A DNA stretch of 64,000 bases from Fistulifera solaris (Eukaryota). The notes beneath the pieces were generated by a model that saw only the letters and a list, made by a program, of their open reading frames with translations, ran no database searches and was not told the origin of the DNA. Below, in pieces: positions 1 to 64,000 of this stretch. Position numbers and translations under genes: made by a program. The stretch spans positions 1,054,001 through 1,118,000 of the forward strand of contig AP026125.1 in the NCBI GenBank assembly GCA_030295235.1. The letters run 5' to 3'. The stretch's first letter is position 1, and the number at the start of each line of letters is the position of its first letter.

Positions 1-2
1 AC

Positions 3-1289
3 ACTGCCTTTGTTGGCCGCTTTGCCGACTCGCCGGTAGAGCTCGCTGGTATGGGATCGGCAGTGCCCATCTTGACGTTTTCGTTCTATCTATTTAACTT
101 TTTGTGCACTGCCACAACACCACTGGTTGCTTCGAGTAGAGCGGCCGGCCAAGCGAAAGAAGCTGCCGCAGTGGGAGCGCAGGCGTTGACTTTGTCACTG
201 GTTCTTGGTGCTACACTGACTATCACGTTACTGTCCTTGAAGCAAACGTTACTGACAGTCATGGGTACAGATATTACCGGAGAGATCGCCAATGGGTACG
301 CGCTTGCGTTTCTATCAGTACGCGCTCTTGCCGCTCCAGCAGTATTGTGCATCGAAGCCTCCACAGGCGTTCTCAGGGGATATCTCGATACAAGGACACC
401 CATTGTAATACTCATTGTTGCCAACTTGTTAAATTTGGCTCTCGATATAGTCTTGATTGCATTCGCTGGATTGGGACCTATGGGCGCCGCAATTGCTACC
501 ACTACAGCCGAGTGGGTAAGCGCTGGATTATTTCTGGGTGTACTTTCCGGTACAATTCCTTCCGCATCTTCGTCTGTTGACGCTATCGAAATAAGGCCTT
601 CTTTGTCAATCCCCACATGGCAAGAAGTTCGTCCCTTAATTGTTGCCTCGGCATCGGTGTTTTTTCGGGCTGTTGTATTGCAAGTGTCGCTTTCTGGCGC
701 GGCTGCAATGGCAGCTCGAAGTGTATCTGAAGAAGCTGCGGTTGCAGTTGCTGCTCATCAAATCGGCATACAATTGTGGATTTTGTGCAGTTTCTTTTGC
801 GACTCGCTAGCTGCCGCGAGTCAGGGTTTGGTCGCCGATGCTTTGGGCAGAAAAGACCCTGATGGTGTACGGGAAGTATCAAGAACGGTATTCGCTTATA
901 GTCTATGTCTGGGGCTCTTCTTGGGACTACTCCTTCAAGTAGGAGAAGCAACAGGCTTGCTCTTTGAAATATTTACCGACGACGATTCAATCCAAGCCGC
1001 GCTCCATAAAATTCTTCCACTTATCGTTATTGCCCAACCACTAAATGCAATGGTATTTGCAGCCGATGGCGTCATTCAGGGGGCGTCAGAATTTACATTC
1101 CAAGCGAAAGCGATGGCATTATCGGGTTTGACGGCTGTATCTACCTTTGTGTGGCTTGAGATGGGCAATGCGGATGTTGCGACCCTGGTACATGTTTGGA
1201 CTGCGCTTATAGCGCTCCAGTCAATGCGTGGTCTCACGAGTTTATGGAAACTTGCTCAAAAGGACGGCACTATCAATCTCTTTGGATAA
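3..1289 (+). CDS. MATE-family efflux transporter (5'-truncated by window)
   Basis: Frame is open from base 3 (TAFVGRFADSPVELAGMG). Multiple TM segments and MATE-like motifs GVLRGYLDTRTP, GPMGAAIAT, AAHQI, QPLNAMVFAADGV. Confidence 0.9.
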   Translation, partial: TAFVGRFADSPVELAGMGSAVPILTFSFYLFNFLCTATTPLVASSRAAGQAKEAAAVGAQALTLSLVLGATLTITLLSLKQTLLTVMGTDITGEIANGYALAFLSVRALAAPAVLCIEASTGVLRGYLDTRTPIVILIVANLLNLALDIVLIAFAGLGPMGAAIATTTAEWVSAGLFLGVLSGTIPSASSSVDAIEIRPSLSIPTWQEVRPLIVASASVFFRAVVLQVSLSGAAAMAARSVSEEAAVAVAAHQIGIQLWILCSFFCDSLAAASQGLVADALGRKDPDGVREVSRTVFAYSLCLGLFLGLLLQVGEATGLLFEIFTDDDSIQAALHKILPLIVIAQPLNAMVFAADGVIQGASEFTFQAKAMALSGLTAVSTFVWLEMGNADVATLVHVWTALIALQSMRGLTSLWKLAQKDGTINLFG

Positions 1290-1477
1290 GCAACTGGTAC
1301 TATTCTCTTATCAGCGGGGTAAGTGCACTACTAGGTCACACAAAGGTCTTTTTGATGAGGACTACACACTAATTCAAAGATCTTGTTTCTAATTGCGATT
1401 CATCAAAGAAAATGGCCACGAGATAATGTCCATGAGACTTTACGACAAAAAGAGGCAGCAGAATACGGAATAAGATT

Positions 1478-2661
1478 TCAGAGTTCGACGTGACTCAAAA
1501 GTGCTTGAAACTTTAGGCCCATTTCTTGTTTCAGATGCAACGCCGACTGTTCGATCTCGAGAATGTTTCCGTGTTTCATATTCAATTCCGCTGATAAATC
1601 AAGAATTTTATCTTCAAAAGTTTTCCACCCGTCCTCAAACTGCAGATTCTTACTCATGATCGATTGAAAAAGTTCTTCGAATGATGGATCTGGCGAATCA
1701 ATCGCATCTTGTTCGGCCGTAACACCATCCATACACACATCACCCGTTTTAGTGAGTACTTCATCCGGTTCTTCTTTTGAGACATTTGTAGGATTGACTG
1801 CGCTTACATTTTGCACGTCCGAGGTCGCGGTGTTATCATTTTTACGTGGCGGAGCATTCAATAGAGATGAGCTCTTCTCGATTACGTTAGTGTCGGGAAT
1901 GTTTCTTGTCAATGTTGTAGTTCCTGGGGGGCTCTCGTCGCAACTGAAAGTGTCCATTCCTCCTAAAGTCACACGGCGCGGATTCACATGTACAGCGTCA
2001 GATTCTCCATCGAATGAAGTTCGTAGTTTTTCGTACGAGCCCGAGACGTCTTTACTCGCGTTTGCGAGTGTGTAGGACTCGAACATGGACTCGACACTCT
2101 TCGTCGAAGGCGCCGGAGTGATCACCGACGAAAGCTCAGCATGGTTCTTGCCAATCGAAACACCTTTCTGATTTTGCCGGCTGGACAATGAAGGACTTGT
2201 TCCTCCCGCCGTTTGTTGAGGTAAGACGATCTGGATCGGTGTAGCACCACTGTCATCGTTTTTTGCGGTCGGAGGGCTTTTCACCGCACGTGGAGCACTT
2301 AAAAGAAACTATTCGGAAAAATTCCATTTTTCTCGACAGGCTTTGGAACTGGAAAGCCGTCATTGTTCTGCTGTAACAGTATAAAAACAAGTGTGTAAGA
2401 CGACAGTGCAATATCATCACCAGATCAAGCGCTCGCGGGTCTTACGATTTCTCCGCCGAAAGGCATCTCATCTAGCCCAGAATCAAACCCAAACCCACTA
2501 CCAAAATCAGAAGATCCCCAGGCGATATTATCACCAACAGAGTGGGTGGATTCAGGTTGCCCGGTCTTCGCATCGGACTTGCCACCGACACCAGAGTTCC
2601 CTCCAGCGGGTTCTTTCGGCTCCGGTTTACGGGCGAAGCGCGAGAAGCCTCCTGTCTTCAT
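1478..2661 (-). CDS. Hypothetical protein with C-terminal coiled-coil; probable intron 2371-2445 and an indel near 2300
   Basis: ORFs 2425-2661 and 1478-2284 can be joined through a GTAAG...ACAG intron plus one frameshift at a T-run. Confidence 0.5.
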
Positions 2662-3075
2662 TGTTTCTTTGACCAGTAGAAATATGTTTTATATCTCTGA
2701 AGTGCACTAAAAGTACTGTTTACTCTTCGCAATGCCCGCACCTTGCAAACAATTAATTTTATGATCCAGGAGAATTTTCTTTGCAAATGCGAGAAAATGC
2801 GCGCATGCGAGGTGCGAGAGGTGCGAGGAAAAGATCGCGATCGGAAAAGGGTTCAACGGACAAAGTTATCCGTTGGCTTACAACGTAATCTATAGAATAT
2901 CGATAACTATATACTGAAGTGTACAGGTACTTTCAAATGGATACATGCTTTATGAAACAAGCTAAGACGAAATCCGCGAGGTTTAGTTTCTGGAAATTGA
3001 GTGTCGAGAGCTGAGGCTTCAGCGATTCACACCAACTTAGAACGCGGCCCTTCATACTTCATATGCAATGAAAGC

Positions 3076-5450
3076 TTATCGTCGCCCTACTCCTTTTCGC
3101 CGCTTCCCACTGCTGCTTTTGGAGGTCTTTCTAACCGCCTTATTTCCTGTGTACTTGGCTGTCGATTCCCACATGTCAAATGGCATCAATGGCGGCCGGA
3201 CTGATATTCCGATGCTCTTCGGAACACAAATTTTCACTTTTGCCGGTCCAGCTCCAGTTACAGCCACCCAGCCAAGACCTGTTATGGTGATGTCAGCGGC
3301 AGCTTCCTTCCATCCGGATCCTTCAATCTCCACGACATGTTCTTCGAAATCGCCAATTTGTTCCATTCTTTCTACCCCGGGAGTAAGAGGCGGGGTAAGA
3401 ATTCCACCTGCGTGCTTTTTCACAAAATCACTTGCTTTATCGACACTTGTTGGGTGAAGTTTGATATCATTAGAAACAAAGAACGTAAAAGGAATGGCTT
3501 GCAATCATCCATGAGCTCGATGCGTGCTAGGCCTCCTATAAGTACACACTTTCCTGGTTCAATACGAAACGTTATTGGCTCTACTCGTCTAATGTCGAGA
3601 TGCGTTAGCAAGAAGAAAATCAGTCAAATATAAGGCCCCCGGAACACTTACTTTGACGGAACAACCATTTTCAGCTCGTCTGCTGTTAACAGTTGAGTGA
3701 ACGTTCCTGGCACAAGTAGCCCTGGTGTATCATAAAGAAAGCGACCATCCCCCAAATCGACCTTAATAAAGCGCAGGGTCGTCCCTGGAAGAGGGCTGGT
3801 TGTGACCTGCCCTCTTCGCGCGTTAGCATTTCCCGCGCGTCTCTTTCGTGGTTCCCCATCGTGGCTTCTATAACCACCAAGAATGTGATTGATAAGGGTA
3901 CTTTTACCGGCATTGGCTGAGCCGATCACGTAAATATCGCAGTCACGCTCTTCAGCAAGCTGTCGCGCCTTATCGAGCATTTTATCGATTCCCACCCCAG
4001 TCTTGCAACTCACTAGTCTCACGGAGCCACCAATGTTTGCTAATGATTTTACACCCAAATACTCCAACTCTCGACGAACCCAATTTTCAGCCCGAAGTGT
4101 TCCCATTTTCGATGGAAGAAGATCGGCTTTATTTGCAGCCAGGATGACGGGGTTATCTCCAGCTATCATGTCAAGCTCCGGCAGCACAGACCCGCTAAAG
4201 TCAAAGAGATCTACGAGGGCAACAATAACTGCCGTCTTTTCTCTCAGCGGACGCAATAACTCAAGAAATTTCTCCTGGGATATCATGGGTTCCTTCGTCC
4301 ATCCTGGTCGTAACGTTTCGTCTACTTTCCCAAAATTTTGAAGCCCGTGGCAGCGCTTACAAATAACCTTCTTTTCTGAGAGCTTCGACAAGTCCAGTTC
4401 CATCTCCTCCGCCATGGTATTGATATCAATATAATTGTCAGAATTTGGTGAATTTTCTTTTCCACTTGTTTGAATCAACCATTCAATTTCGTCCTCGGGG
4501 GTCCAACTATCAGAATCTGCTTTTTCTTGCAGTCTTTGCATCTCTTCTAACTTGCTCAGTTTGACTCGTAAGTCGAATTTTTCGGGTGGCAAGTAGCCAG
4601 GGCGGTTTTCGCTTGTACTCTGAAAATCAACTCCGCAAGCTGAACATGTCATTGCGTTGGTAACTAACTTGGTCAAGTTTTCTCTCTGCTTGGCTATTTG
4701 CCCTTCAGCTACATACCCTAGCGCCCCAACATCGTCAGCTGAAAATTGCCGAGCGTATTCATCAAGCTGTTCTGGTACGGAAAACTTTCCTGTTCTCAGT
4801 TCCGATGTAGCAGCCGCAATTCGAGCTTCCATGCTATCGTCGTCTGATGTACGTTGTATTTGCTCTGACCTCTCGATTAGTCGAGAATCAACATCATCGG
4901 TAAAGTCGCTTAAGTCAAAACGACTAAAGACCTCACCGCTTTCCAAGTTTTGAAAACCATTTTCGCCGGTGAGAGGGAACTGTTCATTATATTCAAAGGA
5001 ATCATCGATATCGTCCGCCAAGAAATCTTCATCAGCAAATTCATCTTCAAATGTATCGTCGTCGGCGAAAAACGCCCCAGATGAGTCAAAACCGTCTTTT
5101 CTGGCTAATTCATCAAATGCTTGTGCCAGCTTGTCTAAATGGTGCTGCTCGATCTTCTCAACCACTTTTATTTTCTTTCCTTTCGGCCGTGACGCCTTTG
5201 GTTGGCCCGGCCCTTCGGAAGCATCAGCCGATGCCATCCAGCGTAATCCCTTACTGCCTGCGTAACGAAAGTGACGGGTTCCAGGTCTTCCCGCACTTTT
5301 AAATAAATGCGTGTTCATGACACTCGGTGACATCCAGGCCGACGCGGATTTACGAAAATAGAAGCTCATGATGAACGTAAACCAGAGAGACGGGTCAAGC
5401 TGGTAGTGTCTTGCGCCCAGTTTGCGTGGAAAAACTGAACTCCGCATCAA
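3076..5450 (-). CDS. YqeH/NOA1-type circularly permuted GTPase, probably organellar; intron 3589-3651, frameshift near 3490
   Basis: CxxC zinc pairs (CSAC, CKRC). G4 NKADLL precedes G1 GSANAGKST, then G2 PGTT and G3 DTPG. C-terminal ADITITGLGWV. Confidence 0.9.
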
Positions 5451-5741
5451 TCTTCGTTGAAAAGAAAAATACTGTTTTGAAAAGAAAGAGCTGTCAAATG
5501 ATAAACAATATGAATCAACAACCCAGTTCGCTGTTTGCTAAGACCTTACAGCACACGCCGAAATAACACATCACAAGCGGAGCTTTTCGAGATTTTGGAT
5601 GGACGACGAGCAAGGAACGAGAACGAGGGACAAAAGCGCGGCGAAGAAAGCAATATCCTTAACCCTACTTCGCATAACTAAGACAAAAGGGCTTAAGTAA
5701 AATGCTACTCAAGTTTGTCAGAGTACATAAGTAAAAGAATT

Positions 5742-6108
5742 TTTGAAATTCAAATTTGAATTGTGTACCGTATACCGTTCTGAGTTCTGAACCAATTCGT
5801 ATCACCAAGTATCAGACAGATTTACTGTAAGCTTTTGTATGTAAGACAGGCCGCAAGGCGCAAGGCGCAGGGATTGGAGATTGGAGATCTGGATCTGGGA
5901 TTTATAACTTGCGACCTTGGGAACTTTCGGCTTCTTTTCTATTTACTATCCCTTAAATAATTAATTCTGTTTACACGACAGTGTACTGCTAAGATCACTA
6001 AGCTTTAATTAATTAACATTTAACAAATACAGTTCCGAGTTCCGACGTTCCGACATCATCAGATGGGCTTTATCAATTTCAAATTTGAATCAGTCACGCA
6101 ACGCGAAA
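5742..6108. promoter_or_regulatory. Candidate CHR (TTTGAA) palindromes and an E2F/SCB-like site upstream of a cyclin
   Basis: AATTCAAATTTGAATT at 5747-5762, TTCAAATTTGAA at 6078-6089, ACGCGAAA at 6101-6108. Confidence 0.35.
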
Positions 6109-6552
6109 CACAGAACACAAAAACCGAACTTGTTCGCTTCTTTCCGTTTGATACTAATGCATGTACCCACATCAAACTTTATTGTATCTTTTAATCCGCA
6201 CTTCGGTAGGTCTATTGATAGATTGATAGTCAGTAAACCAAACTGTCTTGACTAATGTGCTCGTCATCATTTCCGGGTCTGCCGAACGTCATTCTTACTT
6301 CTTACGCGACTGTAATTCCTCCAGCGCGCCACCATCCTCCCTCCAACAAAATCCATTTGCAGACGGCTTCGGGGCAGTGCGTGCAGGGTGCGGAATCCGT
6401 AGAAGCAGTACTGGAGGAATCCGTTCAACCCCGATCGCGCTTTTGCTCGTGATGCTTTCCATGCTCGGCACGCAACGTAGCACATTTTTCCAGCCCACAC
6501 ACTTTTTCCTCGACCGCCGCTTGGATCCATCAGCCTTTTGTTTTGCAATAAC

Positions 6553-7641
6553 ATGATGGAGGCTAGCAAAGCAGTTACTCCTCTCAAATCTGAAGAAGGT
6601 ATGATCATTTTCAGTGCTTCAGAGGCGAGCGGAGAGTATTGCAGCGGTGCCGTCGAAGCTGCGGACCACCTCAAGGTTCTCCTGAAGCAAGAAGTGGGCA
6701 CATATTCCCCGTGCGTCGATTATCTGAATATGGTGCGTCAGCTGCCTAATATTGGCTCGGGTGACTTTGTCAGTGAAGGCTGGAGGAGAAAGCTCTGTGA
6801 ATGGAGCTACGAAGTTGTGGATCACTTTGGTTTCGATCGTGAGGCAGTTAGCATTGCGCTGAACTATCTCGATCGCTACGTGGCGACTAAGGTTCAAGAT
6901 TGCAACCATGTTATCGGTCAAAAAGAATTTCAATTGTTGGCTGTAACATGTCTCTACACGGCCCTCAAGATCCACGGAGAGACTGAGGATCCAAATGGAC
7001 AGCGTCGCAAGCTACGAATCGATGCTTTTGTGGAACTAAGCCGCGGGTTCTTTAGCGTGGATATTATCGAAGAAATGGAGCGTGATATCTTCGCCACTCT
7101 CGACTGGAGAGTTAACCCGCCTACCTGTCTACGATTTGTTTCCTCAATTCTTCGCCTTTGCCCCAAGTGGACTATTGGAGGAATTGGTATAGCGCACTCA
7201 AATTTTATTGGAAGTATCTTTGACGTCTCACGTTACTTGACCGAGCTATCCGTTTGTGTCGCTTCATTCTCTTGCACCTTCAAGACATCAGTGATTGCCT
7301 ATGCCTCTGTCCTTTGCGCAATCGAGGCACTGGAATCGACTCGTCCTCTTCCTTACGCGGTCCGTGTAGCATTTCAAAACAATGTCGCGGATGCAACTGG
7401 TCTAACACCGAATTGTCCTGACATTCTTCACGCCAAAGCTATGGTTAAAGAACTTTGCCCTGATATGTTCAACAAACTTGATGCGTTCGACGATATGCCC
7501 GAAGTTCCTCACGAGATCCCAGACTTTGAAAGTCCCTCCGAGTCCGCGCAACAGAATGGCGGAAAGACTTCTCCAATTTGTGTGATGGATGACGTGAACG
7601 ACTCTCGTCGAAAGCGCATTAAATTCTCTCAAAACAGCTGA
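6553..7641 (+). CDS. Diatom-specific cyclin (dsCYC-like)
   Basis: Cyclin box WRRKLCEWSYEVVDHFGFDREAVSIALNYLDRY, plus FQLLAVTCLYTALK and LDWRVNPPT. Confidence 0.9.
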   Translation: MMEASKAVTPLKSEEGMIIFSASEASGEYCSGAVEAADHLKVLLKQEVGTYSPCVDYLNMVRQLPNIGSGDFVSEGWRRKLCEWSYEVVDHFGFDREAVSIALNYLDRYVATKVQDCNHVIGQKEFQLLAVTCLYTALKIHGETEDPNGQRRKLRIDAFVELSRGFFSVDIIEEMERDIFATLDWRVNPPTCLRFVSSILRLCPKWTIGGIGIAHSNFIGSIFDVSRYLTELSVCVASFSCTFKTSVIAYASVLCAIEALESTRPLPYAVRVAFQNNVADATGLTPNCPDILHAKAMVKELCPDMFNKLDAFDDMPEVPHEIPDFESPSESAQQNGGKTSPICVMDDVNDSRRKRIKFSQNS

Positions 7642-8350
7642 AGCGGCAATACCTTTTCGAAACTTGCCGCATTGTAAATATACTTCCACCTCCCACTTTT
7701 CGAACAGCCCTACAATCACAATGATTGTTCGCAGCTGGTGCTCCGGCATTCTTTTATTGACTATCACGAGAGATATGCTTAACTTCTTTCTAACAATTGT
7801 TAATTTTTCTCCACTCTTTTGTTTAACTAAACGCTTTCGATCAACAATCACTCTAGCTAGAGTGGCCCTCCAGAGTCTTGACTCAACGTGCATTCATTCG
7901 TGACGCACAAGATGGTTCAGACGCCAAGAATCATAAGAATTCTAAGTTCCACTTCCAAGTTCGGAGGCGATGTTTCTGCTTCCTTCATTGCTTACCGTAG
8001 ATCATGGAAAGAGAAATATAAAGTGTCGTGGCGAGTCTCGGGTGTCGGAAATCAGACATAATGACAATTGTCATCCTAGACATACAGACATGTACACCTT
8101 CCCTTGAGCTAAATCGCTTTCCGTGAGTTCCATTTATCATTACCTGGGGATTTGGGAAGCTCATAGAAATGCCGAGGATAAGTTGGGAAGGCAGACAATT
8201 CTTCACTTCTTAGTTACACGTTCGAATAAAGTATGTTATCGTAAGAGAAAGCCACAGACTAAAAAGAAAATTGGAGAGAGACCATCCGGTAATCACATAT
8301 TGGAATGCTTACCGCATTACGACCCAATTCATTCATTCTGTTGGCGAGCG

Positions 8351-9229
8351 ATGATTGACATCAAAGACCAAATCCAAGCTCTTGCCAGGAGAGAGCGTGG
8401 ACCATACCGAACAATCAAAGTAAATCATCTATTTTCCAATTGCAAGCCCAAAACAGATTCAGAAGTTGTAGAAGAGGCTTGGAGGCGCAAACTGTGTGAT
8501 TGGTGTTATGATGTCGTAGATACCTTTGGGCTGGACAGAGAAATAGTTTGTATTGCTTTCAACTACTTCGATCGTTTCAACGCAGTCACAAAACCCAGCA
8601 GATTGGCTGATATGACAAGTTTTCAGTTGCTGGCTGTCACGTGCCTCTTCATTGCACACAAGCTTTATGCTAAAAAAGATGACGGAAGTGGCAAGCTAAC
8701 GATCGATGCTTTCGAGCGCCTCAGCAGAGATATGTTCTGCAAGAAAGACATCGAAAACAAGGAAATGGACGTTTTGCAAACCCTTAACTGGTTCGTGAAC
8801 CCGCCGACCTCTTTAGCTTTTCTTATCTGCTTTTTCGAATTGATTCCAAAACTAGACCGTGAGTTACAAGCCGTATTCGAAGTCGCCCGATACTTATGCG
8901 AAATATCCGTGTGTGTCGGGTCGATTTTTCTTTCCTACAAAGAGTCTACGATCGCCTATGCATCCATCATATGCGGTTTGGAGTCGACCTATTCCTCGCT
9001 TGTGATGCGTGTAACCTCACTCGGAGACTTCTATCACGCCGTTAATTCCGCCGCAAACATGTTACCCTCTGATCCAGAAGTTCTTGATGTTTGTTCTTTC
9101 TTCAAGACCGCTTGTCCAGATTTATTCGACAGTCAGAACCTACTTGATAACGCTATCAATACACCACCTGCCTGCCACAAACAATATCTTGGCTGTTCGC
9201 CCTCTAGTGTCGTAGAACTTAACCGATAA
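8351..9229 (+). CDS. Diatom-specific cyclin (dsCYC-like), tandem paralog
   Basis: WRRKLCDWCYDVVDTFGLDREIVCIAFNYFDRF, FQLLAVTCLFIAHK, LNWFVNPPT. First plausible ATG at 8351. Confidence 0.88.
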   Translation: MIDIKDQIQALARRERGPYRTIKVNHLFSNCKPKTDSEVVEEAWRRKLCDWCYDVVDTFGLDREIVCIAFNYFDRFNAVTKPSRLADMTSFQLLAVTCLFIAHKLYAKKDDGSGKLTIDAFERLSRDMFCKKDIENKEMDVLQTLNWFVNPPTSLAFLICFFELIPKLDRELQAVFEVARYLCEISVCVGSIFLSYKESTIAYASIICGLESTYSSLVMRVTSLGDFYHAVNSAANMLPSDPEVLDVCSFFKTACPDLFDSQNLLDNAINTPPACHKQYLGCSPSSVVELNR

Positions 9230-9287
9230 TCATCGCAACGTCAATTTTATGCTGTATGATAATGTCCCATAACACCAACAGCCTAAA

Positions 9288-11004
9288 TCAAAACTTGTGA
9301 TTCTGCAAAGCATGTCGCGGTACTAAGAAAAATAGGGGCTCGAGCTCGGGCACAAGTTTAGTTAGATCAGTGTTTTCCGGGGGCTGACATTCTTTCGTAT
9401 GCGATGCATCCATGAGATGAGCACCAACCACAAACCAATTAGGCTTGACAAGTCGCAGCCAGACTCTTCCCCACCGAAATCGGTGTAATATGGAAGGCAA
9501 GGCTAGGAAAAGGCGAACGCCGACAAGAACCAACAAGCGAAGTAAAAGAAGACAGCACCATACACCATTACCGTGGTGAAAAGGAACAGAGCGGCAGTAA
9601 AGAGAATAGTCCCGAATAGAAGTTGGGTACTATCATAATTCATTGTGTCCGTCCGTTGGCGTAAGATATTGCGCTTTTTCCCTCGAAACAACCGCCACGA
9701 CGACCGCAATACGAAAAGCTCAACCGAAAATAAAAAGTGGAAAGCCTGGGCGAGCACTTCGAGATGCAGTGTCGTAAGTCGCCAGACGTCACAGAATAGG
9801 GTCAGCATACCTGATCCGCCAGCTAAACCCCCAAGCGACCAAAAGAGAAATGGTTTTCCCGAGACGTATGTACCCAAATCGAAGAACCTGCCGAGAAAGG
9901 TCTCCTGTACATTCAAACATGCTTTAGCCGCTTTCCCCATGGCTATGGTCAGTTTGACGTTAAGCTTGAAGCCGATGGGAAAACTTTCCATCCAATTTAA
10001 CAACATTCTGAGCCAGTGAAAGTGTCTTTCGACTATTGTAGTGAATGCCGCAAATAAGTCTCGTCCAAAACTGGAGAGGACGAAGCACATCAAGACCCCC
10101 AGTAACAAGTCCATAGCCCATCCGATAGTGTCATCCAGCAGACTGATTGATTGGTTCACACTGAAGTAATGCGATTGCACCAATGTGTGGTACTGTTTCT
10201 CACATTTTGTACAATAACCATTGACGCACGTTTTCGCTTGTGATGCGTTGACAAGGGCGCGTAGAATTCGCACAAAGAGCGGGGCGTTCTGCGCATGTTC
10301 TAGAAAGTAGGACTGGAAGGGTAGAGAGACCAAATTGCTCTTTACGGCGTCTGAGAGTCGCTCCAGCGTTTTTTCCTCTACCGATGCTTTTGCGCGGTCA
10401 TCGGGTAAGTTAGATGGTAACACTTGTCCCGTAAGATGAATGGCCTGAATCACTGCATTAGCGTGACTGATTCTTCCCAGAATGTTTTGGGAGAATCGCG
10501 AGTTAACATTAGCGGGTGTGTATAGAACAGCATTCTCAAGCGTCAGAGATTCATCCAGGCAAAGATTGTATACGACAACTTGACGAAAAGGAGTGATAGC
10601 CGAGGATCCTGATGTGGCTATATACACGGGAACTTGTTCCGGAGATACTTGCAGTATCGGCAATAACTTAGTGGCCCTTTGGACTGGCGATGGGTTGCAA
10701 GCGGCGTAGGCCAGCACATCGATGCTCTCAAAACAAAGTTTTCGAGTACACCCCCGCAACCTGTTGGAAGTTTGTTCGGGTCTCGATTACACGAGCAACA
10801 GAAACATGTGTTCGCCCCCAAAAAATCAATTTTTTGAGTCAAATCTTCCAATTTGTCGCAGCCAACAATGCCTGCCACTAACCAGATGTCATCCGAGCAC
10901 CATCCGACGATCCATCCTTCTTCTCTTCCCAAGCCCGATGGCCAAAATATGATACGATCTGCGCCACTTAAGCTCTCCGTCGTTGATTGCTGATAATAAA
11001 TCAT
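9288..11004 (-). CDS. GPI1: GPI-GlcNAc transferase subunit PIG-Q/GPI1, split by apparent frameshifts near 10750 and 9540
   Basis: Gpi1 motifs PIGFKLN and WRLFRGKKRNILRQRTD...QLLFGTILFT. Confidence 0.8.
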
Positions 11005-11079
11005 TTATTGGAACACAATGATAAGTTGTTTTTGACTTTTTAAGGTCGAATATCGTTTCATGGCTCGTATAATAAACGG

Positions 11080-11598
11080 TGTGTGTGTTCGATATGACAA
11101 AATGTCCGGGTACCCCTCTGTCGAAAAATTTCCCTACGAGAGCTACGTGAAATCGCGTAGACATTGGAAGCGTCGAATCTTTGTGATGTTCCATGTTTCA
11201 CTGTCCAACAAAAGTCTAATACTGTTTCATGGCTTGCACAAGCGATGTTGGGCAACGTTTTGTTGACATTGGTGTCCAAACGACGCGAAAGATGGTGTGT
11301 TCCAAATTGGACAATATCCGGGTATCCCCTCTGTCGATAAATTTCCCTACGAGAGCTACGTGAAATCGCGTAGACATTGGAAGCGTCGAAGCTTTGTGAT
11401 GTTCCATGTTTCACTGTCCAACAAAAGTCTAATACTGTTTCATGGCTTGCACAAGCGATGTTGGGCAACGTTTTGTTGACATTGGTGTCCAAACGACGCG
11501 AAAGATGGTGTGTTCCAAATTGGACAATATCCGGGTATCCCCTCTGTCGATAAATTTCCTATGAGAGCTACGTGAAATTACGTAGACATTCGAAGCGT
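11080..11598. repeat. Near-perfect tandem repeat, unit about 213 bp, about 2.3 copies
   Basis: TCCGGGTA(T)CCCCTCTGTCG recurs at 11105, 11317 and 11530 with nearly identical sequence between. Confidence 0.97.
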
Positions 11599-12072
11599 TG
11601 TATTATTCATGGTTCTTATTATTTCAGCAGATTTCAACGATGATGAAGGCATCGATTGACAAAGAGAGACTGCCCTCCGCCTCGGTTAATCATCACGCCG
11701 CAAAATATTCTGCCATACAGGCTTCAATCTACACAAGACTGGATTTTAGTCATGACAACCCTACGATCACTGTTACATAGGAATTTCAACGAAGAGTTGA
11801 CGTTTTATATTATGTTGAAATTTTTTCCAGGCGTTTTTCCCGGAGACGACGTTAAAATTCTGCCTCGCCGTAGGCTCCACGTAGAAACTTGTACTGAGAG
11901 GCAGAATTTTAACGTTCATCCCCGCCACTCGAGATTCGAGGTGCACTTTTGCAAAAACTCGTCCGCTGCCCGTGGTCCGCCGAGCTACGCAAAAAGCAAT
12001 GCAATCCTACCATGTCTTGACATATTAACAAAAGTCAAGATAAGCACTAACTCTTCAATCTTCATTATTACC

Positions 12073-13297
12073 ATGCCAAAAGTAGACACCGCCGCACCTG
12101 TCCCCATGTCGATCGACAGCAACAAGGAAAATGCTCGAAAGAGTACGAACCTGACGTCGTATCAACTCCCTTGGGTAGAAAAATACCGTCCGCGCTCTCT
12201 CGACGACGTCCTTGGCAACTCCGAGACCGTGGAACGTCTTCGGTCAATCGCAAAGGAAGGAAATGTGCCGAATTTAATTTTATGTGGACCACCGGGTACG
12301 GGTAAAACTACCAGCGTCCATGCGCTTGCTCGCGAGCTTTTAGGCAGTGCTTACAAGAATGCTGTTCTTGAGCTCAATGCATCGGATGCTCGTGGAATTG
12401 ATGTAAGTTAGGCGAAGTAAATCGCTCCCGAGAGCCAAAAAGTACTTCTTTTCTGACGTTTTGTCGCTTGTTTCCTTGATAGGTCGTACGAAATCAAATC
12501 AAAAGTTTCGCTATGAACAAAGTAACTCTTCCACCGGGTCGGTAGGTGAATTTTTGCGTTGTTTATCTCTCAACATCAAATCATTGATAGCATCTTAATT
12601 CGTGGTTGTTTTTCACAGACACAAGATCATTATATTGGACGAAGCGGACAGTATGACCAGTGCCGCCCAACAAGCACTCCGACGCACCATGGAATTGTAT
12701 TCGAGTACGACACGCTTTTGCTTGGCCTGCAATGTATCGACAAAAATCATCGAAGCCATTCAGAGTCGCGCAGCGATTCTTCGTTATTCCAGATTATCGA
12801 ACGATGACGTGTTGCAATGCCTATTGAAAGTTTGTCAAGCCGAAGAAGTCGCGTACACGGAGGATGGTTTGGAAGCTTTACTGTTTACGGCGGAAGGAGA
12901 CATGCGCCATGCACTCAACAATCTTCAGGCTTCTTCGTACTTGGCAGCGAGTAGCGGAGGAGGAACTGTCAATCAGAATACTGTGTTCAAGGTTTGTGAT
13001 CAACCCCATCCCAAGATTGTCGGTGACATCATCACATTCTGTTCGAAAGGGAAGACGAAAGAAGCAGCCGATACGATGCGCTCACTGTACAAATCAGGAT
13101 ACTCGGCTAGCGACATTATTGGAACTATTTTCAAAGTAGTCAAGGCCCGAACAGACCTTTCGGAGGGCTTGAAATTGGAGTTCATGCGAGAGATTGGTTT
13201 TACCCACATGAGAATTGCTGATGGGGTGAACTCATTGCTACAATTGGTGGGCCTGATTGCTAGACTATCACAGAAAAGCCAGAGTATGGCGTCGTAG
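12073..13297 (+). CDS. RFC2: Replication factor C small subunit (human RFC2/yeast Rfc4 type); introns 12403-12482 and 12542-12618
   Basis: PWVEKYRP, Walker [19 protein letters not shown], Walker B DEAD. Splicing restores the frame. Confidence 0.93.
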
Positions 13298-13378
13298 AAG
13301 ACATATGTATTCTAAAGTGCCCATTGCTATCATCAAAAAGTTTTTCAGTATTACATACAGCATCGTGGATGGAAAATA

Positions 13379-13969
13379 CTATCTTTCGTAAACCGATTTG
13401 TAATTGGACACATCGTAATCCCTTGTTGCATACTCTGTGACATCGTACTCGGATACTTCGTAATCCTGTCCGAAGGTGCCTTGCGGCCCCGCTGACTTAT
13501 TCACTCGACTGCTGATTGATTCTTTTATTAATTTTTCGTCTCGATCTGAAGATCGATCGGATGTTGTACTACTATTATGGCTCACCAAGTTGTCGAGTTG
13601 CGTACGATTACGTGATAACCTATTGGCTTCGTTGACGGCAGCTCTGGCATAATAATTCTGCGCCCAGACATTAGCGTTGGCTCGTTGAATATCTTCTAAC
13701 TCTTGTTCCGCCGAAATTAGCCCGCGGCGAGTAGCTCGATTAATCACAACCCTTCCGCTGCCTTGAACAGCGGACGGAATGCCATCTTCCCCATTAACAG
13801 CGATAGCGTCTTCGACAATATACCCATATTCCGGTGCGAGGGGGACCGCGTTGACGAGACCCTGCTGGTCAGTCGGAGATATTAATCGCGCTGTCGGCAA
13901 CTCTTCGTCGTTACCAAAAATGTCCGTGAATGTGGCTGCTGCCTCTACAGGAGATTGGGAGCTGGCCAT
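13379..13969 (-). CDS. Hypothetical protein
   Basis: 196-aa ATG-initiated ORF with a C-terminal Y-x-V-x-x-Y repeat. Confidence 0.65.
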   Translation of the reverse strand: MASSQSPVEAAATFTDIFGNDEELPTARLISPTDQQGLVNAVPLAPEYGYIVEDAIAVNGEDGIPSAVQGSGRVVINRATRRGLISAEQELEDIQRANANVWAQNYYARAAVNEANRLSRNRTQLDNLVSHNSSTTSDRSSDRDEKLIKESISSRVNKSAGPQGTFGQDYEVSEYDVTEYATRDYDVSNYKSVYER

Positions 13970-14319
13970 GACTGAATTTTATAGGACAATTAACAACTTG
14001 TGGTTCCTTTTTCTATAGTTCCTTTCGTGTCAAACAAAAAACAAGGAAGGGCGGGGACGAGTCCCGCTTGTCGAATCCCATCTCAATCGTGAAATCGTAC
14101 CGCTCTTCAGAGAGTCCAATCGTATGCTGGTGTGACAGAATTCTTTTTGTTCTCCACGATTGAAATTCGAACCGTTGTGACGCGACAGGTTCGCAAATCC
14201 TTTACTTATTGACATCGCGCTCTCATTTTTCATTTCATTTTGTTCTCATAAATTTCATAAATAAAGCAAATACAGCAATCGACACATACTTTTCACAACC
14301 AAAGCAACAACAAACCACA

Positions 14320-14835
14320 ATGGCTCTCAACCGATACAACACCTTGTTCAACCACCCCTTTGGAGTCGGTTTCGATGATCTCTTTTCCCCTTCTCCCTTC
14401 TTGACGAGCGACCCCTTCGAGCTCATGCCTGTTCTTCGCAACGTCAACCGTTCGCCCGATGCGATCCTTCGTCGCTCATCTCCTGGATTCGAGATCCACG
14501 AACATGAAAAGGAGTACCAGATTAGTGTTGATGTCCCCGGGGTGAAGGCGTCCGACATGAAGCTGGAGTTGGAAGAAGATGGTCGGGTCCTTCACCTCTC
14601 GGGAGGCCGCAAGATTGAACGCGAAGGAAGTGTGACCGAAACACGATTCGACAAGAAGTTCTACGTGGGCGAGAATGTTAACTTGGAGAAACTGAAAGCC
14701 AACCTTGCGGATGGAGTGTTGACGTTGGTGGCTCCCAAGAAGGAAGTGGAGAAACCCAAGTTGACATCCATTCCTATCTCTGAGTCAACACATTCGGACG
14801 AGAAGAAAGAGGAAATGGACACCGAAACCAAGTAG
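14320..14835 (+). CDS. HSP20: Small heat-shock protein (HSP20/alpha-crystallin)
   Basis: DVPGVKASDMKLELE...ANLADGVLTLVAPK. Confidence 0.95.
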   Translation: MALNRYNTLFNHPFGVGFDDLFSPSPFLTSDPFELMPVLRNVNRSPDAILRRSSPGFEIHEHEKEYQISVDVPGVKASDMKLELEEDGRVLHLSGGRKIEREGSVTETRFDKKFYVGENVNLEKLKANLADGVLTLVAPKKEVEKPKLTSIPISESTHSDEKKEEMDTETK

Positions 14836-15827
14836 CGAGTTTAGCGAGATGCGTAGTTCATAGTGAATAAGTAATGTATAACAAGTAGATAAGCTAGCTT
14901 AAAACGACCTTTTGCTTGTCATCGTTTCATAAACGGGTGAACTATAAGCACGTATCACAAGTAAGGAACACTAGAAGTAGGCGTGTAACAAGCGTGTGGT
15001 GTGGTGTCTTCACGTCTCCAAAACTTCTGGGAGAAATGTGTCTTCAAATGCCCGCAGAAAATTCGAAAAGAGCAACGTTCGCGACTCAGAAGCCACACAT
15101 TCCAGGGAGTAGCCGCAAGGAAGTAGCATTATCTTTTGAAGGCTAAGAAGCGCGTCGTTAGTCGTTAGGCACCTCCTTGTCCTTGTCGTCAGGGTCTACT
15201 TGCGAAAAAGTATTTCGCCACGACTCCACTTCAGTCATGAATAATTTTGTGAAGGAATATCGATTGGTACGTGCGCTTCAAATGATGTGAACAGTCATTG
15301 CAATGTGATTTAATCATCAAAGCAACGAGCCATTTTAGCAAAGGAGCCTTGACTGTATAGCAGTGCGTGGCTCGGAAAGAATAGCGTCATGAACTGGCAT
15401 GCTGTCGTGGAAACAGGTAATCTTCACTCTAGTAGGAGTATAGTAAATACGGATAGCAACAGTAGCAACCATCCTCAAAAAATGAAGCTGAAAGCATTGT
15501 AATCTTGTAAGAGACTAATGAGCTTACCACGACGCAGGCATTGCGTTTAGTTGTATAGATCTAGCTGAAGCAATAATACTGTAAACTGAATGAACGGCGT
15601 GCAGTGGAAAACCAGTACGACTCACAATTTATACTGTACTGCGTATTGTAATGTTGATCGAATTATTATATACTGGTAGGCGATGCGACATCCAAGCTTT
15701 TTTACGACGACGGTGACGAATGAAGAATGAATTGCAAACGAGCGAATAGCAATTCTTTTACTACGTAGCTTGTAAGCATTTCCAAAGGTTAACGTGTTGT
15801 TTGCATATTCCAGTTTATGATAGAAGC

Positions 15828-16763
15828 ATGGCAGACGAGGAGAAGCGGACGGAAACCGTACTGAACGAGAGCAAGGAAATTCCTGCGCCAAGCACTTCAG
15901 ATGGCTTTCAACCCTCTGTTGCAGAGAAAAGCGATGCGACTGAGGACGAAACTGCTCAGCCTCCATTATCAAAGAAACAATTGAAGCGACAACGCAGACT
16001 GGAAAAATTAATGGAAGTCAAGAAGCGGCGCAAATCGCAAGAGAAAGAGGCAAAGAGGGCCAAGGCGATTGCGGCAGGTCGTGACCTGGAAGAAGAACGC
16101 CGTCAAGTGGAGCAACGGACGAAAGATGGGGAAGGAAAGAGACAGCGAGACGAAGCTTGGCTCCAAAAAAAGCTTCCCATGGCCAATAACGCATTTGAAG
16201 TTTGCCTTGACTGCTGTTACGAGGACGACATGACTCTGAAGGAGATCAATAGTTTGGTTTTGCAGATGCGTTACTGCTATTCTAACAACAGGCAGAAACC
16301 TTGTTTTTTCGCCGCGACGAGCGTCACAGGAAAAACCTTGGATCACTTAAAGAATGTTTCAGGTTACGAACAATGGGGCAATCGGGCGTTCACAATCACT
16401 GACCAATCAATGGAGGAGTACTATAAAGATCGAATGGACAGGATTGTGTACTTGACGAGCGATTCAGAAACGACATTACACACGCTGGACAACAGCAAAA
16501 TTTATGTCATTGGCGGTATCGTAGATCGAAACAGACTCAAAAAAGCGGCGCTGAATAGGGCCGACGCGCTCGGTGTAGCCACCGCAAAACTCCCAATTGA
16601 TGAGCACATGAAAATGATGGGGGCAACAAGAGTTTTGACATGCAACCACGTCTTTGAGATACTGCAGCACTGCCGCTTTAATGGCAATGATTGGAAGAAA
16701 GCGCTCGTGGAGGTACTCCCAAAGCGTAAAGATATCAAGGTCCGCGAAGACGAAAGTGTGTAA
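15828..16763 (+). CDS. TRM10: tRNA m1G9 methyltransferase Trm10
   Basis: IVYLTSDS, YVIGGIVDRNR, AKLPI, VLTCNHV, LPKRK. Confidence 0.95.
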   Translation: MADEEKRTETVLNESKEIPAPSTSDGFQPSVAEKSDATEDETAQPPLSKKQLKRQRRLEKLMEVKKRRKSQEKEAKRAKAIAAGRDLEEERRQVEQRTKDGEGKRQRDEAWLQKKLPMANNAFEVCLDCCYEDDMTLKEINSLVLQMRYCYSNNRQKPCFFAATSVTGKTLDHLKNVSGYEQWGNRAFTITDQSMEEYYKDRMDRIVYLTSDSETTLHTLDNSKIYVIGGIVDRNRLKKAALNRADALGVATAKLPIDEHMKMMGATRVLTCNHVFEILQHCRFNGNDWKKALVEVLPKRKDIKVREDESV

Positions 16764-16786
16764 AACTGATGACCAGCTATTGAGTT

Positions 16787-19692
16787 CTAATAAAAGTTTT
16801 CTGTATCACATGCTTTGATGGCCGCTTTGAGGTTTGTTCGAAATCTGGATCCTTTCTGGTTCTTAGGACTTGCTTTCAGAACCTGTACGAAAAAGACAGT
16901 AAAGCTGGCGCGAAGCGCTTCACCTTCATCCATGTGACCCATTTCTTCGCTTTCATCCTTGTTCTTCCGTGTTCTTCCTACCCCGTTTTCGAAGAGCTCT
17001 ATTACTTCTGAGGGGTTCTCGTAATATTCCATCAGATCAGAAAAGAACACTGCTAAAAATATGGCTGCCTTTTCCGATAGATCTTCAGGTGAAGCCATAT
17101 CGATCGCCTTTAGTACATTCAACTTGAGATGACGATGCGTGACGACGAGGTGAAATAGAAGTTTGGCAAGGTTGGCAGCTTTGCGTGCATCACAATCATT
17201 GAAAGTTTTGAATGCATCCCAAAAAGCCAACTGAAAAGAGAACTTGCACTGCATTTGAAACTCGCAGATCCTTGCGGCGAGATGTGAATAGTACTTGTTG
17301 AACGACTTCTCCTTTGCGCAACACTCCAAAAGGACCCGAACGGTCTCTCTCTCTGTCTTATTTTTCAGTAAGTTCGCTCGCACTAACTTCTCAAAAGAGT
17401 CATCGCAATCTGCTGACCCCATGATTATGCAGAAAATAGAACGCCGTACGTCCGAGTTCATTCGATACTTCTCTGCCAGTTTCAACAGTTTTTCTTCCTC
17501 TTCGCTTTGAAAGCTTGACTCTGCTTTGGAAATTGAAACTGCTCTTTCTGCATTGTCTCCTGGTTGTTCATCGTTGTAGCTGAACTGATTACCGGCCCAT
17601 GACGCTCCAACTTTCCAATATCGACCTTTGGTTTCTATGTTTAAAATATCGGCCAGAGAAACACGAAGTAATGTAGACCCTGACGCAAAAGCTGCTCCCT
17701 TGGCTCCCGCTTTAACCTGCCCAATCACTTTACGCAGCCTTGCTGTTTTTTCAACAAGGGCGGCATCTTGCTGGTTTCGCTTCTTGTTATTCTTCAAATC
17801 CATAATCGCCGTGACCATGTAATCCACTCTAGCAGCGTTCTTTGAGTTTGCAGCACCTTCCAGCGCACGCTTTTGAACCAACAGAACAATGTCCTTCAAT
17901 GCAGAAGGATCATCCGAACGCAATGCTCGACCCGAATGTCGAAGGATGAGGAGAAGAAGCTCAATGTCGATTTCTTTGAAGCTCTCAAGAAAGTCACGAA
18001 TTATATCGTACACAAGAGAACAATGAATGATTCCGAAGTTGTACATGTAGCAAAGAAAGATAGTCATGTTGGAACCTTGCTTTGCTAGCAGATCGTTGTC
18101 GTCACCCACGGATGTAGACCCAGTTGATTCGCGTGAGACTTTAAGCTCTTCCCACATTTCGATAACAACTTTTCCATGAGAAAGGCACCTAGCTGAGAAG
18201 TGTCGCCCTGAATTGCTTGTACACCTGCAAGAGCAGCCACGTACTCTGGAATAAGCCCTGTCATAAGATGGACCCGAGATATGCATGCACTTTTCGCGTT
18301 TGTCCAAATACATTCATTAACATCCGATGTGGGATAGGAGGGGTATAAGCGTGCGATGGCCTGTGCCACAGATATAACCGAGTCAGATGATAGTTTGTTG
18401 AGTACATGATTTAGTGATCGTTGAATCGCTTGAAGGTTCTCCTGTCTCTTTTGTCGTTCTCAGAATCCAAAGAAGCTTCAGCTTTCCGCATATGAGGAGG
18501 AACGTACTTTCGCGGTGCAGCGTCACCAAGCTGTGTTTGAATCTTTTTCCCGTAAATGTCTTCCCCTTCTGTTGGTTTGTATGTGTGTTGAACATCATGA
18601 TCATCCTCTACATTGTCGCTCTCAGATTCAATCGTTTGGCTCGAGTCATCTCTGGAATCCAGCGATGCATTACCATCCTCGTATTGCGAGCGATGGTCGT
18701 CTTTGCATCCTGGTCTGAATCACTTTCGTCAGCGGAACTGCCATGATATTCGTCTTCAGCAACGCTATCCTCCAAAGACTCCATAGACTTTCCAGTGACA
18801 CGGTTGACAAGATTGTCGAGGTCATCTAGAAAATCTCCAAAGTCCTCACCATATCCTTCTTCTTTGGCGTACTCCTTGCTCAACTTCTTTTGTCTCTACT
18901 GCCCTTCAATCCAAGCTTTGCCTCAAGCTCTTTGATCTCTTCGTCATCTCTACGTAAAGCAGCGACAATGCTTTCATCCCAGTTCAGCTTTGCTTGATCA
19001 GATTTCTCGCGTGTGGCTTCCGTCGTAAGAGTCTCTTCAATGTCCTCATAATCCTCGTCGTCTTCGTTAATGCTTCCGTCATCAAGACTCTCTTCCGCTG
19101 CTTCATCCTCCTCGTCGTTGTCGTCACCACTATCATCCATGTCTTCGCTTTCATTACTTTCTTCCGCACGTTCATCGTTTTCCCCTCCAGACGAACTCTG
19201 TGTGTCATCCTCATTGTTTCCAGACTGCGAAGGCCTTGTCACACGATCAATCATCCCATCTATATCATCCAGAAAGCTAGCAAAGTCGTCTCCGTATCCT
19301 TCTTGCGTAGCAAACTCTTTTTTCAGAAGGTCCTTTCCCTTTCTTTTCGAAAGACCTAACTTTCTGTGCAGAGTGGCAATTTCTTCGTCGTCTCTTCTCA
19401 GGGCGTCTGCCGTAGCGTCATCCAGATGAGCGTACGGATCGCTTTTTCGAACTTTACTTCGCTTTGGTTTCCTTTCTCCCTGTTCTATCTCTGCTTCTTT
19501 ACGTTTTCGATCGTTACTTTTTGCTTCCTTCTCGTTTAACGACGGAACAGCATTTTCATCCTGGGTCTGCTCGGAAACTGCTGGCCGCCTCACCTGACGC
19601 TTTTTGCTTCGCTGCTCTTTGCGTCGTGCTTTTCGTAGTTCTACTTGGGTCGGCATCGACTTCGTTGAATGGGGAGACGCTCTTTGTTTCAT
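16787..19692 (-). CDS. NOM1: Nucleolar MIF4G/MA3 protein NOM1/Sgd1; several apparent frameshifts between about 18170 and 18890
   Basis: RHSTFLLI/YVPPH-like linker region, LRSDDPSALKDI, DLKNNK, GRYWKVGASW, RMNSDVRRSIFCIIM; basic/acidic N-terminus. Confidence 0.88.
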
Positions 19693-20061
19693 GGTATTCT
19701 TTCACTGACACAGAGTTTTCTTCTGAATGTTGCCATGTGGGTCAGCCTTATTGTTTTGCAAGAAGAACGAAATAATTTTGTTTTTCCGTCGTCGCGCGCA
19801 ATTTTTTTCTTGGTTGTCCTTGACCGTGTTTAATTCCCAGAGTCACGAATAGTCTGTCCGCATTTCGTATAGGTTTCCATTTTCCATGTGGAAGTATTTG
19901 ACGCGCGACGTCCGCGCGGTTCACGAGACTACTATAATTTGGATAGCACTTTTTTGACCCTTATTGATGCCGTGAAGCCGAGACTTGAAGACGACGATGG
20001 AGGATGACAAACATGAAACATGCCATTAACTCTCCTTGCTTGGAACAATTAGTTATTGAAT

Positions 20062-20554
20062 ATGCAATTCACTTTGATAATTACCGCCCTGCTTTCTGCA
20101 CAGGCCTTTGCCTTCACGAGTCCGTGCGCACAGCCGTCCCACACAACCGCTTTGAACTTGTTTGGCGGGGGTAACAAGGGAGGTCAAGCCAAAGGACCTG
20201 GCATGATGGATCAGTTGGCTATGTTTAAGAAAGCTCAAGAGATGGCGCAGAAAAAGAAAAGACCTGGATAATGAACTGAGTCAAATGACCTTTTATGGCA
20301 CCAGCTCTGACGGAAAAGTGAAAGGAACGTTCAAGTACATTCCCAACACCAACCCTTTGGACCCCAATCCTGAATACGAACCCCGGAACTTTGATTTTGA
20401 CGATGATTTCTTCGCATCTGCTTCACCGGATGATCTATCGGCGGCTATCAAAGAAGCCGTACTCAATGGGATCGAAGAAACGAACACGGCCGTCGCAGAA
20501 AAGTATTCTGTATTACAAGCCGACCTGATGTCTGTTATGGGAGGTAACAAATAA
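20062..20554 (+). CDS. Plastid-targeted YbaB/EbfC-family protein; +1 indel in A-run near 20257
   Basis: Signal peptide plus AFAF cleavage-like motif; MMDQLAMFKKAQEMAQKK[fs]DLDNELSQMTFYGTSSDGKVK. Confidence 0.75.
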
Positions 20555-20868
20555 TCTGCTTTCGATTAATTTTTAAAATCGTTTGTCCAAGGTTTAGATG
20601 TTTCGTTCTTTAAGTAGGTGAGCAGTTCTACGATTTTTTCCACGGCCGTAACAGAAGTGATTAATCCTAAGTTTACTCGACCCGGTTGAGGCGACTGTAT
20701 TTATAGAGTCAAACAAGAAGAGGGAAAGCGTCATCAAGTCAACTTAGAGATACCTACGAGCTTTCTTAGTACGTTTCGTTTAAGTTGTTCGACGTTTGAT
20801 AAGCCTTCTCTAGTAAGAATCTTGAAGCCAAGTCACTCATTAAACGATGCACCTTATTAGAATAATAT

Positions 20869-22660
20869 TTAGGATCTATCTTCAGCCCGCTTGGCTTTGT
20901 TCTTGGCAAGAAAATCAAGTTGATCGTCAGTTGGTTTCATCGCAGGGAAGAGTAAGACCTCCTTAATGTTGTTCTTATTCGTCAAGAACATCGTGAAGCG
21001 ATCGACACCAAGACCAAAACCACCCGTAGGGGGGAAGCCCGTGCTCAAGAGCTGTGACGAAACCATCATCCGTGATCATCGCTTCATCATCACCAGCACT
21101 GCTCGCCTTGGCTTGTTCTAAGAACAACTCGTACTGTACCGCTGGATCATTCAACTCTGTGTACGCATTGGCCAACTATCAACAAGAAAGGAACGTAAGG
21201 AAAAGTTTGATTCCTGTGATACGGTCCGATGCTTTACTTACCTCGCGACCTGCCACAAACAATTCGAATCGCTCCGTCAAATGCTTCTTCGTTCGATGGT
21301 ACTTGGCGAGAGGACTCATGATCTGCGGATGCTCCGTGATGAAAGTCGGATTGATGATGTCGCTTTCCAAAAATTCACCAACAAGTGCATCCAGAAGTCG
21401 TGCAGTTGTATGAGGCGGTGTGCACTCAACGCCGTGCTTGGCAAGGATAGCAATCAGCTTCTCCTCAACTTCGGGGTCGTCAAGTTCAGGCAGCTTATCT
21501 TTCATCGCTTCCTCAAGACCTTCCATCATGGGAATGCGCTTGAACGGCGGTTCGAAATCAATTTCGATCTCCTTCGCTCCCGGCTTGGGAACGTACTTGA
21601 TCTTGTAACTACCCGTAATTTGCTTGACCATACCGCTCACCATTTCTTCGCACATGGTCATTAGATCGTTGTAGTCAGCGTACGCCATGTAAAATTCCAA
21701 AGTTGTGAATTCAGGGTTGTGCGTCAGGTCAATTCCTTCGTTTCGAAATTGGCGACCGAGTTCATAAACGCGATCGAGTCCACCAATCACCAACATTTTC
21801 AAGTAAAGTTCTGGAGCAATACGAAGATACAGGTCCATGCTGAGATCGTTGTGGTAGGTCACAAATGGCCGAGCAACGGCACCGCCAGGGATCATGTTCA
21901 TCATGGGAGTCTCCACTTCGATAAAATGTCGATCATCCAAATATTTGCGGATGCCATTGATAACTTGTGAACGCACGATGAACGTATTTCGGACATCGTT
22001 GTTTACAATGAGATCCAAGTATCGCTGACGGTATCGGGTTTCCATGTTGGTAATACCTCCAAGATTAGAGTCTCCCTTGGCGAAAGGCAACATGTGCAAG
22101 CAGGGTGACAGTAATTCAATGTAGGTTGGGAAGATTGACAGCTCTCCCTTTTTACTTTTTCCGGGAAAACCCTTGACACCAATGATATCTCCGCGTTTGA
22201 GCTTGTGATGGATCTTGTGAAAGGCTTCTTCCCCTTCCGCATACATCTGCAGACCCGACATGACTTGCACCTTTGCTCCATCTCCTCGAATGTCATAGAA
22301 ATACAGCTTTCCCTGTCCTCGGACGGACACGATACGGCCCGCAATACTGACGGATGTATCGAGATGCTCACCATCTTCCGTCTTGGACATGAATTCCTCA
22401 CAATAGTCCGGAAGGCGGTAATCGACATGAAACTTGTGCGGGTAAGGATCTTCACCGTTTTCCTTGAGAGCCTTAACAGCAGCCTCACGGTTCGCCTTGA
22501 ATTGACTGGGATCCATTTCCTCTTCATTTTCTGCCTTGGGATTGTTTGCCGCTTCGGCAGCTCTCTTGGCTTCCTTTTCTGCCTTGGCAGCGGCCGCCTT
22601 TTCGGCTTTGAGCTTTTTCTTGAGCGCGTTCTTGGATAGTTCTTCTCCTTCTTCTGTCAT
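20869..22660 (-). CDS. KARS: Class II lysyl-tRNA synthetase (cytosolic type); intron 21176-21241, extra G in run 21029-21034
   Basis: [64 protein letters not shown]. Confidence 0.97.
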
Positions 22661-23019
22661 GATGATGATGTGAGAGTAGTAAGTTGTGAACACGAGAAGG
22701 TGTTGAATGTAAACGCAACGGTCGATGAAAAAGGAAAACGACGATGGGACGCGATTTTCTCGGACGGTGGAGAAAATGCGGCGCGCGTGTTTTTGTACGG
22801 CTCCGAGAAGATGAGGTCGATCCGTCGTCCGCTGCGAGGCTACTTTTCGACTTATAGTGGGACATGTCGATGCGAGATGCGATGCGGACGCCAAACAGAA
22901 CGAAGCAAAAGACAGCCACCATGAAAACATGTTGAGACTGTTGCACAACAAAAGCAACAATAACGACCCCAAGACGAATATCTATTTGCGTTTCTCATCA
23001 ATCAATTCGTAAATAAAAG

Positions 23020-24111
23020 ATGGCCGCCGTAATTGAAGCTTCGGAACGTATATCGCAAGTTCACATTGAGGGATTGGTAAGGAGTAACTATCAGATTATT
23101 TATTTATCTTGATGTCGTCATTACTTGGCCGTAGATCTCACGTATCATGCCCTTTCTTTCTTTAAATAGGCCCTCATGAAGATTGTGAAGCACTGTCATG
23201 AATCGCTTCCTCACATGGTGAGCGGTTCCTTACTCGGCCTGGAAGTGAGCGGCGGGATTTTGGAGGTGACGCATGCTTTCCCCTTTCCCGACAGTCGAGC
23301 CGCCGCAGGTTCTGCTGCGGCTGTTTCCGATACCATGGAAGGCGACCAAGACGGACACGAGTATCAGATTGAGATGATGCGAATGCTGCGAGAAGTCAAT
23401 GTCGACAACAATTGCGTAGGATGGTATCAAAGCATGTATCTTGGCATTTACTCGACGTCCTCGTTGCTAGAGAATCAACTTTCCTACCAGACGGATCTGA
23501 GTCCCAACGCCGTGGTGATTCTTTATGATCCTATGCAAACAACACACGGAAAATTGGCGCTCAAATGCTATCGTTTGACAGAAGAGTGTATCCGACTAAA
23601 GGAAAACGAAGAAAATGCGTTCATTGATCCCCGAAAGATTTTTGAGGAAGTCCCGGTCAAGCTCACCAACCCCGGACTCGTCAAGGCGCTTCTCATGGAT
23701 GTCGCCGACGGCGTTCACGACGACTCGAGCAACCTTCAGCTTTTTGAAAAGGAACACAACACGAATCGTCTTGGTTCGTCTACCGTGAAGACTACCTTTG
23801 ATCGCTTGGACTTGAGCACGAATCCCTACTTGGAGAAGCATCTCGAATTTCTTTGCGGATGGGTGGATGACTTGGCGGTGGAACAACAAAAGATGCAATT
23901 TTACGCCCGGCAACTACATCGCGACAAGCATAGACGGAAAGATTCCTCGGCGGGCGACGCCTGGGCCAGCAGTGACGCCCCACGAAGAATGGAAAGTCTT
24001 CTCATTACGAATCAGATTCGAAGTTATTGCGAGCAGATGAATCAGTTTACAAGTGAAGGAATTGAAAAAGTATACCTCATGAGTGGTATGCAAAGAAGGA
24101 CTAATTTGTAG
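23020..24111 (+). CDS. EIF3H: Translation initiation factor eIF3 subunit H; intron 23077-23169
   Basis: MPN domain LMKIVKHC...GSLLGL...MMRMLREVNVDNNCVGWYQS. Confidence 0.93.
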
Positions 24112-24711
24112 TTGTTAAGCCCAGCTCAGAGTATAGATTCTTCATCTTTTCTTCCATTCGATCCAGCGACTTGCCGTGAGCTTCTTCCATAGCAATCGTC
24201 AAGGCGGTGCACAAATCTACGACTCCCGTACTGTCGTGATAATTCTCGTCGATGAAAACATTGATAGGGCGTTGTTGACAATCCATGGTGACTTTGACCT
24301 TGCCGTCGGCGGCTGCACCTTCGACCGTCGTAGAAGCTAGCTCCTGTGTCAGACAAGCCGTCATTTTACCCACTCGTTGTACACGCTTGAAGTTTTCCAT
24401 GGAATCGACGACACCAGCGACACCGACCATCCCACTACTTGCGCTTGAACTCAGTTTCGACCCATCTCCCAGCATGGCTGAACTGCTGACATCCTCGTCA
24501 TTCTCTCCGTTATTTTCGTTTTTGAGAACCAGTTGAAACTGATGAACAGCGTTGATGGAAGACGAAGTGTAGTGGAGTTCTTGCCTACGCGTTGCACTTC
24601 CACAAAGGCCGACTGAACGATTTGAATGGAGAGAAGAAGCAGCAGAAGAAGAAGAGTATACTGACAACATGGTGATGTCGGAGCCTTCGGTCGATTCCGG
24701 AAATCAGTCAT
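24101..24711 (-). CDS. Second plastid-targeted YbaB/EbfC-family protein; frameshift near 24520
   Basis: ORF 24451-24711 supplies a signal peptide plus QSAF motif. ORF 24101-24670 supplies MENFKRVQ...QELASTTVEGAAADGKVKVTMDCQQRP. Confidence 0.78.
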
Positions 24712-25792
24712 GATGTCGGTTGGGCTTTCCTTTTATCAACTTATCTGCACAGGTAGCGTTGTTCAAAGAATGAATCTAAAAATATTTCTTTCTAGAGAGA
24801 CTACGACGGTGGCAGGGTAACGAGTTTCATGTTTTCGTGTAAAAAAATTGGAAGATCGCGTCCGCAAATAATACTCAGTGTCACTCTGGTTCTCAACTGC
24901 CTATGTAATAAATGACGGCTGACTGACGGACGGTCAAAATTTCAACGCCATCTTCAAATCTGTCCGCTGATGCAATGGAATGATTTCAATCAAAAGATAA
25001 TGAATTACCGGTTTGAACAGGATTCGAACCTGCGAAGGCACAGCCCATTAGCTTTCAAGGCTAACTCCTTAGCCACTCGGACATCAAACCAATGACGGGT
25101 TAAAAAGCAAGTCTCAAAACATAGCATCAAAATAGCGAACGAAATCGTCCGTTGCGAGTTTTTGACCCGATGCGTTGCGTTTTCACGAGAAATCAAATCG
25201 ATGATAAAGTCGGAAGCTAAGCTGTATGCTCCTCTTCGAATGCTGTGCTATGAGAAGAGCGAAAACCTCTTTGTTGGAAAGAATATGGTTGATTGTAGGC
25301 TTTGAACGGGGCTCACAAAATCGTATTGTTGTTGAAAATCAAAAGCACAAGAAGAGAGGGCTATGACCCAGCAGAACGCCAGAATGGTCCGGTAGGATTC
25401 CTGCTTTGCTCAAGCGCCCTTCAAGCCTTCCACGTCAACGGCCACAACGACAAGCTCGTTTTTGAAGAAACAAGTTGCGAAACGGAGTGATGGCTTGAGC
25501 GGACAAGATTTTTATCGGCGCAGAAGGGCGATTTTTCTCGAAAGGGAATTGGATATTGCAGAACGAAGCCTCTCATTGATATATGAGGCAATGTCAGTGG
25601 TTCAACTAATGGCGAAAGAAAATCGGGCAATAAAGCATTTGAAGTGTGCTAAGTGCTTTGACGTGGCTCGCAAAGCCGTCAAGCGTATCAGATCGAGAGT
25701 AGACACAATCGATTCTGCGACAAGAATAATGTGTTGTAGTGGGATCATCTACCGGTAAAAGGAAACCGGGGTGAAGTATTGACACGGAGTAA

Positions 25793-28429
25793 ACGTTCGC
25801 AAAGGTACGGCTGAAACTCTCTGCAAACACGAAAAACCGTGCATCAACAGGCAACTCTATTTCTGATCTTCGATCCCTCTTCAATGAAATCGCCATTCAT
25901 GATTACAGTTCTACGTCCGACTTTGTCGAATTTAAGTGTAATGCTGTTGCCATTGAAGCGGAAGCCGCGTCCTTTTCCAATCCGGTCGCATCCTCGCGCG
26001 CTGCTGCCGCCGAGACCATTCATGATTCGAGTTCTGGGGTCGCCGATGTTGATGCCGTGCTTATCTGCGAAGACGAGGCCGCCACTGACCAGGATTCGAT
26101 CGTTGACACTGATTCAGAGTCATCCGACGATGACGAGCCTATGGAAGATCTCGATTTGCAGGACTGCAAACTACCCGATCTGGCGACCAAGTTTATACCG
26201 TCGATACCCTAAGAAGATCCACGAACGTTTGACGCCTACGATCCGAAGAACAAAAAGTGTTATCCACATGGTGTGAAGTTTGACAACGTACCCAGGCCCC
26301 CCGCACCCAAGCCCTTGTACGAGGCGTTTTTGAAAGACGCCGAGCTTTCCAACCAAGAGGGTACAGTCTTTCGGAATCCAACGGGTACTTTTTATCTCGA
26401 TACGGGTCTTATGCATTCTTTGCAGAATGATGAGAAGTTGCGCACAGTCCCACGTCATATTCAAGCCATTCTGAGAACGAACCGGACGAAGCTTGTGCCT
26501 GGACAGTGTCTTCGAGTGTCGCAGACCGATGAATTCACGCCCTTGTGGGGAGGTCGACAGCCAGGATCGCACGGCGACGTCGATGATGATACTTTCCTAT
26601 ATATTGCAGAGAACAGGACCATTCATTATGGAGTGAAATATTACGTGAGTTACTTAGGTTTGGTTGTATCAAGCCTTCACCGGTGGATGACTCGAAAGAA
26701 AGCGGTGAAGCATCTAAACGCTGGAACAGGCGTGGTCATCGGTTATCTGGCTTACAAGAACAAACATGGCCGAATTATTCGTCTCTGGTGCGTCGTGAAT
26801 TACAACTTGCTATTGGCTGGCCTGAACCCGGAGAACTATCGGTACGTCAATGTGGCCGATGAAGACTGCAGCGATACGCGGTACAAAGTTGCAGTGGCGG
26901 CCTTTATTGCTGGGGCGTATGATGGAGTGCGGCCATCAACTGACCCTGTTGTCCATCATATGGGCGACCGATTCAACAACAATAAGGAACTGTTAATATG
27001 GATGACGCAACAGGAGAATATGCTGAAAGAAAACCGCACCCCAGGGTAAGTTAACCAAGTTTGTGATACCACTAGGAACCGCTAACAAGCCGATTCTTTT
27101 TTTCTGTTTCAAGGTACGATTCAAGCCTGCGAGAGTCGACGGAAACTCTGGAAATCAAGTACAAGAATCTCTCAGACGAGGAAGAATGGTTGCCGCATCC
27201 ATTTCTCCCCGTTATGATCAATCGGCGCGGTGATCACTGTTTCTGTATACCGACTGGGTCCTTCCTCCCTATCACTATCATCACGTACAAGCTATGGAAC
27301 GAGAATGCTAAAGTCCAGCTTGTCAAAGTCATGATAACCGTTTGCGGGGAAACGTATGTTTTTTACCAACTCGTGCTGGAGTGCAAGCTGCAAGACTTGT
27401 TGACTGACCAAGAAATAGTCGATCATGAAGACCGTTACCGAAAGAACAAACACATGGATAATCTGCACGCTGTTTCATCGTTTGAGAGTGCTAACAACAA
27501 GTCCACAACGACCAAGTATCGCCAAGATGGAACAATGCGCGGTGTGTACTTTAAGGAGGGAGAATTCTACATGGCACAGTTCTCCGATTACGATGTCTTC
27601 AAGACGAAGTTACGCGCACGCATGCGCCGTCGCTATTTTTGCTTTTATCAATACGGCGGTCCTGAAAACGAGTTACGGTGTGCAATGGAGTTTCGAGAAC
27701 AAAAGATGAAGGAAAACGCGGAGTTTCGGAAGAAATTCAGTTTGCAGCATCGTGGGAGGTCGTAAGATGGAAATCCACTTGAGGCCGTTTCCACAAACTC
27801 TTTCAGACGCAAGTCTCCAAACAGCGATGGCTTGGAAAGTAAGCGATTCGTACGTGACTACTCCGGCATGGATTGCGAAGCCGCGAAACAGAAAAAGAAA
27901 GAAGTCTGGGAAGAAGGAGCCCGTCTTTGGACTCAGCGGGTACAATTGAACTCGACTCGCACGGAAGCTGACCGCTTTCATGGTCACTATAAAGCGGAGG
28001 AATGTGCAAGATTACCGGATCTGAAACATCATTGCGAGGAATATCTCATTGCTACTACTGAACGTTCAAAGAAAGATGAGGTCTTAAATGACTACCGTCA
28101 CCTGAAAGACCACTATCGGAAGAAGCTTGCAAAGCAGAAGCCAAAACCCAAGCGAAAACCTCAGAACGCCCCTGGGAAGAAACGATATTTACGTAATTAT
28201 TCAGGTATGGATCCCGAAACCAAGAAACGGCATCCAGCGCAGAATTTTGAACAGGGATCGTGCCGAAGCCGACCAGTTCCATGGCACTTTCAAGGCGGAG
28301 GAATGTGCAACGAGGCCTGATCTGAAGCATTACGGAGAAGAATATCTTCGCGATACCACCGATGCTGATGACGTAGAAGGAGTTCTTGAAAAGTATCGAC
28401 GCTTGAAGCAGCAGTATCAAGCAGCGTAG
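25793..28429 (+). pseudogene. NUMOD4-like/HNH-NUMOD4-like/HNH-AP2 homing-endonuclease-like gene with duplicated C-terminal domain; in-frame TAA at 26210, introns 27046-27113 and probably 27762-27806, frameshift near 28230; start uncertain
   Basis: YYVSYLG; YKVAVAAFI...VVHHMGDRFNNNKELLIWMTQQEN; EEWLPHPF; YQLVLE...IVDHEDRYRKNKHMDNLHAV; RGVYF...YMAQF...RRYFCFYQYGG..ELRCAMEFR. Both splices restore the frame. Confidence 0.75.
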
Positions 28430-28684
28430 AAACCTGATGATCCTTTTGTCAAACTCTGAAAAGTTTGCATGGTGAAGTTATCTATTGTAGCCGCTCTCAG
28501 CCTAATTTTTAGTTTAGAAACTGCAAAGATGAGTACTTCGTAGTAGACATCATCGCTTTGGCGGCGATAGCCTACAATAACGCAATCACCAACAGATGTT
28601 ACTAAAACACATAGAATGAAAAGCTCATACCAATTGTACTGAAACATCATTTATAGTTTTAAACATTCATAAGATACTAAACAA

Positions 28685-28707
28685 ACACAGTTCCGAAAGA
28701 ACTGTGT
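28685..28707. other. Perfect 9-bp-stem hairpin ACACAGTTC-CGAAA-GAACTGTGT
   Basis: Direct inspection. It lies between the HNH-AP2 gene and the allantoicase stop. Confidence 0.8.
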
Positions 28708-28733
28708 CGAAAAATTGTGGCGTTCAAGTCAAA

Positions 28734-30083
28734 TTACTGACGATCGCCGGGTTGTCCATAAACGCGGACTCGAGAGAGTCCCCCATCCGGGTAGATGGAT
28801 ACTCGAATGTGAGAGACAAAGCGTTCATTATTCACAATCTGATGCGAATCAAAGACGTGTTCCGAATCGGGTGCCATGCGGCATCGCGGAACCAGAGGAA
28901 ACCATTCGATTTCACACTCCTGAAACTCCGTAGTCTCGGCGAAACAGCCTTCTACTTTCACAGACTCGGGGTAGTTGCCCCGAAAATGTTTCGTATCAAG
29001 GATGATGCGTTTAATACCGCCTTCGGCAATGCTGCCAAGCTTGATAATGCACCAGTCGGACAAAGGGGAATCGACGAGGCTTGTGTTCGGGTCCTTCACG
29101 AGAATAGAAGGTCGATTAGGGTGACGAGCAGTTTCCCAGCCATCGCCCATATCCTTACCTAAGCTGTACTGAATGAGATTCCAAGGATCGCCGTAGTGCT
29201 TGTTAGAACAGGTGAGGCCCATTCCGCCATTCACTTCCGATGAAAGCTCGGGATACTCGAACGGCTGTCGTGAAGGAATGATTGCCTCTTTGTGGGATAC
29301 CACCGTGCATCGAGTACCCGTCTTGATCGGAACGTAAGCCGGGCGGCCACGAGGCTTCGGAGTCTCCAACGGGATACCCCAGAATCGCATTCTGGCGATC
29401 CCTCCATCTGGATAGTAGTTGATTCGAACGTGTGAAGCTTCCACTGGGACGCTTAGAGTGAAGTAATGCAACCGCGTTTCATCGTAACCTGGAAGAAGGT
29501 TCGTCTTGGGAAGAATTTCTGCCCATGTGACGCCGCTGACGCCGCTGCAAGCCTCTTCCGCTTGTTGCACTTCCGCGGGGGACGCTCCCGTTCCCTGAAC
29601 GCAACCATGAAGGAGGCGCTCCAGAGCCCCGGGAAATCGAGTCACCATGGCAACCTCATCGGTATGAGTGAGGTCAGCCACTTGCAAACTAATGGCGGGT
29701 ACATGGTTGCCTGTGAAGAAAGCAGTGTCAACTTCAATCCCATAGATTTTCGTTCGTTGAGCAAGTCTTACAATCGACCAATCATGACCTTCCTCTCGGC
29801 GTCTTCGAGTCTCCCAGCCGTCCATGACCTTGCCTTGCTCGCAGTATTCATCCGGATCAAAGACCGGAGGCCCATCTTTCAAGAGATTATCCGCCGTAGC
29901 AAACCATTCGTCCGTTGCGAAAAGAATACGAGCTCCACTTTTGGAGCTAGCGGCGTTCACGTAACCCTGCTGCTCGAAGGATGAGACTTGATTTTCTTCT
30001 TTGACTCCGGATACATCCACAAAGTTGTCCAGGTCATTTACACCGGTGATACTAGGGGAATGAGAGAGGAGAGTGGCAGTCAT
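28734..30083 (-). CDS. ALLC: Allantoicase
   Basis: Two allantoicase repeats: MDGWETRRRR/MGDGWETAR, DTAFFTGN/DTKHFRGNYP, YPDGGIAR/YPDGGLSR. Confidence 0.97.
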   Translation of the reverse strand: MTATLLSHSPSITGVNDLDNFVDVSGVKEENQVSSFEQQGYVNAASSKSGARILFATDEWFATADNLLKDGPPVFDPDEYCEQGKVMDGWETRRRREEGHDWSIVRLAQRTKIYGIEVDTAFFTGNHVPAISLQVADLTHTDEVAMVTRFPGALERLLHGCVQGTGASPAEVQQAEEACSGVSGVTWAEILPKTNLLPGYDETRLHYFTLSVPVEASHVRINYYPDGGIARMRFWGIPLETPKPRGRPAYVPIKTGTRCTVVSHKEAIIPSRQPFEYPELSSEVNGGMGLTCSNKHYGDPWNLIQYSLGKDMGDGWETARHPNRPSILVKDPNTSLVDSPLSDWCIIKLGSIAEGGIKRIILDTKHFRGNYPESVKVEGCFAETTEFQECEIEWFPLVPRCRMAPDSEHVFDSHQIVNNERFVSHIRVSIYPDGGLSRVRVYGQPGDRQ

Positions 30084-31382
30084 CAACAGATGAGAAGTGT
30101 AAACGTGTGTTGTGTTCTTGCTTGAATTGAAAGAGAAGAAGCTGCGTAGACTTCCGTTTTATGAGTGCGTTTGGAGCTGAGGAAATTTCAACGATCGCAT
30201 TCGCCTCGGTGCGGGTGTGTGAAGAATTAGTGCGAAGGAGAACTCAGAACATGGTCGCGAACAAAGAATTCTTTCCAGTTCAATCGGCATGCTGGCTCGC
30301 AGGAACGCGGAGTCGCACATTTAAATCGATTTGATTGGTCCAAACGAGAAACGCAACGAATTCACTCGTCCGTGTCCTACATGTTTCTCTATAGTAGCAG
30401 ACATACGAATGAAAAGACCGTTTTCACTTGTCCCGAAGGCAACAAAACTCCCGATTCCCAACAAAAAGACCGAAGCAAAACGCTTACGTTCGGAGGGAGT
30501 TTGGCATTCAAAAACCTTTTGAAAATGAGCGGTGGAGAGCGAACGAGGGCATCCGGTATACGTAATTAGAGCATGCTACGTGGCATAACGTGTTGCTCTT
30601 CAAAAATATTGCGCGAAATAGATGACGTAGGCTGGAGTCATCGCGGTCATCGTCAGTCGTCAGTTCAGAAAACTAATGCCGTGTTAATAACGTTTTTTTA
30701 TAAAAAAATATAATACTCAGTCGACGCACACGAAACAAAGATTAGTCGGCCTTCCTTTTCAAACATAAGCAAGACGTTAATGATAGACTAGAACTATCCC
30801 TCTAGTTTCAGAGATCTAGTTTTCTAGAGGGCCGCATCCTACGCGCCTCAGAACCTGAATCCACGAGAGAAGCAAACGATTTGTAAGGATTATCGTCGTA
30901 AACGATCAAGTAAAAGAATGCGAGTGTCCGTAGTCCTTCATACCGATGATATTCGCTTTTATAGAGCGATATAATATGTACTTTGAGACTTCGCGGTAAG
31001 AGAAGAATCGTCGTCCAGGTTCATGACTGAAATCCAGTCGTTGACTTGTCTAGAGCCTGCACGTCAGTAATGAAAATTTCGTAATGCCTTGCGAGTAGTC
31101 TATGTAGGGTAAATAGCAAATTTTTCCAATTTAGCACATTCCTACGCAAAGCTTAATTTATATCGGAAACCATACAGTCGAAAGTTTATCATTTTGGCTT
31201 GGGGGTCTGTATTAGGGTGGTTGTGCTGAGATAATTCATTCGCACCGTGTGTCTAGTTTAAACAATTACGCGCCGTGATATCCTAGTACCTTCACTTAAT
31301 TTAAATTATTTAAAAAACACAATGATCTCTTAATTGACTGCCTAAAACTCAGGTTAGTGAAATTGATCTTCTTTCGCTGAAA

Positions 31383-32434
31383 CTAACGTCCAAGGACCGG
31401 CGCCCCCTTAAACCATCGTCGAATGGTATAAACTTGATATCCAGTAACCAGCATGAAAAGAATCGTTTCCATTAAAGAGTTGAGAGCCATACGGGAATGC
31501 GAATGTTCGTTCGTCGCGGCATGGACAGCCAGTCGGAGACGTTCTTGACTCTGTTTGGTCTGAATGTCATTTAGCAGTTTGCGCAGTTCTTTGAGTTGCG
31601 TACGAGTTGCCTGGAAGTCCTTGTCCTTAATGCCTTCTATCGCGGCAGTGTCTTGGTCCATGGCTTTTTCCTCTTCTTCCATTATTCTTTGTTGATTGGT
31701 CATGACGTGCCCGTCCTCATCCAATCCGCCAAGCTCGCTTTCTTTGCGCAAATCAATTTCGGCCGTGATTTGATTAAACGACGCTTTTACACAGAAACGG
31801 TACCATCCAGCAAGAGGCGCCTGAATGGTACGAAGGTACGGCTCTGCTTCGGTTTGCACCTTTTTCTTTTGCTTTCGAGCGTGCATCTCTTTTTGATGCC
31901 GTGCTTCCAGAATTTTTCTCCGTTCTTCCGCACGACGCGTCTTTCGCTCTTCTGCCGTCTCGCCCGGCACAGACTCCAACACGGGGTCTTCAAATTCCGG
32001 TTCCCCTAAATTCAAATGCTCAAAATCCACTTCACCGGAAACATCCAGACTCCCTTTGGGCCGTCTTCCTTGATCGAAGGCATCAATGCCGTCTTGTAAC
32101 GCCATCCCCGAAACGACGGCAGCATCCGCTACAGGACCGCTGATTTCTACCGTAGCCCGCAATGATTTTCCGGAAAGCACAAAAAGCGAAAAGGTGGCCG
32201 CCTCGCTAAAACGATTGCGCAGAAAGATACGGCGAAATCCGATGAGTGCGATGTTACATGAGAATTTTGTGACACGCATATGAGAATTTAAAGAAATAAA
32301 CAAGTGATTCATTACCTTTCTTCGAGCTTTTCATACAAACACTCGGATGATCGTTGATTAATAAGGAACTGAAGAGGAAGCGCATGACAAATAGCAAGCA
32401 ACAGAGCGAATCTTGATGCTATAAATAAAACCAT
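31383..32434 (-). CDS. emp24/gp25L/p24 (GOLD) cargo receptor; intron 32206-32315
   Basis: Signal peptide MVLFIASRFALLLAICHA, ECLYE, GWYRFC, coiled coil, NEHSHSRM, TM GYQVYTIRRWF. Confidence 0.85.
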
Positions 32435-32827
32435 TTTTATTATCTTTTGCGCCGTAGGTAGGAAGGAAAGGATGCCTCAAGGTTACTGTACTTGTCACTG
32501 CAATGTCTTTTGAATCATACACTCCCGTGCTCTTCTTTGATTGTTTGATAAAGTGCAACCGATGCGTCCATGTCCATGGTCGTTGTCGCGCCGGTGATTT
32601 TTATTGCGGTCGGTCGTAAAACCACAAACCAGAAAGGCATCGTACCGGTTTTGATGAACCCGAAATCAATCGCGGATCGTCTCGCTCTCGACTCTCGAGC
32701 GCAATAAACGTGGAAACGCAATAAAAAACTCACAGCATTTTTTTTTCATCCAAGAAGCGACGAATGAATCATCATCATGACCAGGTAACTGACGAACATT
32801 GATTATCGAACAACGTGAGTCAAGTAT

Positions 32828-34286
32828 ATGTTGGGAGAAACGACGCAGAGAGGCGACATGGCAGCGCTGCATCAGCAGTCAAGAGAAGACGATGAAGAAT
32901 CACTTGTACAACGAGATGAATCTACCGAAGAATCTAGCAACCCGTCGAAAATACCCGTACATGCCGACCGCTGGCGTGTCTTATTCTCCTTTGCAGTACT
33001 CTCCATGTCAAGTGCATGGATCTGGATTACGTGGTCTCCGATTGTACGACCAGCAGCCGCTTTTTGGAATGTTCCTTTGGGTCATGTCGATGCATTGGCG
33101 GGCATCTATTTGTACGTCTATGTCCCCTGTTCCTTTCTATCACTCTATCTTGTGGTCAACTGTCTCGGCCTTTACAATGGCTTACTCGTCGGGGCCGTGT
33201 TTAATGTGACGGGTGCAGTGATACGGTGGGCATGTCTTCGATCGTATCAGATGGTCTATATCGGCACCTTGCTTTGCGCCGTAGCGCAGACTTTCACGCT
33301 TTCGACTCCACCACTCATTGCTGCTCGATGGTTTGGTAACTCGGAACGAGCTACCGCCACAGGCCTCGGAGTCTTGGCGAACCAACTCGGTACAGCCGTG
33401 GGTCTCGGAGCTACCATTGTTGTCGATTTCGCAGCGACAGACGACAAAACGTCCTCCTTTCTGTTAGACGAGTCCAAGCTACGTACTTATTTGGGTCTGC
33501 AAGCTGTCGTAGCGATGACTGCTATTGTATTGATTTCTGTATTTGGAAGTGAAGAACCACCAGCGACACAAGACGGTGGCGTAGAGACTCACCAAACGGA
33601 ACCAACTCAAACGGAACAATCGTTATTGGTCACGTCTCAATCACCTCAAGAGAAAAACAACCGTCTCAACAATCGACCGAAGTATATCGAGTCCGTGGGG
33701 CGAGTCTTTTCCAGTCCCAATAACATTGCCTACATGCTGTCGTTCGGCATGGCAGTCGGAGTATTTTATACCATTCCAGCATTTATCAGCCAGATGACAC
33801 CGCTCTCGTGGTCCCCTCGAAGCAATGGCTGGTTGGGCGTGTTTTACCAGGTCGTCGGAGCTTACGCCTCCTTTCAAACTGGTCGCATTGTGGATGCCAG
33901 TCAACAGCATCGCAGGGTATGTTTGACACTGTTATCGGTCGCTAGCTTTTCGCTGGTCGCTCTTCTCTTTACGCAAACATTGCTCAAAACTGAAACATGG
34001 GAGAAAGATGCGGTCGTCTTTATTTTGATCTCGTTAGTTGGGTCTTCGTTGGCTTCATGGAACTCGGTCGGGCTGGAACTCGGGACTGGTATATGCCACC
34101 CTGCCAACGAGGCTGCGGTCGGGGGCGTGCTCGAGGCCGCGGCTGAGCTTTTGGTTTCCTTTGGGTCTTATTGGGGGCCAACTGATTGAGACCCCGATAA
34201 TGTTTTTGGCTCTTCTGGCGGGTGTGATATCAGTCGCCGGTATGATTCTATCAAACCTAGATACAAGAATGAAGCGACCGTTATGA
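32828..34286 (+). CDS. MFS transporter, FLVCR/SLC49-like; homopolymer indels near 34150 and 34175
   Basis: RWRVL, WITWSPI, PPLIAARWFGNSERATATGLGVLANQLG, about 12 TM segments. Confidence 0.88.
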
Positions 34287-34499
34287 GATTGATTTCATCC
34301 GTAGTCAACGAATTTGAAACATCGTTTTCATCTTAGGCGATAGTCGAACATCAAACACCGCCCCCTCCAGAGACTCTAGCCTACGGAATCGCACTTTCAA
34401 GCCAAATGTGCAAGTTCCCTTTATCCATTTTTACATGCGATAAATCAAATCAATCTGTAGATGATCTATAGGCGGTGATGTATAGATGAACTCGATCTA

Positions 34500-35282
34500 T
34501 CATAACAGGTGTACTGAATTTACTTCCATCATACCAGGCTCGCTACAATGACTGGCCACGACAGACATACTTTTGACTTCCGCGAAGACTGGAAATTGAC
34601 GGGCTTAATCCAAGTCCTTGCACTTCTCCCGCATTTCTCCTCGTACCACTAGATACTGCCACAACCAGCCCTTGATGCCATCGTAAAACAATTGACAGTC
34701 TCCTTCGTTTCGGTCTACGATGATAAGACCCGGCCATCCGATTCTCATGAATCCTGTCAATCTTACGAGCTAATCCAGAATATCCGCTCGCTTGCGCTTG
34801 GAAGTAAGGTGATGCGAGTAAACGAGTTTTCGACACAGACAAGCATGTGAATCTCGAGCGTCCGGGGTAACATGATCATCATCCTCACTCGCTTCTCTGT
34901 GCGCATCTTCGTTCATCCACTTGTCTTCATTCTCGTGCATCCATTCCTCAACAGCGTTCAAGACAGCATAGAGAGCTTCTTCGCCTGGTAAAGATGCTGC
35001 TACTTGTTGAAATACTTTATGTAAAGCTGGTTGTAGCTGAAAAGCAACTTTGCGGTCGATTGTATTCTCCTCATCCACTTTCAATTCAATTTGCAATATC
35101 TCTCCTTCACCGGGTTACTGCCTAGGCAAAAATAAGCACAAAAGCCACGCCGGAGGACCGGCTTTCAAAGAGCGATGTACAGTAACAAGTCATCCTTCCT
35201 TCGAGCAGCAGGCTTCGGTCCGTTCGTAAACGGCTTTGACAAATAATTCGAGTCCATTTTCTTGTCGTATTCTATCATTCAT
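34500..35282 (-). pseudogene. RWD-domain / RWDD2 (DUF1115)-like gene with several frameshifts and an in-frame TAA at 34605-34607
   Basis: GEEALYAVL, RKLVYSHHLTSKRKR, IGWPGLII and WQYLVVRGE are spread over different frames. Confidence 0.6.
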
Positions 35283-35974
35283 TATTTGACTGGTAGATAT
35301 ACTTTAGCGCATGAACAGCGCGTTGACGCCGAATGAATAAATCACTCCATTCTTGAAGGAACGTTGTCGATGTTATTTGCTGCTTGCATCACAGATCACA
35401 AGGCCAATGTTTCCTTTTCATGGCGGCAACCCGCCACATAACCACAACCGCATCATCGCGTCGCGTCGTCGCGTCTCATCCGCTTTCACAAAAGCTCTGC
35501 ATGCTGACGTCGACTATAGATAAGATAGTATGAACAATATGAGTCACGGTCATGCAGTTTGATCACGAGTCTGAAAGAGGGTCCAGTCTGTCCGTGCGTC
35601 CTGAGCGACATTTTTCATACACGCTCCGACATGTCGCATTCTGAAAGTACCGCTCCGAGCACTAGACTACTTATATAGGTTATATCATCAGAATGCCTAC
35701 TTTACTATCCTAGTGTAGAAATCCGTGATTTTTTGCTCCCAAAATGCAAGGGGGTTGCCCATGATTTTTGGCTCGATTTTACCATAGATACATAGTACCG
35801 TAAGTGAATGTTTTTGTTGCCCAATCTTCAAACAAAACGTCCCTCGTAACCTTTTCTTTATCTCCTTCATAGAAAAAGCCGAGAACTCTGCTGTTTTGTC
35901 GACGCTTCGAGTGAGTCGATCGTCGTCCCCGCACAGCACGTCATCTGACCACGTTTTGTCAAGGCATTTCGTTT

Positions 35975-37061
35975 TTGTATTGGCGTCCACGTGCGATGAA
36001 AAGGACATCTGACGAGAAATCCGCTTCATTTCCTTATCGAGATTGTTACCACTTGTTTGCAAGCCACACGACGTATCATTGTGCATTGAACGGTTGCGTT
36101 CCGTGCGCGTACAAGATTGGATGCTTTGATGTTGCGTTGGATAAAGAATTCTGTAAAGCCGCACCAAATCAACGACCCGAGCAGTGTCCTCGGTCTTTGA
36201 GCGAAAAGGGAGAATCGGGAACGCTGGGATATCAGAAGGGGATGAAAATTTTGACCGTTGGGGATGGTGATTTTTCATTTAGTTTAGCACTGGCTCGCAT
36301 CATATCAGGGAATGGTTTAATAGCAACGTCGTATGAATCTAAACAAACATTGATGCAGGTTTACCCTCAAATTGAAGTCACCATGGCCGAACTGGAGAGT
36401 TTGGGTGCAATACTGCACTTTCAGGTGGATGCAACGCGCATACGAGAGACGCTAGATACTGCGAGACCGGGTCTTTACGACCGGATCGTCTGGAATTTCC
36501 CCCTGTCAAGCAGTTGCCAAAGGACGAGACGGACAGAATGAAGAAATGGAGAACAACAAGAAGCTTGTTGCGGATTTCGTTTCTAATGCGAAAGGGCTAA
36601 TGGTGAGAAAAGGTGGACAAATTCATATCAATCACAAAACCAAGGTATGGGAAATGTCAAGGTTGAATTGATTGCTTTCCAATCGTTGCTCATTTTTCTT
36701 TCATCAGCCTCCCTTTAACCAATGGAAAATAGAGGATGTGGTAACGGCATCGTCTACAGACGCTCCTCAACTACACTATTACGGGCGAATTTGTTTCGAT
36801 CGTTGTTTGTTTCCACCATATATACCCCGCAAAGCCTTGGATAAGAAAAGTTTTCCCGTGCACGATGCCTGTACATATATTTTCGGTTTAGACGGTCAAA
36901 GCAATCCTTTATCCGACTCGGTTCACGAATGGGAAGGCTCACAAAATTCAAGCTTGCTTATTAAGGTGAATGAGGAAAGCATCTCGCATATTCGACAATC
37001 CATTCTAACTAGAAAAGACGTTTCCAATCGCATTCATAAGCGGCTAAAGTCAAGATATTAA
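35975..37061 (+). CDS. Bmt5-like 25S rRNA m3U methyltransferase (DUF2431); extra C at 36499-36503, intron 36645-36708
   Basis: ILTVGDGDFSFSLAL, ATSYES, VDATR, DRIVWNFP, HK.KPPFNQW. Confidence 0.85.
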
Positions 37062-37154
37062 TCTCTTTTTAACAAGTATGCCTCCAGTTCTCGGTCTGTC
37101 TTAGCTGGACTTTCGTTTCGATTGCGACATAAAGTCAAGTTGTTCTCCTTGCCA

Positions 37155-39159
37155 TCAGTATCCCATCTGGTACTGGGTTGGCTGTGCTGGGGGCGCTTGT
37201 TGCGGCTGGGTGGCCCACGGGTCTTGAGGTGGTTGCGGCTGGTACGGGTTATACCCTTGAGGTTGAGCCGATTGTTGATAAGCCTGAGCCGGCGGGTACG
37301 ACTGCTCTTGTTGATAAGGAACCATTGACTGTGTGGCTGGTGGTTGCTGGTAGGGCATGGAGGGGGCTCCCGGATAAGCTTGCGGTGCACCGGCTGGAAT
37401 CATTGCATTTTGATATGGCTGTCCGGGCATTGGATATGTTTGCTGAGGCACCTGCCCATAGCCAGCATTGGCAGCAACAGGGGCTTGGGCACCGTATGCC
37501 GCTGCGTACGGTGCCTGATCATACTGAGGGACAGCCGATTGGGACGGAACGTCATCCCAATTGTTAACATCCAACAAATCAGCCTCTTCACCAGGTTCGT
37601 CATCCTTCGTTTCTTGTGCGTGAATTTCGTCATCTCTTGCTGATCGGCCGCCTTCTCGTCCGTAGTCACTGCCACCGTCTGATATTGAAAAGAATCCGAT
37701 TAGTCGTGTTGCTTGTTTATAGGCAACCAACGAGTGTGACAGCAATCTAACTTACCGCGATCCTTTTCCTCTTGAGTCGGAGGCCGTCGAACAGCACCGG
37801 TAGCTCGAATGCCACCGCTCAGAGGTGTGTTGCGCATGCACTCTACCAACGCTTCACGCAAATCATCGACCTCCTTGGGATTATAAGATCCAAAAGCCGC
37901 AGCAATGGTCGGCCCATAATCCATCCACCGCTCCAGCTTGAACTGGCGTACCATTTTGTTGCCGTAGGCTTTCGTACGACACTGCGTCACCTGATATCCT
38001 CGTACGTTGGGCTTGTACAAATCATGAACAAAGTTGACCGCGAGTTTGATGAGAAAGTTGCGCTGCGTCTGATCATGATAAGGGTTATTTAACCAGTCAT
38101 CGAAATCTGCTTCCGAGCGAAAGAAAAGCATAGTGTGTGGTCCATAACGTATCCAGAAGACTTGTTTCCATTTCTTGATCACAATCGTGCGAAACGAGAT
38201 ACGCGCCAGTACATATCCCCGCTTTTGCACGAGTTCCGCCTTGGGAAGGGGAGAAGCGCCCATCGGAGCTTCTCGCGCTAGTTCGGTGCTGAATTTGTTG
38301 CGCGGTGATCCGGCCGGAATTTCGTCATTGGCCGAAACATTTTCGACATTGCGATACGCGGGGTGTTCATCGGCTCGTACCGACGGTGGTGCCTCACTTT
38401 TGGCTGATAACGCGGCAGACTGGCGACATCCGCAGTCGGAGCTGGAGCCGGCGCTGGCTGTGGGGCATTTCCAAAGAAATCAAGATCGTCCGCTGGCGGC
38501 GCGGTTTGCGGAGGGGGCGCATAGTGTTGCCCGTAGGCTCCAGGTTGCGGAGGAGGAACGGCCTGCGGGGTATACGAGGCTGGCGTAGGAGCTGGAGGAG
38601 GGGCCGTAGCAAAAGGATCGAACGGATTTCCGCCTGGTTGGGGTTGACTAGGCGCATACGCTCCGTAAGGATTACTTTGAGTCTGAGAAACGACCAGCGC
38701 ATTGTCGTAAGCAGGAGGCTGTTGAGCATAGGGGTTGCCTTGATATTGCGAAACAACGAGAGCATTGTCAATCGGTGGTTGAGGTGGAGCTGCGGCATAG
38801 GGAGCGTATGCGGAAGGAGCCGGGCCTTGTTCGGGTGGAGCATAAGGGGACGTTTGCTGCCCAAAAGGATTGTGACCATACGGATTGTAGTTTGCGGGGG
38901 CAGGAGGTTGCTGCTGCTGAGGAGGAGGCGCTGCGAATTGCTGAGACGATTCATAGGAGTAAGCTGAATAGCTCTGCCCTGCAACACTTTGATTGTCAGG
39001 TTGCCCATAGGCAGATACACCAAACGGATTACTCGGCTGCTGCTGCTGCTGCTGCTGCGGTGGTGCTGTATTTCCGCCGCCCGTTGCACCGAAAGGATTA
39101 CCGGCCATGGGAGCTTGACTTTGAGCAGAACCTCCAAAAGCAAACGGATTATCAGTCAT
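37155..39159 (-). CDS. Pro/Gln/Tyr-rich protein with NPF motifs and a central PH-like domain; frameshift near 38400, intron about 37680-37755
   Basis: NPF/DPF motifs, polyQ, and globular block GYVLARISFRTIVIKKWKQVFW. Confidence 0.7.
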
Positions 39160-39421
39160 GTTACGAGAAAAAGGTTCTTTCGCGGTAGGGTATCAGGTTT
39201 TTTTCTTATTAACAGGCTTCTCGTGGCAGTCGCATGTCAAAGATGCGTTGGGGCATCGTTTTGTTTTTCGCATGATCGATGTATTTCAGTTTCACACACG
39301 TGTCGGCGGTCGGCGCGGAGCAGATTTTGACAGGACAACTCTCCACTGTAGAGTACGAAGGAAAAAAGCCGATGAAGTGCCATAAGACAAAGGCGTAGTC
39401 GTACAGGTTTTCGGATCGCTA

Positions 39422-40410
39422 TAATCCGTATTTACTATGCTCCCAAAGTGAAGACGACCTTCTCCAGACTGCATCCCAGTCATGAATCAAATCATTCCGA
39501 GCCACACTGCTACACAAGAAGGGATCTTTCGGCTAACATGGTTCGCTATAATTGCTTATATCACATTGAAATGGTCAATAACATCTTTTGCGACGCACGT
39601 ATCGATCGATTCCGCCAGAAAATAACGGAGAGCCAATTTTTCTTGTATTTACTATACACCGAAAGTGTGATGGTCTCAACTTTGCCACGACTGCAATCCA
39701 GTCATGAAGCATGATGTTCCGATTAGACATGTGACTCCCTCTAAAATTCTGTGGCAGTGAAGTGACTTCCATGGCAAGCTCTCGGCAGTGAAGTGGAAGT
39801 GAAATCACTCCCGTGTCGCACTGAGTATAGTATGTGCTAAACTGTACTCTTGTCAGTCACTTACTCTAGGGACTGCCTCAAGTGCACTAGGGTTTTGACT
39901 TCCTACGTAGCTTTACGTAGGTGTAGTACTTGGCAGTGAACCCTTTTGGCTTGGAAGTGAAGTGAAGTGGAAGTGAAATTTCCTCACGGCAGTGAAGTGG
40001 ACGTCAGCAGTGCAGAAGTCACATGTCTAGTTCCGATCCGCACTGCTACACAACCGACGCTCGTTCCGCTATTGTAAGCGCGAATTGTCGTGGTCACAAT
40101 GCAGTTATCAACAGCAGCATTTTCACTGCACGCCTTCGAATTTTTACTTCGGAAAGCCAGGAGGCTTGCCTCAATCCAAATTTATTATATACCCATAAAT
40201 GTTGTCCGTTTATCTCCACGACTGTTTTCAGTCGTGAATCACTATTTTCCTAATCATAGATTGCCTACCGGACCGCCGTTTCTTCTGCTTGTTAATCCAG
40301 AATGTTTTCATTACAATACAGCATCTTACAGTGTCATGTGCAATGTGTCCCTCAATTCATTTCGTCGATCGATAATGAATGATTGTGGAAATCCTTGTCA
40401 TCAGTATGTA
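39422..40410 (+). repeat. Degenerate tandem array (about 216-222-bp unit, about 3 copies) interrupted by a hAT-like element
   Basis: Palindrome cores at 39464-39484, 39686-39706 and 40217-40236. TTCCGA.CC.CACTGCTACACA follows the first two cores once the insertion is removed. Confidence 0.8.
39724..40029. mobile_element. Non-autonomous hAT-like DNA transposon (306 bp)
   Basis: 13-bp TIRs TAGACATGTGACT / AGTCACATGTCTA; exact 8-bp TSD GTTCCGAT at 39716-39723 and 40030-40037; subterminal GAAGTG/CAGTGAAGTG repeats. Confidence 0.92.
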
Positions 40411-40811
40411 CTAAACCTGGTACACCTGACTTAGGTTTGAAAAGAAGTGGCCTAGTCTATGTCTATGCGAATGATGGGAGCCTTAAACGCATCAAGATTC
40501 CCTCCTTTTCACAGTAATACATACTAATGGACCGATTACATGAATCCAAATGCTGAATTACCTCAGTTTAATGGGTTGATAGTCTAGACAGCCGTGGACG
40601 CTTTTTACCACTTACGTTTCAATAGTAACCAGAGAGTAACTTATAGAACGCAGCAGCAACTGTTGAATGCGATACCATTTTAGCTGTAAACATCCCATGC
40701 TGTAGCCAGCGCGCAAAGCTCAACCGACAAAATAGTCGCAGCAAAAATCTGTTTGAGGCATAGCTATTCCATTTGTTAAAATTTCATGCGAACGTCCCGC
40801 CGTTCCCTAAT

Positions 40812-41114
40812 TCACCGTTTGCCTTTTTTTACCAAAGTCTTTGACTGCACCATCATATCGATCAGAGCCCATACTTGCAACTCTTGGGGCGATTTACAAC
40901 CATCGGAAGCGAGATTCTGTTCACGTTCCAGCGCCTCTAAAGCTTCTTTTCGCACTCGATCACCCACTTCAATGAGTGTTTTATCGAACAAGTCAGTGAA
41001 ACGCTTTGGGGCGCCATTCGGTTTGGCCAGTGCTTCGCCGAATAATGCAGCCAGTCTTTCGCGTCGCGACTCGTCCGTCGGCTCCAGTGAGAGAGAAAGG
41101 ATCAGTTCTTTCAT
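40812..41114 (-). CDS. Hypothetical protein (start may lie further upstream)
   Basis: Helical, protein-like ORF ...LQVWALIDMMVQSKTLVKK. Confidence 0.55.
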   Translation of the reverse strand: MKELILSLSLEPTDESRRERLAALFGEALAKPNGAPKRFTDLFDKTLIEVGDRVRKEALEALEREQNLASDGCKSPQELQVWALIDMMVQSKTLVKKGKR

Positions 41115-41710
41115 ATCTTCTGTTTCTTTTCCGAATCTGACGACTTTGTCAGCAGAAACCGCGCAGGAAGCCTTGTGGCGGCGGGAACTCGAAACGCCAA
41201 TGAATCGTTATCGCAAAAAACGAATGTAAAGCATGCAATTATCACTGATAATCTCATCGTGAAAGTGAATTGGGAATTCGCTATTTATCTTGCGCAGTAG
41301 ATAGTGTCTCTGTATTGAAAGAGAGATTTTACTTAAAAATTTTCGAGAGAATTAAAGAGGATAGCCGTGTATTCGCATTGCCAGTGGGCTCTTCCTCGCA
41401 TGAGAAGATCATCATCTTCAAAAATCTCAAAACAACAAGATCCGCGATGCGGAGGAGAAAAAACCCGCGCTTTAGATTACCAGTATTTACCTTCTCGAAA
41501 CGTCATTCAGTACATTTACTTAACGATTTGGGTACCGTAAGGATGCCATAAATGTTTGCCCCCAACGCCCGCAACGCTTTTCGCGGACATTATAGTGCGA
41601 GACATTTCCTTTTGCATGCCGAAAGAAAAGATCTTACTTGCACGCTTTCAGCGAAAAAAACTTCCATTTCTTGGTTTCGTAGTGCCTTTTGTCAGAAACC
41701 GTAACCGAAT

Positions 41711-43246
41711 ATGGCAGAGCTATTTGAGCCTCAGCCAAAGGAATGGCCGGGAGAGGTTGAGAAAAAATACCAACGCTTTGAAGTTCTTGGAAAAGGTTCG
41801 TTCGGAATGGTTTGGATGTCACGAAGAACCGAAATTCCGGAAGACGAAAATGATGACGAATTTGTGGCGATCAAAGAAATTAAGATCAAAGACGAAAAGA
41901 GCGAAGTGTACGCAGAACGGGAAATTTCAATTCTGTCGGAAATCAAGCATCCGAATATTATCCGCATGATCCGAGCGTATCCTGTTTATAAAGGTTCCCG
42001 AGTCGTGGTGATGCAGCTGGCACGAGGACCCAACCTGCATCAACTTGTGGTCAAGAGGGGAGCGCTCGGACTCCCTCTTGCTCGACTTGTAAGCCGGGAA
42101 CTGATATCGGCTGTCTCGTATCTACACGGAAGAGCGGTTATTCACAGGGATATCAAGCCCAGCAACTGTATACTCGCGTGCAATGCATTGAAACCGACAG
42201 AAAACTACGACTGGACGAGAGATAACGCCATATGGAGCAGTAACGAAGATGCGGAACGTGCAGTAAGAGAAAAGCGATGGAAACTGTACCTTGTAGATTT
42301 TGGCTTTGCACGCGCTTTAGAAAAGGAGGAAATAGACGCACAGACACGTCATCTGCGAAACTCAATTCTTTTCGAAAATGCGCCACCCGCGGAGAAGCCC
42401 CAGCCACCGCAAAGTACAGAAATTCCTACTACCTTTAGGAACATTCGAGACAAAGTAATTGCCGAGGATGATTCAGCGGCTTCAGACGACGAAGCCTTGG
42501 CTCAAATGGTGGAAAATGCAGCGTCGAAAATGAGAAATACGTCCTTTACGCCAACTAACAATATTGAGGACGAGATCATGGGTACTGGAGGCAGGCGGCA
42601 AAGACTTTCCGGTATTTCTATGCAAATTCCTGAGAGTATGCCGAAGAGTAACAAGCGCGTATCTCATGCTCGACAAAACATTCGATCGATGAGTGCTCTG
42701 GGTACAAAAGCGTACGCAGCTCCAGAAATCAGGAAGAAACTCAGACACAAGACAGAAGAAGATCTAGGCAAAGAAAACGCGGCTTTAACAGAATGTGTAG
42801 CTGATTATGGAATGATCGTGGATGCCTATTCAGTGGGCTGGACGCTTCGAGTTGCGATAACTGGTGTCCCACCGAACTTTACTTTGTCCGAATACATGAA
42901 GGAGCGTGAGTCCGTCGTTTTAGACAGTCAAGAGGAAGAAGAAATAGCTTCCTTAGGGTGCTGCTGCTTCTTTTCTGGAGCTGCGCAGCCGCTAGTAAAG
43001 GTTCGCGATCCATCGCAAATTCCTCGTGAAGCAATGCTGTTAATCACCAGTATGACCGAAAAGAAACCAGAGGATCGAATGACCGTTCGGGAAGCTCAGC
43101 TGCATCCTTACATTGCAGGAGGATCAGGGGAAGAATCATACAGTCCTCCTCAAGGTGACATCCCATCTAGCCACGGAGATCCTGTTGTTCCCCTGGTATG
43201 CGCTTCCGCACTTTCAAAGCTGACCATCAAATATCACATGACATAA
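41711..43246 (+). CDS. Ser/Thr protein kinase with a very long activation-segment insert
   Basis: GKGSFG, VAIK, HRDIKPSN, DFG, GTKAYAAPE, DAYSVG. Confidence 0.93.
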   Translation: MAELFEPQPKEWPGEVEKKYQRFEVLGKGSFGMVWMSRRTEIPEDENDDEFVAIKEIKIKDEKSEVYAEREISILSEIKHPNIIRMIRAYPVYKGSRVVVMQLARGPNLHQLVVKRGALGLPLARLVSRELISAVSYLHGRAVIHRDIKPSNCILACNALKPTENYDWTRDNAIWSSNEDAERAVREKRWKLYLVDFGFARALEKEEIDAQTRHLRNSILFENAPPAEKPQPPQSTEIPTTFRNIRDKVIAEDDSAASDDEALAQMVENAASKMRNTSFTPTNNIEDEIMGTGGRRQRLSGISMQIPESMPKSNKRVSHARQNIRSMSALGTKAYAAPEIRKKLRHKTEEDLGKENAALTECVADYGMIVDAYSVGWTLRVAITGVPPNFTLSEYMKERESVVLDSQEEEEIASLGCCCFFSGAAQPLVKVRDPSQIPREAMLLITSMTEKKPEDRMTVREAQLHPYIAGGSGEESYSPPQGDIPSSHGDPVVPLVCASALSKLTIKYHMT

Positions 43247-43621
43247 AATGGATTTCGCAATTCAGCCCAACAAACTTCTCAATGTACTATGATGAGACAA
43301 GGTTCTAGCTAGAATATATGTATAAAATGTGAAAGTGGCGATTTTGAAAAAAGCTATAGTCTAGGCGCCTTATGTAGCCCTAGCGATTTATAATTGTCCG
43401 CGTGCACGCGCGGAGGAAAATTGCACCTCTGGGAACCCGGAAATGAACACGTACGAGAACAGAGCCGATCAATTTGAAAGCCAACCAAAAGAAAAACCGA
43501 AGAATTTGCGATCCTTTCGATTCATTCGATTCATTGCAGACGAGACACTGGAGTAAAATTTTCAACCTAGAATCACTAAGTTTCTTCGTTGCCCAGTCTG
43601 TCATTTTACTCAATATCAACC

Positions 43622-45151
43622 ATGGTAGCGAAGAAACAAAAGACGAAGAAAAGCAAGAATGTTGAAGAAGAGGAAGTCGACTATGCCGCAGTCGCTGACC
43701 AGTTTGCCGACCTTTCCGACCACGATAGCGTCGAAGAGGGCGACGACGACGATGATGACGATGAAAACGATGAGTCAGCCAGTGGGGATAGTGGTGATTC
43801 AAATGATGAAAACGAGAATAGCGGAAGTGATGACGATAAAGAGGATTCGGAAGACCACGATGATTCGGAAGAGCACGATGATTCGGAAGGAGACGAAGAG
43901 GACGATGATGGCGAAGAGGACAACATCGCGAGGAAAATTACAACGAACTCGTTTGCTGGCCCAGAACCATGTTCTTTCGATATGCATAATTTGTTAGCGA
44001 TCAACTCTCACCAAATGGACACATCGAAAATGTACATTAAGAAAGCAGGAAAATACAATGATGAAGAAGACATAACAATACCACCTGAATCGTTGGAGCT
44101 TGCCGTGAACGAGAAGTATCTTTTAGAGAAGGCTGCTTCCGGTTGCACCCAGCTCATTGCTGCCCTTTGGCAACTTCCGATCGAGTCTAGTGACGTCGGC
44201 CCCATGGTATCCTTGCCAATTCATGATGGAAGTAAAATACCTCGTCAGCTGGTACGTTTATGCTCACTTTCTCGATGCTCTTTCCTCTTGGTTCAACACC
44301 TCTAACGCCATTATACAGCCCCTCCACCTCCCAAAAAGGAAACAAAATGGGAAAAGTTTGCCAAACTAAGAGGCATTTCACTGAACAAGGAAAAGAGATC
44401 ACAAAAGGTGTTCGATGAAGCTACTGGAGAATGGATGTATCGACATGGTTATCGAAAGGCGAATGATGACACGAAAGAGTGGCCTATTATGGAAGTCAAG
44501 GGTAATGACGACCCTTACGCTGATCCTTGGGAAAAGCAGCGCGAAGAGAAGCGTTCTCGCAAGGATAAGAATATGGAAAGTCGTATGCGAAATGAAGAGC
44601 GCGCTGGCAATCTCGTCAAAGGCACGACGAACAAACTTCTGAAAAACCGAGATAAAGCCCGCATGGCCGGGAAGGCCGGTGGTGATCTCGATCGCTACAA
44701 CGTTCCACCTTCCGGTGTTCCAGTAGACTTGAAACCGACAAAAGGCAGCGGTGATATCAAGAGTATGAAACGTGGAAAAGCGTCCATCACGAACGCTTTA
44801 TTGGCTACCCAGCGTTCTACGGCATCGCTTGGAAACTTTGACAAGATGTTGGAAGGAGAACCAGAGCGGAAGAAGAATCATATCGGTGCAAAGAAGCGCA
44901 AATACGAAGGAAGTACGGATAAGGCGGTCATTTCCACTGAGGCTGAACGGGCTATGAAAGTTTTCAAGCACGTAGTTGATGGAGGCGGTGCGCAGAAAGA
45001 GAAAGCTCGACTGAAGGGCCGTCTGGCGAAGGGAGAAACGGCGTACGACTATGAATTCAACGACGGGTTGGGTCCTTCAACCTTTCAAAAGAAGAAAGGG
45101 CGTGCTGCAGCTGGCAAGATGAAGAAAATGACCAAGAAGCGCATCAAGTAA
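43622..45151 (+). CDS. RRS1: Ribosome biogenesis regulator Rrs1; intron 44252-44318, missing C at 44319-44322
   Basis: IPRQL-PPPPK.ETKWEKFAK.RGI, FDE..GEW.YRHGY, STASLGNFD. Confidence 0.9.
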
Positions 45152-45238
45152 GGCAATAGCGTTTAAGTCAAAGTTTGAGTCTCTAAATTAACTTCATGAT
45201 CTTTTGATGTACTAATATGATGCAACTAATTTAGACTA

Positions 45239-45659
45239 TTATTTCAGTATTTTCTCCCATGTCATGATCTCGGGATGACGTTCGAGTATTTCGCAAGGTA
45301 GTGCGCTAGCATCATTCATTGCTTCAATGGTATCGAAATCACCGACAAACTCTACGCTCTCCTCGCCTAACAAGAAAAATTGAGGGTAGGTTCCCCTTCG
45401 ACCACTGATGCTGAACAATTTATTTCGGCTAACAGAAACAAAGGCGTAAGAGGCCACGTCCAAGACGGCAGGATGCAAGCGTTCAATACACTTACGTCTC
45501 ACGATTTTCCGGATCAGCTCCATCAATGGTTTCGTACGGTATACCTCGTCCTTCTAAAAGATGCATGGCTCGCTCCTGATTTTGGCGTTGCGCTCTGTTC
45601 ATGCCCAGTCCAGTCATCAGCATTACCACGCATTTTCGATGTTGTTCGCTCTTCGCCAT
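45239..45659 (-). CDS. SH3BGR/glutaredoxin-like small protein; intron 45429-45495
   Basis: Spliced product MAKSEQ...LLEGRGIPYETIDG...RNKLFSISG...YPQFF...FVGDFDTIE. Confidence 0.75.
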
Positions 45660-45930
45660 TGTAAATTATTGTTTCCAGATGGGGTGGTTGATAAAACGAG
45701 TCAAGTAGTATGAGAACGAAAGATTAATGAATGTTGTGGTGTAAATCGTGTTGTATCTCTCCGAGCTGTTCTCGAAACGTCTCTTCACCTTTTCGTAACA
45801 AAAAGAGTGGCCTGTGGCCGTCGCAAGAAATAGATAACAGGGAGCATTGATTTTACTATTGCCGATTGGGTGTACGGGCGCGCAGCAACGGAACTAAATC
45901 GAGCCGGCATGTTTTCACTCATTCTTGCCT

Positions 45931-46592
45931 TTCTATTTCTATACTACGTACCAGTATATTGCGAAATGTACTCTCATGACCAAAAATCCGATACCAATCC
46001 CGCCCAAACGAGAGCCTACGTCCTTAGTGTCGGCTGCATTTGCAAATGATCGACTTGTAAGTGTACCCAAATGTTTGTTCTAGAATTGCTGATACTCTGA
46101 TATTGCAAATCAAACGAAAAGGCAATTACTTGTGCTGCATGCACAAAAGACAATAGTTTTCGTTCCATTGTTTTCTTTTTAAAATAAAAAATCCAGTCAT
46201 GGCTGCCGTAAACCAACATTCTGGGGGATAGTAAAAGCATGCGCATCACGAAATGAGAGCCCTGTCGGCTGGAAAAGCAATTGATTGACTTGTAAGTGTA
46301 GCTGGTATTTACTCTAGTCTTGTAAAACATTGATCTTCCAAATAAAACGCAAAGGCTATATTTTTGTGCTGCACACAGAAAAGGATTGTTATCGTCTCAA
46401 TCCAGTCATGAGTGCCTGAATCTACACTCTGGGCGATAGTAAAAAGTATGCTCATCACGAAATGAGAGCATTGTTGGCTGGAAAAGCAATCGATTGACTT
46501 GTAAGTTTAGCTGATAATTACCAATAGTCTTTTATTAAAATATTTCGATATTCCAAACAAACGCTAAAGGCTTTATCTTGTGCTGCACGCAC
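45931..46592 (+). repeat. Degenerate tandem array, unit about 209-235 bp, about 3 copies
   Basis: GACTTGTAAGT at about 46052, 46287 and 46496; TTGTGCTGCA three times; ATCCAGTCATG at 46191 and 46400. Confidence 0.88.
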
Positions 46593-46679
46593 CAAGCGTC
46601 AACGTCTCACACGACGGGGACCAAAAATAATGATGACGTCACAATAACGCATTGATCTCGTTCGCCGCCGACGCGCATA

Positions 46680-47107
46680 CAGCTGGGATTCGTTCGTCAT
46701 TACACCTCGAAAATAATTTTACGTAAAATTTCCCATTTTCATGCTTATTTTTATCTATCATAAAAACTTCGGATGAATAAGATAATTATATAGATAGATT
46801 CAGAATTTTGAGAGCTACAAAATAAGTTTTTCGATCCGCGAACTGGGCCTTATTTGACGAAGAATATGGATATTTTTGTAGTACGCGAAAGAAGGCTCAG
46901 TTCGCGGATCGAAAACTTATTTTGTAGCTCTCAAAATTCTGAATCTATCTATATAATTATCTTATTCATCCGAAGTTTTTATGATAGATAAAAATAAGCA
47001 TGAAAATGGGAAATTTTTACGTAAAATTATACAGTAAAATTTTTGTGGAGCCTCTGGTAGATTTTCTACGAGGTGTACATGGTGTAATGACGGACGAATC
47101 CCAGCTG
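46680..47107. mobile_element. Tc1/mariner-type foldback MITE (428 bp) with TA TSD
   Basis: 27-bp TIRs CAGCTGGGATTCGTTCGTCATTACACC (1 mismatch) flanked by TA at 46678 and 47108; internal inverted arms of about 138 bp at 46713-46850 and 46892-47030. Confidence 0.93.
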
Positions 47108-47219
47108 TACCCTTATTTTTGCTGTCTCTTTTTGCTTCACATCGTTATAACATTTCTTTCGTCCTTCGTGTATTCAACATTGGGAATTCAAACAATCTAC
47201 AGCCCACCATCTATATAGA

Positions 47220-48374
47220 ATGATAAAGCAAATGATGGGCACCGCTTCCTTTCGAAAGCTGCTGACTGAGTCTGTGATGCGACGAAACTTAAGCTCGGAA
47301 ACGGCTGTTAAGATTACCAAGCATGATGCTTCTACCGGCGTAGACCGACTCGCATCGCTCCGTGCTCAGCTAGCCGCTGATGACGCTACCATTGACGATT
47401 TTGCTAAACAAAGCGACAGGCCTGTTCGAAGAAAAGCCGCACCTCGGAGTAGCAAAGTCCTCCCCAAACCGCGCTGGCTCAAGGCAGCCCCCGCCACCTC
47501 CGATAATTACAAAGAACTCCGCAACACCGTTCGTGAATTAGGACTAGCTACTGTTTGCGAAGAGGCACGCTGTCCGAACATTGGAGAATGTTGGGGTGGA
47601 AGTGACAGCGAAGTCGCCACCGCAACCATCATGATCATGGGAGACACGTGTACGAGAGGATGTCGCTTCTGCTCGGTAGCCACCAGTCGTAACCCGGCGC
47701 CACTGGACCCCGAAGAGCCCGAAAAAGTTTCGACTGCTATCGCCAAGTGGGGTCTTGACTATGTCGTGTTGACCTCCGTGGACCGCGATGACTTGCCCGA
47801 TCAGGGCTCGCAACATTTTCGTTCGGTAGTACAGCGATTGAAGGAAAAGAAACCTGGGTTATGGGTAGAAGCGCTTACTCCTGATTTTCGCGGTGATCGC
47901 GACTTGATCCGTGCCGTGGCAACCTCGGGTTTGGATGTTTACGCGCATAACGTGGAAACAGTAGAGGATCTGACGAGTCGTGTTCGGGATCGACGTGCCG
48001 GTTACCGCCAGTCGTTGGATGTCTTGGAGTATGTGAAGAGTCTCTCGCTTGAGAAAGATGTCATCACAAAGACTTCGCTCATGTTAGGACTCGGAGAAAC
48101 GGACGAGCAAGTCCGGCAGACTTTGCGAGATTTACGAAGCGTCTCTGTTGATGTGGTGACATTCGGACAGTACTTGCAACCAACGAAGAAGCACTTGGCC
48201 GTGAAGGAATACGTGACGCCGGAAAAGTTTGAGGAATGGCAGAAAGAGGCCGAGGCTATGGGCTTTTTGTACGTGGCATCAGGTCCGTTGGTTCGCTCCA
48301 GTTACAAAGCGGGGGAATTTTTCCTCAAGAATTATCTGAAGCAAAGGCAGCAACAACGCGAAGAGGCAGTTTAA
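47220..48374 (+). CDS. LIAS: Mitochondrial-type lipoyl synthase
   Basis: [12 protein letters not shown], radical [26 protein letters not shown]. Confidence 0.97.
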
Positions 48375-48480
48375 AATTTATCTAAACAAAAAAGTCCGTT
48401 TTTGAAATGCATATCAACCCATTTTAAACGTCAATAAGTCTTTAGCTTAAACTGTCAAACGGGCTTTCGCTAGTCTACTG

Positions 48481-49638
48481 TTATAGTTCTTCGTTTTTAC
48501 TGGAACTTGATCCGTCCCCCAGAATCGCCCTGATCGCTTCCTTTTGTGCTGCGGTGAGTTCATCCGGGAAATCAACTTCAAATGTCAAGTACAAATCACC
48601 AAAGCCTCTACCGTTGCGTCGTGGCATTCCCTTTCCATGAACTCTTAGGACGTGATCGCAATCGGTCACCTCGTTAACGTCTACAGTGAACGGTTCCCCA
48701 TCCAAATGGGTGAGAGTAATAGAAAATCCAGTCAAGGCATCGACCAAAGGGATTTCCATTGTTTTGAAAAGATCATCTCGGTCTCTGTGGTAGTCAGCGT
48801 GTGGCTCTTCGAAAATAACAAAATGAAGATCACCGGGTTTGTAGCCAGGACGTTCATCAGTCACTCCTTCAAACGTAATTCGTTCTCCAACACGAAGTCC
48901 AGCGGCTACTTCAATCGTCAAGTCGATCGACTCGGATTGCGTCCTTTCTGGGCAAGCTTTGCAGTTCGGATTCCACATCTTTCCTTGCGCCACACATTTC
49001 TCATCGGCTTGTTGCACCGTCTGAACAAAACCAGGCGCGAGTTGCTGTCGAATGACGCGGACACCAGGTCCATGACATTCTGGTGCCTGTTTAACACACA
49101 TCTCCCACTGCAAGCAAAGAACTTGACGTACGTATTTTACTTCGAGTGTCTTTCCGGAATAGAGTTCATTGAGAGTCAAGTGAAGAGGAATTTCGACTGA
49201 TGGTGTCGTTTGCTCCTGATTGCCGCGACGACGACCTCCCCCACCAAAGTTAAACATTTGCTCAAAGATATCATCGAATCCCCCACCGCCGCCGCCTCCG
49301 CGCTGTTCGTGTCGTTTCAATCCCTCCTCGCCGTGACGATTGTAAATGTCCCGCTTCTCTTGGTCACTGAGAACTTCGTAAGCATAGTTGATTTCCGCAA
49401 ACCTTTCCGATGCTCCTTCTTCTTTGTTCTTATCGGGATGATATTCCAGACTCTTTTGCCTATACGCTTTCTTGATCTCCTTGAGAGTCGCATCTCGAGA
49501 AATTCCGAGCAGTTTGTAGAAATCGGCCGCCGAAACGACTTGCACGAGCGTCAAAAGAAAAAGGCATTTCCACCATGCCGAAGCCGCCGCAGTGCTGTTT
49601 CCGCAACCTCCTTCCGTTGTTTGTCTGGTCGGAAGCAT
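48481..49638 (-). CDS. ER-luminal DnaJ (ERdj3/DNAJB11-like)
   Basis: Signal peptide, J domain with HPD, G/F region, C-terminal DnaJ domain, terminal EEL. Confidence 0.9.
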   Translation of the reverse strand: MLPTRQTTEGGCGNSTAAASAWWKCLFLLTLVQVVSAADFYKLLGISRDATLKEIKKAYRQKSLEYHPDKNKEEGASERFAEINYAYEVLSDQEKRDIYNRHGEEGLKRHEQRGGGGGGGFDDIFEQMFNFGGGGRRRGNQEQTTPSVEIPLHLTLNELYSGKTLEVKYVRQVLCLQWEMCVKQAPECHGPGVRVIRQQLAPGFVQTVQQADEKCVAQGKMWNPNCKACPERTQSESIDLTIEVAAGLRVGERITFEGVTDERPGYKPGDLHFVIFEEPHADYHRDRDDLFKTMEIPLVDALTGFSITLTHLDGEPFTVDVNEVTDCDHVLRVHGKGMPRRNGRGFGDLYLTFEVDFPDELTAAQKEAIRAILGDGSSSSKNEEL

Positions 49639-50010
49639 GAGTTAATCTTCTAGTATGTTCTTCGATTCTACAATGACTAATGGTTTTATATTTTGTGGAT
49701 TGTGCTGTTTGTTTGAGCGATGTTTTCGGTTTCATTATTTTTGCGCGTGTGCGCGTGCATTTGCTGGACCGGTGCGGGACACGAATACAGCAGTGAGAAC
49801 CAATGCACAAAGATTCGTGACTGACAGAAGCGGCCACGTGGAAGTTTCTCGTTTCACAAACTAATTTCTTTGTCGGTCCGGTTTCAATTTAACGGTCCGC
49901 GTTATTGTTGCCGTTGCGTCGTTGACAAGGAAAAAAGATTTTCATCAAAACGCATCAAAATCAAAGGTCTTGACATGCAATGATGTCAATCATCTCGAAT
50001 GTTACGCAAC

Positions 50011-51144
50011 GATGGCGCAAAGATATCGTCCCAGTGATCTCACTCTAATCTTTGTAATCCTCGTCACAATCGGTGGACTTTTCCAGACGTATGTTTCGGT
50101 GCTAACTTTGCCTAGAGCATTGGATGAAAAGACGTCGAGGTCATATCTTTCGATTTCGAAGTTAACGGAGTATATTCCTGCTCCGATTGAATCGTTTTTG
50201 ATCGAAAATGCAGTCAAAATAGGATTTCACACGAATGGGCCGCAAGAAGGATGTCGAATTTGGAAAGATCCGGAAGCTACATCGACAAGTGTGCACTTTC
50301 AACTGCAATTGTTCTTGGAAGATTTGAATGAATACAACGAACTCGTGGACAATTTCAAGCCACAATTTCTCGACTTGCGCACGCAAATCAACGAAACTAG
50401 TCGCGAAGATATCTGTCAAACCGTTGAGCTTCACAAGGATGGTTTAATGGCTGTATTTGCAAAAGCCAGCAACTTTCGCTGACATCGGCTGGCTACGTAG
50501 AACCGTTACTGCCACCCATGCGCCACCCCTCCTTTTGTGAGATTGGATACAAACGACTCCTCGATCTCAATTACATGGTTCATGATTTCGGAGCCATGTG
50601 TCGCAGTCTCAAAGCAACGTCGCGCGTTGTCTTGTTTGACATGGGCGCGTCGTTGCAGTTTCATGGAAAACGAGGCAGCCCGGCTATTTATCTGACCGAT
50701 CTCTACGAACGATTTGGTTTCCCATTCGATCATATATACGCCTTTGAGATAAAAGCGAAAGACCCGGGTGAAGTATTTCGACTTCTTCCCCCCAAACTGT
50801 TGTCGGCCTATCACTGGATTAACGTGGGAGTGTCTCCAGAACCCGACCATCCGCTCAATCCATTCACCATTCTCAAGCAAAGGTTCAACAAGGATGACCT
50901 GATTATTGTGAAGCTTGATATTGATACTCCAGCTGTTGAAATGCCGCTCGTTCGGCAGCTATTGGGAGACGACGAATTGATCGAACTGGTGGATCAATTC
51001 TATTTCGAACATCACGCTCAACTGGCCGAAATGAAGCCTTATTGGGGAAAGCAAGTCGAGGGAACGGTGAAGGATAGCTTAGATCTGTTTCATGAGCTTC
51101 ACCAGAAAAGGCGTATGCACATTTTTGGGTATAATCATTTTTGA
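50011..51144 (+). CDS. Type II membrane protein with FkbM-like methyltransferase-type C-terminus; frameshifts near 50462 and 51108
   Basis: N-terminal TM; VLFDMGAS, IYAFE, IVKLDID, VDQFYFEHH. Confidence 0.65.
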
Positions 51145-51550
51145 AAAGCGAGCTACTGCGAACTTTTTCGTAGTGGTCATAGAGAACGGAAGAAAGCTTC
51201 ATTAATCAATAATGGTAGACTAGGCTCTCTAGTCATTATATGTCGATAAGTAAAATAGATTACCTCTTAATTAGAGTTCCTAGTTTCACGTGACTCCTCC
51301 TCGCATCGCCATTACATTCGTGTGACCTGCCCGTCCGTCCGCCGCTCAAAGGCTCCACGTGTGAAAAGATCGTGCGACTTTTTCTCGCAACGTTTGTTCA
51401 ACTTCAACAAGACGCAAAACGGGCAAAAGAAAAGCAATACTTGTAGCCGACATCTCAACTTGTTGTTGACCTTGTTCTACCCTCGCAATCAGCTGTATTT
51501 TTATTTTTACTTATACTATTTGAAGAGAAGTCAATAGTCTCTAATTTACA

Positions 51551-52221
51551 ATGTTTTCGCTACGATTTCTCTTCAGCGTTTTCGCCCTCCTGATCCTCTC
51601 TGTCGTGACATCGGCCGATGATGTCGCCATCGGCTTGGAAGGTCTCCGACAAGCCGCTGCTGATCCGGCCATGTTGGCTCAATTGATGCAAGATATGCAA
51701 GATCCTGAAATTATGGCCGAAGCCAAGAAGATGATGGAATCTCCTGAATTTCAAAAACAAATGAAGAAGTTGTCGCAGTCGAAAGAATTCAAAGACACGA
51801 CGAAGCAGTTTGAACAGAAAATGAACGACCCGAACCACGCCGCCCAAATGGAAGCCAAAATGGAGCATATGATGAAAGTAGGTCAAGAGCAATTGAAGAA
51901 GAACGCCATGCAGGGTGTCGAAGGTGCCATGGCGGCCATGAACGACCCCCAGGTTGTGGCCGAAATGAGCAAGATGTTGAAAGATCCTAGCTTTGCGAAA
52001 CAATTGAAAGAAATGCAGAACTCTCCCGAGTTTCAGCAATACGTAAATGCGGTACGTTGGATCTCTTGCAATTTGTTCCTCGTTTTATAACGAAGCAAAT
52101 CGATTAGTCTCACGGACGATCACCCTGCGTTCATCTTTCACAGATGCAAGAAATGTTGCAAGACCCCGCAAAGAGAGCTCAATTCGATCGTGCAAGTGAG
52201 GCTGTCCGAAGCGCGCTGTAA
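51551..52221 (+). CDS. Signal-peptide protein with STI1-like (DP/Met-rich) repeats; intron 52052-52143
   Basis: MQDPEIM, MNDPQVV, LKDPSF, LQDP repeats. Confidence 0.75.
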
Positions 52222-52524
52222 TTCTTTTATAGGCTTCGCACATAGAGAAAAGCGTTGTTGGCGTAAGCATGTCGTTTTTAATCATGAGATATCTTTCTAA
52301 TCCATCCGATTTGCAACACAAATGTGTTTTCTATTGCTTATTTTTCATTTGACGTGCTACGGTAGACTAGAAAGGCGGACAACGAGTAGTATAGTATGGA
52401 TTTCACCTTTCACGTGAAAGAGTGACTAGCGATTCGGGACTAGGTACTCTAATCGCTACAGTAATGGTGCCGCCCGCATAGGCAACGAAATATTCTTTTC
52501 TCACAAAAAAAGAACATTGACACA

Positions 52525-53890
52525 ATGGTTGCATTCATGACTGTTTTTACTTCTCTTTCATTCTCTCTCGGCTTGTTGCTGTCATTTTCGTCTACTGCAC
52601 GAGCATGGCATGCTTGTGACGCTGGAGGATTGTGCCCAGATCAGAATACGTGCTGCCCGAACGTCGACGACCCCACCGCATCGTTTTGTTTGCCCTCGAA
52701 AAATGAACGAGGAGGAAGTTGTTGCGTCGAACCGCACAACACGGGCTGTGGAGACGACTATTCGTGCGACAACGATGAAGACGGAACGCCTATATGTCAA
52801 AAGACGAACGATGATAATGAAGATGCGCCCGAGCATCTTCCCCGTTATCGAGCTTGTTCGCTGCCGTGGGATGCCTTGACACAGATTCACGGGCTTGTCA
52901 TCGATTCTACAACCCCCGATGGACCCGTTGCAGCTTACATGTCTACCGGTAGCTCGTTAAATCATGTCCACGATCATATTAAGACGCTATTTGTGGTAGT
53001 ACATGGTTCCGGACGAAACGTTGAAGATTATTTTTGTTCGGCGCATGCTGCTTTACCGAATCCAGATACGACGCTACTCATTGCGCCGTGGCTTATGGCA
53101 CCGGGTGACGAAAGCGACTCTTTGTATTTCCCAATGAACCTCTGCGATGGGCGGAATACGGTCCTGTACACGATGACGTTCCCTTCTTTCATACATGGAG
53201 GTACGGAGCCGATGCCACCAATGCACCTGTGAGCTCGTATGCGGTAGTTGACCGGATACTTGAGTAATAGCCACGGCGTCACTGCCCCGCTTACGAGAAA
53301 TAATCGTTACGGGGCATTCCGCCGGTGGACAATTTGCCCAGCGATGGGCGCTCTTGTCGAATAGTCACGTATGGAAAACACATCCTGTACGAGTTGTGGT
53401 CGCGAATCCTCGGAGCTTCTGCTTTCTTTCTGCCGAACGTCTCATCAACGGTACTTGGCAGATACCCAACGAAGAAGATTGTCCCGTCTACAACGAATGG
53501 GAGTGGGGACTGGGACCAGGAGATTGGTTATCAACACCCTACAAGGATCAAGCGATCGATGATGTCGGAGGAGTCGACGAAATCATTCGCCGATATCCCT
53601 CGCGAGATATAGTATATTTGGCGGGCGAACAAGATATAATTCCCAATGGTGACTGCCAAGACCAGCTCCAAGGCGCATTCCGTCGTGTTCGTAGTGAAAA
53701 TTTCATGGCATCTCTCGAACGAATTTATCACCGCCCGGTTCATCGTCGCTACGTAGCGTCCGGTATCCCCCACGACCACACATTGCTTTATCAAAGTCCA
53801 GAAGGACAGCAAGCTCTGTTTGGTGACAGTGAAGCGGACATGAAAGGCTCTTGGCAAAGAGAAGAAATTACAGAAACTAAGGTCCAGTAA
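52525..53890 (+). CDS. Secreted Cys-rich (granulin-like) + alpha/beta-hydrolase protein, frameshifted at about 53130-53300
   Basis: CPDQNTCC...SCC...GC, VVHGSGRN, nucleophile elbow TGHSAGGQ (53308-53331), VVANPRS, terminal PHDH. Confidence 0.75.
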
Positions 53891-54123
53891 CGGTACCGGT
53901 ACCTACCCTTGTAGTCAGTCCCGTGAGACCCACGAACTAAATAGAATGCAAACGTCACAAAACAGCAAAAACGAATGCGTCGATCGATCGCAGACATTTT
54001 TTCGTCCACGTCTCGTTTTTGCGCGTCTTTCTCCTTTCTGTGCGACGATGATGGCAATGTGAATGAATACTTCATAATGATTGCGACATATCAGACGTAC
54101 GTAGTATATATTTCAGACCAACC

Positions 54124-55101
54124 ATGTCTCCTAAAACTATTTGCGTCCTTGACAATCGAGATTCCCCACTATGGGATCGATTTCTGGGTGCTTTAGGGGT
54201 GGGTTCGTTTGTGACGCTCTGGCTTTCGTCGCTGGCATCGCCATTGGTGTTTTACAAAGCCGTGCGCGGTGAAAATTATGTTGTCGCCACTTCACTTTTC
54301 GCCACAGCCGTTCTCGCGTATTTGCCTTGGGAACGAGGCACTTTGAGTCGTTCTATTCGTATGTTCCTGTATCGCTATCACCCCAAGTACTACCGCTCCT
54401 GTAAAGTTCTATTTGAAGAGTGCTTACCGGATGCGGCCGATAAAACTCCCACATTTTACGCGGTGCATCCACACGGTGCTTTCACTTTGGGATGGGCGTG
54501 CATGTACTGCCTGCCAGAGTTGGAGTCAGTGCGATTCAATTTTGCGTCGGCACTCTTTGCCACGCCATTGATTCGTTTATTCACTCGCGTGGTGGGTAAA
54601 CCGGGCGCTGCCTCAAAAGGAGCCATGGTCAGGTGCATGGAAAAGCAGCAAGACATGGCTTTGTTGCCTGGTGGTTTTGAAGAAGCGACAATTACCTCAC
54701 TTCAGCATGACCGTGTGTTCATTCAAAAACGCACAGGTTTCGTACGACTGTGTTTACAGTATGGCTATCAAATACGACCCGTGTATGTGTTTGGCGAAAA
54801 GAAACTGTTTTGGAACATACAAGGAGCTTTCCCTTTCCGCCTAGTGATGAACCGTTACAAAATTCCTGGTATCCTGATCTGGGGCAACTCCATCATTCCC
54901 ATTCTGCCCAAGGCGTCTTCTGATTTGTTGGTTGTCATAGGTGCTCCCATCCGCATTCCTCAAATATCGAATCCAACTGCCGAAGACGTGAAGTTCTGGC
55001 ATTCCAAGTACATGGCCGCTTTGCAGAAACTGTTTGAAGAACACAAAGAGGCGGCCTACGGAGTAGACGAGGCGAAAGTAACAAAGCTTGAAGTTTGGTA
55101 A
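54124..55101 (+). CDS. DGAT2: Type-2 diacylglycerol acyltransferase
   Basis: HPHG, PGGFEEA, KRTGFVRL, PVYVFGE, VVIGAPI. Confidence 0.92.
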   Translation: MSPKTICVLDNRDSPLWDRFLGALGVGSFVTLWLSSLASPLVFYKAVRGENYVVATSLFATAVLAYLPWERGTLSRSIRMFLYRYHPKYYRSCKVLFEECLPDAADKTPTFYAVHPHGAFTLGWACMYCLPELESVRFNFASALFATPLIRLFTRVVGKPGAASKGAMVRCMEKQQDMALLPGGFEEATITSLQHDRVFIQKRTGFVRLCLQYGYQIRPVYVFGEKKLFWNIQGAFPFRLVMNRYKIPGILIWGNSIIPILPKASSDLLVVIGAPIRIPQISNPTAEDVKFWHSKYMAALQKLFEEHKEAAYGVDEAKVTKLEVW

Positions 55102-55575
55102 TAATGCGGCGAATGGATTGAAATTAATATTTATTTGTGCGTTTTTCTGTTTGATGATTCACATGACAAGGCTATTTGCTAATGGAGCCTCGTAGCTAAG
55201 ACTGAAAAGTGGTGCTATGCTAATTTGCTGTGATGCTGTAATCAGGTTATTCACAACTAATCGAGTATTAAAGTCAAAATTTTTTACTACCATCGTTTCG
55301 GAAAAAGAGATAAATTAACCTCATGCATGGATCAGAATCATCAATGCCTCGACACACTTAAAATGTCCGGGACTGATTTCAAGTTGAGTCGGGCTTTCCG
55401 TAAACCATCTCTTTGCGCTATAGTTGAATTTCTTAGTACCGGTACGATAGAGGGAAATCGACGACGACACGACAACGAAAAAAATGACAAAAATTACTCA
55501 CTCATTGTCGTTCATAGTCTATCTTCATTATCATCTTCGTTACCATCCGAATATTAAAAACATAGAGGATGAGCC

Positions 55576-56427
55576 ATGTCGTCGGCTGTATCTTTGAAAG
55601 CAGATATGTTGTCGAGCGCCTCCTTGAATCACGCACTTCAAGAAAAAGCAGAGCACATGGAAGGCATGGAAGATGTCGTTACAGCTATGCGTCGGAAACC
55701 ACTTCAGATTCGTGCCTATTCCCTTGAAAATGCCCCGCAGCAAATTTCCAATTCACTCAAAATAGTTCATTTCGTCAGACACGGCCAAGGCTTTCACAAT
55801 CTCATGGCAGATATTGCTCGAGAACAAGGACGAAAATGGGTTTCGAACATAAAATCACCCGACAACCCTTATACAGCACCCGAGATTGTGGATGCTCCTC
55901 TGACAGAAAAGGGACGCCAGCAAGCTTTATTGTTACAAAAACATGTTGCTGAACTGCAACATGCGCCCGAATTAGTGGTACTATCCCCCAATTGTCGAGC
56001 CCTACAAACGGGGCTACTAGCCTTTGAAAGTCTCTTGCCGACCCAACCGGGAGAACCAGGGAAAGCACGTTTCGTGGCGCACGAAATGGTGCGGGAAGAA
56101 TTTGGTGTCCATTGCTGTGATCAGCGACGTTCTGTCTCTCGACAGTCACGGGAATTTCCGTACGTGGACTTTTCATTGCTTGAAAGTGATGAAGATAGAC
56201 TGTTTCGAGAGGAAAGTCGGGAGACCAAACTGGAGGTTGGAGAACGTGTGTATAGCTTCATGGAATGGCTTTCCGAACGAACGGAACGTCATGTGGCTGT
56301 TTCGAGTCACTCAGCATGGTTGTTGACTGTTTTTAATGGTGTATGTCAGAGCGACGACAGATTGAAAGATTGGTTCCTTACCGGAGAGATGCGCAGCGTC
56401 GTTTTAGAATTTTTTAAAGAGGGATAA
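55576..56427 (+). CDS. Histidine phosphatase (phosphoglycerate mutase-like)
   Basis: FVRHGQGFHN, DAPLTEKG, SPNCRALQT, VSSHS. Confidence 0.92.
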   Translation: MSSAVSLKADMLSSASLNHALQEKAEHMEGMEDVVTAMRRKPLQIRAYSLENAPQQISNSLKIVHFVRHGQGFHNLMADIAREQGRKWVSNIKSPDNPYTAPEIVDAPLTEKGRQQALLLQKHVAELQHAPELVVLSPNCRALQTGLLAFESLLPTQPGEPGKARFVAHEMVREEFGVHCCDQRRSVSRQSREFPYVDFSLLESDEDRLFREESRETKLEVGERVYSFMEWLSERTERHVAVSSHSAWLLTVFNGVCQSDDRLKDWFLTGEMRSVVLEFFKEG

Positions 56428-56491
56428 CTATGCTTATGACAAACATTGGTAATAGTAATTCGTTGATATGTCTTACATCATATCGCTAGTT

Positions 56492-57646
56492 TTATAATGA
56501 GTTAGCAATCGAATAAGACAGTGCACCGATCAGCGCCAGGGTGATTCCCAATATATTCAGGTTAGAAAAAGGATGTCCACCAAACATGGCTCTTCCTGCA
56601 AGTATGATTGCCAGACGACGCATTGAGTCACAGGCACCGTACGTGATGGGTTGTACAAGTTTGACAAACATTAAAGAGAGCATGTACTCTAAATGGTAGG
56701 CGGTGACCGCCATGACTGTCAACCACGGCGGTGGAATATCTGCTTGTTCAGCAAGCGGTGTCCGTCGAGACTGTGACTTTGTTCTTGCTGCAAATTGGTC
56801 TTTCAAGCTTCCCAAAACTGTCATAAACACTGACAAGCCGAAGCCCACGGCCACCATGGCGCGCTGCGCAGCCAGACCACTGATTCCTGCCTTGACCATC
56901 GCCTTCTTACTCGTCACATTTAAAGCACTCTGGGCGGTCGTAGAAACCATTGCGGCGAGAAACCCTAGTAATTCAAACGTCGGTGAATTCCAGGATGCCG
57001 CAGCAATGCCAATGGCAATCGGCACTAATGAAAGGAGTGCTCGAGTATTCGGTAAAGTAGTCATTCCGTCCATTAATATTGTCAAGAGTACGGTCATGAG
57101 CGGGATCGCACATTTTGAGGTGTAAGTGAGAGATATCCCGATTCGATTCAAACTAATAGAGTTTGCGTAATTCGCAATAAACAGAAAGATTGCAGGTAGC
57201 GTAAAATGCGGAATGTTGGTGAGAGTCGACTGGACTCGTTGAGCGATCAAATGTAAATTGGGATGTAGCAAAAGTCCCATCAGCAGCGAGCCACCGAATC
57301 GGCAGATGGTTAAAAGAGCAGGTCGTGAAATTCGTGTCGTCAAAAATGGCTTTTGTTTGGATACCGATGGATCGTATCGAAGAAACGCACTTGTCGAGTA
57401 AGTGGTAAAGAAGGCACTCGAAATCACCCAAGCAGCACCAACCACCAAAGAATGCGTCGGAAAGCTAAGAAGCAGCTTTGAAGCCCCAATACTAGGTGCT
57501 GCCGTGGCTACCTCCGGAAGGCTAGAGAGCGATAAAGTAGCGATATCCATTCCTTTCCCTAGCGACCGCGGCGAACGAGCAAAAGTGAATCTAACAGCTT
57601 GGACGATAATAAGTAGCGATGAACGGGGAAAGCTGACTTTTTGCAA
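56492..57646 (-). CDS. Triose-phosphate/sugar-phosphate translocator family (DMT) transporter
   Basis: ISLTYTSKCAIP, GFLAAMVST...NVTSKK, VQPITYGACDSMRR, multiple TM segments. Confidence 0.85.
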   Translation of the reverse strand: MQKVSFPRSSLLIIVQAVRFTFARSPRSLGKGMDIATLSLSSLPEVATAAPSIGASKLLLSFPTHSLVVGAAWVISSAFFTTYSTSAFLRYDPSVSKQKPFLTTRISRPALLTICRFGGSLLMGLLLHPNLHLIAQRVQSTLTNIPHFTLPAIFLFIANYANSISLNRIGISLTYTSKCAIPLMTVLLTILMDGMTTLPNTRALLSLVPIAIGIAAASWNSPTFELLGFLAAMVSTTAQSALNVTSKKAMVKAGISGLAAQRAMVAVGFGLSVFMTVLGSLKDQFAARTKSQSRRTPLAEQADIPPPWLTVMAVTAYHLEYMLSLMFVKLVQPITYGACDSMRRLAIILAGRAMFGGHPFSNLNILGITLALIGALSYSIANSL

Positions 57647-58075
57647 GTAGGAAAAGTCTCTTATTACGTCGGGTATGCTGGTGGTAGCAATAGGAAAAGG
57701 TTCCCTTAGACGAATCTTCTTCGCAGCAATGAAGTTATTATTGTGCGATCTTCGCGTTTCTCATCAAAATTATGACAAACATCACAATCGCGATGTCGTT
57801 TTTCTGACTACTACGTGACCACGTAGATCCTACACAACAACGAACTCAAGTCCTAGCGGTACCTGACGTCTTTCCGTCGCTCTTTTGAATGCATTATTTT
57901 GCGCGAGGCGCGAATAGAGCCAAAAAAATAATAAAGCACCTCGTCGTTTTTATCAATCTGCGTCTAGAGTCATTCATTGTTGCCAATTGCCAAACTTTTC
58001 GCACCTTTTACAAAGCATTTGCAACCCCGCATATCGTCTGAGTGCAGGCAGAAACATCAGCGGGGCGAAGAAAAG

Positions 58076-60025
58076 ATGGGAAAAACGAATGGATTGCCGA
58101 TCATCGTCGCGCTCTCATTTTTGTTGCACACAACAACAGCGTGGAGTTTAAACATCGTACACATTTCCCATCCACGAGTAGCAACATGTTCACGGACATC
58201 TTTGTGGGTAGTTCCTGGAGCTGATATAGAACAACCACCAGTAGAGAATTTCGATTCATCGACGCTACAAGAGAGTACGGACCCATCGGCTGGGGATATT
58301 CCTCTGCTAGTTTCGCGAGGAAAAGTCAATGAGATTGATTTCTGTATCGCTCCGGCGGATGTTTCATTATCGCGAGCGTACGGAACGACTACATCACAAA
58401 CCACGACTGCTCAACCGACCTTGTCGCTGACACGAGCCCTCAATAACGCTTCGAACCGAGCCGTCCGGCGCATCATTCTCGCACGTTCCTGGCCTTCCGC
58501 GGAAGCTCTCAATCTTAGTCTGCGACAGGTTGCCAAAGTGGAAAAGGAACGAGAAGAAGCTGCGCAGATGGCTACTAAGTCGACGAATGGGGAAGCGGAT
58601 GATAGCAACACTGCGAGATGCCCTGTTCCCCGTCCTATTCTTAATGTCTTGACGCGTCGTCGCAAAGACAAACAAGACAAGGCCAAGACAACAGACGACA
58701 AAGAAACGCCAATTCCACGTAGTAGGACTGACACAGAGTATATTCATGATCAAATCAAAAATTTTAAAGAGCGGTACGGAAAGCTTCCTGGATACAGTGT
58801 GGCCCAAGACTATTTGGAAGCAATTCTTTGTTTGGCTACTTCCGGTGTTGAATCGACGACGGTGGCTAATGTTTTGCAAGATGGTGTTTATGACGAAGCA
58901 TACAAGAGAGTTATTGCTGTTCTCAACAGTGTCGGAATTGTTTTTGAAGTTGATCCGGAGACGAAACGCCAGAAGATCGCGTCGAAAATCATTGATCAAG
59001 ATATCTGTTTGTCGATGATCGACAAGATTCAGCTGCGCAACCCAGTACCCGATCCCGTAGTTGCAAACACCCTATCTTCGGAAAATACTGCATCAGAAGA
59101 AGATTACCAGATTACTAAAGAGGACCTGGGCGGAGTTTTGCTCAGTGCCAAAGAACCCAGCATGACACGACAACTCAACTCGTTGGCCAACATTGTGGAA
59201 CGCGCTCTTCTCTTTGGCGGTGACCAAGAACTTCTTGTTCTAGCAGAAACGCTGGATGCTGATCGCGCCGCATTTGTGGATCGATGGTACCCAGACACGG
59301 GTGGTCTCGATGAGGATAAACCGTGGGATGCCGAGAGGCGTCCCGGAGTGCAGTTCCTGAACTGCTTAGTACATCTCTTGCGTGACTGCTACACGAATGG
59401 TGTTGTTACTACACTAGACCCGCCTTTTGCTTTGGCAAACAGTTATGCCAATGCTTATGAACGCCTGGTAGCGTCAGTTGTAGAGCTAGGAAGTGGATAT
59501 TTGAAACCGGTACCCAGTGATATACTCGCTCTGCCAAAGCCTCGCACCGCCCAAGAGGAACTAGGTCGCTTCGCCGTTTGGGAAACGACTTTCCGACAGC
59601 GACAAGATCCGGATGTATTAATCAACAATAATCCCAGCGACTTAGTAGGTACATGGGAAGTTCGCGATGTTATCGCAGGTGAAACGATAGGTACTACCTC
59701 CGTGAAGTTGCTGGAGAGCGGTAGTGTTCAAGTGAAAGAGCCTTTGGAAGGATTGACGTGGAGGTTGGATCCAGGACCCACACATTTAGATACATGCACC
59801 TTTCAAGTACTCAGCAGTGATGGGACCGTCCTTCAGTATCGGGGTTTCCTCGACAGAGGCGCCAGACTAGAGGCTCGTTTTTCCAAACGACCCATCCGTA
59901 TAAGAGGTTCGGTTCAATTTCAAATGCGTGATGGTTCGATCGACTACTATAAAGATATTTTGCCGATTAATTACAAATCGGGGACAACAAAGTTTATCAT
60001 GACGAAGATCGATGGTGAGCAATAA
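58076..60025 (+). CDS. Hypothetical protein, probably plastid-targeted
   Basis: Long ORF with signal peptide plus TAW cleavage-like motif. Confidence 0.75.
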   Translation: MGKTNGLPIIVALSFLLHTTTAWSLNIVHISHPRVATCSRTSLWVVPGADIEQPPVENFDSSTLQESTDPSAGDIPLLVSRGKVNEIDFCIAPADVSLSRAYGTTTSQTTTAQPTLSLTRALNNASNRAVRRIILARSWPSAEALNLSLRQVAKVEKEREEAAQMATKSTNGEADDSNTARCPVPRPILNVLTRRRKDKQDKAKTTDDKETPIPRSRTDTEYIHDQIKNFKERYGKLPGYSVAQDYLEAILCLATSGVESTTVANVLQDGVYDEAYKRVIAVLNSVGIVFEVDPETKRQKIASKIIDQDICLSMIDKIQLRNPVPDPVVANTLSSENTASEEDYQITKEDLGGVLLSAKEPSMTRQLNSLANIVERALLFGGDQELLVLAETLDADRAAFVDRWYPDTGGLDEDKPWDAERRPGVQFLNCLVHLLRDCYTNGVVTTLDPPFALANSYANAYERLVASVVELGSGYLKPVPSDILALPKPRTAQEELGRFAVWETTFRQRQDPDVLINNNPSDLVGTWEVRDVIAGETIGTTSVKLLESGSVQVKEPLEGLTWRLDPGPTHLDTCTFQVLSSDGTVLQYRGFLDRGARLEARFSKRPIRIRGSVQFQMRDGSIDYYKDILPINYKSGTTKFIMTKIDGEQ

Positions 60026-60081
60026 TGTAAGTTCGGTGTACTTAATATAAATACATTGCTACTTTTGTTAGTTAAATGTCA

Positions 60082-60759
60082 CTACCTCCTATGTTGGTTG
60101 CGCGGGGCGGACTGGTTGTTGTTTCGACGATGAGGTTGCTTTGATTGTACCAACGCTAATCTATTCTTATGCGGTTTCGACATCAAATGCTCTTTCAACT
60201 GCGCAGGACTGGTAAGCTGCTTCCGACACAATTTGCAGTACGACGCTTTGCGCTCAACCTCAACGGCTGTGATATGAAATTCACTTTTCTGGTGCTCAAC
60301 AAATTCTTGCTCTGAGGTGTATTGTTTCGCACAAACTCTACAGTAGAACGGTAAGCGCTCCGCAGATCGCGGCTTGTAACCATCGAGTAACTCTTTCACA
60401 GCTGCTCTAAGTCCATCTTTCGATTCAACGACCTTCTTACGCTTCAATGGCTCCACTGGTCGATCAATCCCTTTCAGAGGACGCTTCTTGTTGCTGGGCA
60501 AAAGATGTTCCGGAAGCTTGCCTATGCGTTCTGTTTCTACAGATGATAGATTCAGCACCTTTCGGTCATTACTGTCTGACTCATCGTCCGAGCTACTAGA
60601 GTCCTGAGATGAATCATCGCTGTTTTCAAGCTCAGCTTCTAATCGTTTGATCTCGTCATCAATATCGACGTCGGCTCGATCCGACGCCAGCTCGTTCTTA
60701 GCACTTTTCTCAATTCGCCGGCGTAGCAGCTCCGCCGCTAAAATTGGGGGCTCCGACAT
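60082..60759 (-). CDS. C2H2 (matrin/U1-type) double zinc-finger protein
   Basis: FYCRVC...HQKSEFH and YCKLC...HLMSKPH. Confidence 0.85.
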   Translation of the reverse strand: MSEPPILAAELLRRRIEKSAKNELASDRADVDIDDEIKRLEAELENSDDSSQDSSSSDDESDSNDRKVLNLSSVETERIGKLPEHLLPSNKKRPLKGIDRPVEPLKRKKVVESKDGLRAAVKELLDGYKPRSAERLPFYCRVCAKQYTSEQEFVEHQKSEFHITAVEVERKASYCKLCRKQLTSPAQLKEHLMSKPHKNRLALVQSKQPHRRNNNQSAPRNQHRR

Positions 60760-61233
60760 TTACGAAAGGAAAATAGCTATCCTCTAAATTTTTGTTATAA
60801 TAAAGACGATATTCAATGGGGCGAGACAATATAGGCGATGCTTACTGGCACTGGTGTGTTGTTTGCACCAAGAGGTTTGCAAGGAGCAGGGCGGGGGAAA
60901 AGGCGTGGAAGGAATGAATGTGAATGGGCTGTGGCAAAGGCGGATTCCAATTAAATCAATAGATACCAGTACGATGTTATTCGAATTTTTCTGGATGCGG
61001 AAATGTAACATACAGTAAAACTCACAGTAAGGAAGACGATATGATACACTCTAAAAAAAAAAAAAATAAAAAAAAAAAAAGTGATGTCAGCGATTTCGAC
61101 GCTTTTGATGTTGATGATGGGCGACGAAAACAACACATTGCTTCGCAAAAACCGTGCTCGCATACAAAGCATTTATTTTCTTGTCATGTAGGAAGAGCCT
61201 GTGTCACTAATTGGATAGCTAGCAGTTTATTCG

Positions 61234-62592
61234 ATGAGGTTACCGCTTCTCCTTCTACTTTTTCTGGCGATTCCGACCCAATCATTTTTGAGTTTGTCGT
61301 TCGATTCGACCCATTTTTTGGTTGCGACAAGAACGGAGCGAGTCTCAAGTACGGCGAAATATGGCTTGCGAACCTTTGTGAAAAAGCGGATCGCTGGTTG
61401 GCTGCCCAAATACTCACGCCGTAAGAGAAATGGAAAGCAAGAGCCTCAGATAGACCCAGAATATGAGCGTAGCGTAGCGCAACCGATCGACGCGTCGGAA
61501 TCGTCACCCGAGTATTTGTCATCATCTTCGTACGGTGAAGAGGAAGAGTATGCGATCTCGCAGAAAGAGCCGATCTCTGCCACTGCGCTTTTGAATACGG
61601 ACGAAAAGCCTACACCACAAACAAGCTCTAGATATGATTCAGATAGGTTGTACAACAACTTATCCAACTTGTCGTCGCAGGCACTGTACTCCTTGCCTCC
61701 TCTGGACCATGAACTGACCGAACTTGAGCAAGAATTTCGACAGATACTCTCGGATTTTACGCAATATACAGCCCGGGATATTTTGTGCTTGCGAGACTAT
61801 CGCACAAGGGTCCTTTGTGAGGGTGTTATAGCGAGCGCGGATGAACCCTTGGTGTATCGGGCATTTGAAATTCTGTTTGAAGATCTGTATCCTCTGAGAG
61901 TTGCGGGGCGAATTGTTGCGAAAAAGCTATTCAATGTGATTGAGGAATCGATTCAAGATCACGAAAGAGAGGTCGCCGAGGTTACTGAGACGACGGGATT
62001 GGCCCAGAAAGACGTGGAAGGGGCCAGACTCGGCTTTCTATCTGTTGCTGTTCCACTAAACGGAAAACCCTATTTCACCGTTGATCAACTGCTGAAAACC
62101 GCTATCGCTAGTACAATTGTTGATACGTTGGGGTTTGATAATCCGCGAGTATTTCTCGAACGAATCAACACCCAAACCACCGGTCGCTTACAGTTTTCTG
62201 AGCTCATGATGGGATTGCATAAGTGCGCTGAAGAACTCTGTGCATTGGAAGACTGCAATGCAGCTCAAACGATCCAGCAGATTGTCGTTGATTTGGTGGA
62301 GTTTCCTTCCGCGCTTCCTTCGGAGAAAGATGCTAAACGCCAGCGCTATTCTGAGCGCTACGATGACATGGTACACGCTTTTCGTCAATGGGAAGGACGC
62401 ATGCCTGAGAATAGCCCCGATATGGGTCGGCGACAGGAGCGAATCATGGAGGTTGTTCAGGGATGTTTCAGAGGGGCAGAAAATAAGTACGTTGTGAACG
62501 CACTCCGAATCCTGTACACCGACTATTCGGGCTTGCGCGTTGCTGGCGACCTTATCTTCGGAATTGTGTCGAAATTGATGAAAAATAGATGA
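61234..62592 (+). CDS. Hypothetical protein with signal peptide (QSF), probably plastid-targeted
   Basis: 452-aa ORF. ALRILYTDYSGLRVAG resembles the internal AFEILFEDLYPLRVAG (internal duplication). Confidence 0.75.
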   Translation: MRLPLLLLLFLAIPTQSFLSLSFDSTHFLVATRTERVSSTAKYGLRTFVKKRIAGWLPKYSRRKRNGKQEPQIDPEYERSVAQPIDASESSPEYLSSSSYGEEEEYAISQKEPISATALLNTDEKPTPQTSSRYDSDRLYNNLSNLSSQALYSLPPLDHELTELEQEFRQILSDFTQYTARDILCLRDYRTRVLCEGVIASADEPLVYRAFEILFEDLYPLRVAGRIVAKKLFNVIEESIQDHEREVAEVTETTGLAQKDVEGARLGFLSVAVPLNGKPYFTVDQLLKTAIASTIVDTLGFDNPRVFLERINTQTTGRLQFSELMMGLHKCAEELCALEDCNAAQTIQQIVVDLVEFPSALPSEKDAKRQRYSERYDDMVHAFRQWEGRMPENSPDMGRRQERIMEVVQGCFRGAENKYVVNALRILYTDYSGLRVAGDLIFGIVSKLMKNR

Positions 62593-63021
62593 AGCGAGTA
62601 CGTCCACTTAACCCAGCGATACAATGCGGCGAGAGTAACCCGCGATTGCGGTATTCTTGGCTTTTTAGTGGGGAATATTACTAAGCGTGCTTTCAATCCG
62701 CAATGACCCTCTTGGACGCCAACTATGCGGGATTGTGCATGGTAAACGGGTTGGTATTCGTCAGGTGGAGAGAACGAACGAAACGCTTCCGCTGTCTTGG
62801 TGGGGAGGGGATAACAGGCTCAAATCATCTACCATTTTGTTGCAGAAATTTGTTTCTCGATTGACCGCCTGTTCGGCACTGGCGACGGGATGCAGCGTCG
62901 GCTGCTAGTAACGACAGCCTTTCGCCCCCATCTTTCATTGTCGACATAATCCTAACATAGTAAAACACTTTCTACAAAGCCCTAGGAGTACAAAAGAAAA
63001 ATGCAGATTTCAAATCCCGTT

Positions 63022-64000
63022 CTATATTGTTTGTCTATCGACTGTCCCTTTCATATCTGACGAATCGACGGGATGTAATGCGCTTGTTGCAGTAGGCGGT
63101 AAGGGGCTTGAGCTAGGCATATCCGGTGGTCCAGTTGTCCGCGGTGAGCTAGTAGGGACTATCATCCGATCCGATAACAGTAACTCATCTGGATGGGAGT
63201 GCGACACTGGTCCAATGGACATGGGGTTCACTTCACCTACAACCATGCTCTCTCCCATATAAGGCTCCGTAACGTAAGATTCGGGAAATCCCTGGATTCG
63301 AATATTGAGCCGCCGAAGAGTCATGAACTATGGCCAAACAGTGAGTATACTAGAGTTTGAAGTGGATACGAAAAACGACCGGTACATCTTACCTCATCTC
63401 TTTCCACTTGAACTGCAGCATTTCGAGTCTCGGGTGGTGGCTCATCCGGGCGGCGTTTCACTTTTGCTTGATAGGGACAGACATGTCCTTTCTTAGGAAC
63501 GCCACACTGTTTTGAATGCACGAATAAGCGGTAAGACCAAAGTGATCAAGGAAGCTATTACACCTGACATGTGCTGAATAAATCACTTACCCTTCCGCAT
63601 TTGTAACTACCTCGTCCTTTGTCTTTTCCGCTTTCCCCAGCAGAAGACTCAGCTCCATCCTCATCATAAAAGGATGGCTGCGAAGGCTGCTTAATAGTCA
63701 TTGTCGTCATGTAGCCCATTTCTTCGCCTCGACCCGGTGGATAAGGAGCCATCATATCCTGTCTAGGAGGACCTCGAGAAGACGATTTAGACCAGCCGTT
63801 CGGTGCGCTTGGATATACACGATTCGGTTGTTGCCAGTATCCTGGGGGAGCATCTCGGCGATAAGGCCCGGGAGGAATATGTGTCGGTGGACTGCCCCCC
63901 GGTGGAGGCCCGCCTGACCAGTATCGAGGCGCTGGACCTTCCATTTCATCTTCACGATGATTCGTTTTCGGTTTTCTACTTCGCGGATACGGACCGCTCC
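63022..64000 (-). CDS. Pro/Gly-rich protein with Cys/His knuckle (YKCGRCGVPKKGHVC); introns 63507-63590 and 63328-63392; may extend past window
   Basis: Three ORF pieces join in frame through GT-AG introns. Confidence 0.75.

Follow-up and report, generated by a model that had tools for sequence, protein, structure and literature searches.

A dispersed non-coding repeat of about 215 bp with an imperfect palindrome in diatom intergenic DNA, a possible decayed mobile element

Conserved stem-loops in the 3' tail are common to some LINE/SINE pairs. The repeat family described here is non-coding and intergenic in a Fistulifera solaris-type diatom, and its units of about 215 bp each have a short imperfect palindrome. 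It is like those tails in its hairpin near one constant end, its truncation at the opposite end and its G-U pairs on one strand, and unlike them in its tandem rows and in having no tail repeat, no target duplication and no reverse transcriptase partner in the window, which is the whole stretch of 64,000 nucleotides that was analysed. The family also resembles dispersed euchromatic satellite or minisatellite families, in that non-coding tandem units with short dyad symmetry occur in few copies per locus and the symmetry is without sign of selection. Unlike these families, it includes single and truncated copies that share one start phase and are found at several separate loci in both orientations, and plain local slippage or unequal exchange is therefore insufficient to account for it. 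Tandem insertions are reported for Helitron-derived non-autonomous elements of the Helitron1 and Helitron2/Helentron/HINE-DINE types (PMC5148889). The present units are like such derivatives in being short and non-coding, in having a conserved short palindrome and head-to-tail rows of whole units, in apparently starting with TC after an A, and in sharing a start while varying in extent (PMC5148889). Unlike Helitron1 as described there, they have no CTRR 10-12 nt past the hairpin (0/4), and their hairpin is not close to the 3' end but about 40 nt from the unit start; unlike Helitron2/Helentron/HINE, they have neither an asymmetric terminal inverted repeat nor a second terminal hairpin, and no RepHel gene was seen in the window (PMC5148889).

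The copies were seen as single whole units, as truncated pieces and as three whole units arranged head to tail in a row. There are four full units, namely three in the row at 39426-40395, one of which is split by a 306-bp MITE, and the single unit U15. The features are as follows.

39426..39640, plus strand: U1, full unit (blastn against 15244-15454, 72.8% over 213 nt, E 1e-27; one of the rows on which the nhmmer profile was trained)
39429 and 39464-39484, plus strand: boxes of U1, TATTTACTAT at 39429 and core CCAGACTG-catcc-CAGTCATG at 39464-39484 (sequence reading)
39644..39723, plus strand: head of U2, stopping at the MITE insertion point (blastn 39428-39500 against 39645-39722, 70.9% over 79 nt, E 6.7e-5)
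39646 and 39686-39706, plus strand: boxes of the U2 head, TATTTACTAT at 39646 and core CACGACTG-caatc-CAGTCATG at 39686-39706 (exact pattern match)
39724..40029, no strand: MITE of 306 bp within U2, outside the family (repeat finding)
40038..40176, plus strand: tail of U2 (blastn 39495-39720 against 40031-40250, 60.3% over 229 nt, E 1.3e-6; alignment)
40176..40395, plus strand: U3, full unit, the most diverged (pattern match, alignment, profile)
15239..15452, minus strand: U15, single full unit, TATTTACTAT at 15440-15449 and a degenerate core at 15387-15410 (blastn, alignment)
15213..15248, plus strand: relic with core CACGACTC-cactt-CAGTCATG at 15219-15239
30985..31077, minus strand: relic with core AACGACTG-gattt-CAGTCATG at 31022-31042 and about 30 nt upstream of it
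11702..11787, plus strand: relic with core CAAGACTG-gattt-TAGTCATG at 11734-11754 and CACTGTTACA at 11768
5937..5987, plus strand: relic with TATTTACTAT, then 24 nt, then CTGTTTaCACGACAG, right arm lost (exact 10-mer)
46028..46610, plus strand: separate tandem array with unit lengths of 235, 209 and about 139 bp and a likeness of about 73% among the units

Homology among the four full units extends from one end to the other, and by blastn and alignment they are 51-73% alike over their whole length; the element spans from ATCCGTATTTACTAT to about ...AAAATAAY. In the half that is better preserved there are four boxes whose spacing is fixed: TATTTACTAT, about 30 nt, the imperfect palindrome CCACGACTG-N5-CAGTCATGAA, 11 nt, TCCGAG, and then CACTGCTACAC. 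The palindrome occurs once per unit, about 40 nt from the unit start, and its half-sites GACTG and CAGTC are inverted and 5 bp apart. The frames of the units are interrupted by indels, and no coding capacity was found in them. The homology between U15 and the row is the sole non-adjacent non-coding repeat pair in a self-comparison of the whole window. The four shorter relics (5.9k, 11.7k, 15.2k and 31.0k) retain only the palindrome end; the one at 15.2k adjoins the end of U15, is inverted relative to it and has no 30-nt spacer. The MITE in U2 ends in perfect terminal inverted repeats of 13 bp, and its target duplication of 8 bp, GTTCCGAT, lies at 39716-39723 and 40030-40037. This duplication is intact, which bears on the age of the family.

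When the core was searched as CACGACTG-N4-6-CAGTCATG with at most two mismatches over the 16 arm positions, it was found at six places (11734, 15219, 31022 on the minus strand, 39464, 39686 and 40217), giving eight strand-counted matches against a strand-counted mean of 0.05 and a maximum of 2 in 40 dinucleotide shuffles. A seventh core, at 15387-15410 on the minus strand, carries a 1-base insertion and was detected solely by whole-unit homology. These results bear out the recurrence of the palindrome that an initial annotation had described, and its coordinates were all correct to 1-2 bases. Both flanking motifs that it reported recur as well: TATTTACTAT upstream in four places (5940, 15440 minus, 39429 and 39646; mean 0.04 in 100 shuffles) and CACTGYTAYA downstream in four (11768, 15356 minus, 39505 and 40041; shuffle mean 0.25). 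The reverse-complement homology that it gave as 15354-15454 against 39424-39515 is true and longer, extending over 15244-15454 and 39424-39623 (72.8%, 213 nt, E 1e-27). Its match between the reverse complement of 11707-11756 and 31021-31071 scored 22, with a null of 9.1 +/- 1.5 and a maximum of 15 in 200 shuffles.

Chance likeness of short motifs in AT-rich intergenic DNA, to which we give next to no probability, could be argued from the 46k half-sites and the 11.7k core, since these alone score in the shuffle range. Against it stand the six consensus matches with their shuffle mean of 0.05, the 213-nt homology at E 1e-27, and alignments of the relics that exceed the shuffled controls (z 4.2-9.9). 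The 15.2k relic scored 13.0 bits with nhmmer (E 0.0014; best of 6.0 bits in 10 shuffles) and z 9.9 against the U2 head (0/300 shuffles), and the 31.0k relic scored 11.4 bits (E 0.004), z 7.0 against the U2 head and z 8.5 against the 11.7k relic. For the 11.7k relic, local alignment with U1 covered 85 nt at z 4.7, and the 5.9k relic reached z 4.2 against U15, each with 0/300 shuffles as good. The chance reading is refuted in five of the six gaps. Presence in six large gaps, as originally proposed, is statistically supported in five, and the evidence is weaker for the 46k gap, where the half-sites are suggestive only.

The row is a tandem repeat of head-to-tail copies, with three units at 39426-40395 and a period of 217-222 bp net of the MITE; the second spacing is 217 after removal of the 306 bp and the 8-bp duplication. 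For the period, given previously as 209-222 bp, we obtained 218-222 bp at 39k, and 235 and 209 at 46k. U15 and the row share a common start phase, and their end phases agree within about 20 nt. Their flanks show no likeness (z 2.8, lower than the best shuffle score; p 0.18-0.86). Because the units start and end in phase while the flanks differ, the unit has defined ends. In addition, U15 is 73% identical to U1, which is more than U1 shares with its own row neighbours U2 (61%) and U3 (52%), indicating dispersal after the row had diverged. No body-only relics scored above the shuffle range.

Conservation within the four full units is unevenly distributed. Pairwise identity is 0.56 over the whole unit, 0.81 in the left arm, 0.94 in the right arm and 0.43 in the loop, and it reaches 0.81 in the TATTTACTAT block, 0.92 in TTCCGA and 0.77 in CACTGCTACAC. 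The loop and unit body do diverge, as had been noted, but the arms are not uniquely the best-conserved part, since TTCCGA and the TATTTACTAT block rival them. Conservation is clustered in boxes: of 5000 column shuffles, 190 attained the maximum that was observed and 71 attained the variance.

We then compared the palindrome as a sequence with the palindrome as a stem. Over seven copies, none of the eight stem pairs changes on both sides; pair 6-23 is unpaired in 6/7 copies, and 46 of 56 cells pair. Alifold on the four units gave -4.9 kcal/mol with a covariation term of -0.25 and no common structure beyond the hairpin. As DNA, the palindrome stem forms in five of eight sites (-2.1 to -8.8 kcal/mol), and one of eight beats all 200 shuffles; this is U3, which has the sole perfect palindrome (CACGACTG-tttt-CAGTCGTG, 40217-40236; -8.8 kcal/mol, 0/200 shuffles equal it). 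At the Rfam gathering threshold the sole match was a tRNA elsewhere in the window, and the top hits within the gaps were at E 1.9-9.6. A structured RNA was rejected on the absence of an Rfam match, the 0/8 compensatory pairs and the pair mismatched in 6/7 copies. With no Rfam match and no shared structure beyond the hairpin, the earlier suggestion of a hairpin processing signal in a ncRNA array is disfavoured. Another suggestion, a protein-binding or recombination site, is viable and is the role that we prefer for the palindrome. Since the arm sequence is kept and the pairing is not, the palindrome is most likely a protein recognition site. That it would consist of two inverted half-sites with no selected hairpin is a reading of the sequence to which, jointly with the whole explanation given below, we assign an even chance.

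The pairing data also bear on an RNA-level element on the opposite strand, either a small retroposon or an RNA gene. Its 3' tail would be formed by the hairpin and, some 30 nt further on, AUAGUAAAUA, and its copies would be 5'-truncated as after target-primed reverse transcription. On that strand the two recurrent mismatches become G-U pairs, and five of seven sites fold as RNA at -8.8 to -14.1 kcal/mol, values equalled by 0-2 of 200 shuffles (U2 on the unit strand, -6.2); however, the two G-to-A changes may simply be inherited from one master copy, and copy-specific changes disrupt the stem on both strands with no two-sided pair change. Partial copies keep the hairpin end in 4/4 cases, a pattern biased by the fact that the relics were found via that end. 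The units have no poly-A or simple-repeat tail, no target duplication and no tRNA-like part (ARAGORN finds only tRNA-Ser at 25008-25091 in the window), there is no reverse transcriptase in the window, and head-to-tail rows of whole units would be unusual for retroposons. We regard this reading as rather improbable. A tRNA-derived SINE was rejected, the units being without tRNA-like head, tail or duplication.

A host cis-regulatory module would likewise show conserved boxes whose spacing is fixed and whose spacers vary in sequence, and an arm sequence kept without selection for pairing. In such a module the palindrome would bind a dimeric transcription factor, TATTTACTAT would be a TATA-like box about 40 nt upstream, and the boxes would be kept by selection in promoter gaps, the repeat having merely spread the site. 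Every copy lies in a gap with at least one gene start, but the genome is compact and nearly every large gap has a promoter, so that location says little. The 5.9k copy is 600 bp upstream of a cyclin gene, and the ATG at 11752 within the 11.7k copy is the first ATG of a replication-factor-C subunit ORF, as judged from the ORF and Pfam. On the other hand, neither the distance to the adjoining gene starts (0 to about 2200 bp) nor the orientation (both occur) is fixed, the genes next to the copies have unrelated functions (allantoicase, tRNA methyltransferase, lipoyl synthase, kinase), deletions remove an arm in decaying copies (5.9k, 46k), and no paper naming the motif was found in a limited literature search. 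We consider this module unlikely.

The hallmarks of transposons were then sought. Comparison of the 5' end with the reverse complement of the 3' end gave p 0.20, 0.55, 0.026 and 0.99 for a terminal inverted repeat in the four units, with match positions not shared, and no target-site duplication of at least 6 nt was found around U15 or around the row. A MITE-type identity was thus rejected for the family, which has neither terminal inverted repeats nor a flanking duplication, while the MITE inside U2 has both. No transposon-type domain was found in 46 of the 47 window ORFs of at least 150 aa, nor in an extra ORF of 131 aa, and the same set contains no RepHel ORF, recombinase or reverse transcriptase. 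A non-autonomous Crypton-type element would have one short crossover sequence at both junctions and host DNA beyond it. GAAGAC is present at 39450-39455 in U1 and GAAGAT at the corresponding position of U15, 8 nt ahead of the left arm. The hexamer occurs once per unit in both, and the chance of such a 6-mer match is about 1 in 10 per unit. Unlike Crypton (tyrosine-recombinase) elements, the 215-bp units encode nothing, and the U1-U15 homology continues past the hexamer for 26 nt into what should be host DNA.

A rolling-circle element of Helitron/Helentron type, with the palindrome as termination hairpin and the rows as tandem insertions, would agree with the tandem insertions of Helitrons reported in PMC5148889, with copies that have one start and differing extent, and with homology that begins with TCC after an A in 3/3 units having this segment (U1, U15 and U3; boundary about +/-5 nt, U3 being row-internal). 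We consider it very improbable. Eleven nt past the hairpin the letters are TCAT, ATGT, TCTT and ATTT, none of them CTRR, and homology extends another 130-150 nt past this would-be position; the hairpin is some 40 nt from the unit start and not close to the 3' end, the asymmetric terminal inverted repeat is absent, and no RepHel ORF was seen in the window. From the rolling-circle option first put forward, the eroded repeat units stand and these testable Helitron features do not.

Based on these observations, we suggest, with about even confidence, that the copies are decayed members of one non-coding, non-autonomous mobile repeat of about 215 bp in the nuclear genome, unclassified and locally amplified in tandem. 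The unit would have been copied to new intergenic sites by a protein recognising the palindrome half. This copying would have taken place on DNA, the enzyme being a recombinase or of rolling-circle type and having its gene elsewhere in the genome. The rows of whole units may have arisen by repeated insertion next to a copy already present, or from the insertion of multimers, and may later have been reshaped by unequal crossing-over, with most copies now probably eroding neutrally. Against the mobile repeat, no hallmark of any transposon class was found, and box-wise conservation could reflect selection for a host function. A more specific and doubtful proposal, with only a slim chance of being correct, is that the palindrome half of about 100 nt (TATTTACTAT, 30 nt, the imperfect 8-5-8 palindrome, 11 nt, TCCGAG) serves as the recognition end for a small mobile element of diatoms, hitherto undescribed and moved by an HUH-type or tyrosine-recombinase enzyme via a circular or single-stranded intermediate that lays whole units head to tail. 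If true, such a recognition end might also explain the period of about 210-220 bp common to three sequence-unrelated arrays of the window.

Among these arrays, the 46k units carry AATCCAGTCATG at 46190-46201 and 46399-46410, in both units. Against the U2 head, unit B exceeded every one of 300 shuffles (z 5.1), and against the whole of U2 it reached z 3.9 (p 0.004); the units matched the family profile at E 0.12-7, within noise. The 46k array is possibly a distant relative of the family, judging by these alignments. A 213-bp array at 11083-11603 has a similar period without detectable similarity to the family, and by sequence comparison it is unrelated to it.

All copies read lie within 41 kb of one chromosome and are thus compatible with local ectopic duplication. 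Contig tables suggest that related units exist in a different arrangement and that additional copies are present elsewhere. Five contigs of DNA run X2 match from 39467, at the GACTG of the left arm, onward, and upstream of this point they are unlike the window and alike among themselves (agreement 0.63). Contigs of runs X1 and X2 join 39490 to 40041, and one X1 contig joins 39449 to 39676, such joints at 80% likeness with a side below 30 often stemming from repeats.

When we searched the window for the palindrome CACGACTG-N4-6-CAGTCATG with at most two mismatches over the 16 arm positions, six places were found (11734, 15219, 31022 on the minus strand, 39464, 39686 and 40217), against a mean of 0.05 and a maximum of 2 in 40 dinucleotide shuffles, counted per strand. 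The flanking motifs TATTTACTAT and CACTGYTAYA each occur four times in the window, compared with 0.04 and 0.25 in the shuffles, respectively. In addition, a whole-window self-comparison gave 15244-15454 and 39623-39424, with 72.8% over 213 nt, as the sole non-adjacent non-coding repeat pair. The initial annotation had proposed a repeat family built on the palindrome, and these results bear it out; that chance resemblance is its source is scarcely conceivable.

The palindrome turned out to be one box within a unit of about 215 bp, of which four full copies are present, three in a head-to-tail row and one alone.

Full units of the palindrome family
39426-39640, full unit (U1)
39644-39723 and 40038-40176, full unit divided by a 306-bp MITE (U2)
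40176-40395, full unit (U3)
15452-15239, minus strand, full unit, single (U15)

The whole-length alignment of the four units shows 51-73% identity, and the stretch from TATTTACTAT to CACTGCTACAC is more conserved than the remaining unit. The pairwise identity is 0.94 in the right arm, 0.92 in TTCCGA, 0.81 in both the left arm and the TATTTACTAT block, 0.77 in CACTGCTACAC and 0.43 in the loop, with 0.56 for the whole unit. When the alignment columns were shuffled, the observed maximum of this clustering of conservation was reached in 190 of 5000 shuffles, and a variance as large as the observed one in 71 of them. The TCCGAG box starts exactly 11 nt past the right arm in all four units. Eight nucleotides ahead of the left arm, U1 carries GAAGAC and U15 carries GAAGAT at the aligned place, and the homology of these two units extends 26 nt past the hexamer; hexamer matches as such are cheap. 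The copies lie in gaps that contain promoters. The strain produces oil and is used in engineering, and it would be useful for promoter design to learn whether a factor binds the copies; that the unit is a host cis-regulatory module is rather unlikely. A fourth unit after U3 (40393-40470), which was seen by eye, was unsupported when tested, and a degenerate unit upstream of U15 (TTTCCACTGCACGCCGTTC) is marginal (p 0.018).

Four shorter relics hold only the palindrome half of the unit, and a second profile, which was built on the heads of all eight copies, detected no further copies in the window.

Relics of the palindrome family
s15219, z 9.9 against the head of U2, nhmmer E 0.0014
s31k, z 7.0, nhmmer E 0.004
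s11k, z 4.7 in an 85-nt alignment to U1, z 8.5 against s31k
s5940, TATTTACTAT plus 24 nt plus left arm, z 4.2 against U15

Several observations speak for a discrete element that has moved. First, U15 and the three-unit row have a common start phase and end phases within about 20 nt of each other, and their flanks are unrelated. Second, the identity to U1 is 73% for U15, 61% for U2 and 52% for U3; since U15 is closer to U1 than U2 and U3 are, the single copy arose after the row had diverged. Third, the same end is retained in all four partial copies, a count that is biased by the detection of these copies via that end. Finally, contigs of the DNA runs X1 and X2, matched at 80% likeness, point to more copies. 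Five X2 contigs match U1 from GACTG on, with upstream letters that are unlike the window and mutually alike (agreement 0.63), and contigs of both runs connect U1-like heads with U2-like tails (39490 to 40041, and in X1 also 39449 to 39676; one joint side is 24 letters). The depth of the bin 39340-40006, which also contains the MITE and is not to be taken as copy number, is 2-3 times that of its neighbours. We read these contig and depth patterns as further related units, in the second subgenome or elsewhere. Of the readings considered we favour, at about even odds, a mobile repeat that is non-autonomous, has defined ends and has decayed. In this view a putative copying enzyme would recognise the half with the palindrome, and the whole-unit row may have been formed by repeated insertion, or insertion of a presumed multimeric intermediate, and then by unequal exchange. 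F. solaris is an allopolyploid with two subgenomes, in which filled and empty sites could be compared directly.

The units showed no transposon hallmarks. Neither terminal inverted repeats (p 0.20, 0.55, 0.026 and 0.99), nor flanking direct repeats of at least 6 nt indicating target duplication, nor an A-rich tail was found, and transposon-type domains were detected neither in 46 of the 47 ORFs of at least 150 aa in the window nor in one extra ORF. Rolling-circle remnants had been among the options offered for the repeat, and we compared the units with the Helitron features described in PMC5148889. The homology starts, give or take about 5 nt, at A|TCC in all three units having that segment, which would be the only Helitron-like trait. 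A CTRR motif 10-12 nt past the hairpin is present in none of the four units. A Helitron-type element specifically is very unlikely.

The option of a non-coding RNA hairpin is disfavoured. A consensus fold computed for the four units shows the hairpin alone (-4.9 kcal/mol, covariation term -0.25). When we examined arm covariation in seven cores, 46 of 56 cells were paired and no pair was changed on both sides; four of the eight stem pairs deviate by unpaired cells only, and pair 6-23 is C/A in six of the seven copies. As single-stranded DNA, eight sites were folded, and the palindrome stem formed in five (-2.1 to -8.8 kcal/mol) and was absent in three, the fold being better than all 200 shuffles in U3 only. 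The palindrome is not a selected hairpin. Rfam at the gathering threshold returned only a tRNA elsewhere in the window, the best matches in the gaps having E values of 1.9-9.6; snoZ266 (E 1.9) was discarded with a match that extends into the MITE, and Box-A-like and C/D-box-like strings noticed by eye were dropped as they differ between units.

An RNA-level element could instead lie on the opposite strand of the unit, where the two mismatches that recur turn into G-U pairs, and where the RNA folds of five of seven sites reach -8.8 to -14.1 kcal/mol, values equalled in 0-2 of 200 shuffles. The G-U pattern would also follow from two G-to-A changes inherited from one master copy. We regard an RNA-level element of the opposite strand as distinctly improbable. 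None of the matching runs listed is recorded as RNA. The runs X3 and X4, presumed to be RNA, look RNA-like on neighbouring genes, where their contigs show joints resembling introns and end in poly-T; they gave zero contigs over 39340-41340, 30669-31335 and 46010-46676, a blank that is evidence neither way. On the allantoicase gene, the RNA contig stops about 860 nt from the copy at 31.0 kb.

A coding role of the units was rejected because the right-arm ATG frames are disrupted by indels between units, and a start-codon role of the palindrome was rejected because the first ATG of an ORF coincides with the 11.7-kb copy only. The gene concerned encodes an RFC subunit and has at least two exons (11752-12411 and 12653-13297). 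The s11k palindrome contains the first in-frame ATG of this gene, and because this is about 140 codons ahead of the first domain match, translation may in fact begin downstream of it.

The sites at 46 kb sit in a separate tandem array with units of 235 and 209 bp, which are about 73% alike and both contain AATCCAGTCATG. Unit B of this array resembles the U2 core minus about 17 nt, and the following unit has the left-arm-like CACGACGG instead. Pairwise tests against U2 gave z 5.1 and z 3.9 and the profile scores were inside noise, and judging from the sequence a distant relationship of the array to the palindrome family is possible. In a single X2 contig, 46144 is followed by 38 other letters and then by 46625; based on this joint, another form of the 46028-46610 locus, in the other subgenome or haplotype, has about 480 bp less array. 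A nested fold-back element lies at 46678-47109. Its arms at 46725-46830 and 46912-47017 are 100% complementary, and an outer pair of 29 nt reaches 97%. One X2 contig passes from 46669 to 47153 through 40 letters that differ from the window, so a form of the locus without this element exists.

Upstream of the RFC-subunit gene, another array (11083-11603) comprises 2.4 units of 213 bp that are 95-99% alike, and is young. It ends 130 bp before s11k, and it was rejected as a relative of the family with z below 1 in all eight tests. It has no sequence similarity to the arrays at 39 and 46 kb, whose period it shares, so that three unrelated arrays with periods of 209-222 bp lie within 64 kb.

No named family was found for the repeat, and the full-text papers matching the left-arm octamer together with 'diatom' were unrelated. 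The F. solaris MinION preprint mentions, in its accessible part, only other uncharacterised intergenic repeats. Metagenome matches to CCACGACTG-N4-5-CAGTCRTGAA were found at three loci, which were dismissed as chance bacterial matches because of their GC content of 58-61% and flanks that are homologous neither to the unit nor to the window. We regard the repeat as an unnamed family with both interspersed and tandem copies. If the mobile-repeat reading is right, it would be one more species-specific unnamed family to be entered in an F. solaris repeat library; it would gain greater weight if the defined ends and whole-unit rows prove to be the marks of a small element that a recombinase or a rolling-circle enzyme moves. 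To our knowledge, diatom DNA transposons moved by such enzymes are poorly catalogued.

The MITE inside U2 (39724-40029) is 306 bp long, with perfect 13-bp terminal inverted repeats, an intact 8-bp target duplication GTTCCGAT, and internal GGCAGTGAAGTG repeats; an 8-4-8 palindrome lies at its centre. The X2 contig depth inside it is about 145 compared with about 36 nearby, and it is therefore probably multi-copy.

The window belongs to a eukaryotic nuclear genome. Three of its proteins have letter-identical entries in public collections, and the 90% clusters of two of them include members named Fistulifera solaris (GAX24351.1 and GAX24363.1), which identifies the source as F. solaris or a nearly identical organism. 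Genes are spaced at about one per 1.5-2 kb and include those for cyclins, an RFC subunit, HSP20, tRNA methyltransferase, allantoicase, a kinase and lipoyl synthase. The neighbouring cyclin genes (6777-7140 and 8475-8824) are paralogues with 60% DNA identity over 367 nt. Within a gap left empty by the ORF list, a 131-aa open frame on the minus strand (40812-41207) is protein-like and has no Pfam match; between the 39-kb row and the kinase gene there may thus be a small gene that has gone unrecognised. Lastly, a stretch at about 35563-35772 is high-copy, the bin 35338-36004 having a depth of 205 in X1 and 286 in X2 compared with about 20-40 nearby. Loose ends of 20-32 contigs fall at 35563 and further ones at 35613-35772, and this stretch is probably a dispersed repeat not related to the palindrome family.
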